Shown here: positions 1 through 64,000 of the stretch, in pieces
How the letters are laid out: every line of letters starts with the position of its first letter
How positions within the stretch are numbered: the stretch's first letter is position 1
DNA from: Endomicrobiales bacterium
Lineage (GTDB): Bacteria; Elusimicrobiota; Endomicrobiia; Endomicrobiales; JALOBY01
Assembly: GCA_963796955.1 (NCBI GenBank)
Contig: CAWCNJ010000005.1
Location: forward strand, 160,001-224,000
Length of the DNA stretch: 64,000 bases
Direction of reading: 5' to 3'
Position numbers and translations under genes: made by a program
The notes under the pieces: model-generated
Told to the model about the DNA's origin: nothing
Database searches by the model: none
The model's input: the letters and a program-made list of their open reading frames with translations, nothing else

Positions 1-711
1 CAGGTCAATCAGGAAGCGGCGCTCGCCCCGTTCAGTAAGGTTTTGGCCGCGAACCTGCGCGTCCGGCAGGCGGAGATAAAACAATTTCAGGTCCCGGGGG
101 AAAACCCGTACCTGAGCGAAAAGTATGATGCCTACGATCTGCCACAATTCATATTTCAGCGCAGCTGTGCCTTCTGCCATGGGGGCGTCGGCAACGGGCA
201 GGGCAGGGAAGCGGCTGAACTGCGAACACCGCCGGCCGACCTTACAAAACTGCGCACCAGGCCTGCCGATATCATGAAGGTGCTGCAGCGCGGCGTGCCC
301 GGTTCGGCGATGCCGTACTTCAGCATCTATACCGGCCGCGCGCTAAAAGGACTTATCGGGTATCTCTACAGCTATGTCGGCGTAAGAGAAGAGCTGGAGC
401 CCGTTGCCGCCGCCACCACGCCCGGCGAAGAACGGGAAGCGGCCCGCGTATACACGACCGTCTGCGCCGCCTGCCATGGTGGTGATGGAACGGTCTCCCC
501 GCAGGGCCGGCTGCTGCAGCCTGAGCCGCATAATATGACCGTATGGGAGCTGCAGCCGCAAGCGGCATGTAAGGCATTAACAGAAGGCATCCGCGGCAGC
601 GCGATGAGCGGTTATCCAAACCTGCCGGCGGGGGTGCGCTGGGCGCTGGTGAAACAGACGAATGCTTTTTACCGGTACCGGACGGTAAAAACACCATTGA
701 AAAGTCAGTAA
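1..711 (+). CDS. c-type cytochrome with at least two haem-binding motifs, 5'-partial
   Basis: Two CxxCH motifs (CAFCH, CAACH), each followed by a G(S)AM axial-Met motif; frame is open back to position 1. Confidence 0.85.
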   Translation, partial: QVNQEAALAPFSKVLAANLRVRQAEIKQFQVPGENPYLSEKYDAYDLPQFIFQRSCAFCHGGVGNGQGREAAELRTPPADLTKLRTRPADIMKVLQRGVPGSAMPYFSIYTGRALKGLIGYLYSYVGVREELEPVAAATTPGEEREAARVYTTVCAACHGGDGTVSPQGRLLQPEPHNMTVWELQPQAACKALTEGIRGSAMSGYPNLPAGVRWALVKQTNAFYRYRTVKTPLKSQ

Positions 712-797
712 CAGGCGGAAGACGGTCAAGCTGCGGTAAGACACAAATTTGTAGAATCAGCACTGTTGAACGCAGGGCGCTATCAGGAGAGAGAAAA

Positions 798-1940
798 ATG
801 AACGTCATTATCGTCGGCGCCGGTTTCGCCGGCATACAAGCCGCACACAGCCTGCGCTCACTGAAAAAAAAATATCCTGACGCCTCTGTGGCCGTGTACG
901 ATACTAACCCCTATACTACTATGCTGCCCGCCCTGCCCGAGATCGTGAGCGGGGCTATGGGCTCCGCCTGCGCTGTCGGGGCGATACCGGCGCTGCTGCC
1001 CCCGGGCGTGGCATTCCGGCGGGAAACCATAACCCGCATTGATCTTCACAAACGCACCGTTTTCACCGCCGCCTCAACGGAACAATATGACCGTCTGGTG
1101 CTGGCCTGCGGTTCTTCAAAGGCCGATCTTCACGGCTTCGATCAGTCTGTGGCGAGCGTGCACACGCTGGATAGTTTGGAAAGCGCTTTCCGTATGGGCT
1201 GCGCCCTGGGCGAATACCTTACCAGGGCCGCCAGTCCCGTCTGTATCATAGCGGGCGGCAGCTATACCGGTGTTGAGCTGGCCTGCGCCGTCTACCGGCT
1301 CGGGCTGCGGTGCGGGAAACCCATAGAACTGGTCATCGTTGAAGCGGGTTCCGAGCTGCTGAGCCTGCTGGATGCAAAAACCAGGCAGATCACGAACGAA
1401 CACATTAAAGGTTTGGGTTTTAAGACGATAACCTCAGCTCGCGTAGCCGCATTCAACGGAACGGACGTCGGGCTGTCGACCGGCGAACTGTATAAAAACG
1501 CCTTCCTCTGCTGGTGCGCCGGCACCAAGCGGGCCATTGAAGATATTCAGGGAGATTTTGAAAGTCTGCCCGATAAGCGCATCAAGGTCAATGAGTTCCT
1601 GCAGCTGGCGAACCACCCCGATGTTTTCGTACCGCCCGACACCGGCGCCGTGCTGCATAAGGGCGCCTATCTGCGCAAAGCGGTCAATTTCGCTTTTTAC
1701 GGCGGAAAATGCGCGGGCGACAATATTCTCAGGAGCATCGGTCGCCGGGCGTTAAGAAAATTCGTCCCGATGGACCTGGGCGAAGTATTGCCGCTATACC
1801 AGACCAGCGCCGGCAGGGTGCTTGGGTTCCTCACCGGAACAACAGGCTTACGGCTTCACTATTTTATGACAGGGTACCGAAACTATAACGCCGCGAACCG
1901 GCTTGCGTTCTTCTCCCGCGCGCTCGCACCGTTCGACTAG
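798..1940 (+). CDS. NDH-2-like FAD-dependent pyridine nucleotide-disulfide oxidoreductase
   Basis: N-terminal GAGFAG, YDRLVLACG, second Rossmann GGSYTGVELA; AGGAG RBS. Confidence 0.85.
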   Translation: MNVIIVGAGFAGIQAAHSLRSLKKKYPDASVAVYDTNPYTTMLPALPEIVSGAMGSACAVGAIPALLPPGVAFRRETITRIDLHKRTVFTAASTEQYDRLVLACGSSKADLHGFDQSVASVHTLDSLESAFRMGCALGEYLTRAASPVCIIAGGSYTGVELACAVYRLGLRCGKPIELVIVEAGSELLSLLDAKTRQITNEHIKGLGFKTITSARVAAFNGTDVGLSTGELYKNAFLCWCAGTKRAIEDIQGDFESLPDKRIKVNEFLQLANHPDVFVPPDTGAVLHKGAYLRKAVNFAFYGGKCAGDNILRSIGRRALRKFVPMDLGEVLPLYQTSAGRVLGFLTGTTGLRLHYFMTGYRNYNAANRLAFFSRALAPFD

Positions 1941-1949
1941 GAGTCTACA

Positions 1950-2867
1950 ATGACACAAACGTTTCCCCGCAGTAAAACAGAAATATGGCTGCAGGAGCTG
2001 CGGCTGCCGTTTTTGGTCGTCACGCTGCTGCCGGTATTGTTCGGGGCGGTCGTCGCCTGGGCCTCGCACATCCATTTGAATATGCCCGTCTTCGTGATAG
2101 CGGCCTGTGCCGCGGTATGCGTACATCTGGGAGCGAACGTTATTAATGATTATTTCGACCACCGCAACGGCACCGACGCGGTGAATGTGGAATACGTGCG
2201 CGGTTTTACCGGCGGCTCCAGGGCCATACAGGACGGCGCCCTCACGCAGGGGGAAGTGCTTGCCGGGGCGGTCGCATGCTTCTCAATGGCAGCTTTCATG
2301 ACCGCTTATCTCGGCGCCCGTTTCGGTCTGCCGATATTGTTCATGGGCATGGCGGGCCTGGCCGCAGCTATAACGTATTCCATGTTCCTGCATTCATTAT
2401 TGGTCGGCGAGCTGATGGTGGGCCTCTGTTTCGGCACGCTGCTGCCGGCGGGAAGTTTTTATCTGCAGGCGGGTTTTATAAGCAGGGAAGTATTGTACAC
2501 CTCTATCCCTATGGGCCTGCTGGTCTTCCTGATCCTGCTGATCAACGAGATCCCGGACCATACCGCCGATAAAGCAAGCAACAAAAAGACGCTGGCGGTA
2601 CGGCTGGGCAGAAAAGGCGCTGCGCTGCTGTATGTGGCCACGCTCGCGTTCGTCTACGTCTATATGATCGCTATAGCGCTGGTGCTGCGCACCCCGATAC
2701 CGTTTATCTCGCTCTTTACGGTGCCGGTAGCCTTCAGGTCTTGCGTGCATCTGTTGAAATATTATGACGTTCCCATCCGTCTCAGGTCCAGTATCGTCGC
2801 GACCATTCTGCTGTTCGCCGTCAACAGCCTGGTGCTGCTGAGCGCGTATATCGTACGGGGTATCTGA
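1950..2867 (+). CDS. menA: UbiA-family prenyltransferase, MenA-like
   Basis: NDYFDHRNGTD and NEIPDHTADKASNKKTLAVRLG Asp-rich motifs, many TM segments. Confidence 0.8.
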   Translation: MTQTFPRSKTEIWLQELRLPFLVVTLLPVLFGAVVAWASHIHLNMPVFVIAACAAVCVHLGANVINDYFDHRNGTDAVNVEYVRGFTGGSRAIQDGALTQGEVLAGAVACFSMAAFMTAYLGARFGLPILFMGMAGLAAAITYSMFLHSLLVGELMVGLCFGTLLPAGSFYLQAGFISREVLYTSIPMGLLVFLILLINEIPDHTADKASNKKTLAVRLGRKGAALLYVATLAFVYVYMIAIALVLRTPIPFISLFTVPVAFRSCVHLLKYYDVPIRLRSSIVATILLFAVNSLVLLSAYIVRGI

Positions 2868-2868
2868 T

Positions 2869-3683
2869 ATGGCCTTAAAAACGCTGGTTGATATCGGCAC
2901 GCTCATAGAAGACGACCTGCAGACCGTACGGGACGTGATCAAAAAATGCGTCAAGGACCAGCCCGCCGAGATCCGGCAAAGCCTGGACTATCATTTCTCA
3001 TCCGGCGGAAAACTGCTGCGGCCAATGCTCGCCTTTCTGACGGCGCGGGCCGCGGCCGGCGGCGAGCTGAACAGCGACCAGACGCGCGAGCTGGCCTTGT
3101 TCGCGGCAGCTTCGGAATTCGTGCACAACGCAAGCCTGGTGCATGACGACATTATGGACGGCGATCTTTTCAGACGCAACCTGCGCACGCTGCAGGCGCT
3201 CTACGGCGAGACTTGCGCCGTGCTCATAGGGGACGTGCTGCACATAACCGCTTTCGACCTGCTGTCCCGGCTGCGCGATCGCTCGGCGATAGGCATGATG
3301 ACAAAGACGATCCGGGACATGTGCTACGGCCAGCTGCTGGACGTGAAAAAAAAGAACGCACGGCCAGGGAGTATGAGAATATAATCCGCTACAAAACAGG
3401 CGCGCTGATGGAAACGGTCTGCACCGGCGGCGCGGTGATGTGCGGCCGCGCTATGGCGGAGCGCGACCTGCGCCAGGTGGGCGATTACGGTATGCACATC
3501 GGCATGCTCTATCAAATGGTGGACGATTATCTTGACGGTGATTCGGGTGTTACGCTGACCATGCACGCGATAACGCGGCTGGCGGATAAAAGCAAAAACT
3601 ATTTACAGGTCCTGCCGCACTCGCAATACCGGACGAAGTTGTTGGACCTGGTAGACCACGTGGCCCGCATGGCAATGAATTAA
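2869..3683 (+). pseudogene. Polyprenyl diphosphate synthase split by a frameshift near the A8 run at ~3346-3353 (possibly sequencing error)
   Basis: GGKLLRP, HDDIMD..RR, GQLLD in ORF 2869-3384; YKTG and YQMVDDYLD continue in ORF 3213-3683. Confidence 0.8.
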
Positions 3684-3704
3684 TAATGACCAAAGGGGAA
3701 TAGT

Positions 3705-5508
3705 ATGGCAAAAACAGCAAGTGACTTTCTGGTTGAACGGTTGTATGAGTGGGGTGTGCGCAGAGTGTACGGTTATCCCGGCGACGGCATCAACGGCGTC
3801 ATGGGGGCGCTCAACCGGGCCCGGGAGAAGATCGAGTTCGTCCAAACACGGCACGAGGAACATGGCTTCCTTCATGGCCTGCGCGCCACGCGAAATTCAC
3901 CGGCGAAGTCGGCGTCTGCATCGCCACGTCGGGCCCGGGCGCCATTCACCTGCTCAACGGACTTTACGACGCTAAGCTCGACCACCAGCCGGTCTGGCGA
4001 TCGTCGGGCAGCAGGCCCGCATCTGCGCTCGGGGCCGATTACCAGCAGGAAGTCGACCTCATTTCCCTCTTCAAGGACGTCGCCCGCGATTTCGTCCATA
4101 TGGCGCGCACCCCGGCCCAGATCCGTCAACTTATCGACCGCGCCCTCCGCATCGCAAAGCCGGAGCGCACCGTGACGTGCATCATTGTCCCGAACGACGT
4201 GCAGGAAATGGAGGCGGTCGAAGCAAGCCGGAACGCAAGCACGGCACGATTCTTCACCGGCATCGGCTATGAACCCGCGTAATCGTACCCAACGAATGCA
4301 GCTGCTCTCCAGGGCGGCCGAAATATTCAACACCGGCAAAAAAATGGCCATTCTCATCGGCGCGGGCGCGCTCGGGGCCGCCGAGCGAGGTGCATGGAAA
4401 CGGCGGAACTGCTCGGGCGCGGGCGTGGCCAAGGCGCTGCTCGGCAAAGGCGGTTCTGCCGGACGATCTTCCCTATGTCACCGGCCCCATCGGCCTGCTC
4501 GGGAGCCAGCCGAGCTGGGACATGATGGAGGAATGCGACACGCTGCTGATGATCGGCAGTAGTTTCCCGTATTCGGAATTTCTGCCGAAAGAAGGCCGGG
4601 CCCGCGGCGTTCAAATAGACATCAGCGCCCGTATGCTGAGCCTGAGATACCCGATGGAAGCCCTGCTGCAGGGCGACAGCAGGCAGACGTTGCATGCGCT
4701 TATTCCGCTGCTGCAGCGCAAAGAAGACCGGACCTGGCGTACGAAGATAGAGGACGGTGTCGTCCAATGGTGGAAAGTGCTGGAAGCCCGCGCCGGCCAT
4801 GAGGCTGAGCCTGTTAACCCGCAAAAACTATTCTGGGAATTATCGCCCCGGCTGCCGGAAAACTGCATCATTACCTGTGACTCGGGCACTTCTGCCAACT
4901 GGTATTCCCGCGACCTGAAATTCCGTCAGGGAATGCGCGGCTCCCTCTCAGGCGGCCTTGCCACCATGTGCCCCGCCGTACCGTACGCGATAGCAGCGAA
5001 ATTCGCCTACCCCAGCCGGGTGGCCATCGCTATTTCCGGGGACGGCGCCATGCAGATGCTCGGCAATAACAACCTGGTGACGATCGCCAAATACTGGAAA
5101 GAATGGAGCGATCCGCGTCTTATAATACTAGTGCTTAAAAACAAGGACCTGAACATGGTCACCTGGGAACAGCGGGTCTTCAACGGCGACCCGAAATACG
5201 AGGCTTCGCAGGATATCCCCGCAATGAAATATGCCGAATACGCAAAGCTGCTGGGCCTGGACGGTATTGAGATACAAAGCCCGAAGGCTATCGGCGACGC
5301 TTTCGACATGGCCCTGCGCAGCGATCGTCCGTTCGTAATAGACGCCCCCTGCGACCCGAACGTTCCTACTCTGCCGCCGCATATCAACCTGAAGCAGGCC
5401 AAGGGCCTTATGTTCTCGCTGCTTGGCGGCGACGTGGACCGCAAGGGCATTATCGTGGAGACCGCTAAAGAAATGATGGAAACGGTGTACGCGGGGGTTA
5501 AGAAATAA
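3705..5508 (+). pseudogene. Thiamine-pyrophosphate enzyme (pyruvate oxidase/PoxB-like) with several frameshifts between ~3860 and ~4450
   Basis: YGYPGDGIN and TRHEE in the first frame, TSGPGAIHLLNGLYDA in a second, GDGAMQM TPP motif in 4390-5508. Confidence 0.8.
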
Positions 5509-5911
5509 GCTGGTCAATAGAATACTTTTTGCCTCCTTCGATCACGAACATGACGGCGCACACCAGATAGAGCAGATCCAGCTCCCTGCCCCCGAAGCCT
5601 CCCGTCTGGTGCACCACAAGAGAGGTAACGACCATCTCTATGGCGATAAGCGCCGCGCTTGTCCGGGTAAAGAAGCCTGCTGCCAGAAAGAGCCCGCCGA
5701 AGACTTCCGTGATAGCCGCGGCGTAGGCCATCGGAGCGGCAAGCGGTATGTGCATGGCGCGCACATGTTCCGTGAACGCTCCCATGCCTCCAAAAAGTTT
5801 CCCGTGGCCGTGCCAGACGAACGCGCACCCCATAAAAACGCGCAGCAACACAGAGCCGATATTCAGGTCATATTTGACCGGACTGCTTTTCACTACGTTA
5901 AAAATTTTCAT
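5498..5911 (-). CDS. DoxX-family membrane protein
   Basis: LLRVFMG..F..HG..K, E..GG, G.FTR pattern; ATG at 5911 with RBS. Confidence 0.85.
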   Translation of the reverse strand: MKIFNVVKSSPVKYDLNIGSVLLRVFMGCAFVWHGHGKLFGGMGAFTEHVRAMHIPLAAPMAYAAAITEVFGGLFLAAGFFTRTSAALIAIEMVVTSLVVHQTGGFGGRELDLLYLVCAVMFVIEGGKKYSIDQLIS

Positions 5912-6073
5912 TTTTGCCTCCCCTCTCTGTTTAAGCAATCGTATAATATTTTCCTCCCGAACACGCTGTGATGCCATGACATCGGACTGACCTTGTTCCC
6001 CTGTTTCGAAAACGGAAAGAAGCCATTTTAAAATTGTGTCCGGTCATTGTGTATGACAGGATGTTAAGGTACG

Positions 6074-7156
6074 ATGGTGAACATGAACAAAAAAATAGTC
6101 CGGACCCTACTTATAACTGTTATTGTGCTGGTCTCGGCCCGTCTGGCGCTGCCATACATCGTGCGCTATTATGCCAACCGCACCCTGGCGCATCTGCAGG
6201 GCTATTACGGCCATGTGGGCGACGTGCATATGGCGGTGTACCGGGGCGCGGCCATTGTCAACGGTCTCTACTTAAATAAGATCGATCCGCAGACCGGCAA
6301 CCAGGTGGAATTCTTTACGGCGCGTGCGATCGACGGTTCAATAGAATGGGGCGCGCTGTTCCACGGTTCCATCGTAGGAAAAATTTCAGCGGATGCACCG
6401 CGGCTTATTTTTACGAAAGACAAGACCGATCCTGCAAAAGTAAGCAAAGACACGCCGCTTTTCCGGCGGCTGCTGAAAAAATTCATGCCGTTAAAGATCA
6501 ACCGTTTGGAAATTAAGGACGGCGCCATTCATTATGTGGACGCAGGGAAAAAGCCGCCCGTCGACGCTTCTTTGAAACAGGTGCATGTGCTCGCCCTTAA
6601 TCTTACGAACGTCGTTAATAACACCATACCGCTGCCGTCCACCGTTACCGCCAACGCCGCGGTCTACGGCGGCTCTCTGAACGCAACGGTCCGCTTGAAC
6701 GCCCTTGCCCAATACCCGACCTTTGAAATGAACGGTGAACTGAAAGACGCCGATCTCACCCAATTTAACGACCTGTTAAAAGCATACGGAAAATTCGTCG
6801 TCAACCGGGGAAGGCTCGGCGTATATACGGAGATGGCGGCCAAAGACGGTAAGCTGACGGGCTATATAAAGCCGATCATCAGGGATCTGGACGTGACCGG
6901 CCCCGGCGACACGAACAAGAATATTTTTCATAAGATGTGGGAATCAATGGTCGGCACCACCGCCTATGTGTTCAAGAACCAAAAAAAAGACCAGCTGGCT
7001 ACCAAAATACCCATCGCCGGCGATTTCAAAGATCCCACAACCGATAAGATCTATTCGCTCTGGGAGGTGCTGCAAAACGCCTTTATCAAAGCGCTGAAGC
7101 CCAGCCTTGATAACGGGGTGAATATTAATTCTATCGACGGAAAGAAAAAGAAATAA
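6074..7156 (+). CDS. DUF748/AsmA-like envelope protein
   Basis: N-terminal anchor ARLALP; C-terminal GYIKP, DQLATKIPIAGD, NAFIKAL. Confidence 0.75.
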   Translation: MVNMNKKIVRTLLITVIVLVSARLALPYIVRYYANRTLAHLQGYYGHVGDVHMAVYRGAAIVNGLYLNKIDPQTGNQVEFFTARAIDGSIEWGALFHGSIVGKISADAPRLIFTKDKTDPAKVSKDTPLFRRLLKKFMPLKINRLEIKDGAIHYVDAGKKPPVDASLKQVHVLALNLTNVVNNTIPLPSTVTANAAVYGGSLNATVRLNALAQYPTFEMNGELKDADLTQFNDLLKAYGKFVVNRGRLGVYTEMAAKDGKLTGYIKPIIRDLDVTGPGDTNKNIFHKMWESMVGTTAYVFKNQKKDQLATKIPIAGDFKDPTTDKIYSLWEVLQNAFIKALKPSLDNGVNINSIDGKKKK

Positions 7157-7178
7157 GCGCTATTTAGAGGAGCGTTAC

Positions 7179-8177
7179 ATGAAAAAGAAAGACGTCGTAT
7201 TCATTACCGGGGCTTCTGCGGGGGCCGGCCGCGCCATCGCGGATATATTCGCGCAGCACGGGTGTTCGCTGGGCCTGTTCGCGCGGGGCACAGAGCGGCT
7301 GGAAGCAGCGAAAACCTACGCGGAGTCGCGTGGCGCCCAGGCGATGATCTTTTCGGGCGATGTCGCTGACGCCGCTGCTCTGGAAAACGCGGCAGCCGCC
7401 TGTGAGGCAAAATTCGGGCCGATCGATATCTGGATAAACGACGCGATGACCACGGTCTTCGCGCCCTTCTGGGCGATAACCCCCGATGAGTTCAAGCGGG
7501 TGACTGAGGTGACCTACCTGGGGTATGTGTACGGGACCATGGCCGCACTTAAGCGCATGCGGCCCCGCAACCGCGGCTCCATTGTTCAGGTGGGTTCGGC
7601 GCTCGCCTACCGCTCCATCCCGCTGCAGTCGGCCTATTGCGGCGCAAAGCACGCGATCAAAGGCTTTACCGACTCTATACGTTCCGAGCTGCTGCACGAA
7701 AAAAGCAGGATCATGGTCTCCATGGTGCAGATGCCGGCGCTCAACACGCCGCAGTTCGACTGGTGCGAAGATAAAATGGATAAACAGCCCCAGCCGGTGC
7801 CGCCCATCTATCAGCCAGAAGTGGCGGCGCGCGCCGTCTATTGGGCGGCCTACCACAAGAACCGTGAATTGAATGTCGGCATCCGTACCTCCGTTATCTT
7901 ATGGGGAAATAAATTCTTTCCCGGATTCGGCGATAACTATCTGGCCAGGTTCGGCTACAGCGGCCAGTTCACCGACGAGCCCGCCACCCCAGACCGTCCT
8001 TCTAATTTATGGCACACGGTTAAAGGCGATTACGGCGCGCACGGTCAGTTCGATAAGCGCGCTCTGACGACATCGCGTTTTCTGTGGCTGGAGACCCATT
8101 GTCCCTGGCTGTGGAAAGCCGCGTGCGCCGCTGCCGCTGTCGCCGCGGTACTGGCGCTGAAACCAAGGAGAAAATGA
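7179..8177 (+). CDS. Short-chain dehydrogenase/reductase
   Basis: TGASAGAG, YCGAK. Confidence 0.9.
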   Translation: MKKKDVVFITGASAGAGRAIADIFAQHGCSLGLFARGTERLEAAKTYAESRGAQAMIFSGDVADAAALENAAAACEAKFGPIDIWINDAMTTVFAPFWAITPDEFKRVTEVTYLGYVYGTMAALKRMRPRNRGSIVQVGSALAYRSIPLQSAYCGAKHAIKGFTDSIRSELLHEKSRIMVSMVQMPALNTPQFDWCEDKMDKQPQPVPPIYQPEVAARAVYWAAYHKNRELNVGIRTSVILWGNKFFPGFGDNYLARFGYSGQFTDEPATPDRPSNLWHTVKGDYGAHGQFDKRALTTSRFLWLETHCPWLWKAACAAAAVAAVLALKPRRK

Positions 8178-8180
8178 ACT

Positions 8181-9308
8181 ATGACAGTACGGGATTTTGA
8201 GGCGCGTATTGAAAGCATCAGTGTCCGGGCCTTCAGTGTGCCCACGGACTATCCGGAAGCCGACGGCACTCTTGAGTGGGACAGCACGACGATGATACTT
8301 GTCGAGATAAAAGCCGCCTGCTGCGTGGGGATCGGCTACACCTACGCCGATGCCTCCGCCGTCCGGTTGATAGAGACGCTTTTCGCGCCCGCGATACACG
8401 GGGCAGATCCTTTTGACATCGCGTCCTGCTGGCAGGCGCTCACGAACGCCGCGCGCAACAACGGTGACAGCGGTATATGCAGAATGGCGATAGCTGCCGT
8501 CGACAGCGCGCTCTGGGATCTGAAGGCGCGGCTGCTGGAACTACCGCTGGTGAAATTGCTCGGCATGGTACGCGAACAGGTGCCCTGTTACGGCAGCGGC
8601 GGCTTCACCACCTATTCCATTGATCGTTTATGCCGGCAGCTCGGCGGCTGGGCGGGTGAGGGTTTTACGATGGTGAAGATGAAGATCGGCAGTGAGCCGC
8701 TTGATGATCCGGCCCGCATGGCGGCCGCCAAAGAGGCGATTGGGAAAGATGTGCAGCTGTTCGTAGACGCCAACGAAGCTTTTGAGCCTGCACAGGCGCT
8801 GCGCATGGCCGGGCTGTTTCCCGCTCTTGGCGTGACCTGGTACGAACAGCCGATCCGCCACCTGAACTTGGCGGGCATGCGGCAACTCCGTTCGCGGCTT
8901 CCCGCGGGGACTGAACTTGCCGACGGTGAATACATTTACACGGCCGACGACGCGCGCCGCATAATAGAGGCGGGCTCGGCGGATGTGCTGATGCCGGACG
9001 CCACCCGCTGCGGCATTACCGGTTTCCTGCAGGTCGCGGCATTGTGCGAAGTGTATGGCCTGCCTATGTCTTCCCACTGCGCGCCGAGCCTGCATGTGCA
9101 TGTATGCTGCGCGATACCACACCTGCGCCATATAGAATACTTTTACGACCACGCAAGGATCGAGAAGATCTTTTTCGGTGAAGCAGCCTCGGCGGCCAAA
9201 GGGATGATGAAGCCCGATCTTACAAAGCCCGGCATGGGCTTGTCGCTGAATGAGACCGCGGCCGCCCGGTTCGAGATAAGAACACAGGAGTTACTATGTC
9301 AGAAATAG
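8181..9308 (+). CDS. Mandelate racemase/muconate lactonizing (enolase superfamily) protein
   Basis: DSALWDLKAR, KMKIG, VDANE, WYEQP, DGE, HCAP. Confidence 0.9.
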   Translation: MTVRDFEARIESISVRAFSVPTDYPEADGTLEWDSTTMILVEIKAACCVGIGYTYADASAVRLIETLFAPAIHGADPFDIASCWQALTNAARNNGDSGICRMAIAAVDSALWDLKARLLELPLVKLLGMVREQVPCYGSGGFTTYSIDRLCRQLGGWAGEGFTMVKMKIGSEPLDDPARMAAAKEAIGKDVQLFVDANEAFEPAQALRMAGLFPALGVTWYEQPIRHLNLAGMRQLRSRLPAGTELADGEYIYTADDARRIIEAGSADVLMPDATRCGITGFLQVAALCEVYGLPMSSHCAPSLHVHVCCAIPHLRHIEYFYDHARIEKIFFGEAASAAKGMMKPDLTKPGMGLSLNETAAARFEIRTQELLCQK

Positions 9309-12250
9309 CCGAACTCGTTAAGGAACAAATACGGAACGTAGATGTACGGGGCTTGGAAGCGGAACTGAAAGCCCGGGTGAACGGGGAAGTACGTTTTGAC
9401 GCCGGCGCGCGTGCGCTGTACGCGACCGACGGTTCCAATTACCGTCAGGAACCGCTGGGCGTGGTGCTGCCGCACGATCGGGAGGCGGTGAAAGATGCGG
9501 TAACGATCTGTCACCGTTACGGCGCCCCCATCATTTCCCGCGGCTGCGGCACCGGCCTTGCCGGCCAGACCTGCGGCGCGGGCGTGATCATAGACCACTC
9601 GAAATATTATAACCATATATTGAGCATGGACGGACAGCGCCGCACCGCGGTGGTGGAACCCGGCGTGATACTGGACCGTTTGCGCGAAAAAGCCCAGCGC
9701 GAATTTACGCTAACGTTCACGGCGGATCCCGCCACCCACGCCTATTGCACGCTGGGCGGCATGCTGGGCAATGATTCCTGCGGCGTTCACTCGGTCATGG
9801 GCGGTCGCACCGTTGATAACGTCGAAGAAATGGAAGTGATGACGGCCGACGGGATCGTTATGCGCGTGGGGCCCACCTCCGAAAAAGAACTTGAGGAAAT
9901 TATCGCCGCGGGCGGCCGGCGCGGCCAGATCTATCAGGCGATGAAGAACATCCGCGACAAATATGCGCAGCTTATCCGTAAGCGTTACCCGAAAATACCG
10001 CGGCGGGTTTCCGGCTACAACCTGGATGAATTACTGCCCGAGAACGGCTTTAACGTTGCGCGTGCCCTGGTAGGTACCGAAAGCACCTGCGTGACCATAC
10101 TTGAGGCGACGCTTAAACTTATTTACAGCCCGCCAAAACGCGCGCTGGTGGTGTTCGGGTATCCCGACGTATACAGCGCGGCCGATCATGTGGAACAATT
10201 AATGCAGTTCAAGCCGACGGCGCTGGAAGGCATGGATTCCCTGCTGGTGCGCTTTATGAAACTGATGCACCTGCACCCCCGGGATATTGAACTGCTGCCG
10301 AAGGGAAAGGGCTGGCTGCTGGTGGAGTTCGGCGGCGACAGCGACGAAGAGGCGCAAGATAACGCGAAAAAATGTATGCAGGCGATACGCCAATTGCCGG
10401 ATGCGCCCTCCATGAAACTGTTCGACGACCCGGCGCAGGAACACGCGGTCTGGACCGTGCGGGAATCAGGCCTTGGCGCGACGGCGAACGTGCCGGGCCA
10501 GCCCCTGCAATGGGATGGGTGGGAAGACGCGGCCATCGCGCCGGCGAAGCTCGGCAAGTATCTGCGGGAATTTCGCGACCTGCTGAACAAACACGGCTAT
10601 GTCGCCTCACTCTACGGCCATTTCGGGCAGGGGTGCGTGCATTGCCGCATCAGTTTTGATTTTTTCACTAAACAGGGCATCGACAATTATAATAGTTTTA
10701 TCGACGAAGCATCCGATCTGGTCGTAAAATACGGCGGCTCGTTCAGCGCCGAGCACGGCGACGGCCAATCCAAGGCGGTGTTCCTGCCGAAAATGTACGG
10801 GCCGGAACTGGTGGAGGCCTTTTGGGAATTTAAAAAAGCATGGGACCCGAACAACATCATGAACCCCGGAAAAATAGTGCACCCCTACCTGCCCGACGAA
10901 AACCTGCGGCTCGGCACGGATTATAACCCCATTCAGTCCCCAACACATTTTAAATTCCCAAAAGACGACGGCAGCCTGGCCAGGGCCACCCTGCGGTGCG
11001 TCGGCGTCGGTAAATGCCGCCGCACGGAAGACGCCTTCATGTGCCCCAGCTTTCTGGTTACCCGCGAAGAACAGCACACGACCCGGGGCAGGGCGCACAC
11101 GTTGTTTGAAATGACGCGCGGTGATATTATACGATCAGGCTGGAAAAGTCAGGAGGTAAAAGACGCCCTGGAATTATGCCTCGGCTGTAAAGCCTGTAAA
11201 AAAGATTGTCCGGTCAATGTGGATATAGACCAGTACAAGTCGGAATTCCTGTATCACTATTATCGCGGCACAGTGCGCCCGCCGGTCTCGTACCTGATGG
11301 GCTACATAGGCCTGCTTGCCCCGCTTGGCGCGCGGTTCTATCAGCTGGCGAATTTTCTGGCTGACGCCCCGCTTATAGGCCTGGCCGCAAAAGTAGCCAC
11401 GGGCATCGCGCCGGAACGCAGTATCCCGTTATTTGCGCCCCAGCCGTTCACCCAGTGGTTCGCGCGCAACAAAACCGGTCAGGCGGGAAAAAAGAAAGTG
11501 GTGCTGTATACGGATGTTTTCAATAATTATTTTTACCCGCACACCCTGCAGGCGGCGTACCTGATCCTGCGGAACTGGGGCTATAACGTTATAGTGCCGC
11601 CCGGCAGAATATACGCGCCGCGGCCCCTGCTGCATTACGGGTTCCTGGATTCGGCCATCAGCGAGATACGGAAAGCCGTCCAAAAACTGAGCGCCTATAT
11701 CAGGGAAGGCATTCCCGTGATCTTTTGTGAGCCAAGCTCAGCTTCAGTATATCGCGACGAGGTTCCCGCCTTGTTCCCCGCCGAGCCCGACATGCAGCGC
11801 ATGACCGAAAATTCAGTCCTGCTCAGCGAGTTCATAGAACAGAATTCTCTGCCCCTGCCGGTCCTGAGCGGTAAAGCGGTATTTCACGCCCATTGTCACC
11901 AGCGGGCCGTGCTGAACCCCGATGCCGCCCGCAACATTATCCGCAAACTCGGCCTGGACTTTTCCGAACCGCAAAAAACCTGTTGTGGCATGGCAGGCTC
12001 CTTCGGCTACGAAGCCAAAAAGTACCCCATCTCCCAGAAGATCGGTGAAACAAAACTCTTCCCCGAGATACGCAGCGCACCCCCCGACAGCTACATCGTC
12101 GCCGAAGGTTTCAGCTGCCGTACCCAGATAAAAGACGGCACCGGCCGCTCACCCCTGCATGTATCGGAGCTGCTGCTGCTGGCGCTCCGCGACAAGCGCA
12201 ATGAGCGACTACTGCACCCCGAAGTAAAGCAGGTATTCGCCCAGGACTAG
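9296..12250 (+). CDS. FAD-linked oxidase fused to 4Fe-4S and CCG domains (GlcD/GlcF-like)
   Basis: RGCGTGLAGQ, SAEHGDG, CVGVGKC, CLGCKACKKDCP, CCGMAG. Confidence 0.9.
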   Translation: MSEIAELVKEQIRNVDVRGLEAELKARVNGEVRFDAGARALYATDGSNYRQEPLGVVLPHDREAVKDAVTICHRYGAPIISRGCGTGLAGQTCGAGVIIDHSKYYNHILSMDGQRRTAVVEPGVILDRLREKAQREFTLTFTADPATHAYCTLGGMLGNDSCGVHSVMGGRTVDNVEEMEVMTADGIVMRVGPTSEKELEEIIAAGGRRGQIYQAMKNIRDKYAQLIRKRYPKIPRRVSGYNLDELLPENGFNVARALVGTESTCVTILEATLKLIYSPPKRALVVFGYPDVYSAADHVEQLMQFKPTALEGMDSLLVRFMKLMHLHPRDIELLPKGKGWLLVEFGGDSDEEAQDNAKKCMQAIRQLPDAPSMKLFDDPAQEHAVWTVRESGLGATANVPGQPLQWDGWEDAAIAPAKLGKYLREFRDLLNKHGYVASLYGHFGQGCVHCRISFDFFTKQGIDNYNSFIDEASDLVVKYGGSFSAEHGDGQSKAVFLPKMYGPELVEAFWEFKKAWDPNNIMNPGKIVHPYLPDENLRLGTDYNPIQSPTHFKFPKDDGSLARATLRCVGVGKCRRTEDAFMCPSFLVTREEQHTTRGRAHTLFEMTRGDIIRSGWKSQEVKDALELCLGCKACKKDCPVNVDIDQYKSEFLYHYYRGTVRPPVSYLMGYIGLLAPLGARFYQLANFLADAPLIGLAAKVATGIAPERSIPLFAPQPFTQWFARNKTGQAGKKKVVLYTDVFNNYFYPHTLQAAYLILRNWGYNVIVPPGRIYAPRPLLHYGFLDSAISEIRKAVQKLSAYIREGIPVIFCEPSSASVYRDEVPALFPAEPDMQRMTENSVLLSEFIEQNSLPLPVLSGKAVFHAHCHQRAVLNPDAARNIIRKLGLDFSEPQKTCCGMAGSFGYEAKKYPISQKIGETKLFPEIRSAPPDSYIVAEGFSCRTQIKDGTGRSPLHVSELLLLALRDKRNERLLHPEVKQVFAQD

Positions 12251-12319
12251 GCACACCCCGCGAACAAGCCGAAAGCAAGCCCCTATTTTCTGGCCTTGCT
12301 AATATTCACAAATTTCCTC

Positions 12320-12358
12320 GCATGCTTGTACCCATTGGTAACCCAAATGGATACCTAC
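12320..12358 (+). repeat. 39-bp direct repeat, copy 1 (copy 2 at 14259-14297)
   Basis: GCATGCTTGTACCCATT(G/T)GTAACCCAAATGGA(T/C)ACCTAC, 2 mismatches. Confidence 0.9.
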
Positions 12359-12408
12359 ACCCGCTAATTTAACTTGCAATGTTAAATTATAAGGGTTATA
12401 ATAAGATC

Positions 12409-13620
12409 ATGAAATACTTAAACCGCACTCTTTCCAGCAAAATACTTAAAGCTGTAAAAACCTTTCCTGCTCTTGTTTTGACCGGCCCCAGGCAGGTTGG
12501 GAAAACTACTCTGCTGAAGAAGATGTTTTCCACCACCCACCAATTCGTCAGCCTTGAAAACCCGGATATTCGTATGAGAGCAAAGGCTGATCCCGCTGGA
12601 TTCATTAAAGGTTTCACAAAGTCGGCAATAATTGATGAGATCCAGTATATGCCTGAATTATTGTCATATATTAAAAGCGCGATAGACGAAGACCGCAGGC
12701 CGGGACGGTGGCTGCTAACCGGTTCCCAACAGTTTGCTTTGATGCATAATGTGAGCCAGTCCCTTGCGGGAAGGGCGGCGATCATGTCGTTGTTACCGTT
12801 CTCTTTGTCAGAGGCCTCGGGCAATGGCGCTTCGTCATTATCTGTTGCACAGTGGGTGAGTGGCAGAAAGCAGCCGCCCGAGAAACTTAAGCTTAATGAC
12901 TGTCTATTAAGAGGTTTTTACCCGGAAATAGCGCTTAATAAAAAAGTTGACCGCCAGCTTTGGTGCGGCTCGTATATAAACACGTATCTTGAAAGGGATA
13001 TAAGAAATATTGCCCATGTAGGCGACCTGTCGCAGTTTGAGCATTTTGTGACAATGTGCGCGGTGCGGACAGGCCAGGTGCTTAACATGTCCGAAATGGC
13101 AAGGGATCTGGGAATTAGCGTTACGACGGCTAAAAGGTGGGTTTCAATACTCGAGACCGGGTTCCAGGTAGTGTTGCTTTACCCGTATTACAGGAACATT
13201 GGTAAGCGAATGGTTAAAAACCCCAAGATCTATTTTAATGACCCTGCACTTTGTTGCTACTTGCTGGGTTTAAATGATTTTGAGACACTTAAAAACAGTC
13301 CGCATTTCGGCAGCATATTTGAGACGATGATAGTGATGGATTTTTGGAAACGGTTCATGCACTCGGGAGAAAAGCCATCGATGTATTATATTAGGACGCA
13401 GGATGGACTGGAAGTTGATCTTGTGCTGGATATTGGCGGCAAATTACATTTGATAGAAGTTAAAAGCGGGATGACTGTAATCCCAAAACACGCGGCATCC
13501 ATGCTGCGCCTTATGGGCGAGCTAAAAGATCAAATACAATCAGGTTCAATAATATCCCGTGCCGAGAATGTGGCTTCGCTGGGAAACAATATAAGCCATT
13601 ATAACTGGGCCGAGCTGTAA
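12409..13620 (+). CDS. AAA_14/DUF4143-type ATPase with C-terminal PD-(D/E)XK-like domain
   Basis: GPRQVGKTT, IIDEIQ, LTGSQ, EVDLV..IEVK; TTGCAA-17-TATAAT ends 6 bp before the ATG. Confidence 0.9.
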   Translation: MKYLNRTLSSKILKAVKTFPALVLTGPRQVGKTTLLKKMFSTTHQFVSLENPDIRMRAKADPAGFIKGFTKSAIIDEIQYMPELLSYIKSAIDEDRRPGRWLLTGSQQFALMHNVSQSLAGRAAIMSLLPFSLSEASGNGASSLSVAQWVSGRKQPPEKLKLNDCLLRGFYPEIALNKKVDRQLWCGSYINTYLERDIRNIAHVGDLSQFEHFVTMCAVRTGQVLNMSEMARDLGISVTTAKRWVSILETGFQVVLLYPYYRNIGKRMVKNPKIYFNDPALCCYLLGLNDFETLKNSPHFGSIFETMIVMDFWKRFMHSGEKPSMYYIRTQDGLEVDLVLDIGGKLHLIEVKSGMTVIPKHAASMLRLMGELKDQIQSGSIISRAENVASLGNNISHYNWAEL

Positions 13621-13646
13621 AAGTGAGCCAGGTACGAGGTACAGGT

Positions 13647-13684
13647 TACGGATTCAGACTTAAGTAGCTTGAGTAAATTGACTT
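13647..13684 (+). repeat. Degenerate solo copy of the left end of the HUH-transposase element
   Basis: 34/38 identity to 29375-29412. Confidence 0.8.
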
Positions 13685-13726
13685 ATTTGGAAGGAAGTGA
13701 GTAGAAGTATACATACCGCCCTTTGT

Positions 13727-13755
13727 TTGAGAAAATTCTTAAAGAATGCTATACT
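13727..13755 (+). promoter_or_regulatory. Sigma70-type promoter upstream of the tRNA fragments (near-identical copy at 17985-18013)
   Basis: TTGAGA-17 bp-TATACT with extended TG. Confidence 0.7.
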
Positions 13756-13881
13756 GCCACCGATGGTAAATATGTGTTTTGTACAAGCTGGGATCAAGAA
13801 TAGACACCCAGTGGACAACCAGTGGTTTAGACCGGAAAATAGCCAAGCTAAAAAAAGCATTGAAAATACAACAAGATAAGC

Positions 13882-14025
13882 ACAAATGGAAGGATGGGCG
13901 CGTGTTGCGACGAACAGGAGCAACGAGAAACGCGCGGGCACCGCAGCAGAGCGAGGATGCCCCGGACGAGACAGAAAGTCAGCGTAAGCTTAGAAGATAG
14001 CGTAACAAATGGAAGGATGGCCGAG
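13882..14025 (+). repeat. 144-bp direct repeat identical to 18059-18202 (leader, structured insert, tRNA 5' end)
   Basis: Base-by-base comparison. Confidence 0.9.
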
Positions 14026-14126
14026 TGGGCCACAGTGCGACGAATAGGAGCACAAGCTTGTGGCGGGCGCTTGATGAAAACGCACCGGAACCACATCCTG
14101 GACAGACTGTAACGAACGTAGTGAGT

Positions 14127-14165
14127 GGAAGGATGGCCGAGTGGTTTAAGGCGCTAGTCTTGAAA
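14127..14165 (+). pseudogene. 5' half of tRNA-Ser(TGA) ending at the anticodon loop (att-like junction)
   Basis: 38/39 identical to 18188-18226; ends in CTTGAAA. Confidence 0.9.
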
Positions 14166-14318
14166 TCCTCCCGACGGTAAAACAGCAATTCCGACGACAA
14201 CCCCAAATCCCACGTTTTACCGACGACAAAAGCCATCTTGCGCATTAATGACAACCTTGCATGCTTGTACCCATTTGTAACCCAAATGGACACCTACTGG
14301 ACACCTGATAGACACCTG

Positions 14319-14348
14319 AAACCTTGATAGAAATATCAGGGTTTTTTT
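14319..14348 (+). terminator. Rho-independent terminator
   Basis: AAACCTTGAT..ATCAGGGTTT hairpin plus T-run. Confidence 0.6.
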
Positions 14349-14775
14349 AATCCGTTGGCCCCATTACGTATAAGTTTACCAACGTTTTTCCCAATTACTG
14401 TGTAATTGTAAAACGTTGGAACGTCAACAAAAACGGAATTGGTATGTCAAGGGGGAGGGATACAGGGTGTTTGAGACGTAGAGCTATGTATCGGCCTTAT
14501 AAAAACAACTTCTAGTTAAACATATAGAGGTCACAGGCAATTTTTCAGTAAAAACGGCACGGAATAGGCAAAAACATGGACGCGCCTATTTCGACGTAAG
14601 GAGTTATGCAAAATGTCGTAACCTTAAAGTCCAAGTCCGTGGTGAGATCATTGAAGTGCCATGTCAGTTGTCAAAACGCTATCATAGAGGTACAATACAG
14701 CTAGAAGATCATTTCTATTGGGGAGAAAATCATAAATCATCGGAACATCCAATAGCAAATGTGGCGTAAATATAG

Positions 14776-14913
14776 CAATACGTAGAGGACTTTAATAAAA
14801 TTCCTGATGACGAATGGTATAAATTCATCCAGGCAAATACCAGTTTCGCAAACTGGAATGAGATGCAGAATAAAGCGGCGGGTGAGTGGGGTGCGAAAAA
14901 GATGGGCCTGTAA
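14776..14913 (+). pseudogene. C-terminal remnant of a small hypothetical protein
   Basis: Startless frame VEDFNKIPDDEWYKFIQANTSFANWNEMQNKAAGEWGAKKMGL* ending 8 bp before the next ATG. Confidence 0.45.
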
Positions 14914-14921
14914 AGGGGTGA

Positions 14922-16094
14922 TTGGCAATGAATACACAATCCGCAGATCTTCTCATTAAATTTCTAGAAAGTGATGGTGTCAAATATCCACGAATCAGAG
15001 CGGGCAACGTTGATTTTCAGGAATATATTACCAGTATTTATCAGCAATATATTAAGGAGGTCAAAGACCACGCCGATGCCTTGAATGCTTTGGGATTAAT
15101 TGTTGATGACGAATTGCCATTTTTAATAAGCCAAATGGGAGCTATAAATGATGCATTAGAGGCATATTTGAAGGGACAACCCGCAAAAGCCTATAATTTT
15201 ATAGCGAAGTGGATGGATGATAATCGAAATGCATATCAAATACTTCAACCGAATTATGCGCAATACGAAGATCAAGTTGTTTCTCTGTACCGTATAAGGG
15301 AAATAAAATCCGAGGAAATAATAACAGAACCAAAAAACATGTTTCATGTGCCTTTTGAAAAAAGACATAAGATTAAGAGATATAGGTTTAGTATTCCAGG
15401 GTATCCATGTTTATATGCCGGTTCATCAGTTTATGCAAGTTGTCAAGAATTAAATGGTGTGTCGCTTAGTAATATATGTGCAATATTGTTAAAACCTACA
15501 GAAAAAAATATCAAAATTCTTGATTTTGGAATAACACCCAAACGGATCGCAGCATGCATAAGGAATATAGTGAAGGATGGTAATCAACATATATTACAAC
15601 GTGAACAAAACTGTAAGGATATTAAAGCACGGATTCTTATGTGGCCAATGCAAGTCGTAAGTATGCTTGAAGTTTTATATAAAGAGGAGCCATTTGTTCC
15701 AGAATACATAATACCACAACTTCTTCTTCAATATATACAAGATGATAAATATGGTAATCAAGTTATTTCGGGGATACGTTATTATTCAACGAAGTGCCAT
15801 ATACAAAATGACAATACAAGATTGGGTTGTAATTATGTATTTCCTGTTAAAACAATTAAAAAACAAGGATATTGTGCAAGCCTTATAAATCTATATCATG
15901 CTTCAGATCTAATTAATTATGCTGAATACATAAAAGGGAAACATTGGGGAACTCCTAGATCGTCAGATTCTTCCGAAGAAATTACTTTTGAGGATAACGG
16001 AATATCAAAAACCTTACCATATCTTAATACTGATATGTATACATTGGAAATGTGGCTTAACAATCTAAATAATACAGTGAGGCCAATATCGTAG
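14922..16094 (+). CDS. RES-domain-like protein
   Basis: LYRIR, RFSIPGYPCLY, ASCQE, EYIIPQL, GIRYYST pattern; low GC. Confidence 0.6.
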   Translation: MAMNTQSADLLIKFLESDGVKYPRIRAGNVDFQEYITSIYQQYIKEVKDHADALNALGLIVDDELPFLISQMGAINDALEAYLKGQPAKAYNFIAKWMDDNRNAYQILQPNYAQYEDQVVSLYRIREIKSEEIITEPKNMFHVPFEKRHKIKRYRFSIPGYPCLYAGSSVYASCQELNGVSLSNICAILLKPTEKNIKILDFGITPKRIAACIRNIVKDGNQHILQREQNCKDIKARILMWPMQVVSMLEVLYKEEPFVPEYIIPQLLLQYIQDDKYGNQVISGIRYYSTKCHIQNDNTRLGCNYVFPVKTIKKQGYCASLINLYHASDLINYAEYIKGKHWGTPRSSDSSEEITFEDNGISKTLPYLNTDMYTLEMWLNNLNNTVRPIS

Positions 16095-16211
16095 ATATTT
16101 AATCATGCCCAGTAGGTGAGTTCACGATTATTTTTTGTAATACACCTTGATAATTCAGGAACTTGATAACTCTTAAAATGATCTAAAACCAGGCACCAAC
16201 AAAGGCACATC

Positions 16212-16306
16212 CAAAGTTAACCACAAACTCCACAAGCTACTACGTTCCGCTTCGCTCTGGGAGCACGCTACACTTCGTACCTTGATGGATTTTATGGATA
16301 ACTTTG
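16212..16306. mobile_element. 95-bp MITE-like element
   Basis: 21-bp terminal inverted repeats (18/21) flanked by ACATC direct repeats at 16207-16211 and 16307-16311. Confidence 0.55.
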
Positions 16307-16326
16307 ACATCCAAGTGGGTATTAAA

Positions 16327-17187
16327 TTATTTAATTTTTGTAAGAAGATTTTTAATTACTTCAACGGTTCTTTTTCTCAAGAAACCTTTCTCAAAGCTGC
16401 CGGGCAACAAGGCAAGTTCTTCAATTCCCTTTGGCCCGCGTGACGCCTCGGTTCTAAAATATTTCGTCAAGTTATCACAGAAATGGTTAAACATATCAGG
16501 ATCCTGGCTCTTATATCCTTTAAGCTTTGTATAAAATGCTTCTTTATTGGCTTCGGGAATATATTCAGCAACATAATATACTGACCACAGATCCTTCTTG
16601 AACTTATACTCGCCGTCTTTGCCTTTTACATCGCGTTCAGCGCAGGCAAGCCCTTTAAGGTAGAGATAAGCGGCAGGTACAGGTATTGTAACCTGGGCAG
16701 ATAACTTCCCAACCGTTACATCCGCCTTCATAAGGCTGGTTTTATCAAGCAGTATTTCCGTATATCCCATAGGTGCAACGTCTACGCCGTGTCCGGCAAC
16801 CCTTTCAATGAGCTTTGGGTCCATCAGCTCATGGCTTATAAGGTCTATCTTCATTTTTAACTCGCCGTTTACTACGGTGTAGCCAAACGGTTCAGCTTCT
16901 TTGGAGTATACTCTCCGTTTTGTATAAATAGCTTTGTGCGAAAACATCTCGGCCAGGGGTATTCCCTTAAACCCAAAGTTTTCTCTTACGGCATAGTCTA
17001 TGTCCGTTGTAGCCATTATGCGTGCGGTGCCAGGGTTTTTCCATACAAAATGCGTGTAAATGAACGGCAGCCAGCCGCCCACAAGAATAACATTGTCTTT
17101 ATACGGCTCCATATCTTTAAGAACTTGTACAAAAAGAGCCTCAGGGCTTATTTCAGGCTTGCCAGTGGAGGAATGAGCCATGTTCAC
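16327..17187 (-). CDS. Nucleotidyltransferase-fold protein (AbiEii/GSU2403-like)
   Basis: ILVGGW, TTDID, P.PAAYLYLK, KKD motifs. Confidence 0.7.
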   Translation of the reverse strand: MNMAHSSTGKPEISPEALFVQVLKDMEPYKDNVILVGGWLPFIYTHFVWKNPGTARIMATTDIDYAVRENFGFKGIPLAEMFSHKAIYTKRRVYSKEAEPFGYTVVNGELKMKIDLISHELMDPKLIERVAGHGVDVAPMGYTEILLDKTSLMKADVTVGKLSAQVTIPVPAAYLYLKGLACAERDVKGKDGEYKFKKDLWSVYYVAEYIPEANKEAFYTKLKGYKSQDPDMFNHFCDNLTKYFRTEASRGPKGIEELALLPGSFEKGFLRKRTVEVIKNLLTKIK

Positions 17188-17863
17188 CTCTTAAAATATT
17201 TTCCATGTGTGAGGCTTGTTGCAGAGCCATGGGATCCTTTGAAGATTTCATGCTCAGATAAGCGTAGAAATCCGGCGTAACGTGCGATCCTGGATTATAT
17301 ATTTCGGAGAGTTTATTAAGAAACCTGTGATATCTTGGCAAAACAATTTCTATATCGCCACCATGATGAACCTTGTTAATTCCGAGTTTTAGCTGTAGTT
17401 CCTGCTGTTTGTACCCGGCAAACCATTCGCGTTCAGGTATAAGTATGGTCAGCCGGTTATCCCGCACTTCTCTAAGGGCTGGCCTTACACCCTGCATACC
17501 ACCAATAAAAAACTTAATGTTTAATGATATAAGGTGCTTTATAATGTCATTATGCGAAAGCTTTGAAACATACTGGAACTGTTTCAACCTGTTATCAGCG
17601 AAGCCTTCAACGCACAGGGCAAGCAACCGTTTAGGGTTAATCAACCTTGACCCGCTATTGGGCCCACGGGCGGCAAGGCTTCTTACGATGATGCGATCTG
17701 CTATCAGAAGATTGAAGAACTCTACAACGTCACTATTCTTGTAACCCTTAAAATCAAGCGTTGACCAAACGGTAGCATCTTTATGATTGCCTGGCGCTGT
17801 CGCCTTCATAAGCATCTCATAAGCTATGCCAAGGTAGGACGATTTAATCTTTAAAAAGCCCAT
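17153..17863 (-). CDS. Hypothetical protein, probable antitoxin-like partner of the nucleotidyltransferase
   Basis: 236-aa ORF overlapping the nucleotidyltransferase start. Confidence 0.55.
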   Translation of the reverse strand: MGFLKIKSSYLGIAYEMLMKATAPGNHKDATVWSTLDFKGYKNSDVVEFFNLLIADRIIVRSLAARGPNSGSRLINPKRLLALCVEGFADNRLKQFQYVSKLSHNDIIKHLISLNIKFFIGGMQGVRPALREVRDNRLTILIPEREWFAGYKQQELQLKLGINKVHHGGDIEIVLPRYHRFLNKLSEIYNPGSHVTPDFYAYLSMKSSKDPMALQQASHMENILRGEHGSFLHWQA

Positions 17864-18187
17864 ATAGGCCCCTTTTTATATATTCCCCTTTTAGACACAT
17901 ATAATAAAGGGAATATATCTATTACCTTTATAGCATACGCTATCAAATATTGCAATGATTACGATTAGTACATCCGCACGTTTCTTGAGAAAGTCCTTAA
18001 AGAATGCTATACTGCCACCGATGTTAAATATGTAGTATGCCTGCTCTGAAAGATTTGTACAAATGGAAGGATGGGCGCGTGTTGCGACGAACAGGAGCAA
18101 CGAGAAACGCGCGGGCACCGCAGCAGAGCGAGGATGCCCCGGACGAGACAGAAAGTCAGCGTAAGCTTAGAAGATAGCGTAACAAAT

Positions 18188-18275
18188 GGAAGGATGGCCG
18201 AGCGGTTTAAGGCGCTAGTCTTGAAAACTAGTGTAGGGTTATACTCTACCGGGGGTTCAAATCCCTCTCCTTCCG
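18188..18275 (+). tRNA. tRNA-Ser(TGA), CCA not encoded
   Basis: GGAAGGA/TCCTTCC acceptor stem, CTAGT-CTTGAAA-ACTAG anticodon arm, long variable arm, GGTTCAAATCC T-arm, G discriminator. Confidence 0.95.
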
Positions 18276-18475
18276 TTGTTTTTTGTCTGGGCCACGGGCC
18301 CATACAAAAAACAACTAATTGGCCAGGGATTTGAAGCTGACCCGACCGCTGCCGCGTAGGCAGAAAAAGGGAGGGCAGCCGATTGCGGGTGAGGGTACGA
18401 AGTACCCGATGGAGCAAAAATCCCTCTCCTTCCGTATCATTTTTCAATCAGTTTTGAGTTGTAGAAATCGCACCT

Positions 18476-18597
18476 AAAAACACCCCGTTTTACCGTCTTG
18501 TGTCCGATTTGTGACGTGTCGTTGCGTCACAAGCCTAAAAAATGCAGAAAATCATAAAAATCTTACGCTCACTTTTTAGTGACCGTAGGATTTTTTT
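18476..18597 (+). repeat. ~120-bp att-proximal block (putative arm sites plus terminator), second copy at ~34947-35067
   Basis: Shared AAAAACACCCCGTTTTACCGTCTTGTGTCCGATTTGTGACGTGTC...AAAATCTTACGCTCAC..GTGACCGTAGGATTTTTT. Confidence 0.85.
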
Positions 18598-18663
18598 GTT
18601 GCCGAAATCCCCTCACCCGTTTACTGTGTTAGTAGGAAGTAAAATCGAGCAAGGGAGAAAAAC

Positions 18664-19404
18664 ATGGGCAACCAGCAAATAGTTTTCAGGGAGTACACTA
18701 AAGATATATTCCCAATCTTCAACGGCTACGGCGTTGCCATCCACACAATCGCGGCATCATGTAAAGATCCAGCCAAAGCTGTAATAGAACATTCTTTCGG
18801 CCGCGATGAGGGCTTAAATGAATTTGTTGAGCTAGGTGATATTATCGAAGCATACAGACTGGGCCTGAACAATATTCAGCCGTACAAGAATCGCGACTAC
18901 TCGTTTATTATAAACAACGGTAACGCACCAGACGAACAGGTAATGTTTAAAGAAATAAAAACTACGTCCGCCGAAAAGAAGTTTCAACTAAAGTGGCAAA
19001 CTTCCTTCGGAAGGAAAAAGCGGGCAACCTACAGCTGGGGCTGGATGAACAGGGTAATGTTCAGCTCATACACCGAAACCATGGAGCAAAGCAGCAGCCT
19101 TAAACTAAATTATCCTACCGGAAAGCTGAAGCTGCGTATATTCCTGCCAAAGCTATTTCCGCTGGACGAAAACCCATGCCTTGAAATGCAAAATTCCAAA
19201 GGCCAGAAGGCCAGGCTGCGCATTACAAACGAAGTAGGAGTTCTAAAAGAAGACATAGGCTTCAGCCTAAAAGTTAAGGAAGACTTTAAGTGCTACCAAA
19301 TCGAGATCTTCCGCCCCAACGTCAATGAAACCTACAAAATCACATGGTCGATGGGTGTAAAAGCCCTACCAAAGTATCTGGCCTGGCTTGAGTCCAGGGT
19401 ATAG
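18664..19404 (+). CDS. Hypothetical protein
   Basis: 246-aa ORF with GGGAG RBS. Confidence 0.65.
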   Translation: MGNQQIVFREYTKDIFPIFNGYGVAIHTIAASCKDPAKAVIEHSFGRDEGLNEFVELGDIIEAYRLGLNNIQPYKNRDYSFIINNGNAPDEQVMFKEIKTTSAEKKFQLKWQTSFGRKKRATYSWGWMNRVMFSSYTETMEQSSSLKLNYPTGKLKLRIFLPKLFPLDENPCLEMQNSKGQKARLRITNEVGVLKEDIGFSLKVKEDFKCYQIEIFRPNVNETYKITWSMGVKALPKYLAWLESRV

Positions 19405-19413
19405 GAGCTACTT

Positions 19414-19644
19414 ATGCATATAAAAGCGATAGTGTTGTTAATGGAAGCCCCAACACAAAACAAAAGCGTTTTGCCCACCCGCGAAGATTGGGCATCCCTG
19501 CGCCAAGCAGTAAAGCAAAAGACCGGCTATAACGAAGATGAGGCCGTCCAAGACTACATCATGGACAAGCTTGGCACCCAAAACCTGCAACTTGTCTCTG
19601 GCCAAGAAGTAAGGCAGCTAATCACACTACTAAAAGCAGCGTAA
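19414..19644 (+). CDS. Hypothetical protein
   Basis: AGGAG RBS, operonic spacing. Confidence 0.5.
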   Translation: MHIKAIVLLMEAPTQNKSVLPTREDWASLRQAVKQKTGYNEDEAVQDYIMDKLGTQNLQLVSGQEVRQLITLLKAA

Positions 19645-19668
19645 TCAAAGCGAACCAGGAGATATCAA

Positions 19669-20055
19669 TTGAAAAGACAACTTGAACAAAAACTCCTTAA
19701 AAGATTTTCCGGACTATTTAAAAGCACCACGCTGTATTGTGAGTGCAGTGATGGCTGGTATCACATTTTGTGGCGAATATTTGAGCAAATAGAGGAATCG
19801 TTGAAGAAGGAAAACAAGGGGTTTTGTGATCAACTATTTATTCACCAGGTCAAAGAAAAGTTTGGCAGGCTAAAAATATACATGTACGGAGGAAACGAAT
19901 CGATTAACAAAATAATCCAGCAAGCCGAAGCCGATTCCCGCAAGGTCTGCGAGCTATGTGGCAAACCCGGAAAATTACGAAGTATAAGGGGCTTACTGTC
20001 TACGTTGTGCGATGGTTGCTGTACCAAACTCCAAAAGCGTCGCAACCGGCTCTAA
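19669..20055 (+). CDS. Phage-like hypothetical protein with Zn-finger-type Cys pairs
   Basis: DGWY, QVKEKFG.L, CELCG, CDGC; AGGAG RBS before TTG. Confidence 0.65.
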   Translation: MKRQLEQKLLKRFSGLFKSTTLYCECSDGWYHILWRIFEQIEESLKKENKGFCDQLFIHQVKEKFGRLKIYMYGGNESINKIIQQAEADSRKVCELCGKPGKLRSIRGLLSTLCDGCCTKLQKRRNRL

Positions 20056-20160
20056 ATTGTTGAAATATCATCTCTAAAGAGGTATCATAATCTAGACGGA
20101 TGAAGCCATAATTGGGGAATTAATGTATCATCAACATACAAGTACGATATAGCAAAGATT

Positions 20161-20187
20161 AAAACCACCTTCAAGGGTGGTTTTTTG
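20161..20187 (+). terminator. Intrinsic terminator directly upstream of hsdM
   Basis: AAAACCACC-TTCAAG-GGTGGTTTTTT. Confidence 0.7.
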
Positions 20188-20223
20188 TAGTTTTAATAAG
20201 CTTAAAATAATAAAGGAATATCA

Positions 20224-22605
20224 ATGGCGATTAAAAAATCACAACTCTATAGTTCAATCTGGAAAAGCTGCGATGAACTTCGCGGCGGGATGGATGCGTC
20301 TCAGTACAAGGACTATGTGCTGGTGTTGTTGTTTATCAAATACATCTCTGATAAATATGCCGGTGTTTCGTTTGCGCCGATAACGGTTCCTAAAGGCGCA
20401 AGTTTCAAGGACATGGTTGCGCTAAAGGGAAAGCCAACCATCGGTGATGATATTAACAAGAAGATTATCCAGAAAATTGAGGAAGCAAACAAGTCACTGG
20501 GCAAGATATCAGTAAATTTTAATGATCCAGAAAAGCTGGGTAGTGATAGTGCAATGGTTGATAGACTGACTAGGCTTATTGCAATATTTGAGAATCCCGC
20601 ACTCGATTTCAGTAAAAACCGTGCGGAAGGTGATGACATTCTTGGCGATGCCTATGAATACCTGATGCGACACTTTGCCACAGAAAGTGGTAAAAGCAAA
20701 GGACAATTCTATACGCCTGCTGAGGTTAGCCGAATTATTGCCAAGATTATTGGTATTGCTAGTACTACTAACAAAACGCCGACGGTGTATGACCCCACGT
20801 GTGGTTCTGGATCATTGCTGTTAAAAGTGGCAGATGAAACAGACAAGAATGTAAGGCTTTTTGGACAGGAAAATGAAGGCCCTACCGCCGCTTTGGCACG
20901 CATGAATATGGTTTTGCATAATAATCCAACAGCGGTCATCGAGAAAGAAAATACCCTAGCCACCCCACTATTTAAAGATGGGGATCAACTTAAAACGTTT
21001 GACTTTGTGGTAGCCAATCCGCCATTCTCCTACAAATCGTGGAGCAACGGCGTTAATGCAGAGAATGACCCTTTCGGAAGATTTCAGGGCTTTGGCGTAC
21101 CTCCTACAAAGAATGGTGACTACGCGTTTCTGCTCCATATAATCCGTTCAATCAAGACCACTGGTAAGGGTGCGTGTATTCTGCCTCACGGTGTGCTGTT
21201 TCGCGGCAATGCCGAGGCCGAGATACGAACCAACATCATCCGTCGAGGCTACATCAAAGGCATAATAGGTCTGCCAGCAAACCTTTTCTATGGCACGGGC
21301 ATACCTGCTTGTATTATCGTGATAGACAAGGAAAATGCCGACAATCGTAAAGGTATCTTTATGATAGATGCCGGCAAAGGTTTTGAAAAAGATGGCAACA
21401 AAAACCGCCTGCGTGCCCAGGATATTCATAAGATCGTTGATGTGTTCAATAAACAGATAGAAATACCCAAATATTCGCGCATGGTAAGCGTTGTTGAAAT
21501 TGAGAAGAATGAGTTTAACCTTAACATCCCGCGCTACATTGATAGCCAGGAGCCAGAAGACATACAGGATATCGAAGCACACCTGAAAGGTGGCATCCCA
21601 AATCAAGATATTGCTGACCTTAATAATTATTGGGATGTATATCCAACTCTTAAGGCTTCGCTGTTTAAGTCGAGCGAGAGAAAAGGATATAGTGCGCTAA
21701 AAATCACCCAGGAAGAGATTAAGTCTAAAATATTCTCTCACCCAGAATTTACTGCATACGCCAAAACAATGGAAGCAACATTCGACGCATGGAGAACGAA
21801 AAACACTGCTGTTCTCAAAAAGCTTTCGGTTGATGCTATACCAAAGAAAGTAATCCATCAAATATCCGAACATCTACTGGACACTTTCAGTAAAACAAAG
21901 TTAATTGATAAGTACGACATTTACGAACACCTTATGGAGTACTGGGCAGCAACCATGCAAGATGATATGTACTTGATAGCCGCCGATGGCTGGCATGTCG
22001 TGCTTGCTCCCGTTGAAGGCAAGAAGGGCGTGCTAGAGTGTGACTTGGTTCCTAAGTGCCTTGTTATCAATCGCTATTTCTCCAAAGAGATGAAGGAAAT
22101 AGAGGAACTGCATCTCAAGTTGGACGCCACCGCACGTGATATGGAAGAACTTGTCGAAGAGCATAGTGGTGATGATGGATATTTTGCAGACTTTGAGAAA
22201 ATCAATAAAGCAAGCGTCTTAGAGAGAGCCAAAGAAATTAAAGGCAAGAAAGCAGATATTGCCGAACTTGAAGTAATGGAAAAATATCTTGAGATTAGTG
22301 CAACTGAGTCTGACACCAAGAAGAACCTCAAAGAATCTGAAAAGGCAGTTGAGGCAAGCGTAGTTGCTAAATATGAAATGCTTACAGAACCAGATATCAA
22401 GATACTGGTTGTTGAAGATAAGTGGATGACAGCTCTCGAACAGGCAGTTCATGGTGAAATGGATCGTATTAGCCACCGGCTTAACGGCCGCATTAAAGAA
22501 CTTGCTGAACGCTATGAAACGCCAATGCCAGCACTCACCACTGAAACCGAATCACTTGCCAACAAAGTAGATGAACACCTCAGAAAAATGGGGTTTACGT
22601 GGTAA
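20224..22605 (+). CDS. hsdM: Type I R-M methyltransferase subunit
   Basis: GQFYTP, YDPTCGSGSLL, ANPPF, PHGVLFRG. Confidence 0.95.
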   Translation: MAIKKSQLYSSIWKSCDELRGGMDASQYKDYVLVLLFIKYISDKYAGVSFAPITVPKGASFKDMVALKGKPTIGDDINKKIIQKIEEANKSLGKISVNFNDPEKLGSDSAMVDRLTRLIAIFENPALDFSKNRAEGDDILGDAYEYLMRHFATESGKSKGQFYTPAEVSRIIAKIIGIASTTNKTPTVYDPTCGSGSLLLKVADETDKNVRLFGQENEGPTAALARMNMVLHNNPTAVIEKENTLATPLFKDGDQLKTFDFVVANPPFSYKSWSNGVNAENDPFGRFQGFGVPPTKNGDYAFLLHIIRSIKTTGKGACILPHGVLFRGNAEAEIRTNIIRRGYIKGIIGLPANLFYGTGIPACIIVIDKENADNRKGIFMIDAGKGFEKDGNKNRLRAQDIHKIVDVFNKQIEIPKYSRMVSVVEIEKNEFNLNIPRYIDSQEPEDIQDIEAHLKGGIPNQDIADLNNYWDVYPTLKASLFKSSERKGYSALKITQEEIKSKIFSHPEFTAYAKTMEATFDAWRTKNTAVLKKLSVDAIPKKVIHQISEHLLDTFSKTKLIDKYDIYEHLMEYWAATMQDDMYLIAADGWHVVLAPVEGKKGVLECDLVPKCLVINRYFSKEMKEIEELHLKLDATARDMEELVEEHSGDDGYFADFEKINKASVLERAKEIKGKKADIAELEVMEKYLEISATESDTKKNLKESEKAVEASVVAKYEMLTEPDIKILVVEDKWMTALEQAVHGEMDRISHRLNGRIKELAERYETPMPALTTETESLANKVDEHLRKMGFTW

Positions 22606-23798
22606 CGAATACTTTGGTTAAAAAAGGTTACAAGAAGACTGATGTGGGATTGATCCCCGTCGATTGGTTTGTTAAAAGGTTTGTTGATGTTACTAAAATC
22701 ATAACATGTGGCTTAGCCGCGACTCCCAAATATGTAAGTGAGTCGACAGGTAAACCATTTCTTTCAGCCCAAAATGTTCAAAATGGCAAAGTCGTTTATA
22801 GCAAATATCGATATATCTCAAAAGAGTTGTTCGAACAAATTACAAGGCACAATAAACCACAAAAAGGTGATTTGCTGTACACTCGCGTAGGTGCTGGAAT
22901 TGGCGAAGCTGGCGTGGTTGAAGATGATTTTGAATTTGGAATATATGTCAGTTTGTCATTAATAAGAGCTGATAAAGTTCAGTTACATAATTATTATTTG
23001 CTTCACTTACTGAATAGCCCGAAATTCAAGCTTCTTGCAAAGAGCGGTCAGTTGGCTGGAGGCGGCGTTCAAAACTTAAATGTTCATGTTGTTCGTGAAT
23101 ATTTGATTCCACTTCCATCACGTAAAGAACAAGCTGCCATTGCCAAGGTCCTTTCTGACACCGATGCACTGATTGAAAACATTGATAAACTGATTGCCAA
23201 AAAAAGGGATATCAAGTTAGGAACAATGCAACAGGTGCTAACTGGGTCGAAAGGAATACAAGGGTCTGGTGGAAAGTGGGATGTAAAAAGACTGGGTGAT
23301 ATTGCGGAAATACGGAGGGGGCAATTAATCACTGAGAGCACACGGTGTGAGGGCAGCATACCGGTAATTGCTGGCGGAAAGACTCCTTCATATTATCATA
23401 ATCAAGCAAATCGTAATGGCAAGACGATCTCTGTTAGTTGTTCGGGTGCTAGTGCGGGATATGTTTCTTTTCACACTACCCCAATATTCGCATCAGATTG
23501 CTCTACAATTGAAGAATTAGAAACATACTCAGTTGAATTTCTGTATCATTCCATGAAGTTTAGGCAAGAGGATATATACAAAATGCAAACTGGTGGTGCT
23601 CAACCCCATATTCACTCCAGAGATTTAAAGCCAATCAGTATGCTCATTCCGCCGCTTAGCGAGCAAAATGCAATTGCCAACATTCTTTCCGATATGGATG
23701 CAGAAATTGAACAACTGGAACACAAACGAGATAAATATATAATGATCAAGCAGGGCATGATGCAGCAACTATTAACGGGGAGAATTCGGTTAGTATGA
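22599..23798 (+). CDS. hsdS: Type I R-M specificity subunit
   Basis: Two TRDs with PLPS..EQ..IA and PPLSEQNAIA spacers, MQQLLTG. Confidence 0.95.
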   Translation: MVTNTLVKKGYKKTDVGLIPVDWFVKRFVDVTKIITCGLAATPKYVSESTGKPFLSAQNVQNGKVVYSKYRYISKELFEQITRHNKPQKGDLLYTRVGAGIGEAGVVEDDFEFGIYVSLSLIRADKVQLHNYYLLHLLNSPKFKLLAKSGQLAGGGVQNLNVHVVREYLIPLPSRKEQAAIAKVLSDTDALIENIDKLIAKKRDIKLGTMQQVLTGSKGIQGSGGKWDVKRLGDIAEIRRGQLITESTRCEGSIPVIAGGKTPSYYHNQANRNGKTISVSCSGASAGYVSFHTTPIFASDCSTIEELETYSVEFLYHSMKFRQEDIYKMQTGGAQPHIHSRDLKPISMLIPPLSEQNAIANILSDMDAEIEQLEHKRDKYIMIKQGMMQQLLTGRIRLV

Positions 23799-26344
23799 AT
23801 TCAGGCATAGTGCAATGGCTTAACAAGCAACCCATATGGATACGAGAGGCGTCGAGACGCATTTTTGTAAACGGTGTACTGGCTGAAAATGATTATAAAG
23901 ACTTGCTATCTTTTGTAAAATCGCCCGATATTTGTGACATTGAATTGGGTGAGGGTTATTCACAGGTTGTTGCAACCAGCAAATCATCGGACACCATAAG
24001 AATCAATGCAATTGGTAAAATTGAAAATATTGACAACCTATCACCAACAAAGCCTCTCGTTTTTGGTTCAGAAAACCTCAGTGTTGTGTATGGCAACAAT
24101 GGTTCTGGTAAGTCTGGATATGTGCGTATATTAAAAAATGCCAGTGGTAAGATGGGGTCTGGAAAGCTGAAACCAAATGTTTATAAAATTGCAACAAGTG
24201 ATCAATCATGTGATATTTCTTATTTGATTAATGGTAACGATACTAAGGCTAGGTGGATCGCAAATGGCAATCCACTGGATGATTTAAGATCTCTTGGGAT
24301 ATTCGATGACACTTGTTGTCGTATGTATATTGATGATGAATCAGAACCATCATATCTCCCTCCTGAATTAGTGTATTTTACTGATTTGGTAAACGCGTGT
24401 GATACTATAGATAAAGCATTGCAAACTGAACAGGCTGCTCTAGTAAAAAAGTTGCCCGAGTTACCACCCAGGTTTTCTCGCACCGTGGCAGGAATTAATT
24501 ACACAAATCTGAGTCTGGATTTGGATCAAACAAAACTCGATGAGTTAAGATCTTGGACCGATGAAGATGCCAAGATGCTTACAGATATAAATACACGCCT
24601 TACAACCGGTGATCCAGCTGTAGAAGCCAGGAAAAGGTGTGTCGTAAAAGAACAGATTGATCAAATAGTTGCGCAAATTGACATTGTTTCGAATTTCGTT
24701 AGCAAAGAATTTTATATTACTATCGCTGAACTAAGGTTAGCCGCACGACAGAAGCGTAGTGCTGCACTTGATGGAGCTCGTGTTCTTAGTAATGTATCAA
24801 TTCATGATGGGGTAGGTTCTGAGACATGGCGATTATTATGGAATGCTGCTCGCGAATACTCAACAACAGTGGCATATGTTGATAAACCTTTTCCTAATAT
24901 CGAAGAACACTCACGGTGTATTTTCTGCCATCAGCAGCTCGATAATCAGGCATGCGATCGTCTTAGGTCTTTCGAAACGTATATGACAGGAAAATTGCAA
25001 CAAGAAGCGGAAAATAGTGAGATAGAGTTAAATAACACGATGGGCAAGATTCCGATAATGCCTACTGAAGAGAGTATAATAGCTAGTTGCCAAGTTGCTG
25101 AGTTGTCTAACGACCTTCGTGATAGAATAGGAGCAGTCTGGAAAGAAATTCGGCAGAATGTGCAATGTCTCAAAACAGCAACTACGTTGAGTGATTTCAA
25201 AAGTGTAAGTCCATCCTTGGAGTGCTTAGTCACTGAATTAAATGAGTTGTTACGTTATAACGAAAACCTAAAACGACAATATGAGAATGATGCCAAATCA
25301 TTCAACAGGGCTGTTATATCGGCTGAGGCACTTGAGCTTCAGGCAAGGGAGTGGACTGCACAACAGATGGGTGCAATTAAAACCGAACTTGAAAGGCTTG
25401 AGAAAGTATGTCAGTACGATAAATGGAGAAAGCTTACAAGTACAACATCGATTTCAAAAAAAGCAAGCGAGGTGTCTGAAAACCTTCTTACTGATGCATA
25501 TATTGCTCGGTTTAATGATGAGCTCAAAAATCTTGGTGCAAAACATATTAGTGTTGAACTTGTTAAAACTCGTGTATCTCAGGGCCGTAGTATGCATCAA
25601 GTGAAATTGAAAGGTCTTGCAGTGCTAAATACTGATGCGTCCGACATATTAAGTGAGGGTGAGAAGGGTGTTGTTTCGCTTGCTGCATTTCTTGCTGATA
25701 CTAATGGGAAGCCATCAGTAGCTCCCTTAATTTTCGATGATCCAATATCCTCACTTGATCAATTGTATGAAGAAAAAACAATTGATAGATTGGTTCAGCT
25801 TAGTAAGGATCGACAGGTAATTGTTTTTACACACAGGCTGAGTTTCGTGGGTATGATATATGATAGGGTGACTTCGGAAGTTTTAAGTATACGATGTGAA
25901 ACTTGGGGATCAGGTGAGCCGTGTGAAGTACCGCTCTTTGCTAAAAAACCTGAGAATGCATTAAGGGATTTAAAAAATGGTCGACTTTCTAGGGCAAAAG
26001 TAACCTATATCAACAAAGGCTATGATGCATATTATCAAGATGCAAAATCGATATGTGGAGATATTCGTATTCTTACGGAACGTATTGTTGAATCCATCCT
26101 ATTGTTTGGTATTGTTCAAAGACATCGTAGGGAAGTACAAACAAAAGGTAAGATTCACAAACTGTGCCAAATTTCGCAGAATGATTGTGCGATGATTGAT
26201 GAAATAATGACTGATTATTCATGTTATGAACATAGCCAATCACAAGAGTCTCCAATTGAATTGCCGAAACCAGAAAAATTGGAAGCAGATATTGATAAGA
26301 TTTTGTCATGGACTGATGAGTTTAAAGGGCGGCATCATGAATAG
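23795..26344 (+). CDS. ABC/SMC-type ATPase with zinc hook (AAA_13/RloC-like)
   Basis: GNNGSGKS, central CIFC in a coiled coil, LSEGEK, LIFDDPISSLD, VFTH. Confidence 0.8.
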   Translation: MNSGIVQWLNKQPIWIREASRRIFVNGVLAENDYKDLLSFVKSPDICDIELGEGYSQVVATSKSSDTIRINAIGKIENIDNLSPTKPLVFGSENLSVVYGNNGSGKSGYVRILKNASGKMGSGKLKPNVYKIATSDQSCDISYLINGNDTKARWIANGNPLDDLRSLGIFDDTCCRMYIDDESEPSYLPPELVYFTDLVNACDTIDKALQTEQAALVKKLPELPPRFSRTVAGINYTNLSLDLDQTKLDELRSWTDEDAKMLTDINTRLTTGDPAVEARKRCVVKEQIDQIVAQIDIVSNFVSKEFYITIAELRLAARQKRSAALDGARVLSNVSIHDGVGSETWRLLWNAAREYSTTVAYVDKPFPNIEEHSRCIFCHQQLDNQACDRLRSFETYMTGKLQQEAENSEIELNNTMGKIPIMPTEESIIASCQVAELSNDLRDRIGAVWKEIRQNVQCLKTATTLSDFKSVSPSLECLVTELNELLRYNENLKRQYENDAKSFNRAVISAEALELQAREWTAQQMGAIKTELERLEKVCQYDKWRKLTSTTSISKKASEVSENLLTDAYIARFNDELKNLGAKHISVELVKTRVSQGRSMHQVKLKGLAVLNTDASDILSEGEKGVVSLAAFLADTNGKPSVAPLIFDDPISSLDQLYEEKTIDRLVQLSKDRQVIVFTHRLSFVGMIYDRVTSEVLSIRCETWGSGEPCEVPLFAKKPENALRDLKNGRLSRAKVTYINKGYDAYYQDAKSICGDIRILTERIVESILLFGIVQRHRREVQTKGKIHKLCQISQNDCAMIDEIMTDYSCYEHSQSQESPIELPKPEKLEADIDKILSWTDEFKGRHHE

Positions 26345-29300
26345 TGTTGGTCAAATTGAGCGTATAACCCAAAACCGTGTTGTAGCCTTGTTTCGAGATC
26401 AGCTTGATTATAAGTATCTTGGAAATTGGGAGGATCAACCTAACAATAGCAATATTGTGGAAGCCGAGGTCAGAAAGTATTTGACTGGGCGTGGGTATAG
26501 TGATGCTTTGATAGCACGTGCATTGGACAAGCTGCGTGATGCGGCCAATAACTATGGAGAAAGCCTATACACAAATAACCAGAATGTATATAAGCTTCTC
26601 CGATATGGCATTGGTATTGTAGAAAGTGCAGGAGAAAACCATGAGCAAGTGCACCTGATAGACTGGAAGCATCCTGAGAAAAACAATTTTGCTATAGCTG
26701 AAGAAGTAACAATTATGGGAAACCGCGAAAAACGGCCCGACATAGTGTTGTATGTAAATGGCATTGCTATTGGTGTGCTTGAACTGAAACGTAGCACCGT
26801 ATCCATAGGTGACGGTATACGCCAAAGCATAGTCAATCAACAAAAAGAGTTTATAGAGTCTTTCTTCTCAACAGTACAGTTTGTTTTCGCAGGCAACGAT
26901 ACCGAGGGTCTAAGGTATGGAACAATTAAGACCCCAGAAAAGTATTTTTTAAACTGGAAAGAAGACGAGCAGAATAGTAGTATGCTGCAGTTGGACAAAT
27001 ACCTGCTTAAAATGTGTAACAAAGAAAGACTGTTGGAAATAATATACGACTTTGTGCTTTTTGATGGCGGCTACAAAAAGTTGCCACGGCCACACCAATA
27101 CTTTGGTATTAAAGCAGCACAAGAATATGTCCGCCGGCGTGAAGGCGGCATAATATGGCATACGCAGGGTAGCGGTAAAAGCTTAGTAATGGTTTGGCTT
27201 GCAAAGTGGATTCTGGAAAACAACCCAAATGCTCGTGTTGTGGTGTTAACAGATCGCATTGAGTTAGACAAACAAATTGAGCGTGTGTTCCGTGATGCCG
27301 GTGAGGTGGGGATTAAGCGTACTATAAGCGGTACTGATTTGATGGGACAACTTAGCCAACCGTTGCCGCGCTTGCTGTGTTCCCTTATACATAAGTTTGG
27401 TGTGAGGGATGTGGCGAACTTTGATGCATATATTAAAGAGCTGCAGAATGCGCCTAGCAGTACTGTGGGTGAGCTGTTTGTGTTTGTTGATGAATGTCAT
27501 CGGTCTGAGTCTGGCAAACTGCATAAAGCTATGAAGGCGATACTCAGGAATGCGGTATTCATAGGTTTTACGGGTACACCGCTTCTTAAGAAGGACAAGC
27601 AAACAAGCAGGGAAGTTTTCGGTAAATATATTCACACATACAAATTTAACGAGGCTGTAGAGGATGGGGTTGTATTAGATTTGGTGTATGAAGCCCGCGA
27701 TATTGATACGAAATTATCATCAAACGATAAAGTGGATGCATGGTTTGAAGCAAAGACGAAAGGACTTAATGACTTTCAAAAACATGAGCTCAAGAAGAAG
27801 TGGGGTACGATGCAGCAAGTACTCAGCTCTAAATCGCGCTTAGATAAGATTGTACAGGATGTGGTGTTTGATTTTAGCACTAGGCCGCGCCTGAGTTCAG
27901 ACTTCGGGAATGCGATAGTGGTTGCAGGTAGCATTTATGAAGCAACTAGATACTTTGAGATGTTTCAGAATACCTCACTTAAAGGCAAATGTGCCTTGAT
28001 TACCTCGTATAACCCTGCCACAAAAGATATTACAACCGAAGGCACAGGTGACAATACAGAAACTGGCAAAGAATACGTGTATAAAATGTACACTGCATTG
28101 TTGAACGATGTTGTGGCAGAACCGGGTAAAACTAAATCTGAAACGTACGAAGATAGGGCTAAACTGAAGTTTATTACTGAGCCCGCAAATATGAAACTGC
28201 TTGTCGTTGTTGATAAGCTGCTGGTAGGATTTGATGCGCCGCCATGTACTTACCTTTATATAGATAAGAATATGCAGGATCATGGCTTGTTTCAGGCAAT
28301 TTGCCGCGTGAATCGGCTGCATACGGAAGATAAGGACTTTGGATATATTGTTGATTACAAAGATTTATTTTCTAAACTCGGTGATGCATACAAGGTATAT
28401 GCAACGGAATTGGATGACCTCGGAAATGACACAACAAATATTGATATTGTGTTAAAGGATAGGTTGGCAAAAGGCAAGGAACGGTTGGACGATGCTCTGG
28501 AAGCTGTTGCCCTTGTTTGTGAGCCTGTGTTGCCTCCAAGGGACAACCTGGCCTACATTCACTATTTCTGCGGTAATCCAGAGAGTAAGCAAGACCTTAA
28601 GGATACCGAGGTAAGACGAAATGCATTGTACAAGAATACTGTTGCCCTGATACGCGCCTATGCCAATATTGCGGATGAGATGAGCGAAGCCGGCTACAGC
28701 ACCAGCGAAATTGACGGTGTTAAGAAATCACTAACTAAATATTTAAATCTCAGAGAAGAGATTAGGATGGCTAGTGGGGAAAAGCTTGACCTTAAGACCT
28801 ATGAAGCTGATATGCGGCACTTGATTGATACCTATATTCAGGCCGAGGATAGCAGGCGAATAGATCCATTCGAAAATCAGTCTCTGCTAGATATTATGGT
28901 TAATAGCGGCATTGCTGATGCCATAAAAAGCCTTCCTGATGGTATACGAAGCAGTAAAGAAGCAATGCAGGAGACGATTGAAAACAATGTACGCGTTAAA
29001 ATAATTAAAGATCATTTAATTGACCCGGCGTACTTTGATGAGATGTCTAAGCTATTAAACGAAATTATACGAGAAAGAAAAGAGAAGGCGGTAACGTATG
29101 AGGAATACCTGAAAAGGATTGCCGAATTGGCAAAACGCGTTGCCAATCTTACACGGAATGATTTGCCGGCTCGTATACAGACGGGAGCGCAGCGGGCCTT
29201 ATACGATAATCTTGAAAGAAAGACTGAGCTGGCAATAGATGTTGATACCTCAGTAAGAGAACATGTGCGTGCTGATTGGCGTGGGAATGTGCCTGCGGAA

Positions 29301-29432
29301 AATTTGATAAAACAGGGAATTTATGAAGTTCTGCACGATAAAGAAGAAGTTGAAAGAATTTTCCAAATTAAATGTACGGTGTCAGACTTAAGTAACTTAA
29401 GTAAATTGACTTTTCTGGCAGAAAATAGATAA
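26337..29432 (+). CDS. hsdR: Type I R-M restriction subunit; last residues replaced by inserted element sequence
   Basis: RPDIVLYVNG..ELK, HTQGSGKS, DECHR, FTGTP, QAICRVNR. Confidence 0.95.
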   Translation: MNSVGQIERITQNRVVALFRDQLDYKYLGNWEDQPNNSNIVEAEVRKYLTGRGYSDALIARALDKLRDAANNYGESLYTNNQNVYKLLRYGIGIVESAGENHEQVHLIDWKHPEKNNFAIAEEVTIMGNREKRPDIVLYVNGIAIGVLELKRSTVSIGDGIRQSIVNQQKEFIESFFSTVQFVFAGNDTEGLRYGTIKTPEKYFLNWKEDEQNSSMLQLDKYLLKMCNKERLLEIIYDFVLFDGGYKKLPRPHQYFGIKAAQEYVRRREGGIIWHTQGSGKSLVMVWLAKWILENNPNARVVVLTDRIELDKQIERVFRDAGEVGIKRTISGTDLMGQLSQPLPRLLCSLIHKFGVRDVANFDAYIKELQNAPSSTVGELFVFVDECHRSESGKLHKAMKAILRNAVFIGFTGTPLLKKDKQTSREVFGKYIHTYKFNEAVEDGVVLDLVYEARDIDTKLSSNDKVDAWFEAKTKGLNDFQKHELKKKWGTMQQVLSSKSRLDKIVQDVVFDFSTRPRLSSDFGNAIVVAGSIYEATRYFEMFQNTSLKGKCALITSYNPATKDITTEGTGDNTETGKEYVYKMYTALLNDVVAEPGKTKSETYEDRAKLKFITEPANMKLLVVVDKLLVGFDAPPCTYLYIDKNMQDHGLFQAICRVNRLHTEDKDFGYIVDYKDLFSKLGDAYKVYATELDDLGNDTTNIDIVLKDRLAKGKERLDDALEAVALVCEPVLPPRDNLAYIHYFCGNPESKQDLKDTEVRRNALYKNTVALIRAYANIADEMSEAGYSTSEIDGVKKSLTKYLNLREEIRMASGEKLDLKTYEADMRHLIDTYIQAEDSRRIDPFENQSLLDIMVNSGIADAIKSLPDGIRSSKEAMQETIENNVRVKIIKDHLIDPAYFDEMSKLLNEIIRERKEKAVTYEEYLKRIAELAKRVANLTRNDLPARIQTGAQRALYDNLERKTELAIDVDTSVREHVRADWRGNVPAENLIKQGIYEVLHDKEEVERIFQIKCTVSDLSNLSKLTFLAENR

Positions 29433-30326
29433 AATCTGGTATGCCCAGACACCCGAGAATACACCAACCGGAGTTGTTGTTCCACGTAATGGCGCGTGGG
29501 AATAACAAACAGAAGATATTCAACTCGCCGAAAGATTACACTACCTTCCTGTCGATGTTGCGCGACACAAAGCAACGTTATCATTTCAAATTGTACGCCT
29601 ACGCTCTGATGCCTAACCACATCCATTTGCTGATCCAGGTAGGCGAACATCCAAGCGCCCGCATTATGCAGTCGGTGCTTACTGGCTATGCAAGATATTA
29701 CAACCGGGCGTATAAACGCAGCGGGCATCTTTTCCAGGGAAGATATAAGGCGATCCTTTGCGAGAGAGATGCTTATGCCATGTGGCTTGTGAGATATATC
29801 CACCTTAACCCTGTAAGAGCGCATCTTGTTGGTGTGGTCGATCAATGGAGGTGGACGGGCCATGCTGAATATGCCGGCACCGAAAAACAGGATATGATAG
29901 ACGCTGGTGTGGTTGCAGAGTTGTTTGGCAAAGGATCAATGGGGCTGCTAATTACAGGGAATATTTATCAGACGGTCTTGCTCAGGGGTGTAAATACGAT
30001 GAAGACCTCCATCCATCTGATAGTTCACCGTTTTTAGGGAGTGATCGTTTCAAGGAAGAAGTGGTATATAAAGTTGATCAACTCGTTGAAACCAAGCGCA
30101 AGTCGTTACGTGATATAATCCTTGAGCAGACGCAAGATACCGGTGTAAGCCCTGAAATGGTCCTTGGAAAGAGCAGGAAGAAGAAGGTCGCAATGATTCG
30201 TAGAAATGTAATAATCAAAGCTGTGACAGAATATGGATATATAGCTTCGGAGCTAGCCAGGCAGTTAAATCGCAGCGAGGCGTATATCAGTATGGTAGTT
30301 AGTTAAGTTACTTAAGTCTGACACCG
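29377..30326. mobile_element. 950-bp HUH/Y1-transposase element with perfect 24-bp terminal inverted repeats
   Basis: CGGTGTCAGACTTAAGTAACTTAA at 29377-29400; exact reverse complement at 30303-30326. Confidence 0.85.
29441..30306 (+). pseudogene. RAYT-like Y1 (HUH) transposase with C-terminal HTH, frameshifted near 29940
   Basis: FHVMARGNN, LMPNHIHLL, GHLFQGRY, YIHLNPVRA; a second frame continues to an HTH (ASELARQLNRSEAYIS) and stops inside the right IR. Confidence 0.85.
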
Positions 30327-30893
30327 CCGGACTTAACATTTATCTTTACCGGATTACGGGCAGGCGAACTATTGTTTTTGGAGTGGGAAGACGTGGATTT
30401 TGAGAACAATGTTATAAATGTGCGTGAAAAGGACATTTGGCTTCCGAAAACCTACGAGCGCCGGGAAATCCCCTTGCATCCAGATCTGAAAACGATATTG
30501 TTGAGGCGAAAGAAGACAAAGAAAAACGAGTTCGTATGCTTTAAGAGCTCCGGCGACAGAGCAACCGAGAAAATACGAAGAAAACCCTGTGAAGGCAGCA
30601 CATACAGAATACTGTACGCCAAATATAAGCGCACACTTGCAAAGGCAGGCATCACAGATGCCGGCCTGCACACACTGCGCCATACCTTCGGCAGCCAATG
30701 CGTGATGAATGGAATAGATGTGCCCACCCTCTCAAAGATCATGGGCCACTCAAGCATCAAAACAACCATGATTTATGTCCACCTCTCAACCGACCACATG
30801 CAAAGCTCCATTCTGAAACTGGGCTATGAAAGCCCCGATTATGACAAGCGGTGCGGCCCAGATGAAGGCAGCGGTGCCGGGGTCAGTGTGTAA
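30327..30893 (+). pseudogene. Tyrosine recombinase, catalytic domain only (N-terminus lost)
   Basis: FTGLRAGELLFLEWEDVD begins just after the IR; HTLRH, MGHSS, TMIY. Confidence 0.85.
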
Positions 30894-30923
30894 GTGACAG
30901 TACTACAAAATATTGAGGTGATC

Positions 30924-31973
30924 ATGAAATACATTTGGCAGACGAAACAATGGCCGCATTTCACATGGGATAGTGCAGTGTTGTTGCCTTTGATCGGGCA
31001 GGCGCGGCGTGCGCAGAGCGGGTTGCTTGCTAACGTGAAGCGCCTTGGCATATATCAACTCAAGGAAACGCAGCAGATTGCGCTGTCAGAGGAGGTTATA
31101 GCCACATCCGTGTTCGAAAGGGAGCCGTTGAACAGGCAAAGCGTTCGCTCAACTATAGCCCGGCGTCTTGGATTGCCTTCAGCAGACTTTGAACCCAAGG
31201 AAAGCTTAGGTGACAACCTCGCGGATGTTTTGCTTGACGCAACGCAGAATCATGCGGCGCCTTTGACGATCAAGCGTATCCATGGCTGGCAGGCTACGTT
31301 GTTTCCAAATTCAGGAGGAGAATGCTCCCTGCGCGATAGTGAGTTACCGCCCTCTGATGATATTTCCCGTATGACGAATGAGTTTCTGAATTGGTGGGAT
31401 ACAAGCAAATCTACTGTTGATGGGCTACTTCGCGCGGCGATCGCGCATTTCTACTTTGCTACAATTTATCCTTTTGAGGATGGCAATGGTATAATTGCGC
31501 GTGCAATAACAGATATGGCTCTGGCGCAAGACGAAAAGTTTCGCCTGCGATATTACAGTCTTTCTTCTCAGATATTGAAAGAGCGTAACTCATATTACCA
31601 AACACTGGAACGTTCCGTGAAGACCGAGTCTACTGATATCACTGAGTGGTTGGTCTGGTTCCTAAGCTGTTATCAACGCGCTATTGCCCGTTCAGCAATG
31701 CTCCTTGATCCTATTCTTCGCAAGGCTAACTTCTGGCAACTGCACGCCCAAGCCGGGTTGAGCGAACGGCAATGGGAAGCAATCAATGGAGTCCTTGACT
31801 CCGGCACAAAGAATTCCCCAGAAGTGCTTACAACGCAAAAATATGTGAGTTTTACAAAAACCAGCCGGGCAACCGCTATCCGTGAAATCAAAGCCCTGCT
31901 AGAAAAGAACGTCGTGCGCCAGGTAGGCGAGATTGGCCGGTATGTCCATTATGACCTTGTCTGGCCGCAGTAG
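30924..31973 (+). CDS. Fic-family protein (DUF4172-type) with degenerate active site
   Basis: YIWQ...WP.F.WD N-terminus; YPFEDGNGIIAR instead of HPFxDGNGRxxR. Confidence 0.8.
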   Translation: MKYIWQTKQWPHFTWDSAVLLPLIGQARRAQSGLLANVKRLGIYQLKETQQIALSEEVIATSVFEREPLNRQSVRSTIARRLGLPSADFEPKESLGDNLADVLLDATQNHAAPLTIKRIHGWQATLFPNSGGECSLRDSELPPSDDISRMTNEFLNWWDTSKSTVDGLLRAAIAHFYFATIYPFEDGNGIIARAITDMALAQDEKFRLRYYSLSSQILKERNSYYQTLERSVKTESTDITEWLVWFLSCYQRAIARSAMLLDPILRKANFWQLHAQAGLSERQWEAINGVLDSGTKNSPEVLTTQKYVSFTKTSRATAIREIKALLEKNVVRQVGEIGRYVHYDLVWPQ

Positions 31974-32076
31974 GGGTGGCTCAGGACGGTAGTATGCAGA
32001 TTATGATAGTTAGCCTTGTGAAAGCTCGGGAAAAGATATAAAATTAACTCATATCCCACATTCTTAAAGGATAACC

Positions 32077-33565
32077 ATGCAGAGTTACAAAGTATTTGTC
32101 AGCGCGAATCAGACGGAACTCAAAAATGAACGGGCTGCGATAAGGGACATTATACTGCACAGCCCGGGGATGGAGGGTTATTTTAACGTCTTCCTTTTTG
32201 AGGATATGCCTGCGAAAGGTAAAGCCCCCGCCGCCACATACTTAAAGCAGGTTGAGAATAGCGATATTTACATAGGTATTTTTGGCAATGAATATGGGAT
32301 TAAAGGAAAGGATGGTCTTTCCGCGACCGAAAGAGAGTTCCGCGAGTTCATCGCGAAGAAGTCGGGCGGCGAGACCCTTATTTTCCTTAAAGGAACAGAT
32401 GACTCCAAACGCGACAAAGATACCAGCAAGCTGATTAAATATGTGAAAGACAATTGCATCTATAAACGTTTTTCAAATATCGATGAACTTCAAAAACATG
32501 TTCTAAGCAGTCTTATAACTTTCCTGCGAGATAAGGGAAAGCTAAGCAAACTGTCTTTTGATGAACGGGTTTGCGATGAAGCGACATACAGCGATATTGA
32601 TGAAAACGAGGTTAAAGAATACCTGCAGGAACGGGCAGTTAAACTCAAGGTAGCTGTCCCCAAGGTGCCAGTAAAGAACTTCCTGACCAGAACGCTCAAA
32701 GTTGTGCAGGAAACAGACGGTGTGTTACGGCCTACCAATGCCGGCCTCCTATTCTTCGGCAAGAACCCGACCGAATTTATATCCCAGCACGAAATCAGAA
32801 TAGCGCGTTTTAAGGGTACGGATAGAATAGAATTCCTTGATTCGCAGGAAATAACCGGTCCGATCTACAAAATGCTGGACGATGTTGAGAAATTTTTTAA
32901 AAGAAATACCCGCCTGGCGAATAAAATTGTTGAGTTCAAACGCGTAGATATCCCAGAATATCCCTTCGAGGCTATCAGAGAAGCAGTAATAAATGCCATC
33001 GCCCATAGAGATTACAACCAGCAGGGTGCGCCAATAATTATTTCTATATTCGATGACAGAGCAGAGATTAGCAACCCTGGCGGTCTGCTACCAGGCCTAG
33101 ACATAAAGGATCTGGAAGGACACCATAAAACGCGCAACAAAATTATTTGCTCAATATTCCACGAAAACAAAAGATATGGAGCGCTTCGGCACCGGCATAA
33201 AAAAGATGAAGCGCCTTATGAAAGAGCACGGCCTGTCCGCCCCTAAGTTTGTAGAAGAAGGCGATTTCTTTGTGGCACGGTTTTACAGCCCGGGTGATAA
33301 GATACTTGATTTGGTGCCGAGTATTCCCAACGAACGGGTTACAGACTTGAAAGAATTAGGGTTAAATGAAAGACAGATAGAATCTTTGAGACTTATGGTC
33401 AATGAAAATAAATCAATGGGGATAATGGAATACTCCAATAGGTTTAATGTCAACGAAAAAACTACCCGTCGTGATCTAAAGGAAATGATTTCGCTCGGGC
33501 TTGTAGAAAAAGTTGGTTCAACAAAAAAAGTATTTTTTAAGGCCAAACACAGATTACCGAAATAA
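32077..33565 (+). pseudogene. DUF4062-like + RecG-C/HATPase-like + HTH protein, frameshift at ~33165
   Basis: VFVS..ELKNER, REAVINAIAHRDY, SNPGGL; MERFGTGI and the HTH are in the next frame. Confidence 0.75.
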
Positions 33566-33644
33566 CTAAAAAATGTCCGCAATAATGTCCGAAATTGCAA
33601 ATGTCCGTAATAACTAAAAAATGTCCGTAATAATGTCCGAAATA
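33561..33644 (+). repeat. AATGTCCG repeat cluster (5 copies)
   Basis: Direct reading; includes a ~35-bp block repeated 48 bp apart. Confidence 0.85.
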
Positions 33645-33714
33645 GATTTTGTTCAATTTCGCAGACACCGTCTGCGGAATTAATGACTATAAAATACGAG
33701 ACACTGTCTCGTAT

Positions 33715-33756
33715 TTTGTCATACAAACAGCGATATTGTTGTAAATGTATGACAAA
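33715..33756. promoter_or_regulatory. Inverted-repeat operator TTTGTCATACA-N20-TGTATGACAAA, copy 1
   Basis: Same arms and spacing as 35118-35159. Confidence 0.7.
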
Positions 33757-33784
33757 TAATTTGACCATGTAACTGAAAAAGGAT

Positions 33785-34495
33785 GTGATGATAAAATTTG
33801 GCATCAGGCAATCATTCGATAAAATCGAGCAAATTGAAGACAGGTACGCAAAGGTAGGTGTGCCTGTGGAATTGGCGCTGCCTTTTTACTGGGATATTTA
33901 TGAGCCGGTTCGGCCGCACTTGGGTGAGATCGCTGATAAGATCAGATCGTATGGCACAGAAGTGCTAAGCGTTCACGCAGTTCAGGCAACTATAACAGAT
34001 GAACGGTTCAGGGTGTGGGGCAGGGAAGTAGCCGATTTTGCAAAAGCAGTGGGTGCGGCGACCATTATGTTGCATCCTAACAATGTTAAGAAAGACACTA
34101 CTGTGCAGGGTGTGGCGCTCAAGAATCTTGAGTATTTTACCGATTTATATAAAAACGACATAGTATTCAGTATCGAGACCTTTGAAGGTAACAGGCGTGT
34201 GTTTACACCCGATGAAATTACTTCTTTCAATCTGCCAATGACGTTGGACACATCACACATCCGAAGCAATGAGAAGATCTGGGGTTTTCTCAAAGGCTAC
34301 AAAGACCGCATTAACACTATTCATTTGTCGGCCAGGGACGGTGCCAAGCAGCATTTACCAATAGATGAATTTTGCAAAGAAATAGTGCGGTACTTGATTG
34401 ACAACAAATGGAACGGGAATATAATTTTAGAATATCTGTTTGAGTACCACGGTCAGATGAAACAGGATTTGGAATTATTAAAGGCAATGAAGTAA
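33785..34495 (+). CDS. Xylose-isomerase-like/AP endonuclease 2 TIM-barrel protein
   Basis: SVHA, LHP, SIET, TLDTSH, IHLS, HLP, ILE metal-ligand pattern. Confidence 0.75.
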   Translation: MMIKFGIRQSFDKIEQIEDRYAKVGVPVELALPFYWDIYEPVRPHLGEIADKIRSYGTEVLSVHAVQATITDERFRVWGREVADFAKAVGAATIMLHPNNVKKDTTVQGVALKNLEYFTDLYKNDIVFSIETFEGNRRVFTPDEITSFNLPMTLDTSHIRSNEKIWGFLKGYKDRINTIHLSARDGAKQHLPIDEFCKEIVRYLIDNKWNGNIILEYLFEYHGQMKQDLELLKAMK

Positions 34496-34508
34496 TTGTG
34501 CAAGGAAG

Positions 34509-34616
34509 CTACAGAGAAAACCACGGAGAAAACTACGGAGAAAAATGTCGGAAAAAGTAAGGTGTAAAGTAGGGTGTAAAGTAAGGTGAAAAGTAAGGTG
34601 TAAAGTAACGGAAAAG
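34509..34616 (+). repeat. Nine tandem 12-bp units of two types
   Basis: CYACRGAGAAAA x3, a transition unit, GTARGGTGWAAA x4, a final variant. Confidence 0.85.
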
Positions 34617-34793
34617 TTCTCTCCCTTTCGGGCTTGTGACGTGACATATTGCAAAAAGTCTTTTGTGTCCGATTTGTGACGTAAGGGTGTTCGTTTGATG
34701 GCGTTTAGTGGCATTTCCTGGCATTTGTTGTCACCCAAGAAATCATTGAAAATACGCGTAAAATAGCGTTTTGAGAGTGAGTGCTCTGAAGGA

Positions 34794-34849
34794 CTTGAAA
34801 ACTAGTGTAGGGTTATACTCTACCGGGGGTTCAAATCCCTCTCCTTCCG
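34794..34849 (+). repeat. attR-like 3' half of tRNA-Ser starting at the anticodon loop
   Basis: Identical to 18220-18275. Confidence 0.95.
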
Positions 34850-35108
34850 ACCGAGTTGCCCTGAGCCGTCGCTGCCTTTTAGCGACGAGCGAAACGAGGG
34901 AGTCCCCGGAGGGGGCGTCCGAATTCCAGCCTGATTTTCCTTACATAAAAAACACCCCGTTTTACCGTCTTGTGTCCGATTTGTGACGTGTCATTGCCTC
35001 ACAAGCCCGAAAAATTGATAAAATTATGAAAATCTTACGCTCACTTTTGGTGACCGTAGGATTTTTTAGGTTATGCAACTATACTTACATATAGTAATTT
35101 GAAAGGGC

Positions 35109-35159
35109 TTGACACTTTTTGTCATACAAACTACAATATTGCTATAGTTGTATGACAAA
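35109..35159 (+). promoter_or_regulatory. Sigma70 promoter overlapped by operator copy 2
   Basis: TTGACA(35109)-17-TACAAT(35132); operator arms at 35118-35128 and 35149-35159. Confidence 0.75.
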
Positions 35160-35169
35160 AGGATAAGAT

Positions 35170-35487
35170 ATGGCAATTAAAAGTATTCTTCGTGAAGAAC
35201 TGAATAACTCTCTGAACATGAAGCAGTCCTTTGAGCGTGAGCTCAAGGCGCTGCCACAAGGTTCTTTATTGAAACGGAAGGTTTCCGGTAAAGAATACTA
35301 TTACATAATTTCTCGCGAGAACCAGCGCGTTAAATTCGACTACAAGGGTAAGAATGTTCCTGCAGATGTTATTGAGAAATATAAGCAAGCCAAGTCTTTA
35401 CGGGCAAAGTATAGGAATTCGCTGTCGATATTGAAGAAACAGATAAAATTTCTTAAGGGGATCCTTCGTGGAAAAGAAGCAATTTGA
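35170..35487 (+). CDS. Small basic protein, probable partner of the downstream nucleotidyltransferase
   Basis: LPQGSL..RK..GKEYYY pattern; overlaps the next gene. Confidence 0.7.
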   Translation: MAIKSILREELNNSLNMKQSFERELKALPQGSLLKRKVSGKEYYYIISRENQRVKFDYKGKNVPADVIEKYKQAKSLRAKYRNSLSILKKQIKFLKGILRGKEAI

Positions 35488-36154
35488 CCTGGTTGTGCAG
35501 GTATTAACTAGGTTTGAAGAAAATAATATATTGGATAAAATTGTGCTTGTTGGCAGCTGGTGCATACCGCTGTACAAAGATTACTTCGCTGCAGTGCGAT
35601 ATTATACTCCTATAAGAACACGAGATATCGATTTTATGATACCGCTAAGAACCAAGTTCGCGCCCGGCGGCAGCATTCCGGCCATGCTGCGCGATCTCGG
35701 TTTTGTAATGACAGTTGATTCGATATCAGACAATATGAAGCTAGAGCACCATGAGTTCAGCGTTGAATTTCTTGTGCCGGATATTGGCAGAGGACTCCCA
35801 AGTCCATATAATATTCCATCGTTGAATATCAACGCACAGCCGCTTAGATATTTAAATTTGCTGACCGATAAAGTAATAACCGTAAAAGTCGGCAATATTG
35901 ATGTGCGCGTTCCACATCCTGCGCTATTCGCGCTCCACAAGCTGATAGTCTCAGGAAGACGAACAAAACCCGAGAAACAGGAAAAAGACATTAGCGATGG
36001 TCTTAGGATCATGAAGGCACTTATAGACATCAAAGATACTGGATATTTAATTGAGAAATATCGTTCTTTGCCAGCGAAATGGAAAAAAGAAATCATTGGC
36101 GTTCTGAAAGCAGAAAAACAGTCTGCGATAATGGGCCTGCTTTCAGATAAATAG
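35468..36154 (+). CDS. Nucleotidyltransferase-fold protein (GSU2403/AbiEii-like)
   Basis: LVGSW, RTRDIDF, VPHPALFALHKLIVS.RR, KQEKD. Confidence 0.8.
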   Translation: MEKKQFDLVVQVLTRFEENNILDKIVLVGSWCIPLYKDYFAAVRYYTPIRTRDIDFMIPLRTKFAPGGSIPAMLRDLGFVMTVDSISDNMKLEHHEFSVEFLVPDIGRGLPSPYNIPSLNINAQPLRYLNLLTDKVITVKVGNIDVRVPHPALFALHKLIVSGRRTKPEKQEKDISDGLRIMKALIDIKDTGYLIEKYRSLPAKWKKEIIGVLKAEKQSAIMGLLSDK

Positions 36155-36202
36155 AATTTTAGACCACAATGACGTACGAAGTGATGGTAAGAAGGATAGG
36201 AG

Positions 36203-36454
36203 TTGCCTCGTATGAAACATGCTATAGTCATTTTTTTAATCGGGGTTACCTTGGTAACATATAGCATACGCAATAGTAATCTTATTATGAGTAAATTTGT
36301 TGGTTTCCTGGCAGCCGTACTTATTTATACAATATACTCGTACATAAATACAAAAGATCCCAAAGTTTTAAGGACTGTTGGATATGCACTGCTCATTATA
36401 GCGTTGTTGAGACTTTATGGAGGTTGGCTTACTGCAACATCTCCAATCCCCTGA
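36203..36454 (+). CDS. Small membrane protein
   Basis: Three hydrophobic segments. Confidence 0.45.
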   Translation: MPRMKHAIVIFLIGVTLVTYSIRNSNLIMSKFVGFLAAVLIYTIYSYINTKDPKVLRTVGYALLIIALLRLYGGWLTATSPIP

Positions 36455-36487
36455 TTTGTATTTCCTGATTCACTCAAAATCGCACTC

Positions 36488-36904
36488 GTGTTATCCATAA
36501 CGTGCCTTGTAGTCGCACCTTTGCTTTATGCAGGGAATATTTCCCTTAGGGGTTGTGCTAGTTATTCAGTTTTGTTAAATGATGTTGAACGTGTCGGTAG
36601 TAACGACTCACAGACCAAGTCTGGTTTGAGTTTGAATATCGATTTGTCCCTTGATTGTTCATCACTGTTGCCTGGCCTAAGCATTGGAATAGAGACCGGG
36701 TATATGCCGTTGTATCGTTATTCTGCTGACGGAGGATGGTTCACACAGTCGCTGGACAGTTATTCAATCCCTTTGTTAGTCGTTGGACAGTATGACCTAA
36801 GTAAAAGTGATTCGCATAGTGTCTATGCTATTGCTGGCATTGGCAGCCATTTTGTTACAACAAATACTAACACAACGACCAATTTATATGGAGTGAGTAC
36901 ATGA
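36488..36904 (+). pseudogene. Outer-membrane beta-barrel-like protein, probably truncated
   Basis: Signal-like start, IGIETGY, SIPLLVVGQY, YAIAGIG strands; stops at the 17-bp repeat at 36901. Confidence 0.45.
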
Positions 36905-37061
36905 CAAGCGGTGCGGCTCCGATGTAACCCTATACGATCTTACGCTCACTTAGTGATCGTAGGATTTTTAATCTTTAAGACCAGGCGCACCGCAAGAGTC
37001 AGCTACCGTATAATCTACTGATTTAGTATAATCGGGGCCAAAGACAGAGGAGCTTAACATC

Positions 37062-37463
37062 ATGGCCAAAACAAAAATAATTTACGCCTGTTCAGGCGCA
37101 TCTGATGTGGGAAAAATTGCGGACGAAGCGGCCCGTGCGCTCAGCAAAGAAGGTTACGCCCGTATGAGCTGCCTTGCCGCCATCGGCGCCGATAGCGGTG
37201 AGTATGTAGACGCCGCCCGCGCCGCTGATATGGTAATAGTCGTAGACGGCTGCCCCATAGCCTGCGCCCGCAAGAACCTGGAACGCATCGGCGTGGCGCC
37301 GGTAGCATTCGTCCTTACCAAAATGGGTCTGGTGAAAGGTATGACACCTCCCACCGAAAAAGTGATCGCCGAAACCGCCAAAAAAATAAAAGAAACCGCC
37401 GGCGAAAACCCGCCCCCATCCTGCGGCAGCGGTTGCGGCAGTTGCGGCGGCTGTAAGATATGA
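37062..37463 (+). CDS. DGC-domain zinc-binding protein
   Basis: YACSGASDVG, MSCLA, VDGCPIAC; Cys-rich tail. Confidence 0.85.
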   Translation: MAKTKIIYACSGASDVGKIADEAARALSKEGYARMSCLAAIGADSGEYVDAARAADMVIVVDGCPIACARKNLERIGVAPVAFVLTKMGLVKGMTPPTEKVIAETAKKIKETAGENPPPSCGSGCGSCGGCKI

Positions 37464-37949
37464 TACCATTGCCGCACAGTAATATTTATATTGGCGGTAT
37501 ACTGGATCTGCACAGCACAGACATGCGCACCTGGGCATATGTGCATGCCACAAAAACTGTGTATGATAAAATGCTGAGCGTTAGCGGACCTGCCCCGTGC
37601 CTGGTGCCTTATGTAAATGACAACCGATTGTACTTGAACTGGGTAGACGGATCCAGCGAGCTCTATGAGTGTGACGGTGTAACGGTCTTCAACAAAATAC
37701 TGGATTTTGTAGAGCTCTGGAGCAAAACAAGAAAAGTGTTGATACATTGCGACATGGGCATGTCACGCGTGCGACATGGGCATGTCACGCGGCCCAACCG
37801 TTGGCCTGGTCTACGCCGCCAAACGCCTTAAAATAATCCCAAACACTTCATTTAAAGCCGCCCAGGCCGAATACCAAAAGCTGTACCCCAAATACTCCCC
37901 GGGCGGTATAGGAAAGTTTGTGGTACAAAACTGGGCAGCAATTATATAA
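37460..37949 (+). pseudogene. Dual-specificity-phosphatase-like protein frameshifted by a 22-bp tandem duplication
   Basis: VLIHCDMGMSR P-loop; 37748-37769 repeated at 37770-37791; removing one copy opens the frame to TAA at 37947-37949. Confidence 0.8.
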
Positions 37950-37999
37950 CTTTATAAAGAATAGTAGGTGTTGACAAACTTTATAAAGTTCTGTATAAA
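37950..37999 (+). promoter_or_regulatory. Promoter with palindromic operators
   Basis: TTGACA(37971)-17-TATAAA; CTTTATAAAG palindrome at 37950 and 37979. Confidence 0.65.
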
Positions 38000-38005
38000 T
38001 ACAAT

Positions 38006-38926
38006 ATGACTATAAAAGAACAGCTAACCCTTATCGCGCGCCTATCGGGCAAAACTCAGGAAAAACTCGCAGCCGAACTCGGTGTATCATTCCCGACGAT
38101 CAATAGCTGGATAAACGGAAAAACTGAACCCCGGGCCGCTGCCCGCGACCGCATACAAAAACTGTATCTGCGTCTTACCGGCCAGCATGAAATACCTGCC
38201 GCGCAACTGACAGGGAAAAAGCATGCAATTGCATATGCCGGCACACAACACCCGAACCTGGTAGCTTTACTAAACACCCGCAAAGACCTGTATGACCAAT
38301 TTCTGTTGTCGCTTACCTATAATACCAATCGCATCGAGGGCAGTACCCTAACCGAGCCCGAAACGGCCGCCATCCTGTTCCAAAACACCGCTCTGGCCGA
38401 CAAGTCTATTATCGAACAGATGGAAGTAAAGAACCATCAGTCCGCCTTTGCTTACATGCTGCAGCACATTGCCGAGCGTAAACCGATAACTGAAGAATTT
38501 ATACTTGCCATGCATGCAAAGCTTATGAACGGTATTAGAGAAGACGCAGGCTTGTATCGCAGGCACGCAGTACGCATTGTGGGCTCTCATGTCGCTACAG
38601 CAAATTTCCTTAAAGTGCCCGTACTAATGCCGGAACTGATCAAAATCATCAAGGCGGGCGACAAAGATATTGTTGCCTTTGTATCGCGCATTCACAGCCG
38701 GTTCGAGCAAATTCATCCCTTCTCTGACGGTAATGGCCGTGTGGGCCGCCTATTGTTGTGGGCCATGCTATTACAAAAGAACATCGCCCCCGCAATTATT
38801 GCCCAGGAGAACAGGCGCTACTACATAATGTACCTGAACCAATCGCAGCTACAAGCAGACCAAAGCAGATTAGAGGATTTTATCTGTGATGGTATTTTAA
38901 ACGCTTACGCATTGCTCAAAGCTTAG
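38006..38926 (+). CDS. XRE-HTH-Fic protein
   Basis: TQEKLAAELGVSFPTINSW; TNRIEGS; HPFSDGNGRVGR. Confidence 0.9.
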   Translation: MTIKEQLTLIARLSGKTQEKLAAELGVSFPTINSWINGKTEPRAAARDRIQKLYLRLTGQHEIPAAQLTGKKHAIAYAGTQHPNLVALLNTRKDLYDQFLLSLTYNTNRIEGSTLTEPETAAILFQNTALADKSIIEQMEVKNHQSAFAYMLQHIAERKPITEEFILAMHAKLMNGIREDAGLYRRHAVRIVGSHVATANFLKVPVLMPELIKIIKAGDKDIVAFVSRIHSRFEQIHPFSDGNGRVGRLLLWAMLLQKNIAPAIIAQENRRYYIMYLNQSQLQADQSRLEDFICDGILNAYALLKA

Positions 38927-38994
38927 CGTCGAAGCGGATCCAAGTATGGAAACCGGTCATTGCGCGGGCTTGCCGGATAATATATTGTAAAAAT

Positions 38995-39963
38995 ATGAAA
39001 TCCACAAAAAATTATGTGCTAAGCCATTGCGCGCGTTTCAAAATAATCCCCATACAACCGTATAATTTTCTGCTTACCGTAAAAAAACCCGCCGGCTGGC
39101 ACTGGTTCACTCCGTTCGAGACTTGGGAGAACGGCAGTATCAGCACCGGTTTTTGGTTTCGGCAAATTTCCGGGAAAAAAATACCGCTTGGCATTCGGGT
39201 GCGCCAGGCCGCCAAGGCTCTCGTAATAGAAGCATATTCACAAAAGACGCTGTCCTCCCGGGACCTTGCAAAACTGCGCGATACCATGGCACTGCGGCTC
39301 GGCGCGAAAGAAGATCTGCGCCCGCTTTATGCCGTTATGCGCAAACACCCTGTGCTTAAACATATCGCCAAAAGGCTCTACGGCATGCACGACGCCTGGG
39401 GCAGTGACACCTTCCCTTCGCTAACGCTTGCCGTGCTGCTGCAAATGGCGCCCATTAAACGTTCCCAGGAAATGTGGGACTGCGTTATAAAAAAATACGG
39501 CGATACTGTTAAGTTTAACGGCCGCAAGATACTGCTGTGGCCTACCGAAGAGGTTATCGCGGGCACTTCCGAGAGCGAACTTAGAAAATGTAAGCTCGGA
39601 TACCGGGCCAAAAACCTTTCGCGCCTCGCCCGCCAGCTGCTTAAAGGCTTTCCCTCGGTGGAAGAACTTGCCGCCATGCCGCCCGAGGTATCCAGGGAAA
39701 AGTTGACGGAGCTCTACGGCATAGGCGAATACTCCGCGGATTTCGCGGACCCCCACCCCGGCTTCGCCCTGGACGTGTGGAGCGTAAAAATATTCCACCG
39801 CCTGATCTTTGGCAAACCCGCCCCCATAGACGATCCCCGCTCGGCAATAAAAAAAACCGCCCACGCCGCAGAAAAGCTTTGGGGCAAATGGCGCGGCTAC
39901 ATCCTAACCTACGTCCTTAACGACCTGCCCAACCTAGAAAAACAATTCGGCATCCATGCCTAG
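38995..39963 (+). CDS. HhH-GPD DNA glycosylase (AlkA/Ogg-like)
   Basis: LGYRAK, LTELYGIGEYSA, ALDVW, WGKWRGY. Confidence 0.8.
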   Translation: MKSTKNYVLSHCARFKIIPIQPYNFLLTVKKPAGWHWFTPFETWENGSISTGFWFRQISGKKIPLGIRVRQAAKALVIEAYSQKTLSSRDLAKLRDTMALRLGAKEDLRPLYAVMRKHPVLKHIAKRLYGMHDAWGSDTFPSLTLAVLLQMAPIKRSQEMWDCVIKKYGDTVKFNGRKILLWPTEEVIAGTSESELRKCKLGYRAKNLSRLARQLLKGFPSVEELAAMPPEVSREKLTELYGIGEYSADFADPHPGFALDVWSVKIFHRLIFGKPAPIDDPRSAIKKTAHAAEKLWGKWRGYILTYVLNDLPNLEKQFGIHA

Positions 39964-40056
39964 CCGTACCCCTATCACTTTCCATTCATCCCTCAATAAC
40001 AAAACTTGACATAATCTTGACACATGTCAACTTTAGATGTATAATCTTGACATCGT

Positions 40057-41193
40057 ATGAAAGAAAATATAACTCCGATCGGCAAGTACATCTCACAAAC
40101 AGGCGGGTACAGAGCTTTTGTCCCCGATAACTTTCCTCCCGCACGGTTAACCTACTATGAACCTGAGATAATTTCATTGCTTGCACAAGCCAATCTTCTT
40201 CTTGGCAAACTGGATGGAATAACCAGATTGCTGCCAGACATTGATTTTTTTATTTTCATGTATATAACCAAGGAAGCGGCATATTCAAGCCAAGTGGAAG
40301 GTACGCGTGCTAAACTTACGGATGCCTTGCAGGCTGAAATAGGGGCCACGCAGGAACTGCCGGACGATGTAGGCGATATCATCCATTATATTGAAGCAAT
40401 GAACAAGGGATTGCAGAAGCTTGAAGCACTTCCGTTGTCTTTACGGCTTATCAAGGAAGTGCACGAGACACTTTTAACGGGTGCCAGAAGCCACACATAT
40501 CCCTATCCGGGGGAATTTAGGAAAGTTCAGAATTGGATCATGGGCACCAGCCCTGCCGACGCACGTTTTGTGCCACCCCCTCCAGATAAAATATTGCCCG
40601 CGATGGGTGATCTTGAAAAGTTTATTCACGCAAGATCAGAAATTCCGGCGCTGATCAAGGCCGCCCTGATCCATAGTCAATTTGAAACTATACACCCATT
40701 CATTGATGGTAACGGAAGAACCGGCAGGCTGTTGATAACATTTTACCTTTGTCAGCAGGGAATGCTGGAAAAACCCGTCCTTTACCTGTCGGAATATTTC
40801 AAGAAACACAGAGACCTCTATTTTGCCCTTCTTGATGGCTACCGGAGGGGAAATGTTCAGCCTTGGTTGGAGTTTTTCTTAAAAGGTATCGTAAATGTTG
40901 CCACCGAGGCAGCCATTACCTCAGGCAAAATAGTCTCATTGCGAGAGAAAGACCTGCACACTGTATCAGGGTTGGGCAGGGCCAGCAAAAATGCGGTCGT
41001 CCTTCTTAAGAATCTTTACAAACAGCCGATAATTAACGTACGCAAGATCCAGGAAGTTACTGGCGTCTCAAGGGAAGCCGCTAATACCATCGCGAAACGG
41101 TTTATGGATCTGGGTATATTATCATTGAAAGATGCGGGTAAAAGCTACGACCGCATTTTTGTGTATAAGAAGTATCTGACACTATTTGAATAG
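40057..41193 (+). CDS. Fic-family protein
   Basis: SSQVEGT, HPFIDGNGRTGR. Confidence 0.9.
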   Translation: MKENITPIGKYISQTGGYRAFVPDNFPPARLTYYEPEIISLLAQANLLLGKLDGITRLLPDIDFFIFMYITKEAAYSSQVEGTRAKLTDALQAEIGATQELPDDVGDIIHYIEAMNKGLQKLEALPLSLRLIKEVHETLLTGARSHTYPYPGEFRKVQNWIMGTSPADARFVPPPPDKILPAMGDLEKFIHARSEIPALIKAALIHSQFETIHPFIDGNGRTGRLLITFYLCQQGMLEKPVLYLSEYFKKHRDLYFALLDGYRRGNVQPWLEFFLKGIVNVATEAAITSGKIVSLREKDLHTVSGLGRASKNAVVLLKNLYKQPIINVRKIQEVTGVSREAANTIAKRFMDLGILSLKDAGKSYDRIFVYKKYLTLFE

Positions 41194-41196
41194 TAT

Positions 41197-41248
41197 AATA
41201 AAACAAACCGCCGGCGAAAACCCTCCCCTATCCTGCGGCGGCTGTAAG
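41197..41248 (+). repeat. Duplicated 3' end of the DGC gene
   Basis: Matches 37385-37457 apart from an internal deletion and a few substitutions. Confidence 0.8.
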
Positions 41249-41283
41249 TAGCGGAATAATGTGAAAACCAGTTTGGAGAACAT

Positions 41284-41787
41284 ATGGCGAATAATTTTAA
41301 CTTAAGCGAGATCGTTAAGTACGGCGTACAAATTGAAAAGAACGGCAGGGATTTTTACGATCACGCCTCTAAAGCCGTGAAGGCGGAAAGGGTACGGCAG
41401 GTATTTGAATATATTTCCAACGAAGAACAACAGCATATCGCAATTTTTGAGAGTATTTTAAGCAAAATTGATGAGAATACCAGGCCCGCCGGAAAATGCC
41501 CCGCCGAATACGTGGAATATCTGCAGGCGCTTATAAAAGATAACCCATTTACAAACAACAAACAGGGCTACGAGATAGCAAGGACCATAAGGAACGATAA
41601 GCACGCCCTTGAGCTGGCTATAGCTGTAGAAAAAGATACCCTGCTATTTTACCACGAACTGAAAAAACTGCTTGCTGCCGCCTGCCAGAACGATACAGAT
41701 ACCCTTATCGCCAACGAACAAGATCACTTCAATAAACTAGCTGACGTATATAAAGGCTTCAACACCTTCGGTGTAAACAGAGGCTAA
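41284..41787 (+). CDS. Rubrerythrin/ferritin-like protein
   Basis: E..G..FY, EEQQH, EKDTLLFY, EQDH. Confidence 0.85.
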   Translation: MANNFNLSEIVKYGVQIEKNGRDFYDHASKAVKAERVRQVFEYISNEEQQHIAIFESILSKIDENTRPAGKCPAEYVEYLQALIKDNPFTNNKQGYEIARTIRNDKHALELAIAVEKDTLLFYHELKKLLAAACQNDTDTLIANEQDHFNKLADVYKGFNTFGVNRG

Positions 41788-41825
41788 GCGCACTACACAC
41801 TAACCTGTAAAAAATTCTTACAAGT

Positions 41826-42131
41826 TCAGGCGCCTTGTTTTTTATCAAGTTTTTCCAGGCCTATAATTTTTACTCCGAAGTACACTACGCAGGCTATTAC
41901 CACAAAATCAATTGATGTGCTTATAAAGTCGCCTACCTTAAGTTGCGCGGTGCCAATTTGCACGGTGGCTTCTTTCAGGGTGCCGGCAGCGCCAAGCACC
42001 ACGCCCAGCAGCGGGCTTACAATATCGGTTATAAGCGCCGTAACTAACTTTGCCACAGCACCGCCCAGAATAAAGCCAACGGCCAGGCCTACTACGCCCT
42101 GCGTGCGAATAAATTCAAAAAATCCTTTCAT
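41826..42131 (-). CDS. mscL: Large-conductance mechanosensitive channel (short form)
   Basis: F.EFI...GVVGLAVGFILGGA...LV..L..DIV.P, GDFI. Confidence 0.85.
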   Translation of the reverse strand: MKGFFEFIRTQGVVGLAVGFILGGAVAKLVTALITDIVSPLLGVVLGAAGTLKEATVQIGTAQLKVGDFISTSIDFVVIACVVYFGVKIIGLEKLDKKQGA

Positions 42132-42142
42132 TGTGCCCCCGG

Positions 42143-42994
42143 TTAAAACAGGCCGTACGACAACCCAAACATTACCGTTAAACGCTTTTCAACGTCTTGC
42201 GGCCACGCCGGGTGCGGCAGCCTGTCGTAGTTGTATATTGCCAGATAACTTACCTGCATAGTTACCAGCTTAGATATTTTTACGTAAAGCGAGTTGTCCC
42301 AGCGCAGGTCACAGCCGCCTTTTAAGCCCGAAAATACGTTCGCCTCCGAAGTAAACTTAACATTCTCATTAACCGCAAGATCGTAGTTGGTTACCCATTC
42401 AATACCCGTATTGTCACGGCGTTCTTCTATTACAGCGGTGGCCGGGTCGTCGGCTAAAGAAGATATTGCCGCGCCACCCGCCGGCAGCGGTCTTTCCTTG
42501 GCAGAGTCAAAAAATTGTTTCGCCGCAAAGCCCGCCCGGGTGCGCAACTCCTGCCCCGGTTTTTTAATAAGCCACAAGCCGTTGCCTAAAGACTCGGTAT
42601 AGGTAGCCGGGTCCGTAAAGCGCCAGTTCTGGGTGTCCAGAATAAAACCAACGTACGGGTTTACGTAATGCGAAAGTTTTAGCGTGTACACGCTGGTAAA
42701 ATATACCGTGTCGGCGCTGGTTTGCTCGTCAGAGCCGGCGTTCTTGGTACGGCCGTACTCTTCTTTAAGCGTAGTTATCCAGTTAGTATACGTTACGTTC
42801 CTTTCGGCAGAGGCCTCAAGCTTTGCGCCCCAGCTTAAAGAATCCTTTTCAGGCCCCGTCCAGCTATCCGAAACGTCGGTCGCATTGTAGCTGGCGCCAA
42901 GTATGCCCTTAAGCGCCCACGCAGGCCCCGCCGCAAACACACGCCCGCCCGCCAACAGCACTGCCATAAACACTATTACCTTTCTCATAAACAT
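42143..42994 (-). CDS. Outer-membrane beta-barrel protein (DUF3078/DUF481-like)
   Basis: Signal peptide, beta-strand pattern, terminal Phe. Confidence 0.7.
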   Translation of the reverse strand: MFMRKVIVFMAVLLAGGRVFAAGPAWALKGILGASYNATDVSDSWTGPEKDSLSWGAKLEASAERNVTYTNWITTLKEEYGRTKNAGSDEQTSADTVYFTSVYTLKLSHYVNPYVGFILDTQNWRFTDPATYTESLGNGLWLIKKPGQELRTRAGFAAKQFFDSAKERPLPAGGAAISSLADDPATAVIEERRDNTGIEWVTNYDLAVNENVKFTSEANVFSGLKGGCDLRWDNSLYVKISKLVTMQVSYLAIYNYDRLPHPAWPQDVEKRLTVMFGLSYGLF

Positions 42995-43311
42995 AGCAGA
43001 ACCCCGCCTGTCCATGCCATCCTCCCTTACCAGCAATATTCCCACATTCTGCCAAAACCGCCGCCGCCCTTCAATACAACCAACTGATCGTTTTCACCCT
43101 GCCGCGCCCCGACCAGTTTTTCTTGAATTACCCGTCGCGAAGAGGTACAATTAGCCTATGCAAGCACCCAGGGGAGAAGCGAACAACTACAAGGACGCAT
43201 AATTCAGGCCACACGGCACTATTAGCCGGGTGGTTTTTGTTGGTGTAGGTCAATACTTCATTACTTAACAACGTCCCGGAGTTCCACGTTTGCGCAGCAA
43301 CGGTAAATCAA

Positions 43312-43587
43312 GTGAGAAAACGCGATACAATTTACGCTCTAAATGAGTCTTGCGTAATCAAGTTGTCTTTTGACATAACAAAAAATCGTACTGCTGCCGA
43401 AATTTCTGTTAAGGTTATACGAGAAACCAGCAAGTTGATGAATCTGATGGCGTACGTCAACAAAGCGGACAGGCTTAAGGTCCCGCTCGGCCCGCAGTAC
43501 GGCAAAATACGGCAAGAGATCGCCCGCGCACCGGACATCGTAAAGTTGCTGCTGGGGATGAATTGCGATGGGGAACCCAGGGAATAG
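43312..43587 (+). CDS. Hypothetical protein or fragment
   Basis: 91-aa ORF only. Confidence 0.3.
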   Translation: MRKRDTIYALNESCVIKLSFDITKNRTAAEISVKVIRETSKLMNLMAYVNKADRLKVPLGPQYGKIRQEIARAPDIVKLLLGMNCDGEPRE

Positions 43588-43633
43588 GTTAAGTAAATAT
43601 AGCCTGACATCTTAAATTAGGAGAGTAATTCAC

Positions 43634-43954
43634 ATGGAAGACAAAGGTGGACTTACGATTTATGCGCTCAAGGATGGAGGTTCCGGGCTAACGGTGCGGC
43701 TTGAACAAGAAACGGTGTGGCTAAATATGCTTCAGATTACAAAACTGTTTAGAAGGGATAAGTCTGTTATTTCGCGGCACATCAGGAATATCTACAAAGA
43801 GCATGAATTATCAAGGGAAACATCTGTTGCAAATTTTGCAACAGATGTAGGGGATGGCAGGGTTTTTGCGGCTCGGCGATCTGGAAAACCTGTACCGCTA
43901 TATGAAGGATACCCTAACCGTAACTTCCATGAACATCAACCGCTTGCGCATTGA
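43634..43954 (+). pseudogene. RhuM-like (virulence/DNA-binding) N-terminal fragment
   Basis: VRLEQETVWL...I..LF.RDKSVISRHIRNIYKE.EL...SVANFAT; similarity ends near 43860. Confidence 0.7.
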
Positions 43955-44128
43955 CTCAGCGCGCCAAAAAGACTTCGCCGTGCTTGTCGAAGACATCGAC
44001 AAGATCAGGAAGGAAGTGAACTTGCTGAGAAAGAAGATGAAAAAAGACTGATTGCAAAAGCTGTGCGCGATCAAGGGTGAAATATAAAAACCAGACATTC
44101 ATGAACTGCGAACTAGTCAAAAAGTCAA

Positions 44129-44171
44129 GTCTGACACCGGCACACCGGCACACCGGCACACCGGCACCGGC
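44129..44171 (-). repeat. Solo element-end motif GTCTGACACCG with an 8-bp tandem stutter
   Basis: ACACCGGC x4 (44134-44165) plus a partial copy. Confidence 0.85.
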
Positions 44172-44447
44172 ATTAAAGTCATGCAACGTTTTCATTCTTG
44201 TTAGACCACTCGTTACGCCTGTTGTTTCCTCAATCTCTAATAACAGCTAGCATTGACTTTCCTTTTTTGAACCAAATACAATCTCTAAACAATGCAGATT
44301 TAACCGCCTCATAATAGGCAGGCAACATTCTTTCATGCCTAATGATGAGTGTCGTTAACAGGTATTTTATCAAATATAAGCAAATATGCAGGCGTCGCGG
44401 ATTGACGTTCCGATATGCCTGCATAATGTGTGATAAACCGTATCAGT

Positions 44448-44591
44448 TTATTTTGTATGGCGGTGGTGGTCAGGTGCTTGTGTTAGAACAGATGCAGCCA
44501 CTGACTTTACCGCTTTTGACGATCTTCCATCGCGTAGCAGTTTAGATGCGATTCGCGCAATACGGTACGAAGTTCTCTCATTTTGTGCCAT
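44448..44591 (-). CDS. 47-aa basic small protein (not in the ORF track)
   Basis: MAQNERTSYRIARIASKLLRDGRSSKAVKSVAASVLTQAPDHHRHTK with GAGGTG RBS. Confidence 0.65.
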   Translation of the reverse strand: MAQNERTSYRIARIASKLLRDGRSSKAVKSVAASVLTQAPDHHRHTK

Positions 44592-44802
44592 AGTATAGCT
44601 CACCTCTCTGTTAATACCATTCAATATAGCTTGGTTTCACTTTGAATAATCATTCGCTATTTCTTATCGACCTACAATGTTTCTAAGAATTAGACCTGCG
44701 AACAAATTATATATTAAACTAACAAATTATATTTATTGTGTCAAGTTTTAAGGACTTAATAATGTTATTGACATATAAGAAATTATCTGCTACAGTCTAA
44801 GC

Positions 44803-45459
44803 ATGCACACCATCCAACAGCAGTTGCTTGCCTTGTCTAAAAAGAAAAATCTGGCGCAGTTAAGTTTGCGAGAAATGGCAAATCATATCGGAATGCCAGG
44901 CGAATCTCCTCAAAAAATAAAGCATCATCTTATGCAGTTAGAGAAAAAAGGGTTTTTGAACATTGATCGTGCTACGGGCAAGATGGATCGTTCTTCGGCC
45001 TCTCCTGGATGGGCCCAGGGACTATTACAGACGACCTCAAATATTTTTTCAATTCCTGTCATCGGCACTGCAAATTGTGGTCCTGCCACTATCTATGCTG
45101 AGCAGAACTTTCAAGGCTTTCTACGTGTTTCAAGCAGGCTTGTGGGACGTTCAAAACCTAAAGGTTTATATGCAATCAAAACAAGCGGCTCTTCGATGAA
45201 TAGGGCAGAAATTAACGGAAAGCGTATTGAAGACGGCGATTATGTAATAATTGATAGCCTTGATAAAACTCCTCATACCGGGGATGTGGTTGTTGCGATT
45301 GTAGATAATAAAGGGACAATTAAACGTTTTATAGATGATAGAGAAAATGGACAAGTTGTTCTTCGTGCAGATTCGTCCTTCGATTATGAACCGATCTATC
45401 TTCATCCAGATGATGATTTCAGCATAAGCGGAAAGGTTATTGGCATAATAAAGAATTAA
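44803..45459 (+). CDS. LexA/CI-like repressor with S24 peptidase domain
   Basis: N-terminal wHTH, ANCG cleavage site, GSSM serine, TIKR lysine. Confidence 0.85.
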   Translation: MHTIQQQLLALSKKKNLAQLSLREMANHIGMPGESPQKIKHHLMQLEKKGFLNIDRATGKMDRSSASPGWAQGLLQTTSNIFSIPVIGTANCGPATIYAEQNFQGFLRVSSRLVGRSKPKGLYAIKTSGSSMNRAEINGKRIEDGDYVIIDSLDKTPHTGDVVVAIVDNKGTIKRFIDDRENGQVVLRADSSFDYEPIYLHPDDDFSISGKVIGIIKN

Positions 45460-45541
45460 ATTACAGGGCTTGAAATATGCTATAATCCATTTAGTTTATG
45501 TGTTATAGCCTTCAAGTCTAAAAGGGTTGAAGGTGAAAAAA

Positions 45542-46579
45542 ATGAAAAAAATGCGAAAAAAAATTATTCTTTCCGAGACACCAGCAAAAACAATTCGATT
45601 TGTCGATTTGTTCTGCGGCATAGGGGCATTTAGGCTTGCCATTGAATCAGCGAGCAGGGGTCTTAACATCATACCGGAATGCAAATTCTCTAGCGATATT
45701 GATCCCAATTGTCAGAAACAGTATAACGATAATTTCAGTGAGTTTCCTAATGGCGATATAACGAAAGTAGCTGCCGAAGATATACCAGATCATGATATTC
45801 TCTTGGCAGGCTTTCCGTGCCAACCATTCAGTATTATTGGCAATATGAAAGGTTTTGCGGATATAAGAGGCACACTGTTTTTTGATATTGCAAGAATAAT
45901 TGAAGCTAAAAATCCCCAAGCTTTCGTGCTTGAAAATGTGAAACTTCTGAAAGGACATAATGAGGGGCGCACGATTTCTCGAATTATGGAGACTTTACGG
46001 GATTTAGGATATCATGCGGATTATAGGGTATTCAATGCGCTTGATTTTGGCTTGCCGCAGAAGAGAGAAAGAATTTTTATAGTTGGTTTCAAAAATCCAT
46101 GTTCATTTGAATGGCCTGTTGGCAATGTGCCGATGAAGCCTCTTTCGAAGATTTTAGAAAAGAATGTATCTAAACAACATTACGCTTCCGAAAGAATACG
46201 GCAAAAGAGGCTCAAGCATTTAAAGCCTACAAAAGAGCCAATGATCTGGCATGAGAATAAAGCTGGTCACGTAAGCGCATATCCGTACTCATGCGCACTA
46301 AGGGCGGGAGCATCCTATAACTACTTGTTAGTTAACGGGGAAAGAAGATTAACTCCTCGTGAAATGTTTAGATTGCAGGGTGTTCCAGATTCTTATAAAA
46401 TCATATGCAATGATTCGCAAGCTAGAAAACAAGCTGGCAATAGTCTGCCGGTTCCTATGGCGGAAGCAGTGATAAGGAATGTTCTAAAGTCGCTTGGGAA
46501 AGATGACAAAAGTTATCCGTTATCGTATCCCTCAATCGAGAAACAATTATTTTGGTGTGAGAATCCAATAAACCCATAA
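45542..46579 (+). CDS. DNA cytosine-5 methyltransferase
   Basis: DLFCGIG, GFPCQPFS, ENV, PQKRERIF, QAGNS. Confidence 0.95.
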   Translation: MKKMRKKIILSETPAKTIRFVDLFCGIGAFRLAIESASRGLNIIPECKFSSDIDPNCQKQYNDNFSEFPNGDITKVAAEDIPDHDILLAGFPCQPFSIIGNMKGFADIRGTLFFDIARIIEAKNPQAFVLENVKLLKGHNEGRTISRIMETLRDLGYHADYRVFNALDFGLPQKRERIFIVGFKNPCSFEWPVGNVPMKPLSKILEKNVSKQHYASERIRQKRLKHLKPTKEPMIWHENKAGHVSAYPYSCALRAGASYNYLLVNGERRLTPREMFRLQGVPDSYKIICNDSQARKQAGNSLPVPMAEAVIRNVLKSLGKDDKSYPLSYPSIEKQLFWCENPINP

Positions 46580-47313
46580 TGAAAGGTCCTAAGCTCAGGA
46601 TTGTAGACAAATACGGTGCTCCATATCCATTGAACAAGTTTCCTAAAGATTTTGCTTACAACTTAGGAAGAGAGATAGTTTATTTTCTTGCATCAAGAGG
46701 CACTCCAAGACTGGAAGGCACTGATTGGGAAGAGATTTTTGCCAGATTGGTTGGCGCGCAATGGAAACCCTCCAACGTTGGGCTTGATGATATTATTTCT
46801 GGTAAGACAGCTTGGGGCGCAAAAACCGTTAAAAATGCTAACCCATTTAAGGCTTCAGCAATTCGTCTAATATCTGGCCGCAATTCTCCCATTTATTCTT
46901 TTGGAGCTGGTGAAATAGTTAATTGCGATCCCGATGAATTAGGCAAGCAAATATTGGCAATATGGAACGCGCGTGTAGCTGAAGTGCGCTGTGCTTTCAA
47001 AAATCTTAGAACAGTCGTACTGATTAAATCCGACGATTTGCTCGAACTTTCTGCGTATGAATTTAATACTGAAGAGTTTTCTCAAGAAGGTTATTATTGG
47101 GAATGGAATAAAAATAAAAATTTAACTGGATTTGACGCAAAGACGAAAGAACACATCTTTACATGGCAACCTCACGGCTCCCAGTTTACAGTGCTAGAAA
47201 AAGTTCCTGAACAACGAGTTGCAATCCGCATTAAGAAACCTCCCAAGTTAGATAAAGAAACCATCCTCAAAACCCTCAAGTTTGACAACTCCTGGATACA
47301 GGTAATTAAATAG
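46579..47313 (+). CDS. Putative type II restriction endonuclease
   Basis: Coupled between the MTase and Vsr genes; WEEIF..LDD..WGAKTVK PD-(D/E)XK-like pattern. Confidence 0.65.
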   Translation: MKGPKLRIVDKYGAPYPLNKFPKDFAYNLGREIVYFLASRGTPRLEGTDWEEIFARLVGAQWKPSNVGLDDIISGKTAWGAKTVKNANPFKASAIRLISGRNSPIYSFGAGEIVNCDPDELGKQILAIWNARVAEVRCAFKNLRTVVLIKSDDLLELSAYEFNTEEFSQEGYYWEWNKNKNLTGFDAKTKEHIFTWQPHGSQFTVLEKVPEQRVAIRIKKPPKLDKETILKTLKFDNSWIQVIK

Positions 47314-47319
47314 CTTTCT

Positions 47320-47733
47320 ATGGACAATGTTTCTCGACAAGAGCGTTCTCGTATAATGTCTCTTGTTCGATCGAAAGGAAACAAATCCACTGAGCTCAAG
47401 TTTGTTACATTACTAAAAGAAAACGGTATTAAGGGGTGGCGAAGATCCTACAAATTGACAGGGAATCCTGATATCGTTTTTCCTAAGAATAAGATTGCTG
47501 TTTTCATTGATGGTTGTTTTTGGCATAGTTGTCCGGTTCATTTAAGATTACCGTTCGACAATAGGGTATACTGGAAGGGAAAAATTGCTCGAAACGTAAA
47601 AAGAGACAGGCTAATTGTCAAAACACTGAGGGCAATGGGGTGGCGCGTAATAAGATTTTGGGAGCATGAATTAAAAGGTTCAAATAGATATGGCCTGGCA
47701 AAGTTAAATAAAATTAATTTGCTGATGAAATAG
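47320..47733 (+). CDS. vsr: Very short patch repair endonuclease
   Basis: MD......RSRIMS, PDIVF, FIDGCFWH.CP, N..RD, GWRVIRFWEHE. Confidence 0.95.
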   Translation: MDNVSRQERSRIMSLVRSKGNKSTELKFVTLLKENGIKGWRRSYKLTGNPDIVFPKNKIAVFIDGCFWHSCPVHLRLPFDNRVYWKGKIARNVKRDRLIVKTLRAMGWRVIRFWEHELKGSNRYGLAKLNKINLLMK

Positions 47734-47777
47734 ATGGGTTCTAGTTAAAACAGGTTAGGACATAGTGACATAGGAAA

Positions 47778-48120
47778 TGCGGGACGCCCTTAGGCAATAA
47801 GGTATTGAATTAGCGGCAATCGGGGACGTTGAAAAAGGCAACGGGGTCACCTATTGAGGAAGTTGTCAAGTAGGTGATAACAAAAAATAAGGTGCGCCTT
47901 GCACCGTCGAAATAGTAGTAGATGTGTCCGTGCTGCAAAGATGTAACTATTTGGAACCCGTTTGGCTATCTCAAGAAGCTCCCCGATAGTTGGGGACTTC
48001 AGTCACCTATCGGCAGCGTTCGACGAAGCGAACCTCCAAAAGGCAACGGGGTCAGCCCTTGAAACCGGGAAGTTGGGGTCAGAAACCGGGAAGTTGGGGT
48101 CAGGCCTCAACTATTGACAA
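47778..48120 (+). repeat. Cluster of GGGGTCA and GGGAC motifs including a 21-bp tandem
   Basis: GGGGTCA at 47843, 48048, 48075, 48096; GAAACCGGGAAGTTGGGGTCA x2 at 48061-48102. Confidence 0.8.
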
Positions 48121-48160
48121 GACAATTTGATTGGAATACTGAAGTTGTTAGAAGATACGA

Positions 48161-48634
48161 TTGAGGGAGAACGTGAAAAACAAATTTATTTCTGAATCTT
48201 TGTCCCACATATTTAAAGGCATCGATGGGCTCAAGGCGGCCTTTCCGGATTCTAAGCGGCAGTTTACCATTGATGGCCGTTTGGTAGGAGATATCGGCGA
48301 AGTATTGGCCGCGGTTGCATATGACATCATACTTGATGAAGTGTCGCAGCCAAAGCACGACGGCACAACCTCCGACAATCGCAGAGTACAAATAAAAGCA
48401 ACCTTCCAAGACCACCTCACGTTTAGCTCTATTCCTGATTATTATTTAGGTATTGCAATTGATAAAGATGGCCGATGGGAAGAAATATACAATGGACCAG
48501 GTAGATACATTGCTGAGAGATATGCGGGCAGAAAAGGTATTGGTTCGAATTTTCTAAGATTTCCCAACAAAGATCTTCGTGAGATATCGACTAAGATCCC
48601 CACGAACGAACGCATAAATAAGAGAAATATATGA
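48161..48634 (+). CDS. Restriction-endonuclease-like protein (DUF6998-like)
   Basis: FTIDGRLVGDIGEV, HDG, VQIKAT. Confidence 0.65.
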   Translation: MRENVKNKFISESLSHIFKGIDGLKAAFPDSKRQFTIDGRLVGDIGEVLAAVAYDIILDEVSQPKHDGTTSDNRRVQIKATFQDHLTFSSIPDYYLGIAIDKDGRWEEIYNGPGRYIAERYAGRKGIGSNFLRFPNKDLREISTKIPTNERINKRNI

Positions 48635-49197
48635 AGAACAGCAATGTTGTATTCCTGGACCTTGAAACCACCGGTGTTGCACCGAAATTCGATAAAATTG
48701 TTGAAGTAGGATTGATACGGGTTGAAAAGGGCAAGGTAGTAAAGAAATACAGCCAGCTGGTAAAACCTCCATTTAAAATACCTTTTGCTGCTCAAAGTGT
48801 TCACGGCATCAGCGACGCTATGGTGAGAGATATGCCTCCTATTAAAGAAATCAAGAGCGAACTCGCCGAATTACTTAGAGACGCCTACATAATAACGCAT
48901 AGCACGAATCATTTTGATATGCACTTCCTGAGGAATTCGTTGGGCGAAAACTTTGTTGATATGGCTAAACATATAAATCTCTTATTCTTATCAAGAAAAT
49001 TGGATAAGGAGTTCACTAGTCACAAGCTTGAAAGTGTGGCAACAAGGTATTCGGTAAGGCTTAAAGATCAGCACAGAGCACTTTCAGATGCCAACACAAC
49101 TTATGAGTGCTTCGTAGGATTGTGTAAAAGACATAACATCGATGATATTAATAAAATTGTTGCCCTCTTGAGAGTGAAAGCCAGGCGAAAAGAGTAA
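48631..49197 (+). CDS. DnaQ-like DEDDh 3'-5' exonuclease
   Basis: DLETTG, VHGI, H...FD, HRALSDA. Confidence 0.9.
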   Translation: MKNSNVVFLDLETTGVAPKFDKIVEVGLIRVEKGKVVKKYSQLVKPPFKIPFAAQSVHGISDAMVRDMPPIKEIKSELAELLRDAYIITHSTNHFDMHFLRNSLGENFVDMAKHINLLFLSRKLDKEFTSHKLESVATRYSVRLKDQHRALSDANTTYECFVGLCKRHNIDDINKIVALLRVKARRKE

Positions 49198-49227
49198 GAT
49201 ATCGGAACAGGCGGTTCATAAAGGGTA

Positions 49228-49255
49228 CGGTGTCAGACCTAAGTGACTTAAGTAA
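49228..49255 (+). repeat. Solo element-end copy
   Basis: CGGTGTCAGACCTAAGTGACTTAAGTAA, 26/28 to 29377-29404. Confidence 0.85.
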
Positions 49256-49355
49256 CTCGCCAGGGGATGTTCGGAGTGAGTTAACTAGTTAGCGGTAGTT
49301 GTGTAATTATAAAGTTGTACTTGACATTTGCACAGACGTGTGGTACTATTCTTGT

Positions 49356-50516
49356 ATGATAATAACGCGCGAGATAAATAAAGAGTTGCTGTGTTCCGCC
49401 AAGAAATATCCCGTGGTTACCATCACGGGGCCCCGCCAGTCTGGAAAAACCACCCTTGCAAAAACCGCATTCCCCAAAAAGCCATATTTTAGCATGGAGG
49501 ACCCTGATGTTCGCGAGGCCGCTATCGGTGACCCGCGTGGGTTTTTTGCCGGCCTTAAGGGCGGGGCGGTTATTGATGAAATACAGCGCGCGCCGGTGTT
49601 GTTGTCATATATTCAGGGCATCGTTGACAAAACGGGGAAAACCGGGCAATTCATTCTTACTGGCAGCCAGCAGCTTGAGTTGGCCGGCACCATTTCGCAA
49701 TCTCTGGCGGGCAGAACCGCGATGCTTAAACTTCTGCCGTTTTCCATTGCGGAACTTTCCCAGATGCGGAAACAGCCGCAGGTTGATGATATGCTCTTAA
49801 GCGGTTTTTATCCCAGGGTACATGAGAAAAAGATACAGCCGGCAAAAGCTTACCGGGATTATTTTGAGACCTATATTCAACGGGATCTTAGGCAGCTGAT
49901 ACAGATAAAAGACCTGCACCTATTCCAAAAATTTGTCAGGCTGTGCGCGGGCAGGATAGGCAGCATATTTGTAGCTAGCAATCTTGCTAATGAGGTTGGG
50001 GTCTCTATTACTACCATACAATCATGGGTCTCTATACTAGAAGCTTCCTATATAGTATTTTTGCTGCAGCCATATTACGAAAATATAGGAAAACGGCTGA
50101 TTAAATCTCCAAAAATGTATTTTTATGATGTTGGCGTAGCGTCATATTTGCTGGGCATTGAAAATGTTACGCAAATGATGCGTGACCCGTTGCGCGGATC
50201 ATTAATAGAGAACCTGGTGCTTATGGAATTGGTGAAAAAACGGTTGAATGCCGGATTGGATCCCGCGTTGTATTTTTATCGAGACAGCCATCAAAACGAA
50301 GTGGATGTTGTTTTCAAGACCGGGAATGAACTGGTTCCTTATGAAATAAAATCCGCCCAAACATTCCAAATGTCATGGTTCAAGCAGCTTAATTATTTCT
50401 CAGGTGTATTTGCTGGCCGTGTAAAGCGCGGTTATGTGGCCTACACGGGCGAGCACGAACAGAAGATTGGAATATTTCAGCTGATCAAATACAGTAACGC
50501 AGCAAAGTCGCTATAG
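49356..50516 (+). CDS. AAA_14/DUF4143-type ATPase
   Basis: GPRQSGKTT, IDEIQ, LTGSQ, EVDVV..EIKS; TTGACA-17-TACTAT promoter. Confidence 0.9.
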   Translation: MIITREINKELLCSAKKYPVVTITGPRQSGKTTLAKTAFPKKPYFSMEDPDVREAAIGDPRGFFAGLKGGAVIDEIQRAPVLLSYIQGIVDKTGKTGQFILTGSQQLELAGTISQSLAGRTAMLKLLPFSIAELSQMRKQPQVDDMLLSGFYPRVHEKKIQPAKAYRDYFETYIQRDLRQLIQIKDLHLFQKFVRLCAGRIGSIFVASNLANEVGVSITTIQSWVSILEASYIVFLLQPYYENIGKRLIKSPKMYFYDVGVASYLLGIENVTQMMRDPLRGSLIENLVLMELVKKRLNAGLDPALYFYRDSHQNEVDVVFKTGNELVPYEIKSAQTFQMSWFKQLNYFSGVFAGRVKRGYVAYTGEHEQKIGIFQLIKYSNAAKSL

Positions 50517-50545
50517 AGTATCGGTGTCAGACGAGATCATATTAA

Positions 50546-50901
50546 ATGAAGACAGGCATTTATAAGAACATTGTAGTTATTATTGCACTCGTGGGGCTTG
50601 GCGGCTGCGCGACAGTTTTTAACGACCAGGAGCGAAGTGACTTGGTGCGTCTTGAAAACAACGGTGATTCCGCGCTTTTGCAAAACAAGGCGGTTACCAG
50701 AAGCATATTACTTGCTCATTTTAAGAAATGGAAGGGCACAAAGTACGTATACGGCGGCTCGGGTAGAAATGGCATTGATTGCTCGGGATTCATCTACCAG
50801 GCATTCTTATCAGAGTTTGGCATACAACTGCCCAGAGAAAGCATCGTACAGGGCGAAGTCGGCTACGATATTCCCGTTGAACTTCTTCAGCCGGGTGACC
50901 T
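50546..50901 (+). pseudogene. Truncated duplicate of the NlpC/P60 gene
   Basis: Near-identical to 51073-51428; lacks the catalytic His region. Confidence 0.85.
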
Positions 50902-51072
50902 TGACAATCAGGGACGTTGTCAAGATGTCAAGATACTGAATAGTTCGACCATAGCACTAAGGCAGGAATTATTTGAAACGATCGTTTCCTGTCCGGTAGG
51001 CGGGCTGAAACTCAACGGGGTCAGCTCTTGAAACTGGAAGCAGTGGAATAGTGTCAGACGAGATTGTATTAA

Positions 51073-51588
51073 ATGAAGACAGGCATTTATAAGAGCATTG
51101 TAGTTATTATTGCACTCGTGGGGCTTGGCGGCTGCGCGACAGTTTTTAACGACCAGGAGCGAAGCGACTTGGTGCGTCTTGAAAATAACGGTGATTCCGC
51201 GCTTTTGCAAAACAAGGCGGTTACCAGAAGCATATTGCTTGCTCATTTTAAGAAATGGAAGGGCACAAAGTACGTATACGGCGGCTCGGGCAGAAATGGC
51301 ATTGATTGCTCAGGATTCATCTGCCAGGCATTCTTGTCAGAGTTTGGCATACAACTGCCCAGAGAAAGCATCATACAGGGCGAAGTCGGCTACGATATTC
51401 CCGTTGAACTTCTTCAGCCGGGTGACCTGGTGTTCTTTAAGCTGGGCGTAAACCAGAACCACGCGGGAATATATCTGGACAATAACGATTTCATCCATGC
51501 CGCATTAAGCAAAGGCGTAACGCGCTCCAGCCTGAATGACCCATACTGGCATGCCAGGTTCTGGAAAGCCCGAAGGGTCAGCAAATAG
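51073..51588 (+). CDS. NlpC/P60 lipoprotein
   Basis: Lipobox LGGC, Y.YGG, GIDCSGF, PGDLVFF, HAGIY, FIHA. Confidence 0.92.
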   Translation: MKTGIYKSIVVIIALVGLGGCATVFNDQERSDLVRLENNGDSALLQNKAVTRSILLAHFKKWKGTKYVYGGSGRNGIDCSGFICQAFLSEFGIQLPRESIIQGEVGYDIPVELLQPGDLVFFKLGVNQNHAGIYLDNNDFIHAALSKGVTRSSLNDPYWHARFWKARRVSK

Positions 51589-51724
51589 GGGCTATCCGGG
51601 ACGGAGTCAACTTGATAACTTAACGGTACTGTGTTGGGGCATGGGACACTGATCCCGATCAATGGGAATCTATAATGAATAATAGGGACATCCTTGGGTA
51701 ATTAGTTGTTGAAAGGAGCGGGAA

Positions 51725-51973
51725 ATGCGGCGCAATAGCAGGGGGATCTCTATCGTTGGGGTTGTGGTGGCGTTGTTGGTGATCGGCGGTTTGTATCTTT
51801 GGTACACGCGGGGCGGGCTGAAGGACGCGGCCCGCAATGCCCAGGACCGGTACACGGGGGATGTTATCGGCAAAGTGCAGACGAAAACGCTGGCCCAGGA
51901 CGCGGCCAACAAGGCGAATGACGCCGTAAAGAATATGGAAGACCAAACTAACAAGGCCCTGGATCAGAATTAA
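51725..51973 (+). CDS. Small single-TM protein with prepilin-like N-terminus
   Basis: MRRNSRG then a hydrophobic run; AAGGAG RBS. Confidence 0.6.
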   Translation: MRRNSRGISIVGVVVALLVIGGLYLWYTRGGLKDAARNAQDRYTGDVIGKVQTKTLAQDAANKANDAVKNMEDQTNKALDQN

Positions 51974-51994
51974 CTTAAGAGGTGACAAGCTGAC

Positions 51995-52246
51995 ATGAAA
52001 GCGACCGTGAAGCGCTGCGGTAAGATCATCGGGCGCGGTCACAACCGGAGGGTGCAAAAGATAGGCGAAAACACAACCTTCAAGGGCCCGGAAAGCTACT
52101 CTCGCAGGCGAGGCGTAAAACTGATAAACCTTAACCTTCCCGAATGCAAGGAAATGATGAAGAGCTTTACAGCCGGAAAACCGAAATTATGGAATGAAGA
52201 CATCGGGGTTTGTAGGGGTCGCAGACAAGTAGATCGTCAACAATAA
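51995..52246 (+). pseudogene. Cytosine/nucleoside deaminase remnant with internal deletion
   Basis: GKIIGRGHNRRVQ joined directly to IGENTTF..LWNEDIG; HxE and PCxxC absent. Confidence 0.7.
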
Positions 52247-52259
52247 GGGCGGACAGCTG

Positions 52260-53039
52260 ATGAAAAAACGTATGCCGGTTATATTTATCGGGCACGGCTC
52301 ACCGATGAATGCGCTGCAGGACAACGCGTTTACAAAAACGCTTCATGTGGTGGCGCAAAGCATGGAAACGCCAAAAGCTATTGTCTGCATTTCGGCCCAC
52401 TGGCAAACCAACGGCACATATATTACCGGTTCGAGCGAACCGGAGCAGATCTACGATTTTTACGGTTTCCCGCAAGAACTGTATGACATTAAGTATAAAC
52501 CGAAAGGCGCGCCGGCGCTTGCAAAAGAGACGAAGCGGCTTTTGCTGGGCGCTAATGCCGGTTTAGACATGGCCCGGGGTATTGACCATGGGACGTGGGC
52601 TGTGCTTAAACACCTCTACCCTCAGTGCAATGTTCCGGTAATTCAGATCAGTCTGGACGCGGCGAAACCCTCGCGGGAACATTTTGCTATTGGCAGGTTG
52701 TTATCTGAGTTACGGAATGAAGGTGTGCTTATCATAGGAAGCGGCAATATAGTTCATAACCTCTCTATGATAGACTGGGCACAGTTCGCAAAACACTCGC
52801 CCGGGTGGGCGCTGGATTTTGACAGATATGTTAAAGACGCACTGAACGCAGGGAACGATGATAAACTTATAGCCTACGGCGACAACCGCAGTGCGGCCTA
52901 TGCCGTTGCAACAAACGAGCATTATCTCCCCATGCTGTATGCCTGCGCTTTAAGGAGCAAGGGGGAAAAACTCGAGTACATCCATGAGGGTTTCCAGCAC
53001 GCATCAATTTCAATGCGCAGTTTTGTGATAGGGTTATAA
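52260..53039 (+). CDS. ygiD: 4,5-DOPA-type extradiol dioxygenase (LigB family)
   Basis: FIGHGSPMN, SAHW, YDFYGFP, DHG, GSGNIVHNL, EHYLP. Confidence 0.9.
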   Translation: MKKRMPVIFIGHGSPMNALQDNAFTKTLHVVAQSMETPKAIVCISAHWQTNGTYITGSSEPEQIYDFYGFPQELYDIKYKPKGAPALAKETKRLLLGANAGLDMARGIDHGTWAVLKHLYPQCNVPVIQISLDAAKPSREHFAIGRLLSELRNEGVLIIGSGNIVHNLSMIDWAQFAKHSPGWALDFDRYVKDALNAGNDDKLIAYGDNRSAAYAVATNEHYLPMLYACALRSKGEKLEYIHEGFQHASISMRSFVIGL

Positions 53040-53139
53040 TAGAGTAACCTGCTATTTTGTCAGGAAGTTGCCAACGATGGCAAAATAGCCGCCAATATCG
53101 GAAGACAAAAATGAATAGAGCAATACAGTTGGGGCGGAT

Positions 53140-53646
53140 ATGAAGAAGAAAGTAATCGTCAACGATATGATGCAGAAGAATTACTGTTATGAATTGGTTG
53201 AGAAACCGGGTTGCAATTTTGATGAGCGTTTTAATCCGGAATTGACGCCGAAACAGATGCTGAGGCTGGGTGTCTTTGGCGGCAAATATATGACTGATTG
53301 CCGGAAAGAATTTCCCGCGGATTGGTTTGCCGGCGCGAAATTGTGCCGCGAACGGCATGATGCCTCGCTGAATTATTTTAAGGTTAACGCCAGCCAGCCG
53401 CTCTCCGTGTGGCGAAAGAAAGGGTGGATATACAGCTCCGATCCGAGAGGCTGGTTCCAGTGGTACTGTAGGTACTATAGCGGGCGGCGCCTGCCTGCTG
53501 AGGACAATATCCAAATAGTACGGTGGCTTGCCATTCGCCGCCATGGAGCGCAGCTGCGAAAGAATTGCGCGCCCGGAGATATTGCGTGCAGGCCCAGACA
53601 ACGCCAGGCGTTGTTACACTGGGCGTATGACAGCAGGGAAATATAG
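53140..53646 (+). CDS. Conserved hypothetical protein
   Basis: LTPKQMLRLGVFGGKY, DPRGWFQWYCRY, RQALLHWAYD. Confidence 0.8.
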   Translation: MKKKVIVNDMMQKNYCYELVEKPGCNFDERFNPELTPKQMLRLGVFGGKYMTDCRKEFPADWFAGAKLCRERHDASLNYFKVNASQPLSVWRKKGWIYSSDPRGWFQWYCRYYSGRRLPAEDNIQIVRWLAIRRHGAQLRKNCAPGDIACRPRQRQALLHWAYDSREI

Positions 53647-53673
53647 AAGACCCCATATTTATAAGGCGGTGCG

Positions 53674-54060
53674 ATGGCTTACATTGTTTGGCAGCGTAAC
53701 TATTCTGTAGGCGTTCCTTCCATTGACTTGCAGCATGAAAAACTGGTCGGCATAATTAATACCTTATATGACCGTGTAAGCAATGGGAAGGCGTCGGAAG
53801 GGTTTAGTGAATTATTGAACCAATTGCGCGCCTATGCTGATTATCATTTTCGTCACGAGGAAATTTTGCTTGGGGATGTAAATTATAGCGATCTAAAAGA
53901 GCAAAACAGCAGTCACAACGCTTATCGCGCACGAATGGCTGCACTGTCAGGCGCGGAGTGCGACCCCACAGAGTTGCTGGCGTTCCTTAAAGATTGGTGG
54001 GTGAACCACATAACCAAATCAGACATGCTGTATAAAGATGCGCTTAAAGGAACACCGTAG
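53674..54060 (+). CDS. Bacteriohemerythrin
   Basis: W...YSVG...ID.QH, HF.HEE, H, W...HI...D. Confidence 0.9.
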   Translation: MAYIVWQRNYSVGVPSIDLQHEKLVGIINTLYDRVSNGKASEGFSELLNQLRAYADYHFRHEEILLGDVNYSDLKEQNSSHNAYRARMAALSGAECDPTELLAFLKDWWVNHITKSDMLYKDALKGTP

Positions 54061-54095
54061 ATCGATAGAGTCGGTCTTGCCGAAAAAGGATTTTT

Positions 54096-54497
54096 ATGTC
54101 AACGAGCATGCGCTACGAAATAGACACGCAGGCGGGCCTTGTGTGTATTACTTACACGGAAAACCTTCTCAGTTTTTTTGAATGGAATAAGGTAATGAAC
54201 CTTATTCTTCATGACCCGCTTTTTAAGCCGGGGTACGGCTTTCTGATCGATCGCCGCAGTATTACCGTCGTCCCGGAAAAGGGTTTCGGTAAAAGTGTTG
54301 CTTTGTATATCCAGGCGCATATTCAGGAATTGCGGGATAGCCATTTCGCGGTGGTCGTCAGCGGGCTGGCGACGTATGGGATAATGCGTATGCTGCAAGG
54401 GTTTATGGGCGAGACCGAGCATTTTATGATATATCGCGATATCGAAAAAGCGAAGCAGTGGCTGGCAGAAAAAGCCGCGGGCACCGTGGAACGCTGA
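54096..54497 (+). CDS. Hypothetical protein (SpoIIAA/STAS-like)
   Basis: LIDRR, AVVV, C-terminal EKAKQWL. Confidence 0.6.
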   Translation: MSTSMRYEIDTQAGLVCITYTENLLSFFEWNKVMNLILHDPLFKPGYGFLIDRRSITVVPEKGFGKSVALYIQAHIQELRDSHFAVVVSGLATYGIMRMLQGFMGETEHFMIYRDIEKAKQWLAEKAAGTVER

Positions 54498-54680
54498 TAA
54501 GAAATACCCACGCGGCACAATGGGAGATAGGATGCGTTTAAAACGGGTGAATACCGCCGAGAAAGAAAAAGCATCGAATGTGATACAGCGTCTACGCGCG
54601 GACTTTTCCATAGAGCATGTTGTTGAAAAAGACAGGTAACACCGGCAGGGTTTTAGATATTAATACGTACTAAGGAAGCT

Positions 54681-54923
54681 ATGGCTGAACACACGTCTAA
54701 AGACCCTTTGCACGGGGTTACCCTGGAAAAGATACTTGAGCACCTGGTTACAACCTATGGCTGGCCGAAGCTTGCAGAGATCATTGTTGTGCGGTGTTTT
54801 TATAACGAGCCGAGTATAAAGTCCAGCTTAAAGTTCCTGCGCAAAACACCCTGGGCGCGCAAAGCCGTTGAAGACCTGTGGGTACGGACAACCGCCCGCC
54901 AGGCCCAGGAACGGCGCAGTTAG
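54681..54923 (+). CDS. VF530/DUF2132 family protein
   Basis: [31 protein letters not shown]. Confidence 0.9.
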
Positions 54924-54961
54924 ATATTCGATAATGTTGTGACATTGTAGAGCGCATTGGC

Positions 54962-55918
54962 TTACCCTACCAACACCCGCAGGCGCCGCGGTTCTTCTCC
55001 CAGCCAGGCGGGGTTGGAGGCAGTGCCGTCGAATAGGGATGTAGTTTTGAACGGCTCGAATTGGCCGTGCGCGGCAGCCGAGGCTGTTCTTTGCAGCAGC
55101 GCGCTCACCTGCTCCGCGCTGAGCGGGCGGAATGTGCGGGCCGCCTCGAAGGCCTGATCAAGTATTTTCATGCTGTCTATCCCGGTTATTACCACGGACG
55201 TCGGAAGGTTCATGGCGTAATGCAGACATTCCACGGCGCTTACCGTTTTGGAGCTGAGTATTATACCGTCGGCCATGCATTTCATTCCTAGAACACCGAT
55301 GTTATGTTTTACCAGTTCCGGCAGCACCTCTTTTTCAAAGCTTCTGAAATGCGCGTCCATAACGTTCAGCGGCATCTGAACGGCATCGAATGAAAAATTG
55401 TGCGCGGCCGCGACCGCGAGCATACGCAGATGTATCTTCGGGTCTTTGTGCCCCGTAAAGCCGATGAAGCGCAGCTTGCCGGCCTTGCGCGCGGCGATAA
55501 GGGCGGCATTCGCGCCTTCCTCATCGAAGATCCTGTCGGGATCATCGAACCTGATAACCTCATGGTGCTGCACAAGGTCAATGGTCTCTACCTTCAGCCT
55601 GCGCAGCGATGCCTCCAGCTGCCGGGTAGCCTCCGAGGCCGAGCGTCCGTCTATCTTGGTCATAAGGAACGCTTTTTCCCTGTAGCCCTCGCCCAGCGCC
55701 TTGCCCATGCGCAATTCGCACGCCCCGTCGAAATAATCCCAGGAATTATCCATAAAATTAATACCCCGGTCTATGGCTGAGCGTACAATGCGCATGCTTA
55801 ACTGTTCGCTGACAGCCGGCTGCCCCAGGTGCCACCCTCCAAGGCCGATAGCTGAGACCTGTTCGCCGGTACTGCCAAGTAATCTGTATTGCATCTCTTC
55901 AACAGGGATAGAATTCAT
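54962..55918 (-). CDS. Aldo/keto reductase
   Basis: YRLLG.TG..VS.IGLG, DNSWDY, TK, SLRRL..IDL, IGFTGH. Confidence 0.9.
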   Translation of the reverse strand: MNSIPVEEMQYRLLGSTGEQVSAIGLGGWHLGQPAVSEQLSMRIVRSAIDRGINFMDNSWDYFDGACELRMGKALGEGYREKAFLMTKIDGRSASEATRQLEASLRRLKVETIDLVQHHEVIRFDDPDRIFDEEGANAALIAARKAGKLRFIGFTGHKDPKIHLRMLAVAAAHNFSFDAVQMPLNVMDAHFRSFEKEVLPELVKHNIGVLGMKCMADGIILSSKTVSAVECLHYAMNLPTSVVITGIDSMKILDQAFEAARTFRPLSAEQVSALLQRTASAAAHGQFEPFKTTSLFDGTASNPAWLGEEPRRLRVLVG

Positions 55919-56104
55919 AGAATAGCTCCTGATTATTGAACTGCCGATATTCTTCTAATGTCCATGACCAGCACTTTTATATAATTAGTAGATATCGACA
56001 GGCTACCATAATGAAGGGTTCAAATTACATAGTCCGATACCCCCGGCGGCTGTCCGTATTCTGGAGGTTTGTCGGGGTGCACCGGCCCCGGACAATACGA
56101 AATA

Positions 56105-56141
56105 AAAGACCACACCCTGTTACCGTGTGGTCTTTTTGTTT
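56105..56141. terminator. Bidirectional intrinsic terminator
   Basis: AAAAGACCACAC..GTGTGGTCTTTT. Confidence 0.65.
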
Positions 56142-56186
56142 AGAGTTACTTGAGCGATTTGTTGTTAATGGAAGGTGAATAACCCG

Positions 56187-56738
56187 CTATTTTGTAAGGA
56201 AGATACCGACGATAGCAAAATACCCTCCGCACAATGCCAATATGGAGCCGACGTACCATAGGGGACGCCGTTTGGTGATCAATGTAACCGACGAGAGCAT
56301 TATGGCTATCTGCAAAAAGATAAGGGCAATGCTTAGCTTGCCTGAGCGTTGTTGATTCAGTAGTTTATCGGCTTCCATTGCTTCGGCTTGTTTCTTGATG
56401 TCGTCCTTTTCAGCGCCGTAGCGAGTGATGTTGGAAGCATCCAGCTCTATGGTTTTATCAAATTGCTGCTGAACGCTTTTGGTGAATACACATCGTTGGG
56501 CCGCCAGCTGAAGTTCCAGATTCTGTTTTTGTATCTCGTAAGCGTGCTGTTTTATGCTTTTGGCCTGGTAGTACGACCACTGGTTGGTTATCTGCCCCTG
56601 CAAAAGGGCGGTGCGCGACGAGTATTTGCCCATATACAACGTTACAACGCCCGCAACAACGGCCATTATGGACAGTGACAAAGCAACCCATATGGTCCAG
56701 GTTTCTGTTTTGTTATCGCTCACTTTTTCGCTCCTCAT
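56187..56738 (-). CDS. DUF4337-like membrane protein
   Basis: WSYYQAKSIKQ, LQIAIMLSS. Confidence 0.8.
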   Translation of the reverse strand: MRSEKVSDNKTETWTIWVALSLSIMAVVAGVVTLYMGKYSSRTALLQGQITNQWSYYQAKSIKQHAYEIQKQNLELQLAAQRCVFTKSVQQQFDKTIELDASNITRYGAEKDDIKKQAEAMEADKLLNQQRSGKLSIALIFLQIAIMLSSVTLITKRRPLWYVGSILALCGGYFAIVGIFLTK

Positions 56739-56836
56739 TTCGCTGAAGTGTGAACATTATACAAAAGTTCACATAAATCCTACAAACAACGCATATTTTA
56801 AAAGGGAATAATTTTTCTGAACTTACTGCTGGTGTG

Positions 56837-57742
56837 TTAATGGAAGTAGTCGCGGGCGCCGGTGTCTTTTGAGGAGTTCAGGAGCGGCAGAATAAAGGCA
56901 TTATATTTTGCTTCCGTGCTTGTCGGGTACTCATTGAGTATCTGCTGGTACAGGCGGATCGCGTTGTCGCGGGCGGCTGGGCCCTGCCGGGCGAAATAGC
57001 CGGAGCGCACGGCGGTGAAATCCAAACCGAGTGCGTCCAGCTGCGGGGCGGGGATAACAGAGAGGCACCACAAAGTGTCGTAGGCGCGCGCCAGCGAATA
57101 AAGCGCTTCCAGTCTATAGCGTGTGTCGGGGTGATCGTTCAAAAACCTGGGGATCTCAACAATAACTACTTCCGCGAAACAATTGTGCGGCGGCAGGTCC
57201 ATGAAGGCAGATTCCTTGCGGTAATCGCTTTCCGTCGGTGAATTAAGAAGGTCGATAAAACCTTTCTGTCCCCACATCGTACCGGTGAAATGTTCGCTGA
57301 GCGTGATAAGCGGCGGGTCCACCAACCGGTTTGCCGGATCCTTGTCATACGATATCCCGAATTTCTTAAGTTCCTCCGCGCCGTTGACAGTGGTGTATGC
57401 GGGAAAGCCGAGCGACAACAGGTAATACGCGGCGGCTGTCCTCTCGTCCGATAATGAAGCGCCGTAACAGGTGTTCAATAATTGCAGTAAATCTCCGCTT
57501 GTGGCACGCGGGTTCCCGCACAAGGAGCCTTTTGCCTCGGACAATAGCCGGGCCCGTTCGGCACCCCTCACAAAATATTTCTCCTGCAGGGCATGTTTCA
57601 GCCCGCCTTTGATCCTGGCCGTATCGTTTTGCGGCGCGGCCGGTATTGTCTGCGGTCTTTGCGGAGCCATGGTCTGGCATCCAACAAGAAATGCCGCAAA
57701 CAGCGCACAGCCTAAAGGTAAAAAAATACTTTTTGTATTCAT
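56837..57742 (-). CDS. Hypothetical lipoprotein with TPR-like C-terminus
   Basis: Lipobox LVGC; EALYSLARAY, ILNEYPTS. Confidence 0.7.
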   Translation of the reverse strand: MNTKSIFLPLGCALFAAFLVGCQTMAPQRPQTIPAAPQNDTARIKGGLKHALQEKYFVRGAERARLLSEAKGSLCGNPRATSGDLLQLLNTCYGASLSDERTAAAYYLLSLGFPAYTTVNGAEELKKFGISYDKDPANRLVDPPLITLSEHFTGTMWGQKGFIDLLNSPTESDYRKESAFMDLPPHNCFAEVVIVEIPRFLNDHPDTRYRLEALYSLARAYDTLWCLSVIPAPQLDALGLDFTAVRSGYFARQGPAARDNAIRLYQQILNEYPTSTEAKYNAFILPLLNSSKDTGARDYFH

Positions 57743-57835
57743 ATAACGATTATAACCCTTTCCTGCGTCCCATTGCAAGCGCCTTGTATTAATTCTACTT
57801 ACATTGTATACTGGTGGCGAAACGAAGGGTTACCA

Positions 57836-58804
57836 ATGACGAAGCGATCTATTTTGCGATGTAGTTATTTTCTGGGCGTGCTGCTTTGTGCTTGTTCGGT
57901 TGCGTCGCACGCGGACCTTGGCGTTGAAAATACCCAGGGGCCCGGTTCGTACCAGGACAGCGTATTAAACCTCGATGCGGATCTGACAAACCAATTAAAT
58001 TTTGCAATTGGTTATGAGCAGGCAGCCAGTTCTACCTCAACTTCCGGGGACATTACTAAAACCTACACCGCCGCTCTTACCTTCAAGCCGCTTGGGCACT
58101 ATTCATTCGGTCTGAATGGTTCTAACTCGCCTGAAATGAACGACGCCAGATCGACCGGCTGGGGCGCAAATTTTTCGTACACCAGCGCAATGCCGGAAAT
58201 CAGTTCAGATACCGTTGCTGCCGGCGAGAAAGAAGCCGGGCCTGAAAACTTCACCTGGGGCTTTTCGGCGGCATATGGAGCAAATATTTTGGGTGAATAT
58301 ATCGATTACAACACTTATCAGAAAAAGTCATTAAGAAAGGGCAAGTTTATTCTTCTCGCAGTCGACCACTCAGACTGGTACTCACTGAAGCAAACAGTAT
58401 GCAGCCCCGGCCTCACTTGTACTCTTTTCCAACTGATCGATCTCAACGCCGGCTATTCACGCTATTCTTACGATAAGGACATTGGTATATTTTCGCAGCG
58501 GTTGACGAGGTTATCCGGATCAAAAGGCGTGAAGAACGCGAACTTCGGCGCCGCTACCGGAGCAATCGACGGCTTTCCGGACAATAGTGCCTGCGCCGGT
58601 ATCGCGGTATCGCCGCTTGACTGTTTAAAACTTGAGTATGCATGGTCACGGACAGTATATGTGCTTGATCAGCCGCAGGAGGATTCGTCCACCTTCACGT
58701 TGTACTATACGGTTCTGTCAACTCTGCAATTAAAAGCCGCTTATAATATATTGTCCACGAACGTGGTGTACACAACACTCGGCTTAAAATGGTTATGGCA
58801 ATGA
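57836..58804 (+). CDS. Outer-membrane beta-barrel-like protein
   Basis: Signal peptide, alternating strands, aromatic C-terminus. Confidence 0.65.
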   Translation: MTKRSILRCSYFLGVLLCACSVASHADLGVENTQGPGSYQDSVLNLDADLTNQLNFAIGYEQAASSTSTSGDITKTYTAALTFKPLGHYSFGLNGSNSPEMNDARSTGWGANFSYTSAMPEISSDTVAAGEKEAGPENFTWGFSAAYGANILGEYIDYNTYQKKSLRKGKFILLAVDHSDWYSLKQTVCSPGLTCTLFQLIDLNAGYSRYSYDKDIGIFSQRLTRLSGSKGVKNANFGAATGAIDGFPDNSACAGIAVSPLDCLKLEYAWSRTVYVLDQPQEDSSTFTLYYTVLSTLQLKAAYNILSTNVVYTTLGLKWLWQ

Positions 58805-58934
58805 AACCTTTTTTCAATGTATGCAGTCTAAGTTGTGGTTGGCGACACTGAAAGGAGGTGAGGAGCAGTCACGCCAGGTATAGTTACATTAATAAGCGGC
58901 GGGGGAATACTGTTGTTAATCAGGAGAGATACCT

Positions 58935-59276
58935 ATGTGGAAAAAAATTTTAGCGGTCGCGGTCTGTGTGGTGTCGGTGACGGGTTCTATCGTTTTTGCG
59001 GAAACCCCGGTCATTAACGCACGGGAAAAGAACCAGATGCACCGCATTAAGCAGGGTGTAAAAAGCGGTAAATTAACAAAGGAGCAGGCCAAACAGCTTC
59101 GCTCTGAGGTCAAAGCCGACAAGCAGGAAAAGCGGGACATGATAAAGGCAAACGGCGGCAAGCCTCTTACGGCCGAGCAACGCCAGAGCCTGAAACAGAA
59201 TTTGAACCAGAGCAGCAAGCAGATCTATCAGGAAAAACACCCCGGCGCACCGGCTCCAACCGGCACCGCTCAGTAA
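58935..59276 (+). CDS. Secreted helical-repeat protein
   Basis: Signal peptide; Q..RI.QG.KSG.LT..A repeat; AGGAG RBS. Confidence 0.75.
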   Translation: MWKKILAVAVCVVSVTGSIVFAETPVINAREKNQMHRIKQGVKSGKLTKEQAKQLRSEVKADKQEKRDMIKANGGKPLTAEQRQSLKQNLNQSSKQIYQEKHPGAPAPTGTAQ

Positions 59277-59302
59277 CATCTTAGCTTAGACGATTCACCT
59301 TA

Positions 59303-59349
59303 ATACATCCATTGCGTTCAACGTCCCGAACACAATGGATGTATTTTTA
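59303..59349 (+). terminator. Intrinsic terminator
   Basis: ATACATCCATTG..CAATGGATGTAT plus T-run. Confidence 0.6.
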
Positions 59350-59449
59350 TTCGCCATGGTCATCCAGGTCAGTCACGGAGGCATGGAAGGCATTTTTTGC
59401 CGGTATGGGATTTGGTACTATTGCATATCAGCTGTAAAAGGAGGATACC

Positions 59450-59698
59450 ATGGCAAAAGCAATAGATCCGGTATGCGGTATGGAAGTGGATACGGACTCT
59501 GAATTTACCAGCGAATACAACGGGGATACGCTGTATTTCTGCTCTGAGGAAGATAAGGAAGAGTTTGATAAACATCCTGCCAGATATTATGGTAAAGAAG
59601 GTTCGGACGAGAGCGAGGAAAACGAAACAAGCAGTGCAGCCGAAGAAACAGCCAAAGCCTCCGGCGGCAAAAAGCCGGCCAAGGCAGGAAAATGGTAA
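59450..59698 (+). CDS. YHS-domain protein
   Basis: DPVCGMEV, Y.G..LYFCS, F...P..Y. Confidence 0.9.
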   Translation: MAKAIDPVCGMEVDTDSEFTSEYNGDTLYFCSEEDKEEFDKHPARYYGKEGSDESEENETSSAAEETAKASGGKKPAKAGKW

Positions 59699-59786
59699 GA
59701 ACGTAAAATTAAATATGGTTTTGGGGGCGCCCGCCATGCAGCAGTAAGGCGGGCGGCCCCGGGTGGTATCAGCGGCAACTAATAAA

Positions 59787-60371
59787 TTAGATGCCGCTGA
59801 ATTTTATTGCGAACACCAATGCAAGACCGTCCAAATCGTTGTTATGCAGGTTCTTTGTGTCGGCCCCCGAAACCAGGCGGTAATGCAGGCCCAGGTCGAA
59901 TTGAAAATGATCCGTCAGATCGACCAGGGCATTAAAGCCCGGTTCAAAAACGAAGATAGTGCTGTCGTCGCTGCTCGCCCCCGTCGTTGAATTGTGCAGC
60001 GCGGCCCTGCCGACCCCGAAAAGGCTGACTACCGAATAGTGTATCGTGTCCACGCGTTCGAAGAAATATTCTATTTCAAGGCCGCCGTACGTTAATTGAT
60101 GGTACAGCGTATCACCGGTGTCGCTGGTCCCGTTCGATTTGATGGAAGCGCCGCCCAGACCGTACAGGCCGCCCCCCAGGGCGAGTTTGTTGTCCATTAT
60201 CACGCCGCCGCGCAGGCCCGCTATAATGCCGGGATTGTTGCTGAGCGTGGTCGCGTCGACGACGGCCGCGGCATAACCGCTTTTCTCCGGGCTGGAACCC
60301 ACAAGGGATTCCTGCGCCATAACAGGCGTCACCAGCAAAAACGTGAAAATACAAATAAGAACTTTATTCAT
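59787..60371 (-). CDS. Outer-membrane beta-barrel protein
   Basis: Signal peptide, YGGLEIEY, FVFEPG, YRLVSG. Confidence 0.75.
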   Translation of the reverse strand: MNKVLICIFTFLLVTPVMAQESLVGSSPEKSGYAAAVVDATTLSNNPGIIAGLRGGVIMDNKLALGGGLYGLGGASIKSNGTSDTGDTLYHQLTYGGLEIEYFFERVDTIHYSVVSLFGVGRAALHNSTTGASSDDSTIFVFEPGFNALVDLTDHFQFDLGLHYRLVSGADTKNLHNNDLDGLALVFAIKFSGI

Positions 60372-60391
60372 ACTGCCTCCAGTTAATTAAG

Positions 60392-61339
60392 TTAAACAGC
60401 CGCGGTCACCCGTCTGGGAAATTGCATTGCCCGGTTCAATAAATATTTGTTGAACCAGCGGGCGGCCTCCCCTGCCGCCTGATCGACGTACACATCCTGG
60501 TCGTAAAGGTCTATGTGGTTCGTGGTGTCTATCCAGAAGAATTCTTTCGCAATAGCAAGCCCCTCGTAAAAGTTACGGGCGTTGTCCGGCACACAGAAGT
60601 TATCGTGCGTGCCGTGTATTATCAGCGTCGGCGCCTGCATCTCTTTGGCGCTGTCCACCGCGTTAAACCTTAACAATCTTTCATATCCCATGACCGCGAA
60701 CCGGTTAACGTAGTTCGGCGAATAACCCCTGGCCGTGCCGTAATACAGGAAAGGTTCTTCCGTGGGCATGGCGGCATTCGTGTCCGCGGGGTCCTTTGTC
60801 ACCGCCTGTATATATTCCACCTCGCCGCTTTTCTGGAACTTTCCTTCCGCCGTTCTGGACCGTGCGATGATCTTGTTATAATCTTCTTCGCCAAGCCAGG
60901 TCAGCATCGCCTTCGGGTCGTGGTAGCAGCCGGCGATGCCGACAAAAGCTTTCACGCTTTTAAGCTGTGTCAGCGCTTTCGCCATATAGCCGCCGCCGGC
61001 GCAAATGCCCACTGCCCCCACTTTCGTGTGGTCAACATCGGTGCGCATCAACAGGTACGAGACGGCGTTTTGAATGTCTTCCACCTTCTTGTCCGGTGCT
61101 TCCAGCTGCCGTGGTTCTCCTTCGCTTTCGCCGTAAAACCGGTGGTCGAACGTTAAGCAGAGATAACCGTGGGCGGCAAGCCTGCGCGCGTAGACCGCCG
61201 TTACCTGGTCTTTCAGCCCGGTCATCGGCCCGTCGAAGACCAGCGCCGGGTACTTTTTCCCTTCCCGGTATGCATCGGGAAAGAACACCAGTCCAACCAG
61301 CTTTTTTCCTTCACTTATGAATGTCACTCTTTCTTCCAT
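60392..61339 (-). CDS. Alpha/beta hydrolase
   Basis: FDHRFYGESEGEPR, GICAGGG, HGTHD, HIDLYD. Confidence 0.9.
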   Translation of the reverse strand: MEERVTFISEGKKLVGLVFFPDAYREGKKYPALVFDGPMTGLKDQVTAVYARRLAAHGYLCLTFDHRFYGESEGEPRQLEAPDKKVEDIQNAVSYLLMRTDVDHTKVGAVGICAGGGYMAKALTQLKSVKAFVGIAGCYHDPKAMLTWLGEEDYNKIIARSRTAEGKFQKSGEVEYIQAVTKDPADTNAAMPTEEPFLYYGTARGYSPNYVNRFAVMGYERLLRFNAVDSAKEMQAPTLIIHGTHDNFCVPDNARNFYEGLAIAKEFFWIDTTNHIDLYDQDVYVDQAAGEAARWFNKYLLNRAMQFPRRVTAAV

Positions 61340-61507
61340 AGCACGGCCCCCGGTAAGAATTAGTTGTAAAACATTATAGCGCTAAAAGCCGCTATGCGCG
61401 GTACGGGTATTCCATAATTCCCTGACTTATTCCCTAGAATAATTTCCCGCAATGAGCTAGAATATACCTGTAGGCGCGTTCAGGAGGATACTATCGATCT
61501 CTCCGTT

Positions 61508-62251
61508 GTGACGAATGAAGAGCTTTTGAAACTGCGGTTCCGCGACCTGGGCCTGCGCATTCAGGGCACCTGGCTTGAAGGGCGGGTAGCCGCGCTCTAT
61601 AGCGAGCTTTCTTCAAAAGGCCTTAATTTTCGCCCGCCCTGTTATCTGGCGGACGAGTGGCTCACCCCGGACAAAGAACCGGTTATCGGCATACCTTTCT
61701 ACCTGGCACACCCCCGTCTGAAAAAACTGGAACAAAAAATGATGCATGACGTGGAAGGCGGCGATCCCGCAGGCTGCATGAAACTGCTGCGCCACGAGGC
61801 CGGCCACGCGATAAACTACGCGTACCGTTTCTATCGGCGCGAAAGCTGGCGCGCCGTTTTCGGGCGTTTCGGCGCGCCGTATCCGGACCGCTACCACTAC
61901 CATCCCGCCAGCAGGAATTTTGTGCTGCACCTGGACGACGGCTACGCCCAGTATCATCCGGACGAAGATTTCGCGGAAACCTTTGCCGTCTGGCTTACCC
62001 CCGGCCTGAACTGGCGCATACGCTATGCGGGCTGGAAGGCGCTGCACAAGCTGGAGTACGTAGACGCTCTGATGCGCCGCATCGCGCACCGCCGGCCCGT
62101 TGTCGCCACAGGTTCCAAACACTGGAATATAGCCCGTCTTACCTCTCAACTGGCCACGCATTACAGAAAACGCCGGGCCTTTTACGCGGTGCCGCTGGCA
62201 GCGCCGTGTTTTGAAAAACACTGCATCAAGAGGCCGCATGAAAAAGCTTAA
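61508..62251 (+). CDS. Putative zincin metallopeptidase
   Basis: LRHEAGHA, HPDEDFAETFAVWL. Confidence 0.85.
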   Translation: MTNEELLKLRFRDLGLRIQGTWLEGRVAALYSELSSKGLNFRPPCYLADEWLTPDKEPVIGIPFYLAHPRLKKLEQKMMHDVEGGDPAGCMKLLRHEAGHAINYAYRFYRRESWRAVFGRFGAPYPDRYHYHPASRNFVLHLDDGYAQYHPDEDFAETFAVWLTPGLNWRIRYAGWKALHKLEYVDALMRRIAHRRPVVATGSKHWNIARLTSQLATHYRKRRAFYAVPLAAPCFEKHCIKRPHEKA

Positions 62252-63266
62252 GGTTTTGTTATTGCACGACGGCGAAGCGGCCATGCCTGCGGAAAAAGCG
62301 TTCGACGGTTTCAGAAAATCGCCGGAATGGAGCACCGAGATCGCCGTCTACCAGGCGCTGCAGGCACACGGCCATGCTATTTCCAGCACCGGGTTTAACA
62401 ACGACCCCGTTATATTGCTGGATACCATAAAGAAGACCGCCCCGGACGTGATATTCAACCTGGCGGAATCGTGCCTCGGCGAATACTGCCACGATCACAA
62501 CATCCCTTCGCTTTTGGAACTCGCCAGGGTGCCCTACACCGGCTGCGGCCCCATGGGGCTGATGCTCTGCAATAATAAAGCGCTGACAAAAAAAGTGCTT
62601 ACCTATCACAACATCCAGGTGCCGCAGTTTTGCGTTTATCATATAGGCGAAACCGTTAAGTTCCCGGCCGCGAATTTCGCTGCCCCGTATTTTGTTAAAC
62701 CCCTGCAGGAAGAAGCCTCCGCCGGCATATCGCAGCGCTCCTGCGCGAAAACAGGGGAGCATTGCCGCGAGCGCGTGAACTTTGTCCATCAGCATTTGCA
62801 GAAGGATGCAATGGTGGAGCAGTATATCTCCGGGCGCGAACTCTACGTCGGGCTTTTCGGCAACGGGAAGAATATAAAAGTGCTGCCGCCCTGGGAACTG
62901 AAATTCGCGAACGCCGAGGCCGACGAACCGAAGATAGCGACCTACCGCGCCAAGTGGGATGACGCCTACCGGAAAAAATGGGGGATCACCAACGAGTGTG
63001 CCGGCCCCATCGCCGAACCGGTCGCGGCGAAGATCCATGATATCTGCAAAAAAGCCTATCAGGTGCTGAACCTGGACGGCTACGCCCGTTTCGATATGCG
63101 CCTGACGAATGACGGAGAAGTATACATTATAGAAGCGAACGCCAACCCGGAGCTTGCGCGCGGCGAAGATTTCGCTGCTTCCGCAGAAAAAGACGGCATT
63201 CTCTACGAACAACTAATAGAAAAACTTCTGCACCTTGCCCTGCAAAGAACACCCCGCGCCGTCTGA
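62238..63266 (+). CDS. D-Ala-D-Ala-ligase-like ATP-grasp protein
   Basis: FNLAE, PYTG, KP..E.AS.GI, EQYISGRE, ARFDMR, EANANP. Confidence 0.88.
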   Translation: MKKLKVLLLHDGEAAMPAEKAFDGFRKSPEWSTEIAVYQALQAHGHAISSTGFNNDPVILLDTIKKTAPDVIFNLAESCLGEYCHDHNIPSLLELARVPYTGCGPMGLMLCNNKALTKKVLTYHNIQVPQFCVYHIGETVKFPAANFAAPYFVKPLQEEASAGISQRSCAKTGEHCRERVNFVHQHLQKDAMVEQYISGRELYVGLFGNGKNIKVLPPWELKFANAEADEPKIATYRAKWDDAYRKKWGITNECAGPIAEPVAAKIHDICKKAYQVLNLDGYARFDMRLTNDGEVYIIEANANPELARGEDFAASAEKDGILYEQLIEKLLHLALQRTPRAV

Positions 63267-63275
63267 AAAACGGTA

Positions 63276-64000
63276 TCAGCCGTTAATTACCTCGCCACCG
63301 TTAGGGTGCAGCACCTGCCCCGCCATGAAGGACGAATCCCGGGAAGCTAAAAAGACATACGACGGTGCTACTTCTTCCGGCTGGCCCGGCCGGTGCATGG
63401 GCGATCTTTTACCGAACTCGCTTACCTCATCGGCCGCGAAGCTTGAAGGCACCAGCGGCGTCCATACGGGCCCCGGCGCCACGGCATTCACGCGTATACC
63501 CTTCGGCAAAAGGTTGGCGGCAAGCGAGCGGGTAAATGCGACGATCGCCCCTTTGGTGGCGGAATAATCTAACAGCCTCGGACTGCCGCGATAGGCGGTG
63601 ACGGAAGCGGTATTGATAATGGTGCTTCCCTGCTTAAGGAACTTCACCGATTCCCGGACCATATAAAAATAGGAGAAAATATTCGTCTTAAAGGTCCGTT
63701 CCAGCTGCTCGTCGCTGAGGGTGCGAATATCGTCGCTAATGAATTGCACGGCGGCGTTGTTCACGAGAATATCCAGATGGCCGAATTCCGACAACGTTCT
63801 TGCCACCGCCTCTTTGCAAAAGGCCGGGTTTGCCACGTCGCCGGATGTAATGATGCATTTTCTGCCGGTCTCTTCCACCATGCTTTGCGCTTTGGCCGCG
63901 TCGGCATGCTCATTGTAATACACAATAGAGATATCCGCACCTTCCTTGGCAAAGAACAATGCCACCGAACGGCCTATGCCGCTGTCGCCGCCCGTAATAA
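63276..64000 (-). CDS. Short-chain dehydrogenase/reductase (general-stress type), 5'-partial
   Basis: ITGGDSGIG at the window edge, NNAA, YSATK, PGPVWTP. Confidence 0.9.
   Translation of the reverse strand, partial: ITGGDSGIGRSVALFFAKEGADISIVYYNEHADAAKAQSMVEETGRKCIITSGDVANPAFCKEAVARTLSEFGHLDILVNNAAVQFISDDIRTLSDEQLERTFKTNIFSYFYMVRESVKFLKQGSTIINTASVTAYRGSPRLLDYSATKGAIVAFTRSLAANLLPKGIRVNAVAPGPVWTPLVPSSFAADEVSEFGKRSPMHRPGQPEEVAPSYVFLASRDSSFMAGQVLHPNGGEVING

Follow-up and report, generated by a model that had tools for sequence, protein, structure and literature searches.

Polarised solo ends of TIRtron transposases among accessory genes and inside giant proteins of Elusimicrobiota: a possible part in gene and domain shuffling

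The TIRtron/TIRYT family of single-strand-DNA transposases has already been described (Di Nocera, De Gregorio and Rocco 2013, PMC3733652) and is equated with TnpA-Y1 subclass 2.1 (Quentin et al. 2018, PMC6006769), the second largest Y1 HUH group, present in 14.9% of strains. A motif, GGGGWSAS, is given there for many, but not all, of the terminal inverted repeats (TIRs), the other TIRs being unrelated (PMC3733652). The parts of both papers available to us describe no polarised stacks of ends from several clades, no orientation rule at gene 3' ends, no iterated termini, no in-frame ends at module ends of giant proteins and no activity test, and a literature search likewise found no activity test of subclass 2.1. 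Omnitrophota and Elusimicrobiota encode giant modular proteins of several thousand residues, which combine a conserved N-terminal scaffold with shuffled enzyme domains such as kinase, APH, HAD, radical SAM and GH94 (bioRxiv 10.1101/2023.11.21.568195; 10.64898/2026.06.07.730766). In the main text of the former, 'transpos', 'recombin' and 'shuffl' have 0 occurrences, as have 'inverted repeat', 'HUH' and 'shuffl' in that of the latter, where transposases appear only among flanking genes or mobile cargo.

By its domain layout and its ends, the element at 29377-30326 of the window (the whole stretch of 64,000 nucleotides that was analysed) is assigned to this family as a TIRtron encoding a putative TIRYT of TnpA-Y1 subclass 2.1 (Table 1). 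As in described TIRtrons, a Y1 HUH gene, a DnaA-C-like helix-turn-helix (HTH) tail and non-REP terminal inverted repeats occur together, and further repeat copies, solo, dimeric or clustered, are moderately abundant in the rest of the genome. The difference lies in the core of its A-type ends, which is GGTGTCAG and not GGGGWSAS, while the B, D and F types match the consensus; the A-type end reads [CT]GGTGTCAG, one difference from the motif. This core, G|GTGTCAG[AG]C, is followed by ~9-bp direct repeats, and the two arms are complementary at 27 of 28 positions. No target duplication was found around the element. It had been predicted that the motif is the terminus of an HUH (Y1) transposase element, and this was borne out: the gene between the 28-bp arms matches PF01797, and the same A-type end is present on the intact homologues L138, L151, L155, L158 and L227. 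End type tracks enzyme clade, A-type ends being carried by elements 45-75% identical to the window enzyme and B, D and F types by more distant ones.

The transposase of the window copy is not intact in this assembly. Its NHIH and YIHLNP motifs line up with those of intact homologues, but it departs from the homologous frame near 29935, with one base fewer than an intact homologue, and the C-terminal part, in the second frame, shares 36% identity with the tail of intact L138. The Bac_DnaA_C profile matched five of six A-type tails (E 4e-6 to 0.06, all under the curated cut-off) and the B-type L004 (E 4e-7). No intact A- or D-type enzyme was found in this 81%-complete assembly, which weighs against the one-ended joining proposed below; its two intact TIRtrons elsewhere carry B-type ends.

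The AlphaFold model of the intact orthologue L138 (pLDDT 83.7) found its best structural match in TnpA-REP 4ER8. RAYT/TnpA-REP enzymes with their REP, BIME and REPIN repeats (PMC8266576; bioRxiv 10.1101/119735) thus have the same fold, and their short non-coding repeats are also spread near gene ends and sometimes in frame within genes. In contrast to them, the ends described here carry neither a GTAG-tagged hairpin nor significant folding, the enzyme has an extra HTH domain, copy number is low with several clades per genome, and most sites in this genome are single polarised ends, not doublets. A RAYT/REPtron (subclasses 2.2 and 2.5) was rejected with NF047646 at 74.7 bits against a cut-off of 80, folding not above shuffles and ~9 strong A-type copies per genome. 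With IS200/IS605 the family shares the Y1 HUH core, the lack of target duplication, a strong orientation bias and AT-rich bases conserved just outside the end; however, the ends are inverted and unstructured instead of forming subterminal hairpins, TnpB is missing, and the proteins have 290-335 aa versus ~140. An IS200/IS605 identity was discarded, since NF033573 stayed far under its cut-off and the ends are inverted and unfolded. Short structured ends, which the original prediction had cited for such enzymes, were not found: ten of 11 folded stretches gave z values from +0.45 to -1.6, and the B-type end at 50911 gave -2.3.

Table 1. Coordinates of the transposase element, solo ends and neighbouring accessory genes in the window.
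Feature	Position	Strand	Remarks
Solo copy of left-end type, including the element's -35 box	13649..13691	+	after AAA_14-DUF4143 gene 12379-13620
Independent tRNA-Ser island	18187..34849	+	56-bp att pair 18220-18275 = 34794-34849
Type I hsdR, final few codons replaced by the element's left end	26226..29432	+	match to PADLOC model covers 1-1026 of 1034
TIRtron: 28-bp terminal inverted repeats flanking a Y1 HUH transposase gene	29377..30326	+	A-type
TIRYT, N-terminal part	29441..30037	+	PF01797 E 4.7e-15; HUH motif NHIH; Tyr motif YIHLNP
TIRYT, C-terminal part, second frame	29950..30306	+	DnaA-C-like HTH, weak match E 0.013
Tyrosine integrase, C-terminal half	30328..30893	+	begins 1 bp beyond the element's right end
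Solo B-type end, GGGACGTTG family, as on the genome's two intact TIRtrons	43253..43278	-	25.1 bits
Degenerate solo A-type end	43585..43611	-	18.6 bits
Solo A-type end, terminus 44139	44110..44169	-	outer side = 3.5 iterated 8-bp terminus units, 44140-44169
LexA-like gene, C5 methylase, unknown ORF, vsr	44803..47733	+	flanked by outer sides of minus- and plus-strand stacks
Six same-strand B and D (GGGGTCAG) ends or end fragments	47781..48121	+	stacked between vsr and DUF6998
Solo A-type end, 26/28	49228..49255	+	30 bp past DEDDh exonuclease gene; upstream of promoter of 49356-50516 gene
Terminal core only, without inner repeats	50522..50532	+	start of truncated NlpC/P60 copy 1
Solo B-type end	50910..50935	+	near-identical to ends of intact element C4:417-1491
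D-type end fragment	51017..51037	+	between NlpC copies
9-bp terminal core only	51051..51059	+	start of complete NlpC/P60 copy 2 (51073-51588)
B-type end	51597..51700	+	9 bp past NlpC copy 2 stop; then two weaker terminus words, 51643 and 51685

The coordinates originally given for the motif were right, with exact copies of CGGTGTCAGAC at 29377 (+), 30316-30326 (-), 44129-44139 (-), 49228 (+) and 50522 (+), and seven matches with at most one mismatch versus 0.56 expected. Identity was 34/38 between 13647 and 29375 and 26/28 between 49228 and 29377. The solo copies at 13649, 44139 and 49228 are real, while at 50522 and 51051 only the core is kept; the inner ~9-bp repeats are missing from these two, with scores of 12 and 10 bits as against 20-33 bits for the other copies. 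A 10-bp match within hsdM at 22308 is due to chance (score 0.4). As proposed, solo copies are concentrated in the accessory island, which holds eight of the genome's 20 strong ends in 1.8% of the genome, and ends follow the stops of both AAA_14-DUF4143 genes, by 26-28 bp and by 5 bp. In the genome as a whole, only three of eight DUF4143 genes have an end nearby. The copy at 44129 had been thought to border the LexA/R-M block, but its terminus lies 664 bp from the LexA-like gene.

The original prediction had read these ends as sites of an integron-like system. In it, the HUH enzyme would act in trans on direct copies of a single site, and defence cassettes would be excised and integrated as circles. 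Consistent with this, direct-repeat ends bracket single genes in the window (49228/50522), in L142 (YhcG) and in L138 (M28 with the transposase), three same-frame direct copies occur in one giant ORF, and many genes neighbouring ends are PADLOC candidates, although NlpC/P60 had no PADLOC match. However, the motif marks only eight of 26 junctions between 12.4 and 52 kb, leaving 18 without it, the count of 26 resting on a gene list drawn up in this analysis; no junction is marked at 14.9-29.3 kb or 30.4-43.0 kb. The bracket around the ATPase gene and its promoter exists, but its copies are unequal, 50522 being without inner repeats, and inner junctions are variable. The same end also precedes a homologue that is 84% identical to the 49356 ATPase, and the shared sequence begins at the promoter and not at the end-repeat; therefore, this cassette has no fixed boundary. 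A sigma-70-like promoter (49321-49349, 10/12) lies between 49228 and the ATPase, in a scan whose total of 8 shows no excess over the 7.1 of shuffles. Integrons possess a platform of IntI, attI and Pc, and folded attC sites. The co-oriented arrays of accessory and candidate defence genes with a repeated site between them resemble this arrangement, but here there is no such platform, single integration site or folded attC; several site families from mixed enzyme clades occur, cassette borders vary, and the local transposase gene is frameshifted. We therefore regard recombination of a single motif in the manner of an integron as improbable. An IntI was rejected (only half an integrase gene; TIGR02249 53 bits against a cut-off of 265), as were attC-type sites closing each cassette, in view of the lack of significant folding and the few junctions marked.

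Part of the island has another origin. The tRNA-Ser att pair accounts for the central 16 kb, which contains the Type I R-M locus and the TIRtron. Together with a duplicated region upstream of the tRNA, other long direct repeats at junctions between 12 and 41 kb and the integrase remnant, it would fit an island built mainly by tRNA-targeted integrases and host recombination, with the short ends as microhomology at most. Such a process does not cover the ends in giant genes, the iterated termini or the polarised stacks between 43 and 52 kb, and as the main explanation it appears very improbable.

In these stacks, all 14 terminus words between 47781 and 51685 are on the plus strand and all three between 43277 and 44137 on the minus strand. 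The stacked ends come from at least three enzyme clades and share one polarity, and a single 427-bp gap contains six terminus words versus 0.12 expected per strand. Solo ends of the other TIRYT clades in the same gaps had been overlooked earlier; once ends of other families count too, ten of the 26 junctions are marked. A 21-bp tandem duplication spans the 48096 terminus, and the outer flank of the 13649 copy bears short iterated units. Termini coincide with breakpoints, as had been claimed: hsdR is truncated, the integrase is a remnant whose N-terminal half was not found upstream of 30328, and the NlpC/P60 duplicate (50524-50901 = 51051-51428, 97%) starts exactly at GTGTCAGAC, with copy 1 cut by a B-type end and ending 9 bp ahead of it. 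The inner repeats, to which the enzyme is proposed to bind, are missing from the NlpC unit, and this speaks against one-ended joining.

The explanation that we favour, giving it a chance close to even, is that TIRYT enzymes carry out strand-polarised, one-ended joining of ends, sometimes together with neighbouring DNA, and that solo copies are the traces. Enzyme class, end anatomy, distribution, polarity and breakpoints at termini are the observed part of this model. The C-terminal HTH would bind the ~9-bp inner repeats, the HUH/Tyr centre would nick a single strand some bases beyond the outer edge of the GTGTCAG/GGGGAC core, and the nicked fixed terminus would be joined to a target, preferably a site immediately downstream of the stop of a gene in the same orientation, or one adjoining the outer side of an older end. 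Each end of an element would act largely on its own, so that there would be no target duplication, flanks would often be deleted and the inner breakpoint would be variable. Products might range from 7-30-bp stubs up to an end plus adjoining DNA; repeated events by several invading clades could build polarised stacks between accessory genes, and an in-frame right-end product could form a joint at the module end of a giant protein. IS91/ISCR elements and Helitrons have one fixed and one variable end, capture or duplicate adjacent DNA and make no target duplication; their enzymes are of the Y2 or Rep-helicase type, and their ori and ter ends are unlike. The iterated termini, the absent target duplication and the NlpC duplicate would fit such one-ended action by analogy, but the enzyme here has a single-Tyr Y1 fold and two like ends. 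The process would thus be closer to one-ended rolling-circle capture than to an integron, probably as one contributor among several.

In relatives, such ends flank AAA_14, AbiE, YhcG and ParDE genes. Of the 36 left ends of intact elements that could be scored, 34 look towards the 3' end of a gene in the same orientation, at a median of 7.5 bp from the stop. Target duplications in 50 intact elements were not above chance (at least 4 nt in 4 versus 3.5), while the 5 nt outside the core matched between the two ends of an element at 2.68 versus 2.08, above every permutation (max 2.44). Within the 44 nt on their outer side, 31 of 173 distinct ends had a fragment of a terminus pointing the same way, as against a mean of 5.7 and a maximum of 13 in shuffles; in 7 the fragment pointed the opposite way. 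Many of these iterated units have a fixed outer start and a variable inner length.

All solo copies had been said to be intergenic, which holds within the window; genome-wide, strong copies lie inside giant ORFs. With a matrix trained solely on window copies, the four strongest non-training matches fell, in frame, within two giant ORFs, one of 3049 aa and the other of 6489 aa, and in genome-wide searches of eight relatives nine of ten in-ORF matches were in giant ORFs. Solo ends are antisense and in frame inside giant proteins of five Elusimicrobiota genomes and one Omnitrophota genome, the latter with two within one long ORF. Over 1.02 Mb of giant ORFs there were 19 matrix matches, 16 of them antisense, and all eight A-type matches were antisense in one frame. 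As controls, the reversed matrix gave 4 and codon shuffling gave 13 over 3 runs. In Elusimicrobiota, 13 of the 16 antisense in-frame matches lay at the end of a paralogue-shared segment versus 12.7% of residues; these sites come from ~9 proteins of five related genomes and are not independent. One giant ORF has direct copies at aa 202, 1596 and 2307 in the same frame, so that deletion between them would preserve the frame. Against one-ended joining, a strong end is present at only ~14 of ~501 module-boundary clusters in the giant proteins, and weak matches were not enriched there (4/13 and 3/38). A homologue continued with a third protein at 1 of 12 end-marked boundaries versus 46 of 208 unmarked ones; as all homologues diverge at end-marked boundaries anyway, these need not be new breakpoints. 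In-frame antisense ends at giant-protein module ends, and the orientation of intact elements towards gene 3' ends, with iterated termini and no target duplication, are new.

Alternatively, the ends might be passive scars. TIRtrons would insert at gene 3' ends, as would their mini-derivatives (MITE- or REPIN-like doublets and stubs), and then decay without cargo ever moving, persisting only under weak selection, in accessory islands and flexible linkers of giant proteins, and thereby marking hot spots. This is a serious possibility, though a less probable one. Inward-facing mini-elements of 40-215 bp do exist (L142, L143; G401-G403), and two of them are in frame, the first within an ordinary gene (L370), the second within a giant one (L200, aa 559-614); in-frame REP insertions in linkers have been described (PMC3733652). 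Intergenic solos are evenly divided (36 left-like versus 34 right-like), as expected of decayed whole elements and against one-ended joining; end-marked boundaries are generic module ends, cassette homology begins at the promoter, and most junctions are unmarked. Passive decay does not explain, however, the antisense bias in giant ORFs, since the sense strand is open as well, nor why most copies there are single ends abutting a module end, nor the iterated termini, the genes truncated at termini and the duplicate starting exactly at the core.

One-ended joining could be taken further, to subclass 2.1 Y1 enzymes as generalist shufflers that build both polarised defence-gene arrays and, in frame, giant-protein modules, a reading that we consider rather doubtful. 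A fixed end and the DNA behind it would be joined to gene ends and older ends, and giant proteins of Elusimicrobiota and Omnitrophota would gain or swap enzyme modules in frame, the right end being translated as a joint peptide (..LVKSDT|, ..VKPDT|, ..LTPSP|, ..NEPVP|). TIRYT enzymes may help to shuffle genes and domains, though unlike an integron. If ends carry neighbouring DNA, this would be an unrecognised route for the growth of defence islands and a first mechanism for domain gain in these giant proteins, and TIRYT ends could also serve as a compact tool for joining DNA in a strand-specific way. Should they prove passive, they would still mark recent insertions and thereby map tolerant linkers. 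With intact enzymes and with substrates of stated end sequence, polarity and target rule, the locus and its relatives allow sharp predictions.

In favour of one-ended joining, an empty site was found in relatives, where an upstream gene and a gene that we take to be csaB-like are adjacent in seven of eight other genomes. In G046 this pair is split by a left end, transposase and right end, followed by an M28 peptidase gene and a solo left end.

The element at 29377-30326 encodes a Y1 HUH protein, recognised by a profile search (PF01797), between arms that are complementary at 27 of 28 positions. This is the TIRtron/TIRYT layout, a Y1 transposase gene between terminal inverted repeats, of Di Nocera et al. 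(2013, PMC3733652, part of the text), which is equated with subclass 2.1 by Quentin et al. (2018, PMC6006769, likewise in part). The gene is broken, with one base missing at about 29935 relative to an intact homologue, and its two pieces show 57% and 36% identity to the intact 289-aa protein of locus L138. A structure model of the L138 protein (pLDDT 83.7, 9-row alignment) had its best match in TnpA-REP 4ER8, and the tail of 5 of 6 A-type proteins bears a weak likeness to the DnaA C-terminal HTH. According to the portions of the sources covered here, TnpA-REP chemistry consists of a 5'-phosphotyrosine and 3'-OH strand transfer (PMC8266576), and, among the RAYT groups, it is group 1 that most resembles IS elements (Bertels et al., bioRxiv 10.1101/119735). 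Two further intact TIRtrons, with an end type unlike that of the window element, are present on contigs C4 and C6 of the genome (G000; 2.1 Mb, 81% complete), the window being on contig C5.

Across 53 Y1 loci, the end type tracks enzyme similarity, and each end consists of a terminal core followed inward by direct repeats of about 9 bp. The original prediction had referred to structured ends as what related HUH enzymes act on; hairpins were rejected here, since folding was no better than that of shuffles in 10 of the 11 stretches folded. Two sequences in the window, at 50894-50925 and 30330, point to a possible target choice by end-like sequence.

Features of the ends, the window and related loci (positions without prefix refer to the window)
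Feature	Position	Description
A-type end		core GTGTCAG[AG]C
B-type end		core GGGGACG
D-type end		core GGGGTCAG
F-type end		fourth type among 53 Y1 loci
Low-G+C region	12.3-51.7 kb	G+C 0.42-0.49 vs about 0.51; Type I and Type II R-M genes, Fic genes, two AAA_14-DUF4143 genes matching PADLOC candidate PDC-S01
Terminus words, + strand	47781-51685	14 of 14
Terminus words, - strand	43277-44137	3 of 3
Flank of B-type end	50894-50925	complementary to the end's own first inner repeat (z -2.3)
Integrase target	30330	likewise mirrors A-type inner sequence
Degenerate tRNA-Ser copy	13710-14165	behind solo end 13649; partly triplicated copy of 17969-18276 (tRNA-Ser upstream region and 5' half)
43-bp direct repeats	12316, 14255	bracket first ATPase gene, solo end 13649 and the tRNA-Ser copy
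70-bp stretch upstream of tRNA-Ser	13896-13965, 18073-18142	86% match in the tRNA-Glu/tRNA-Lys gap of contig C2; candidate tRNA leader or small RNA
Other 43-52-bp direct-repeat pairs	33550-33643, 33714/35117, 37385/41197, 53042/56177	mark junctions without a transposase end
Split polyprenyl synthetase and TPP-enzyme genes	2869-3683, 3705-5508	in pieces, high-G+C (0.58) block; would reflect decay or assembly indels
Inside-out end pairs	L144:6109-7648, G003:C2:125524-130229, G007:C45:8092-9185	genes between outer termini, arranged as in the LexA-R-M-vsr block of the window
Inward-facing A-type ends	G004:C25:133613-139719 (L282, L283)	6.1 kb apart, no transposase near either; candidate non-autonomous element with passenger genes
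Tandem copy, 411 bp	G000:C4:1-822 (L002)	opens the contig; left end and 5' part of intact B-type TIRtron; either one-ended duplication or assembly artefact
IS element	G000:C6:72979-74159 (L004, L352)	cuts right end of second intact TIRtron; presumably IS3-like, from its own ends and ORFs
Second copy of this IS	G000:C4:330402-331757	adjoins solo ends
Repeated sequence, ~30 bp	G000:C9:11915, 13257	precedes each of two tandem DUF4143 genes; unlike any of the end types A, B, D and F
Doubled 13-kb block	G310:C3 (L140, L141)	73 kb apart on one contig; probably assembly duplication

When G000 was scanned with matrices trained on element ends (from other genomes and from its own two intact B elements), 20 matches of at least 20 bits were obtained versus 1 with reversed matrices, and 8 of the 20 are clustered in 13.6-51.6 kb (binomial 1e-9). 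The positions first given for the A motif were recovered (7 matches at up to one mismatch versus 0.56 expected), and the earlier counts of 34/38 and 26/28 proved exact. The copies at 50522 and 51051 do contain the core and are core-only, scoring 12 and 10 bits. The idea of a single end family did not hold, as B and D ends occupy the same gaps. Polarity is uniform within the two stretches of terminus words, and one 427-bp gap holds six such words versus 0.12 expected per strand. Termini also coincide with damage: hsdR is without its last codons, an integrase half-gene begins 1 bp beyond the right end of the TIRtron, and NlpC copy 1 ends 9 bp short of a B end, both NlpC copies starting with GTGTCAGAC. 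Matches at 22308, 23153 and C8:412792 were attributed to chance, a loose GGGGAC pattern was dropped (15 matches versus 23 in the control), and one further pattern search was near background (9 versus 8) and was given no weight.

A terminus fragment in the same direction was found within the outer 44 nt of 31 of 173 distinct strong ends (shuffles 5.7, maximum 13), and one in the opposite direction in 7. Many iterated termini are short units whose outer start is fixed and whose inner length varies, for example at 44140-44169 and 48063-48104. Among 50 intact elements, target-site duplications did not exceed permutation, and the two ends agree with each other over the five bases beyond the core; therefore, the true element end probably lies a few bases further out. 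For the left ends of intact elements, a neighbour was callable in 36 of 42 cases; in 34 of these 36 the end points at the 3' end of a gene in the same orientation, at a median of 7.5 bp from the stop. We tentatively propose, at not quite an even chance for the model as a whole, that the HTH would bind the inner repeats, that one specific strand would be nicked just outside the core, that the fixed terminus would be joined beyond gene stops or on the outer side of older ends, and that the inner breakpoint would vary, sometimes with neighbouring DNA included. Intergenic solo ends are left-like in 36 cases and right-like in 34, a near-equal split that favours decay of whole elements; passive scars retained in tolerant places are a serious, if somewhat doubtful, rival explanation.

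The A motif had also been taken as a general junction marker, used in the manner of an integron. Although the predicted concentration of strong ends in this region was borne out by the genome scan, the motif stands at only 8 of 26 window junctions, and ends of any family at 10, which argues against an integron-like circle system; we consider it unlikely, and the cassette-integron framing too strong. Recombination by an integrase or by the host, for which a 56-bp tRNA-Ser att pair delimiting 18.2-34.8 kb independently of the A motif speaks, is still less probable as the general cause. Further loci were obtained from relatives and from a metagenome scan. In the phylum, a two-repeat pattern gave 26 matches, spread over 11 of 401 genomes (control 2); four of these matches, in ordinary genes of G310 and G318, look like chance. 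The metagenome scan yielded 10 distinct loci. Solo ends in these sets flank AAA_14-DUF4143, AbiE, YhcG and ParDE genes, and others form mini-elements. In genome G046, a gene pair that lies side by side in 7 of 8 further genomes is interrupted by a left end, transposase and right end, then by a gene for an M28 peptidase and a second, solo left end, an arrangement that would fit capture and also a pair of independent insertions at gene ends. A homologue 84% identical to the ATPase at 49356 has two co-oriented A ends upstream, yet the sequence in common begins at the promoter. A fixed end-promoter-ATPase cassette common to genomes was rejected for locus L150. Nor do AAA_14-DUF4143 genes show a general association with ends, only 3 of the 8 DUF4143 genes of G000 having one nearby. 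The sole genome of the same family has no motif match and no Y1 gene, and no close relative could be aligned across the window.

With a window-trained matrix, the four strongest non-training matches fell in two giant ORFs, which encode modular proteins of several thousand residues. All four are antisense and in frame, reading ..LVKSDT up to the terminus; two are followed directly by a kinase domain and an APH domain. Element-trained matrices were run on 90 stretches of giant ORFs totalling 1.02 Mb, taken from 61 fetched regions (of which we had selected 60 among 150 matches listed) plus G000. They gave 19 matches, 16 antisense, versus 4 with reversed matrices and 13 in three codon shuffles; the A-type matches were antisense and in one frame in 8 of 8 cases. 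Without hand-picking, 13 of the 16 antisense in-frame matches fall in the -10/+40 residue interval around the end of a paralogue-shared segment (background 12.7% of residues). For 19 sites compiled by hand (15 of the 19 matrix matches, the four dropped being weak, and 4 from other searches) the count was 15, versus 2.0 at random. In alignments the end abuts the shared module's final helix, and at locus L200 a Rossmann domain begins 2 residues past the terminus. Genome-wide patterns in eight relatives gave 87 matches (control 3); of the 77 with loci, 22 are element ends, 45 are solos between genes or at gene edges, and 10 lie in ORFs, nine of the latter in giant ORFs and the remaining one a chance match. 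These giant-protein sites are spread over about 9 proteins in 5 related genomes. In the Omnitrophota genome G401, one long ORF contains two solo ends that are antisense and in frame. The other copies in G401-G403 are mostly REPIN-like doublets, one of them in frame in an ordinary gene (30 of 32 matches with loci). Only about 14 of 501 boundary clusters carry a strong end, weak matches are not enriched, no large population of decayed ends was found at module boundaries, and the marked boundaries are generic module ends, unsupported as derived breakpoints (1/12 versus 46/208 unmarked), all of which argues against a leading role of ends.

The TIRYT family and its solo repeats are already published. 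In the literature covered, where the name TIRYT appears in two works, we found nothing about the activity of these enzymes, about their ends as building blocks of cassette arrays or about such ends in giant proteins, and the main texts of two giant-protein preprints (bioRxiv 10.1101/2023.11.21.568195; 10.64898/2026.06.07.730766), as far as covered, are without relevant terms. Fig. 9 and the Additional files of PMC3733652 could already list the A-type end. The polarity rules and the giant-protein joints provide the TIRYT family with directly testable features. In the 6489-aa protein of G000 (C5:83357-102826), one copy of an internal repeat closes with ..KYLTT and the other with the B-type end ..DYLTTSL (aa 2040 versus 3864), the former being possibly an old, synonymously decayed end.

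What the first reader, a model, noticed from the sequence alone, without database searches (positions are those of the whole stretch)
14127..34849. tRNA-Ser hit from both sides: orphan 5' half and orphan 3' half meet at the same 7-bp anticodon loop, with an intact gene between them
Seen: the 5' half ends in CTTGAAA (14165), the 3' half starts with CTTGAAA (34794), and together they rebuild a full tRNA. The intact gene at 18188 has its own copy of the promoter and a 144-bp leader. GACGGTAAAAC at 14173 is the reverse complement of GTTTTACCGTC at 18487 and 34959. Known: tyrosine integrases commonly cross over in the anticodon loop and usually restore the 3' part. Inference: either one 20.6-kb element that splits the tRNA and carries a full replacement, or a rare 5'-restoring 4-kb element in tandem with a normal 3'-restoring island. 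Three excision products are predicted.
Basis: partly seen in the sequence, partly recalled or inferred. Interest (0 to 1): 0.75.

Follow-up and report, generated by a model that had tools for sequence, protein, structure and literature searches.

The report
Two island families flanking one tRNA
A bacterium's only serine(UGA) tRNA gene has leftover halves of itself on both sides, likely because two different families of now-defunct mobile islands cut it at the same anticodon loop from opposite sides, and the right-hand family appears to have switched from restoring the front half of the gene to restoring the back half.

Summary
In detail: orphan 5' half 14127-14165, intact tRNA-Ser(TGA) 18188-18275, orphan 3' half 34794-34849. 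The left junction's arm matches 5'-restoring islands in two same-phylum genomes (G063, G067) in motif and spacing. The arms, integrase fragment and gene order of 18220-34800 match a different island (G004), whose integrase falls in a separate clade. A single element would be a hybrid of the two families. 5'-fragment islands are known (159 of 3919 in Islander) and common at this tRNA (at least 119 GTDB hits). This scan already noted a both-sided case at tRNA-Leu (e1-5034353). The '144-bp leader' is mostly a tRNA-associated mini-insert. No intact island integrase was found in this 81%-complete assembly. One new point: the right island restores the 3' half, while its nearest relative restores the 5' half of tRNA-Ser(CGA). 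It keeps a probable decayed 5' half, 11 bp shorter, and one downstream arm is shifted by exactly 49 bp, the length of the 3' half. This suggests a switch through an attP holding a whole tRNA. It rests on one comparison.

The parts
12316..12358 (+). Remnant of a family-A fragment-side arm; likely relic of an older 5'-restoring island
   Evidence: 93% identical to 14255-14297
13727..13755 (+). Sigma70-like promoter, left copy
   Evidence: 88% like the right copy
13779..13887 (+). Family-A P arm (sites at 13802 and 13813); probably the 3' stub of a G063-type integrase gene
   Evidence: Spacing -118/-107 from the loop once 239 bp of inserts are subtracted, vs -116/-105 in G063 and -124/-113 in G067. 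Reads LGSRIDTQWT vs LGVKMDTIWT, weak alone (E 0.056)
13888..14126 (+). Two tRNA-associated mini-inserts (123 and 116 bp), each starting with a copy of the tRNA 5' end
14127..14165 (+). Orphan 5' half of tRNA-Ser(TGA), ending with the loop at 14159-14165
14166..14349 (+). Family-A fragment-side (P') arm with CCGACG motifs and three GACACC sites
   Evidence: Matches G063 arm (0 of 2000 shuffles) and G067 arm (p 0.006); sites at +129/+140/+151 vs +129/+140 in G067
14922..17863 (.). Cargo of the 4.06-kb left unit: 390-aa ORF with no family, nucleotidyltransferase (NTP_transf_8) and a 236-aa partner; no integrase
17985..18013 (+). Sigma70-like promoter of the intact gene
18065..18187 (+). Mini-insert, identical to 13888-14010 (the '144-bp leader')
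18188..18275 (+). Intact tRNA-Ser(TGA), the shared junction of both islands (loop 18220-18226)
18276..18435 (+). 160-bp mini-insert ending in a 17-bp copy of the tRNA 3' end; related inserts follow other tRNAs of the genome
18436..18597 (+). Family-B P' arm (paired TTGTG sites at 18498 and 18509)
   Evidence: 25 of 29 identical to the G004 attL arm, 0 of 2000 shuffles
18664..19404 (+). 246-aa ORF with no family; two homologs in the G004 island
   Evidence: 35% and 37% identity
20224..29432 (+). Type I restriction-modification genes (HsdM, HsdS, HsdR) with a PDC-S06-like ATPase between HsdS and HsdR
29377..30326 (+). Y1 (IS200-like) transposon with 28-bp terminal inverted repeats; clips the HsdR end and abuts the integrase fragment
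30327..30893 (+). C-terminal catalytic fragment of the family-B tyrosine integrase (P0001); N-terminal half missing
   Evidence: 53% to the G004 integrase; clade support 100/97
33785..34495 (+). AP_endonuc_2-like ORF; homolog near the same end of the G004 island
   Evidence: 27%
34634..34772 (+). Family-B P arm (sites at 34663 and 34674)
   Evidence: 74% over 70 bp to the arm before the intact G004 tRNA; spacing -131/-120 vs -142/-131
34773..34793 (+). 21-nt stretch where G004 has its 32-nt tRNA 5' half; probable decayed 5' half
   Evidence: p 0.011 by shuffle, 0.0025 vs window 21-mers; p 0.66 against this genome's own 5' half
34794..34849 (+). Orphan 3' half, starting with the loop
34850..34917 (+). 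68-bp mini-insert; tandem copies with a 68-bp period follow tRNA-Glu(CTC)
34918..35067 (+). Second family-B P' arm, start of a further island whose far end was not found
   Evidence: 91% to 18476-18596; 26 of 29 to the G004 arm at the same 51-nt offset

Best explanation
The locus is likely a tandem array of decayed genomic islands from two tyrosine-integrase families that cross over in the same 7-bp anticodon loop and share one working tRNA-Ser(TGA) gene between them. Shown: the three tRNA pieces, two distinct arm families, and their matches to natural islands in G063/G067 (family A) and G004 (family B). Inferred: family A carries a promoter and 5' half in attP, so it displaces the old 5' half upstream; at least two such events built 12.3-18.2 kb, and the 4.06-kb unit 14159-18226 has lost its integrase and its right arm. 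Family B here carries the 3' half, so its island (18220-34800, 16.6 kb, type I restriction cargo) displaced the old 3' half to 34794; a further B arm at 34918 marks another insertion. Also inferred, less firmly: family B reached 3' restoration from a 5'-restoring ancestor by capturing the 3' half and then losing its 5' half. With the B integrase truncated and the A integrase a stub, both islands are predicted to be immobile unless an integrase is supplied in trans.
For: Left arm matches G063 (0 of 2000 shuffles) and G067 (p 0.006) but not G004 (p 0.107); the arms at 18436 and 34918 match G004 (0 and 1 of 2000) but not G063/G067 (p 0.085-0.39). G063:C14 is a complete 28.7-kb island: orphan 5' half, integrase directly upstream of the intact Ser(TGA) gene, no orphan 3' half in that genome. 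The paired B motif occurs 3 times in the 2.1-Mb assembly, all in this window and on both ends of 18220-34800. The G004 island shares HsdM/S/R, the 18664 ORF, integrase, AP-endonuclease-like gene and P arm with 18.6-34.8 kb. P0001 groups with the G004 integrase (100/97), apart from G063/G067. In GTDB, 24 of 80 loci with flanks have the intact gene within 10 kb downstream, 8 of the 24 with an integrase directly upstream, 0 of 80 with an orphan 3' half; 10 of 15 further genomes have it 12.6-41 kb downstream.
Against: No family-A arm pair or integrase tail lies before 18188 (one single site at -327), so the 4-kb unit is not a canonical intact island and how it got a promoter 88% like the left one is not settled. 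The 9 bases before the loop at 34794 and the 9 after the loop at 14165 are 7 of 9 complementary (p 0.0016), and an 11-mer is shared in inverted form between left and right arms; both fit one element. TTGTGAC pairs also flank other tRNAs in 4 other genomes, so the motif alone is not family-specific. No empty site or excision junction was observed. The integrase-stub reading is weak by BLASTP alone.
Confidence: 0.75

Rival explanations
1. One 20.6-kb element inserted with only the 7-bp loop in common, split the host gene and carries a full replacement tRNA with its own promoter, as in tRNA-dependent lysogeny.
For: The outer halves rebuild a tRNA; the outer cores are symmetric, 7 of 9; the inner gene has its own promoter; shared 11-mer; the mechanism exists in actinophages (PMC10865867).
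Against: The two ends match different natural island families in separate integrase clades. The inner gene is followed by a family-B attL arm, as expected if it is a junction and not cargo. Cores beginning T-N-C are the norm after this loop: 34 of 119 GTDB hits match TCCT at 3 of 4 positions, although the pattern forced a pyrimidine at position 1. 0 of 80 GTDB loci show an orphan 3' half.
Confidence: 0.1
2. The right island is as described, but the left 4.06-kb unit arose by homologous (RecA-type) insertion or duplication through the shared promoter/leader, not by integrase action at the loop. The left junction 13779-14349 is then an attP that came in whole.
For: The left junction has both family-A arms at natural spacing, the right end has none, the promoters are 88% alike and the 144-bp stretch is identical.
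Against: Tandem 5'-restoring arrays give the same attP-like junction, as seen in G004, where another P arm precedes the orphan half. A short deletion between two ACAA copies would also remove the right arm (inference).
Confidence: 0.12
3. Assembly artefact or plain segmental duplication.
For: Metagenome-type assembly (81% complete); an identical 144-bp repeat could be mis-joined; no read spans the three loops.
Against: Breaks fall exactly at the loop, and flanks match independent natural islands at near-identical spacing. One 151-bp contig with 0 differences spans the left promoter/stub join 13677-13827 (it may be the source sample). Flanking copies differ (88%, 91%).
Confidence: 0.03

Closest known systems
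tRNA-gene islands with a displaced 5' fragment (Islander: 159 of 3919 islands, PMC4383910; Zhao & Williams 2002, seen only as a cited title)
   Same: Orphan 5' half upstream, intact gene downstream, anticodon-loop (A-site) crossover, arm repeats; complete examples in G063 and many Alphaproteobacteria.
   Different: The 4-kb unit has no integrase and no right arm, so it would fail Islander's integrase filter.
Standard 3'-restoring A-site islands and tandem arrays (Islander: 3760 with 3' fragment, 125 tandems of two or more)
   Same: Intact gene at one end, 3' half from the loop at the other, arm sites on both ends, tyrosine integrase inside, defence cargo.
   Different: Integrase truncated and central; nearest relative (G004) is 5'-restoring at Ser(CGA); a probable decayed 5' half precedes the loop.
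tRNA-dependent lysogeny (Guerrero-Bustamante & Hatfull 2024, PMC10865867)
   Same: Two tRNA halves at the outer ends with only a short core in common, and an intact same-isotype gene between them.
   Different: Here the inner gene is itself a junction with att arms, the outer arms belong to different families, and the ORFs scanned show no phage structural genes (Pfam).

Membership tests
5'-fragment tRNA island (Islander definition) | 5' fragment upstream of an intact same-strand tRNA gene | tested here: met
   14127-14165 and 18188-18275
5'-fragment tRNA island (Islander definition) | Length 2-200 kb | tested here: met
   4061 bp loop to loop; limits
5'-fragment tRNA island (Islander definition) | Integrase gene inside the interval | tested here: not met
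   No PF00589 match in 14159-18226; only a probable stub upstream at 13779. Filed as a remnant, not a full member
5'-fragment tRNA island (Islander definition) | Family arm sites at both ends | tested here: not met
   Left end has both arms, right end lacks a pair
3'-restoring A-site island | 3' fragment from the anticodon loop downstream of the intact gene | tested here: met
   34794-34849, 100%
3'-restoring A-site island | Tyrosine integrase inside | tested here: inconclusive
   C-terminal fragment only, 30327-30893, over the Pfam cut-off
3'-restoring A-site island | Matching arm sites on both ends | tested here: met
   18498/18509 and 34663/34674
3'-restoring A-site island | Excision to a circle or an empty site in a relative | not testable with these tools
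   No genome of the same genus; run X1 too shallow
tRNA-dependent lysogeny type element | Short core, tRNA not rebuilt at either outer junction | tested here: met
   True of the outer ends if taken as one element
tRNA-dependent lysogeny type element | Both ends belong to one integrase system | tested here: not met
   Different arm families and integrase clades
tRNA-dependent lysogeny type element | Replacement tRNA is cargo, required for survival of the lysogen | not testable with these tools
   Needs genetics; the gene is followed by an att arm

The most novel reading that the evidence does not exclude
Within one integrase clade the restored half of the tRNA switched. A 5'-restoring ancestor (G004 type) excised imprecisely and captured the 49-bp 3' half, giving an attP with a whole tRNA gene; the 5' half then decayed by about one helical turn, leaving a 3'-restoring island with a fossil 5' half at 34773-34793, and the target moved between Ser(CGA) and Ser(TGA). 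A whole-tRNA attP would be a bridge between 5'-restoring, 3'-restoring and replacement-tRNA systems.
Probability: 0.45. Interest if true: 0.6.

Novelty: new variant of a known kind. Interest (0 to 1): 0.4.

Why it matters
The both-sided layout is a known kind of thing and can be mistaken for a split-and-replace element; arm families are a practical way to tell the two apart. If the switch is real, it shows how integrases change which half of a tRNA they rebuild without changing the crossover site. The mBio 2024 discussion says the evolutionary link between replacement-tRNA and canonical systems is unclear; the G004 integrase with its natural attP and the window-type attP would make one step of that question testable in vitro.

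Tried and rejected
Empty-site comparison: no genome of the same genus; 37 of 41 genomes searched (G000 included) match the tRNA, and I saw no shared flanking genes in the part of the output shown for six fetched regions. Sequencing runs: one holder listed, share 0.06, no RNA holder listed; 5 and 4 contigs laid, none of this organism across a loop, no joints. Metagenome pattern scan: 36 hits, one real orphan half (L178, same flanks as G063), two whole tRNAs, the rest look like chance. Viral scans: 0 hits for the B arm, 23 loci for the right core, none followed by a tRNA 3' half, no relative of the G004 integrase. G101 hit is in coding sequence. G041 has an orphan 3' half 1.4 kb from its intact gene with no similarity to the window arms. 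G415's apparent 3' half is tRNA-Ser(GGA). My early reading that the right island is a mirror image of the left family was dropped after G004 showed a same-strand 5'-restoring relative. The T/C site is uninformative. No genomic context could be had for P0003, the closest integrase (57%). Williams 2002, Mantri & Williams 2004 and Zhao & Williams 2002 are not held, so a prior description of half-switching there cannot be excluded. Paper searches listed no title or abstract on a 5'-to-3' switch. No supplements were read.
Full report
Observation. The window holds one tRNA gene, Ser(TGA) at 18188-18275, the only one of its kind among 35 tRNAs called in the 2.1-Mb, 81%-complete assembly. Positions 1-39 recur at 14127-14165 with one mismatch and positions 33-88 recur at 34794-34849 with none. 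Both breaks share the 7-bp anticodon loop. Loop-to-loop distances are 4061 and 16574 bp. Promoter-like sites lie at 13727 and 17985. The host phylum is probably Elusimicrobiota, from a source name on a close integrase homolog.

The leader. Most of the 144-bp identical stretch is a 123-bp insert that begins with a copy of the tRNA 5' end. Related inserts sit before tRNA-Glu(TTC) and after several other tRNAs of the genome. Four more short tRNA stubs in the region come from such inserts. They must be subtracted before arm spacing is compared: 239 bp before 14127, 160 bp after 18275, 68 bp after 34849.

How common is an orphan 5' half at this loop? Flanks were fetched for 80. Of these, 24 have the intact gene downstream within 10 kb, 8 of the 24 have an integrase directly upstream of it, and 0 of 80 have an orphan 3' half. 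For 15 of the remaining 56, chosen for long contigs, whole-genome searches put the intact gene 12.6-41 kb downstream in 10, on another contig or unresolved in 4, and upstream in 1. One of them (G414) also has an orphan 3' half on another contig; short 3'-end matches in four others were not checked. Islander counts 159 islands with a 5' fragment among 3919 (PMC4383910, whole text read). A passage in PMC6563490' recombination less frequent and cites Zhao & Williams 2002.

Left side, family A. Among 401 genomes of the phylum, the orphan-5' pattern hit 4: G000, G063, G067 and a chance hit. G063:C14 is a complete 28.7-kb island: orphan half, arm with CCGACG and three GGACACC sites, cargo, integrase, two more sites, intact gene, and no orphan 3' half in the genome. 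G067 has the same parts on two contigs. The window arm 14166-14349 aligns with both (0 of 2000 shuffles; p 0.006) and its sites fall at +129/+140/+151, against +129/+140 in G067. In G063 and G067 the upstream sites are coded in the integrase C-terminal tail. Window 13779-13887 has such sites at -118/-107 after insert subtraction and reads like that tail, though BLASTP alone gives E 0.056. So the left junction looks like the joint between two tandem 5'-restoring units; a further arm remnant lies at 12316. The 4-kb unit has no integrase and no arm pair at its right end, which is the main loose end.

Right side, family B. The integrase fragment at 30327-30893 begins at the end of a Y1 transposon. 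Its best match among 401 genomes is in G004, 54%. That gene lies in a 26.3-kb island between an orphan 5' half and an intact tRNA-Ser(CGA). The island shares HsdM, HsdS, HsdR, two homologs of the 18664 ORF, the integrase, an AP-endonuclease-like gene and the terminal arm with window 18.6-34.8 kb. Its left arm is 25 of 29 and 26 of 29 identical to the window arms at 18497 and 34969, and does not match the 14166 arm (p 0.107). In a tree of 27 integrase catalytic regions, P0001, the G004 protein and P0003 form a clade (100/97) apart from G063/G067 (many other branches are weak). PF00589 finds only this fragment and one XerC/D-sized gene on another contig in G000.

Deciding between the readings. 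A single 20.6-kb element would have a family-A arm at one end and a family-B arm at the other, and a family-B attL arm directly behind its supposed cargo tRNA. The tandem reading needs no such hybrid. Against it stand the 7-of-9 symmetry of the outer cores (p 0.0016) and the shared 11-mer. The first is softened by the common T-N-C-K core after this loop. The second resembles CGACG-type motifs seen beside att sites in G063, G067, G004 and other loci; I infer a shared accessory-protein site but did not test it. tRNA-dependent lysogeny is the known model for the single-element reading (PMC10865867, abstract and discussion read).

The switch. G004 restores the 5' half; the window's family-B island restores the 3' half. 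Aligned arms show that 34773-34793 (21 nt) stands where G004 has its 32-nt 5' half, and the arm sites are 11 bp closer to the loop (-131/-120 vs -142/-131). The 21-mer resembles the G004 5' half (p 0.011 by shuffle, 0.0025 against window 21-mers) but not this genome's own (p 0.66). Downstream, the G004 sites lie at +59/+70; the 34970 copy lies at +108/+119 after insert subtraction, exactly 49 bp more, the length of the 3' half; the 18498 copy lies at +118/+129. The simplest history, inferred, is capture of the 3' half by imprecise excision followed by decay of the 5' half. Weak points: one pair of elements, modest statistics, a 49-bp shift that is not a whole number of helical turns, and no root for the direction. 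A search for the paired motif hit 7 of 401 genomes; besides G000 and G004, one has it upstream of a tRNA-Ser(GGA), three beside other tRNAs in the opposite orientation, and one has no tRNA nearby. No second 3'-restoring family-B island was found.

Verdict. Real feature; most likely two defunct island families in tandem around one tRNA. The layout is of a known kind and was noted before by this scan at tRNA-Leu in another genome (e1-5034353, not checked here). The apparent change of restored half within one integrase clade is the new element; the searches listed no paper on it, but three key papers were not held. Interest 0.4.

Noticed in passing
window 13888-14126, 18065-18187, 18276-18435, 34850-34917; G000 C2:53552-53842, C5:104465-104602, C7:9185-9402, C8, C4: Several families of 68-160-bp non-coding inserts duplicate the 5' or 3' end of tRNA genes across this genome and in relatives (L005, L006, L007, L008, L016). 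They would disturb att-arm spacing. Mechanism not studied; an earlier finding (e1-2733590) describes similar inserts in another phylum.
   Followed up: partly
window 18041-18056 and 34784-34799: The leader before the intact gene and the right core share 14 of 16 bases. Unexplained; may be a secondary att-like site.
   Followed up: no
window 29377-30326, 13649-13676, 49228-49257; G000 C4:281147: Y1-type transposon with 28-bp terminal inverted repeats; solo repeat copies follow or precede AAA-DUF4143 (PDC-S01-like) genes. G004 also has a Y1 gene and AAA-DUF4143 genes upstream of its orphan half.
   Followed up: partly
window 30841-30864 and 36901-36969: 24 bp of the integrase tail recur at 36901, followed by a piece of the family-B arm hairpin: probably a further collapsed island relic.
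   Followed up: no
L209 (G067:C69) 1446-2249 minus; L242: The integrase reading frame runs through (G067) or into (L242) the tRNA gene it regenerates.
   Followed up: no
window 32077-33565; 50546-51588: A DUF4062/RecG-C-like gene is split over two overlapping frames; an NlpC/P60 gene is duplicated in tandem (300 bp, 97%) with the first copy truncated.
   Followed up: no
window 44803-48634: LexA-like repressor, C5 methyltransferase, putative restriction gene, Vsr and DUF6998: a second defence cluster in the same low-GC region (about 12-51 kb).
   Followed up: no
G414:C2:313655-331089 and C17:20664-20727: Another genome with a 5'-restoring island at Ser(TGA) plus an orphan 3' fragment on a different contig; possibly also hit from both sides.
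   Followed up: partly
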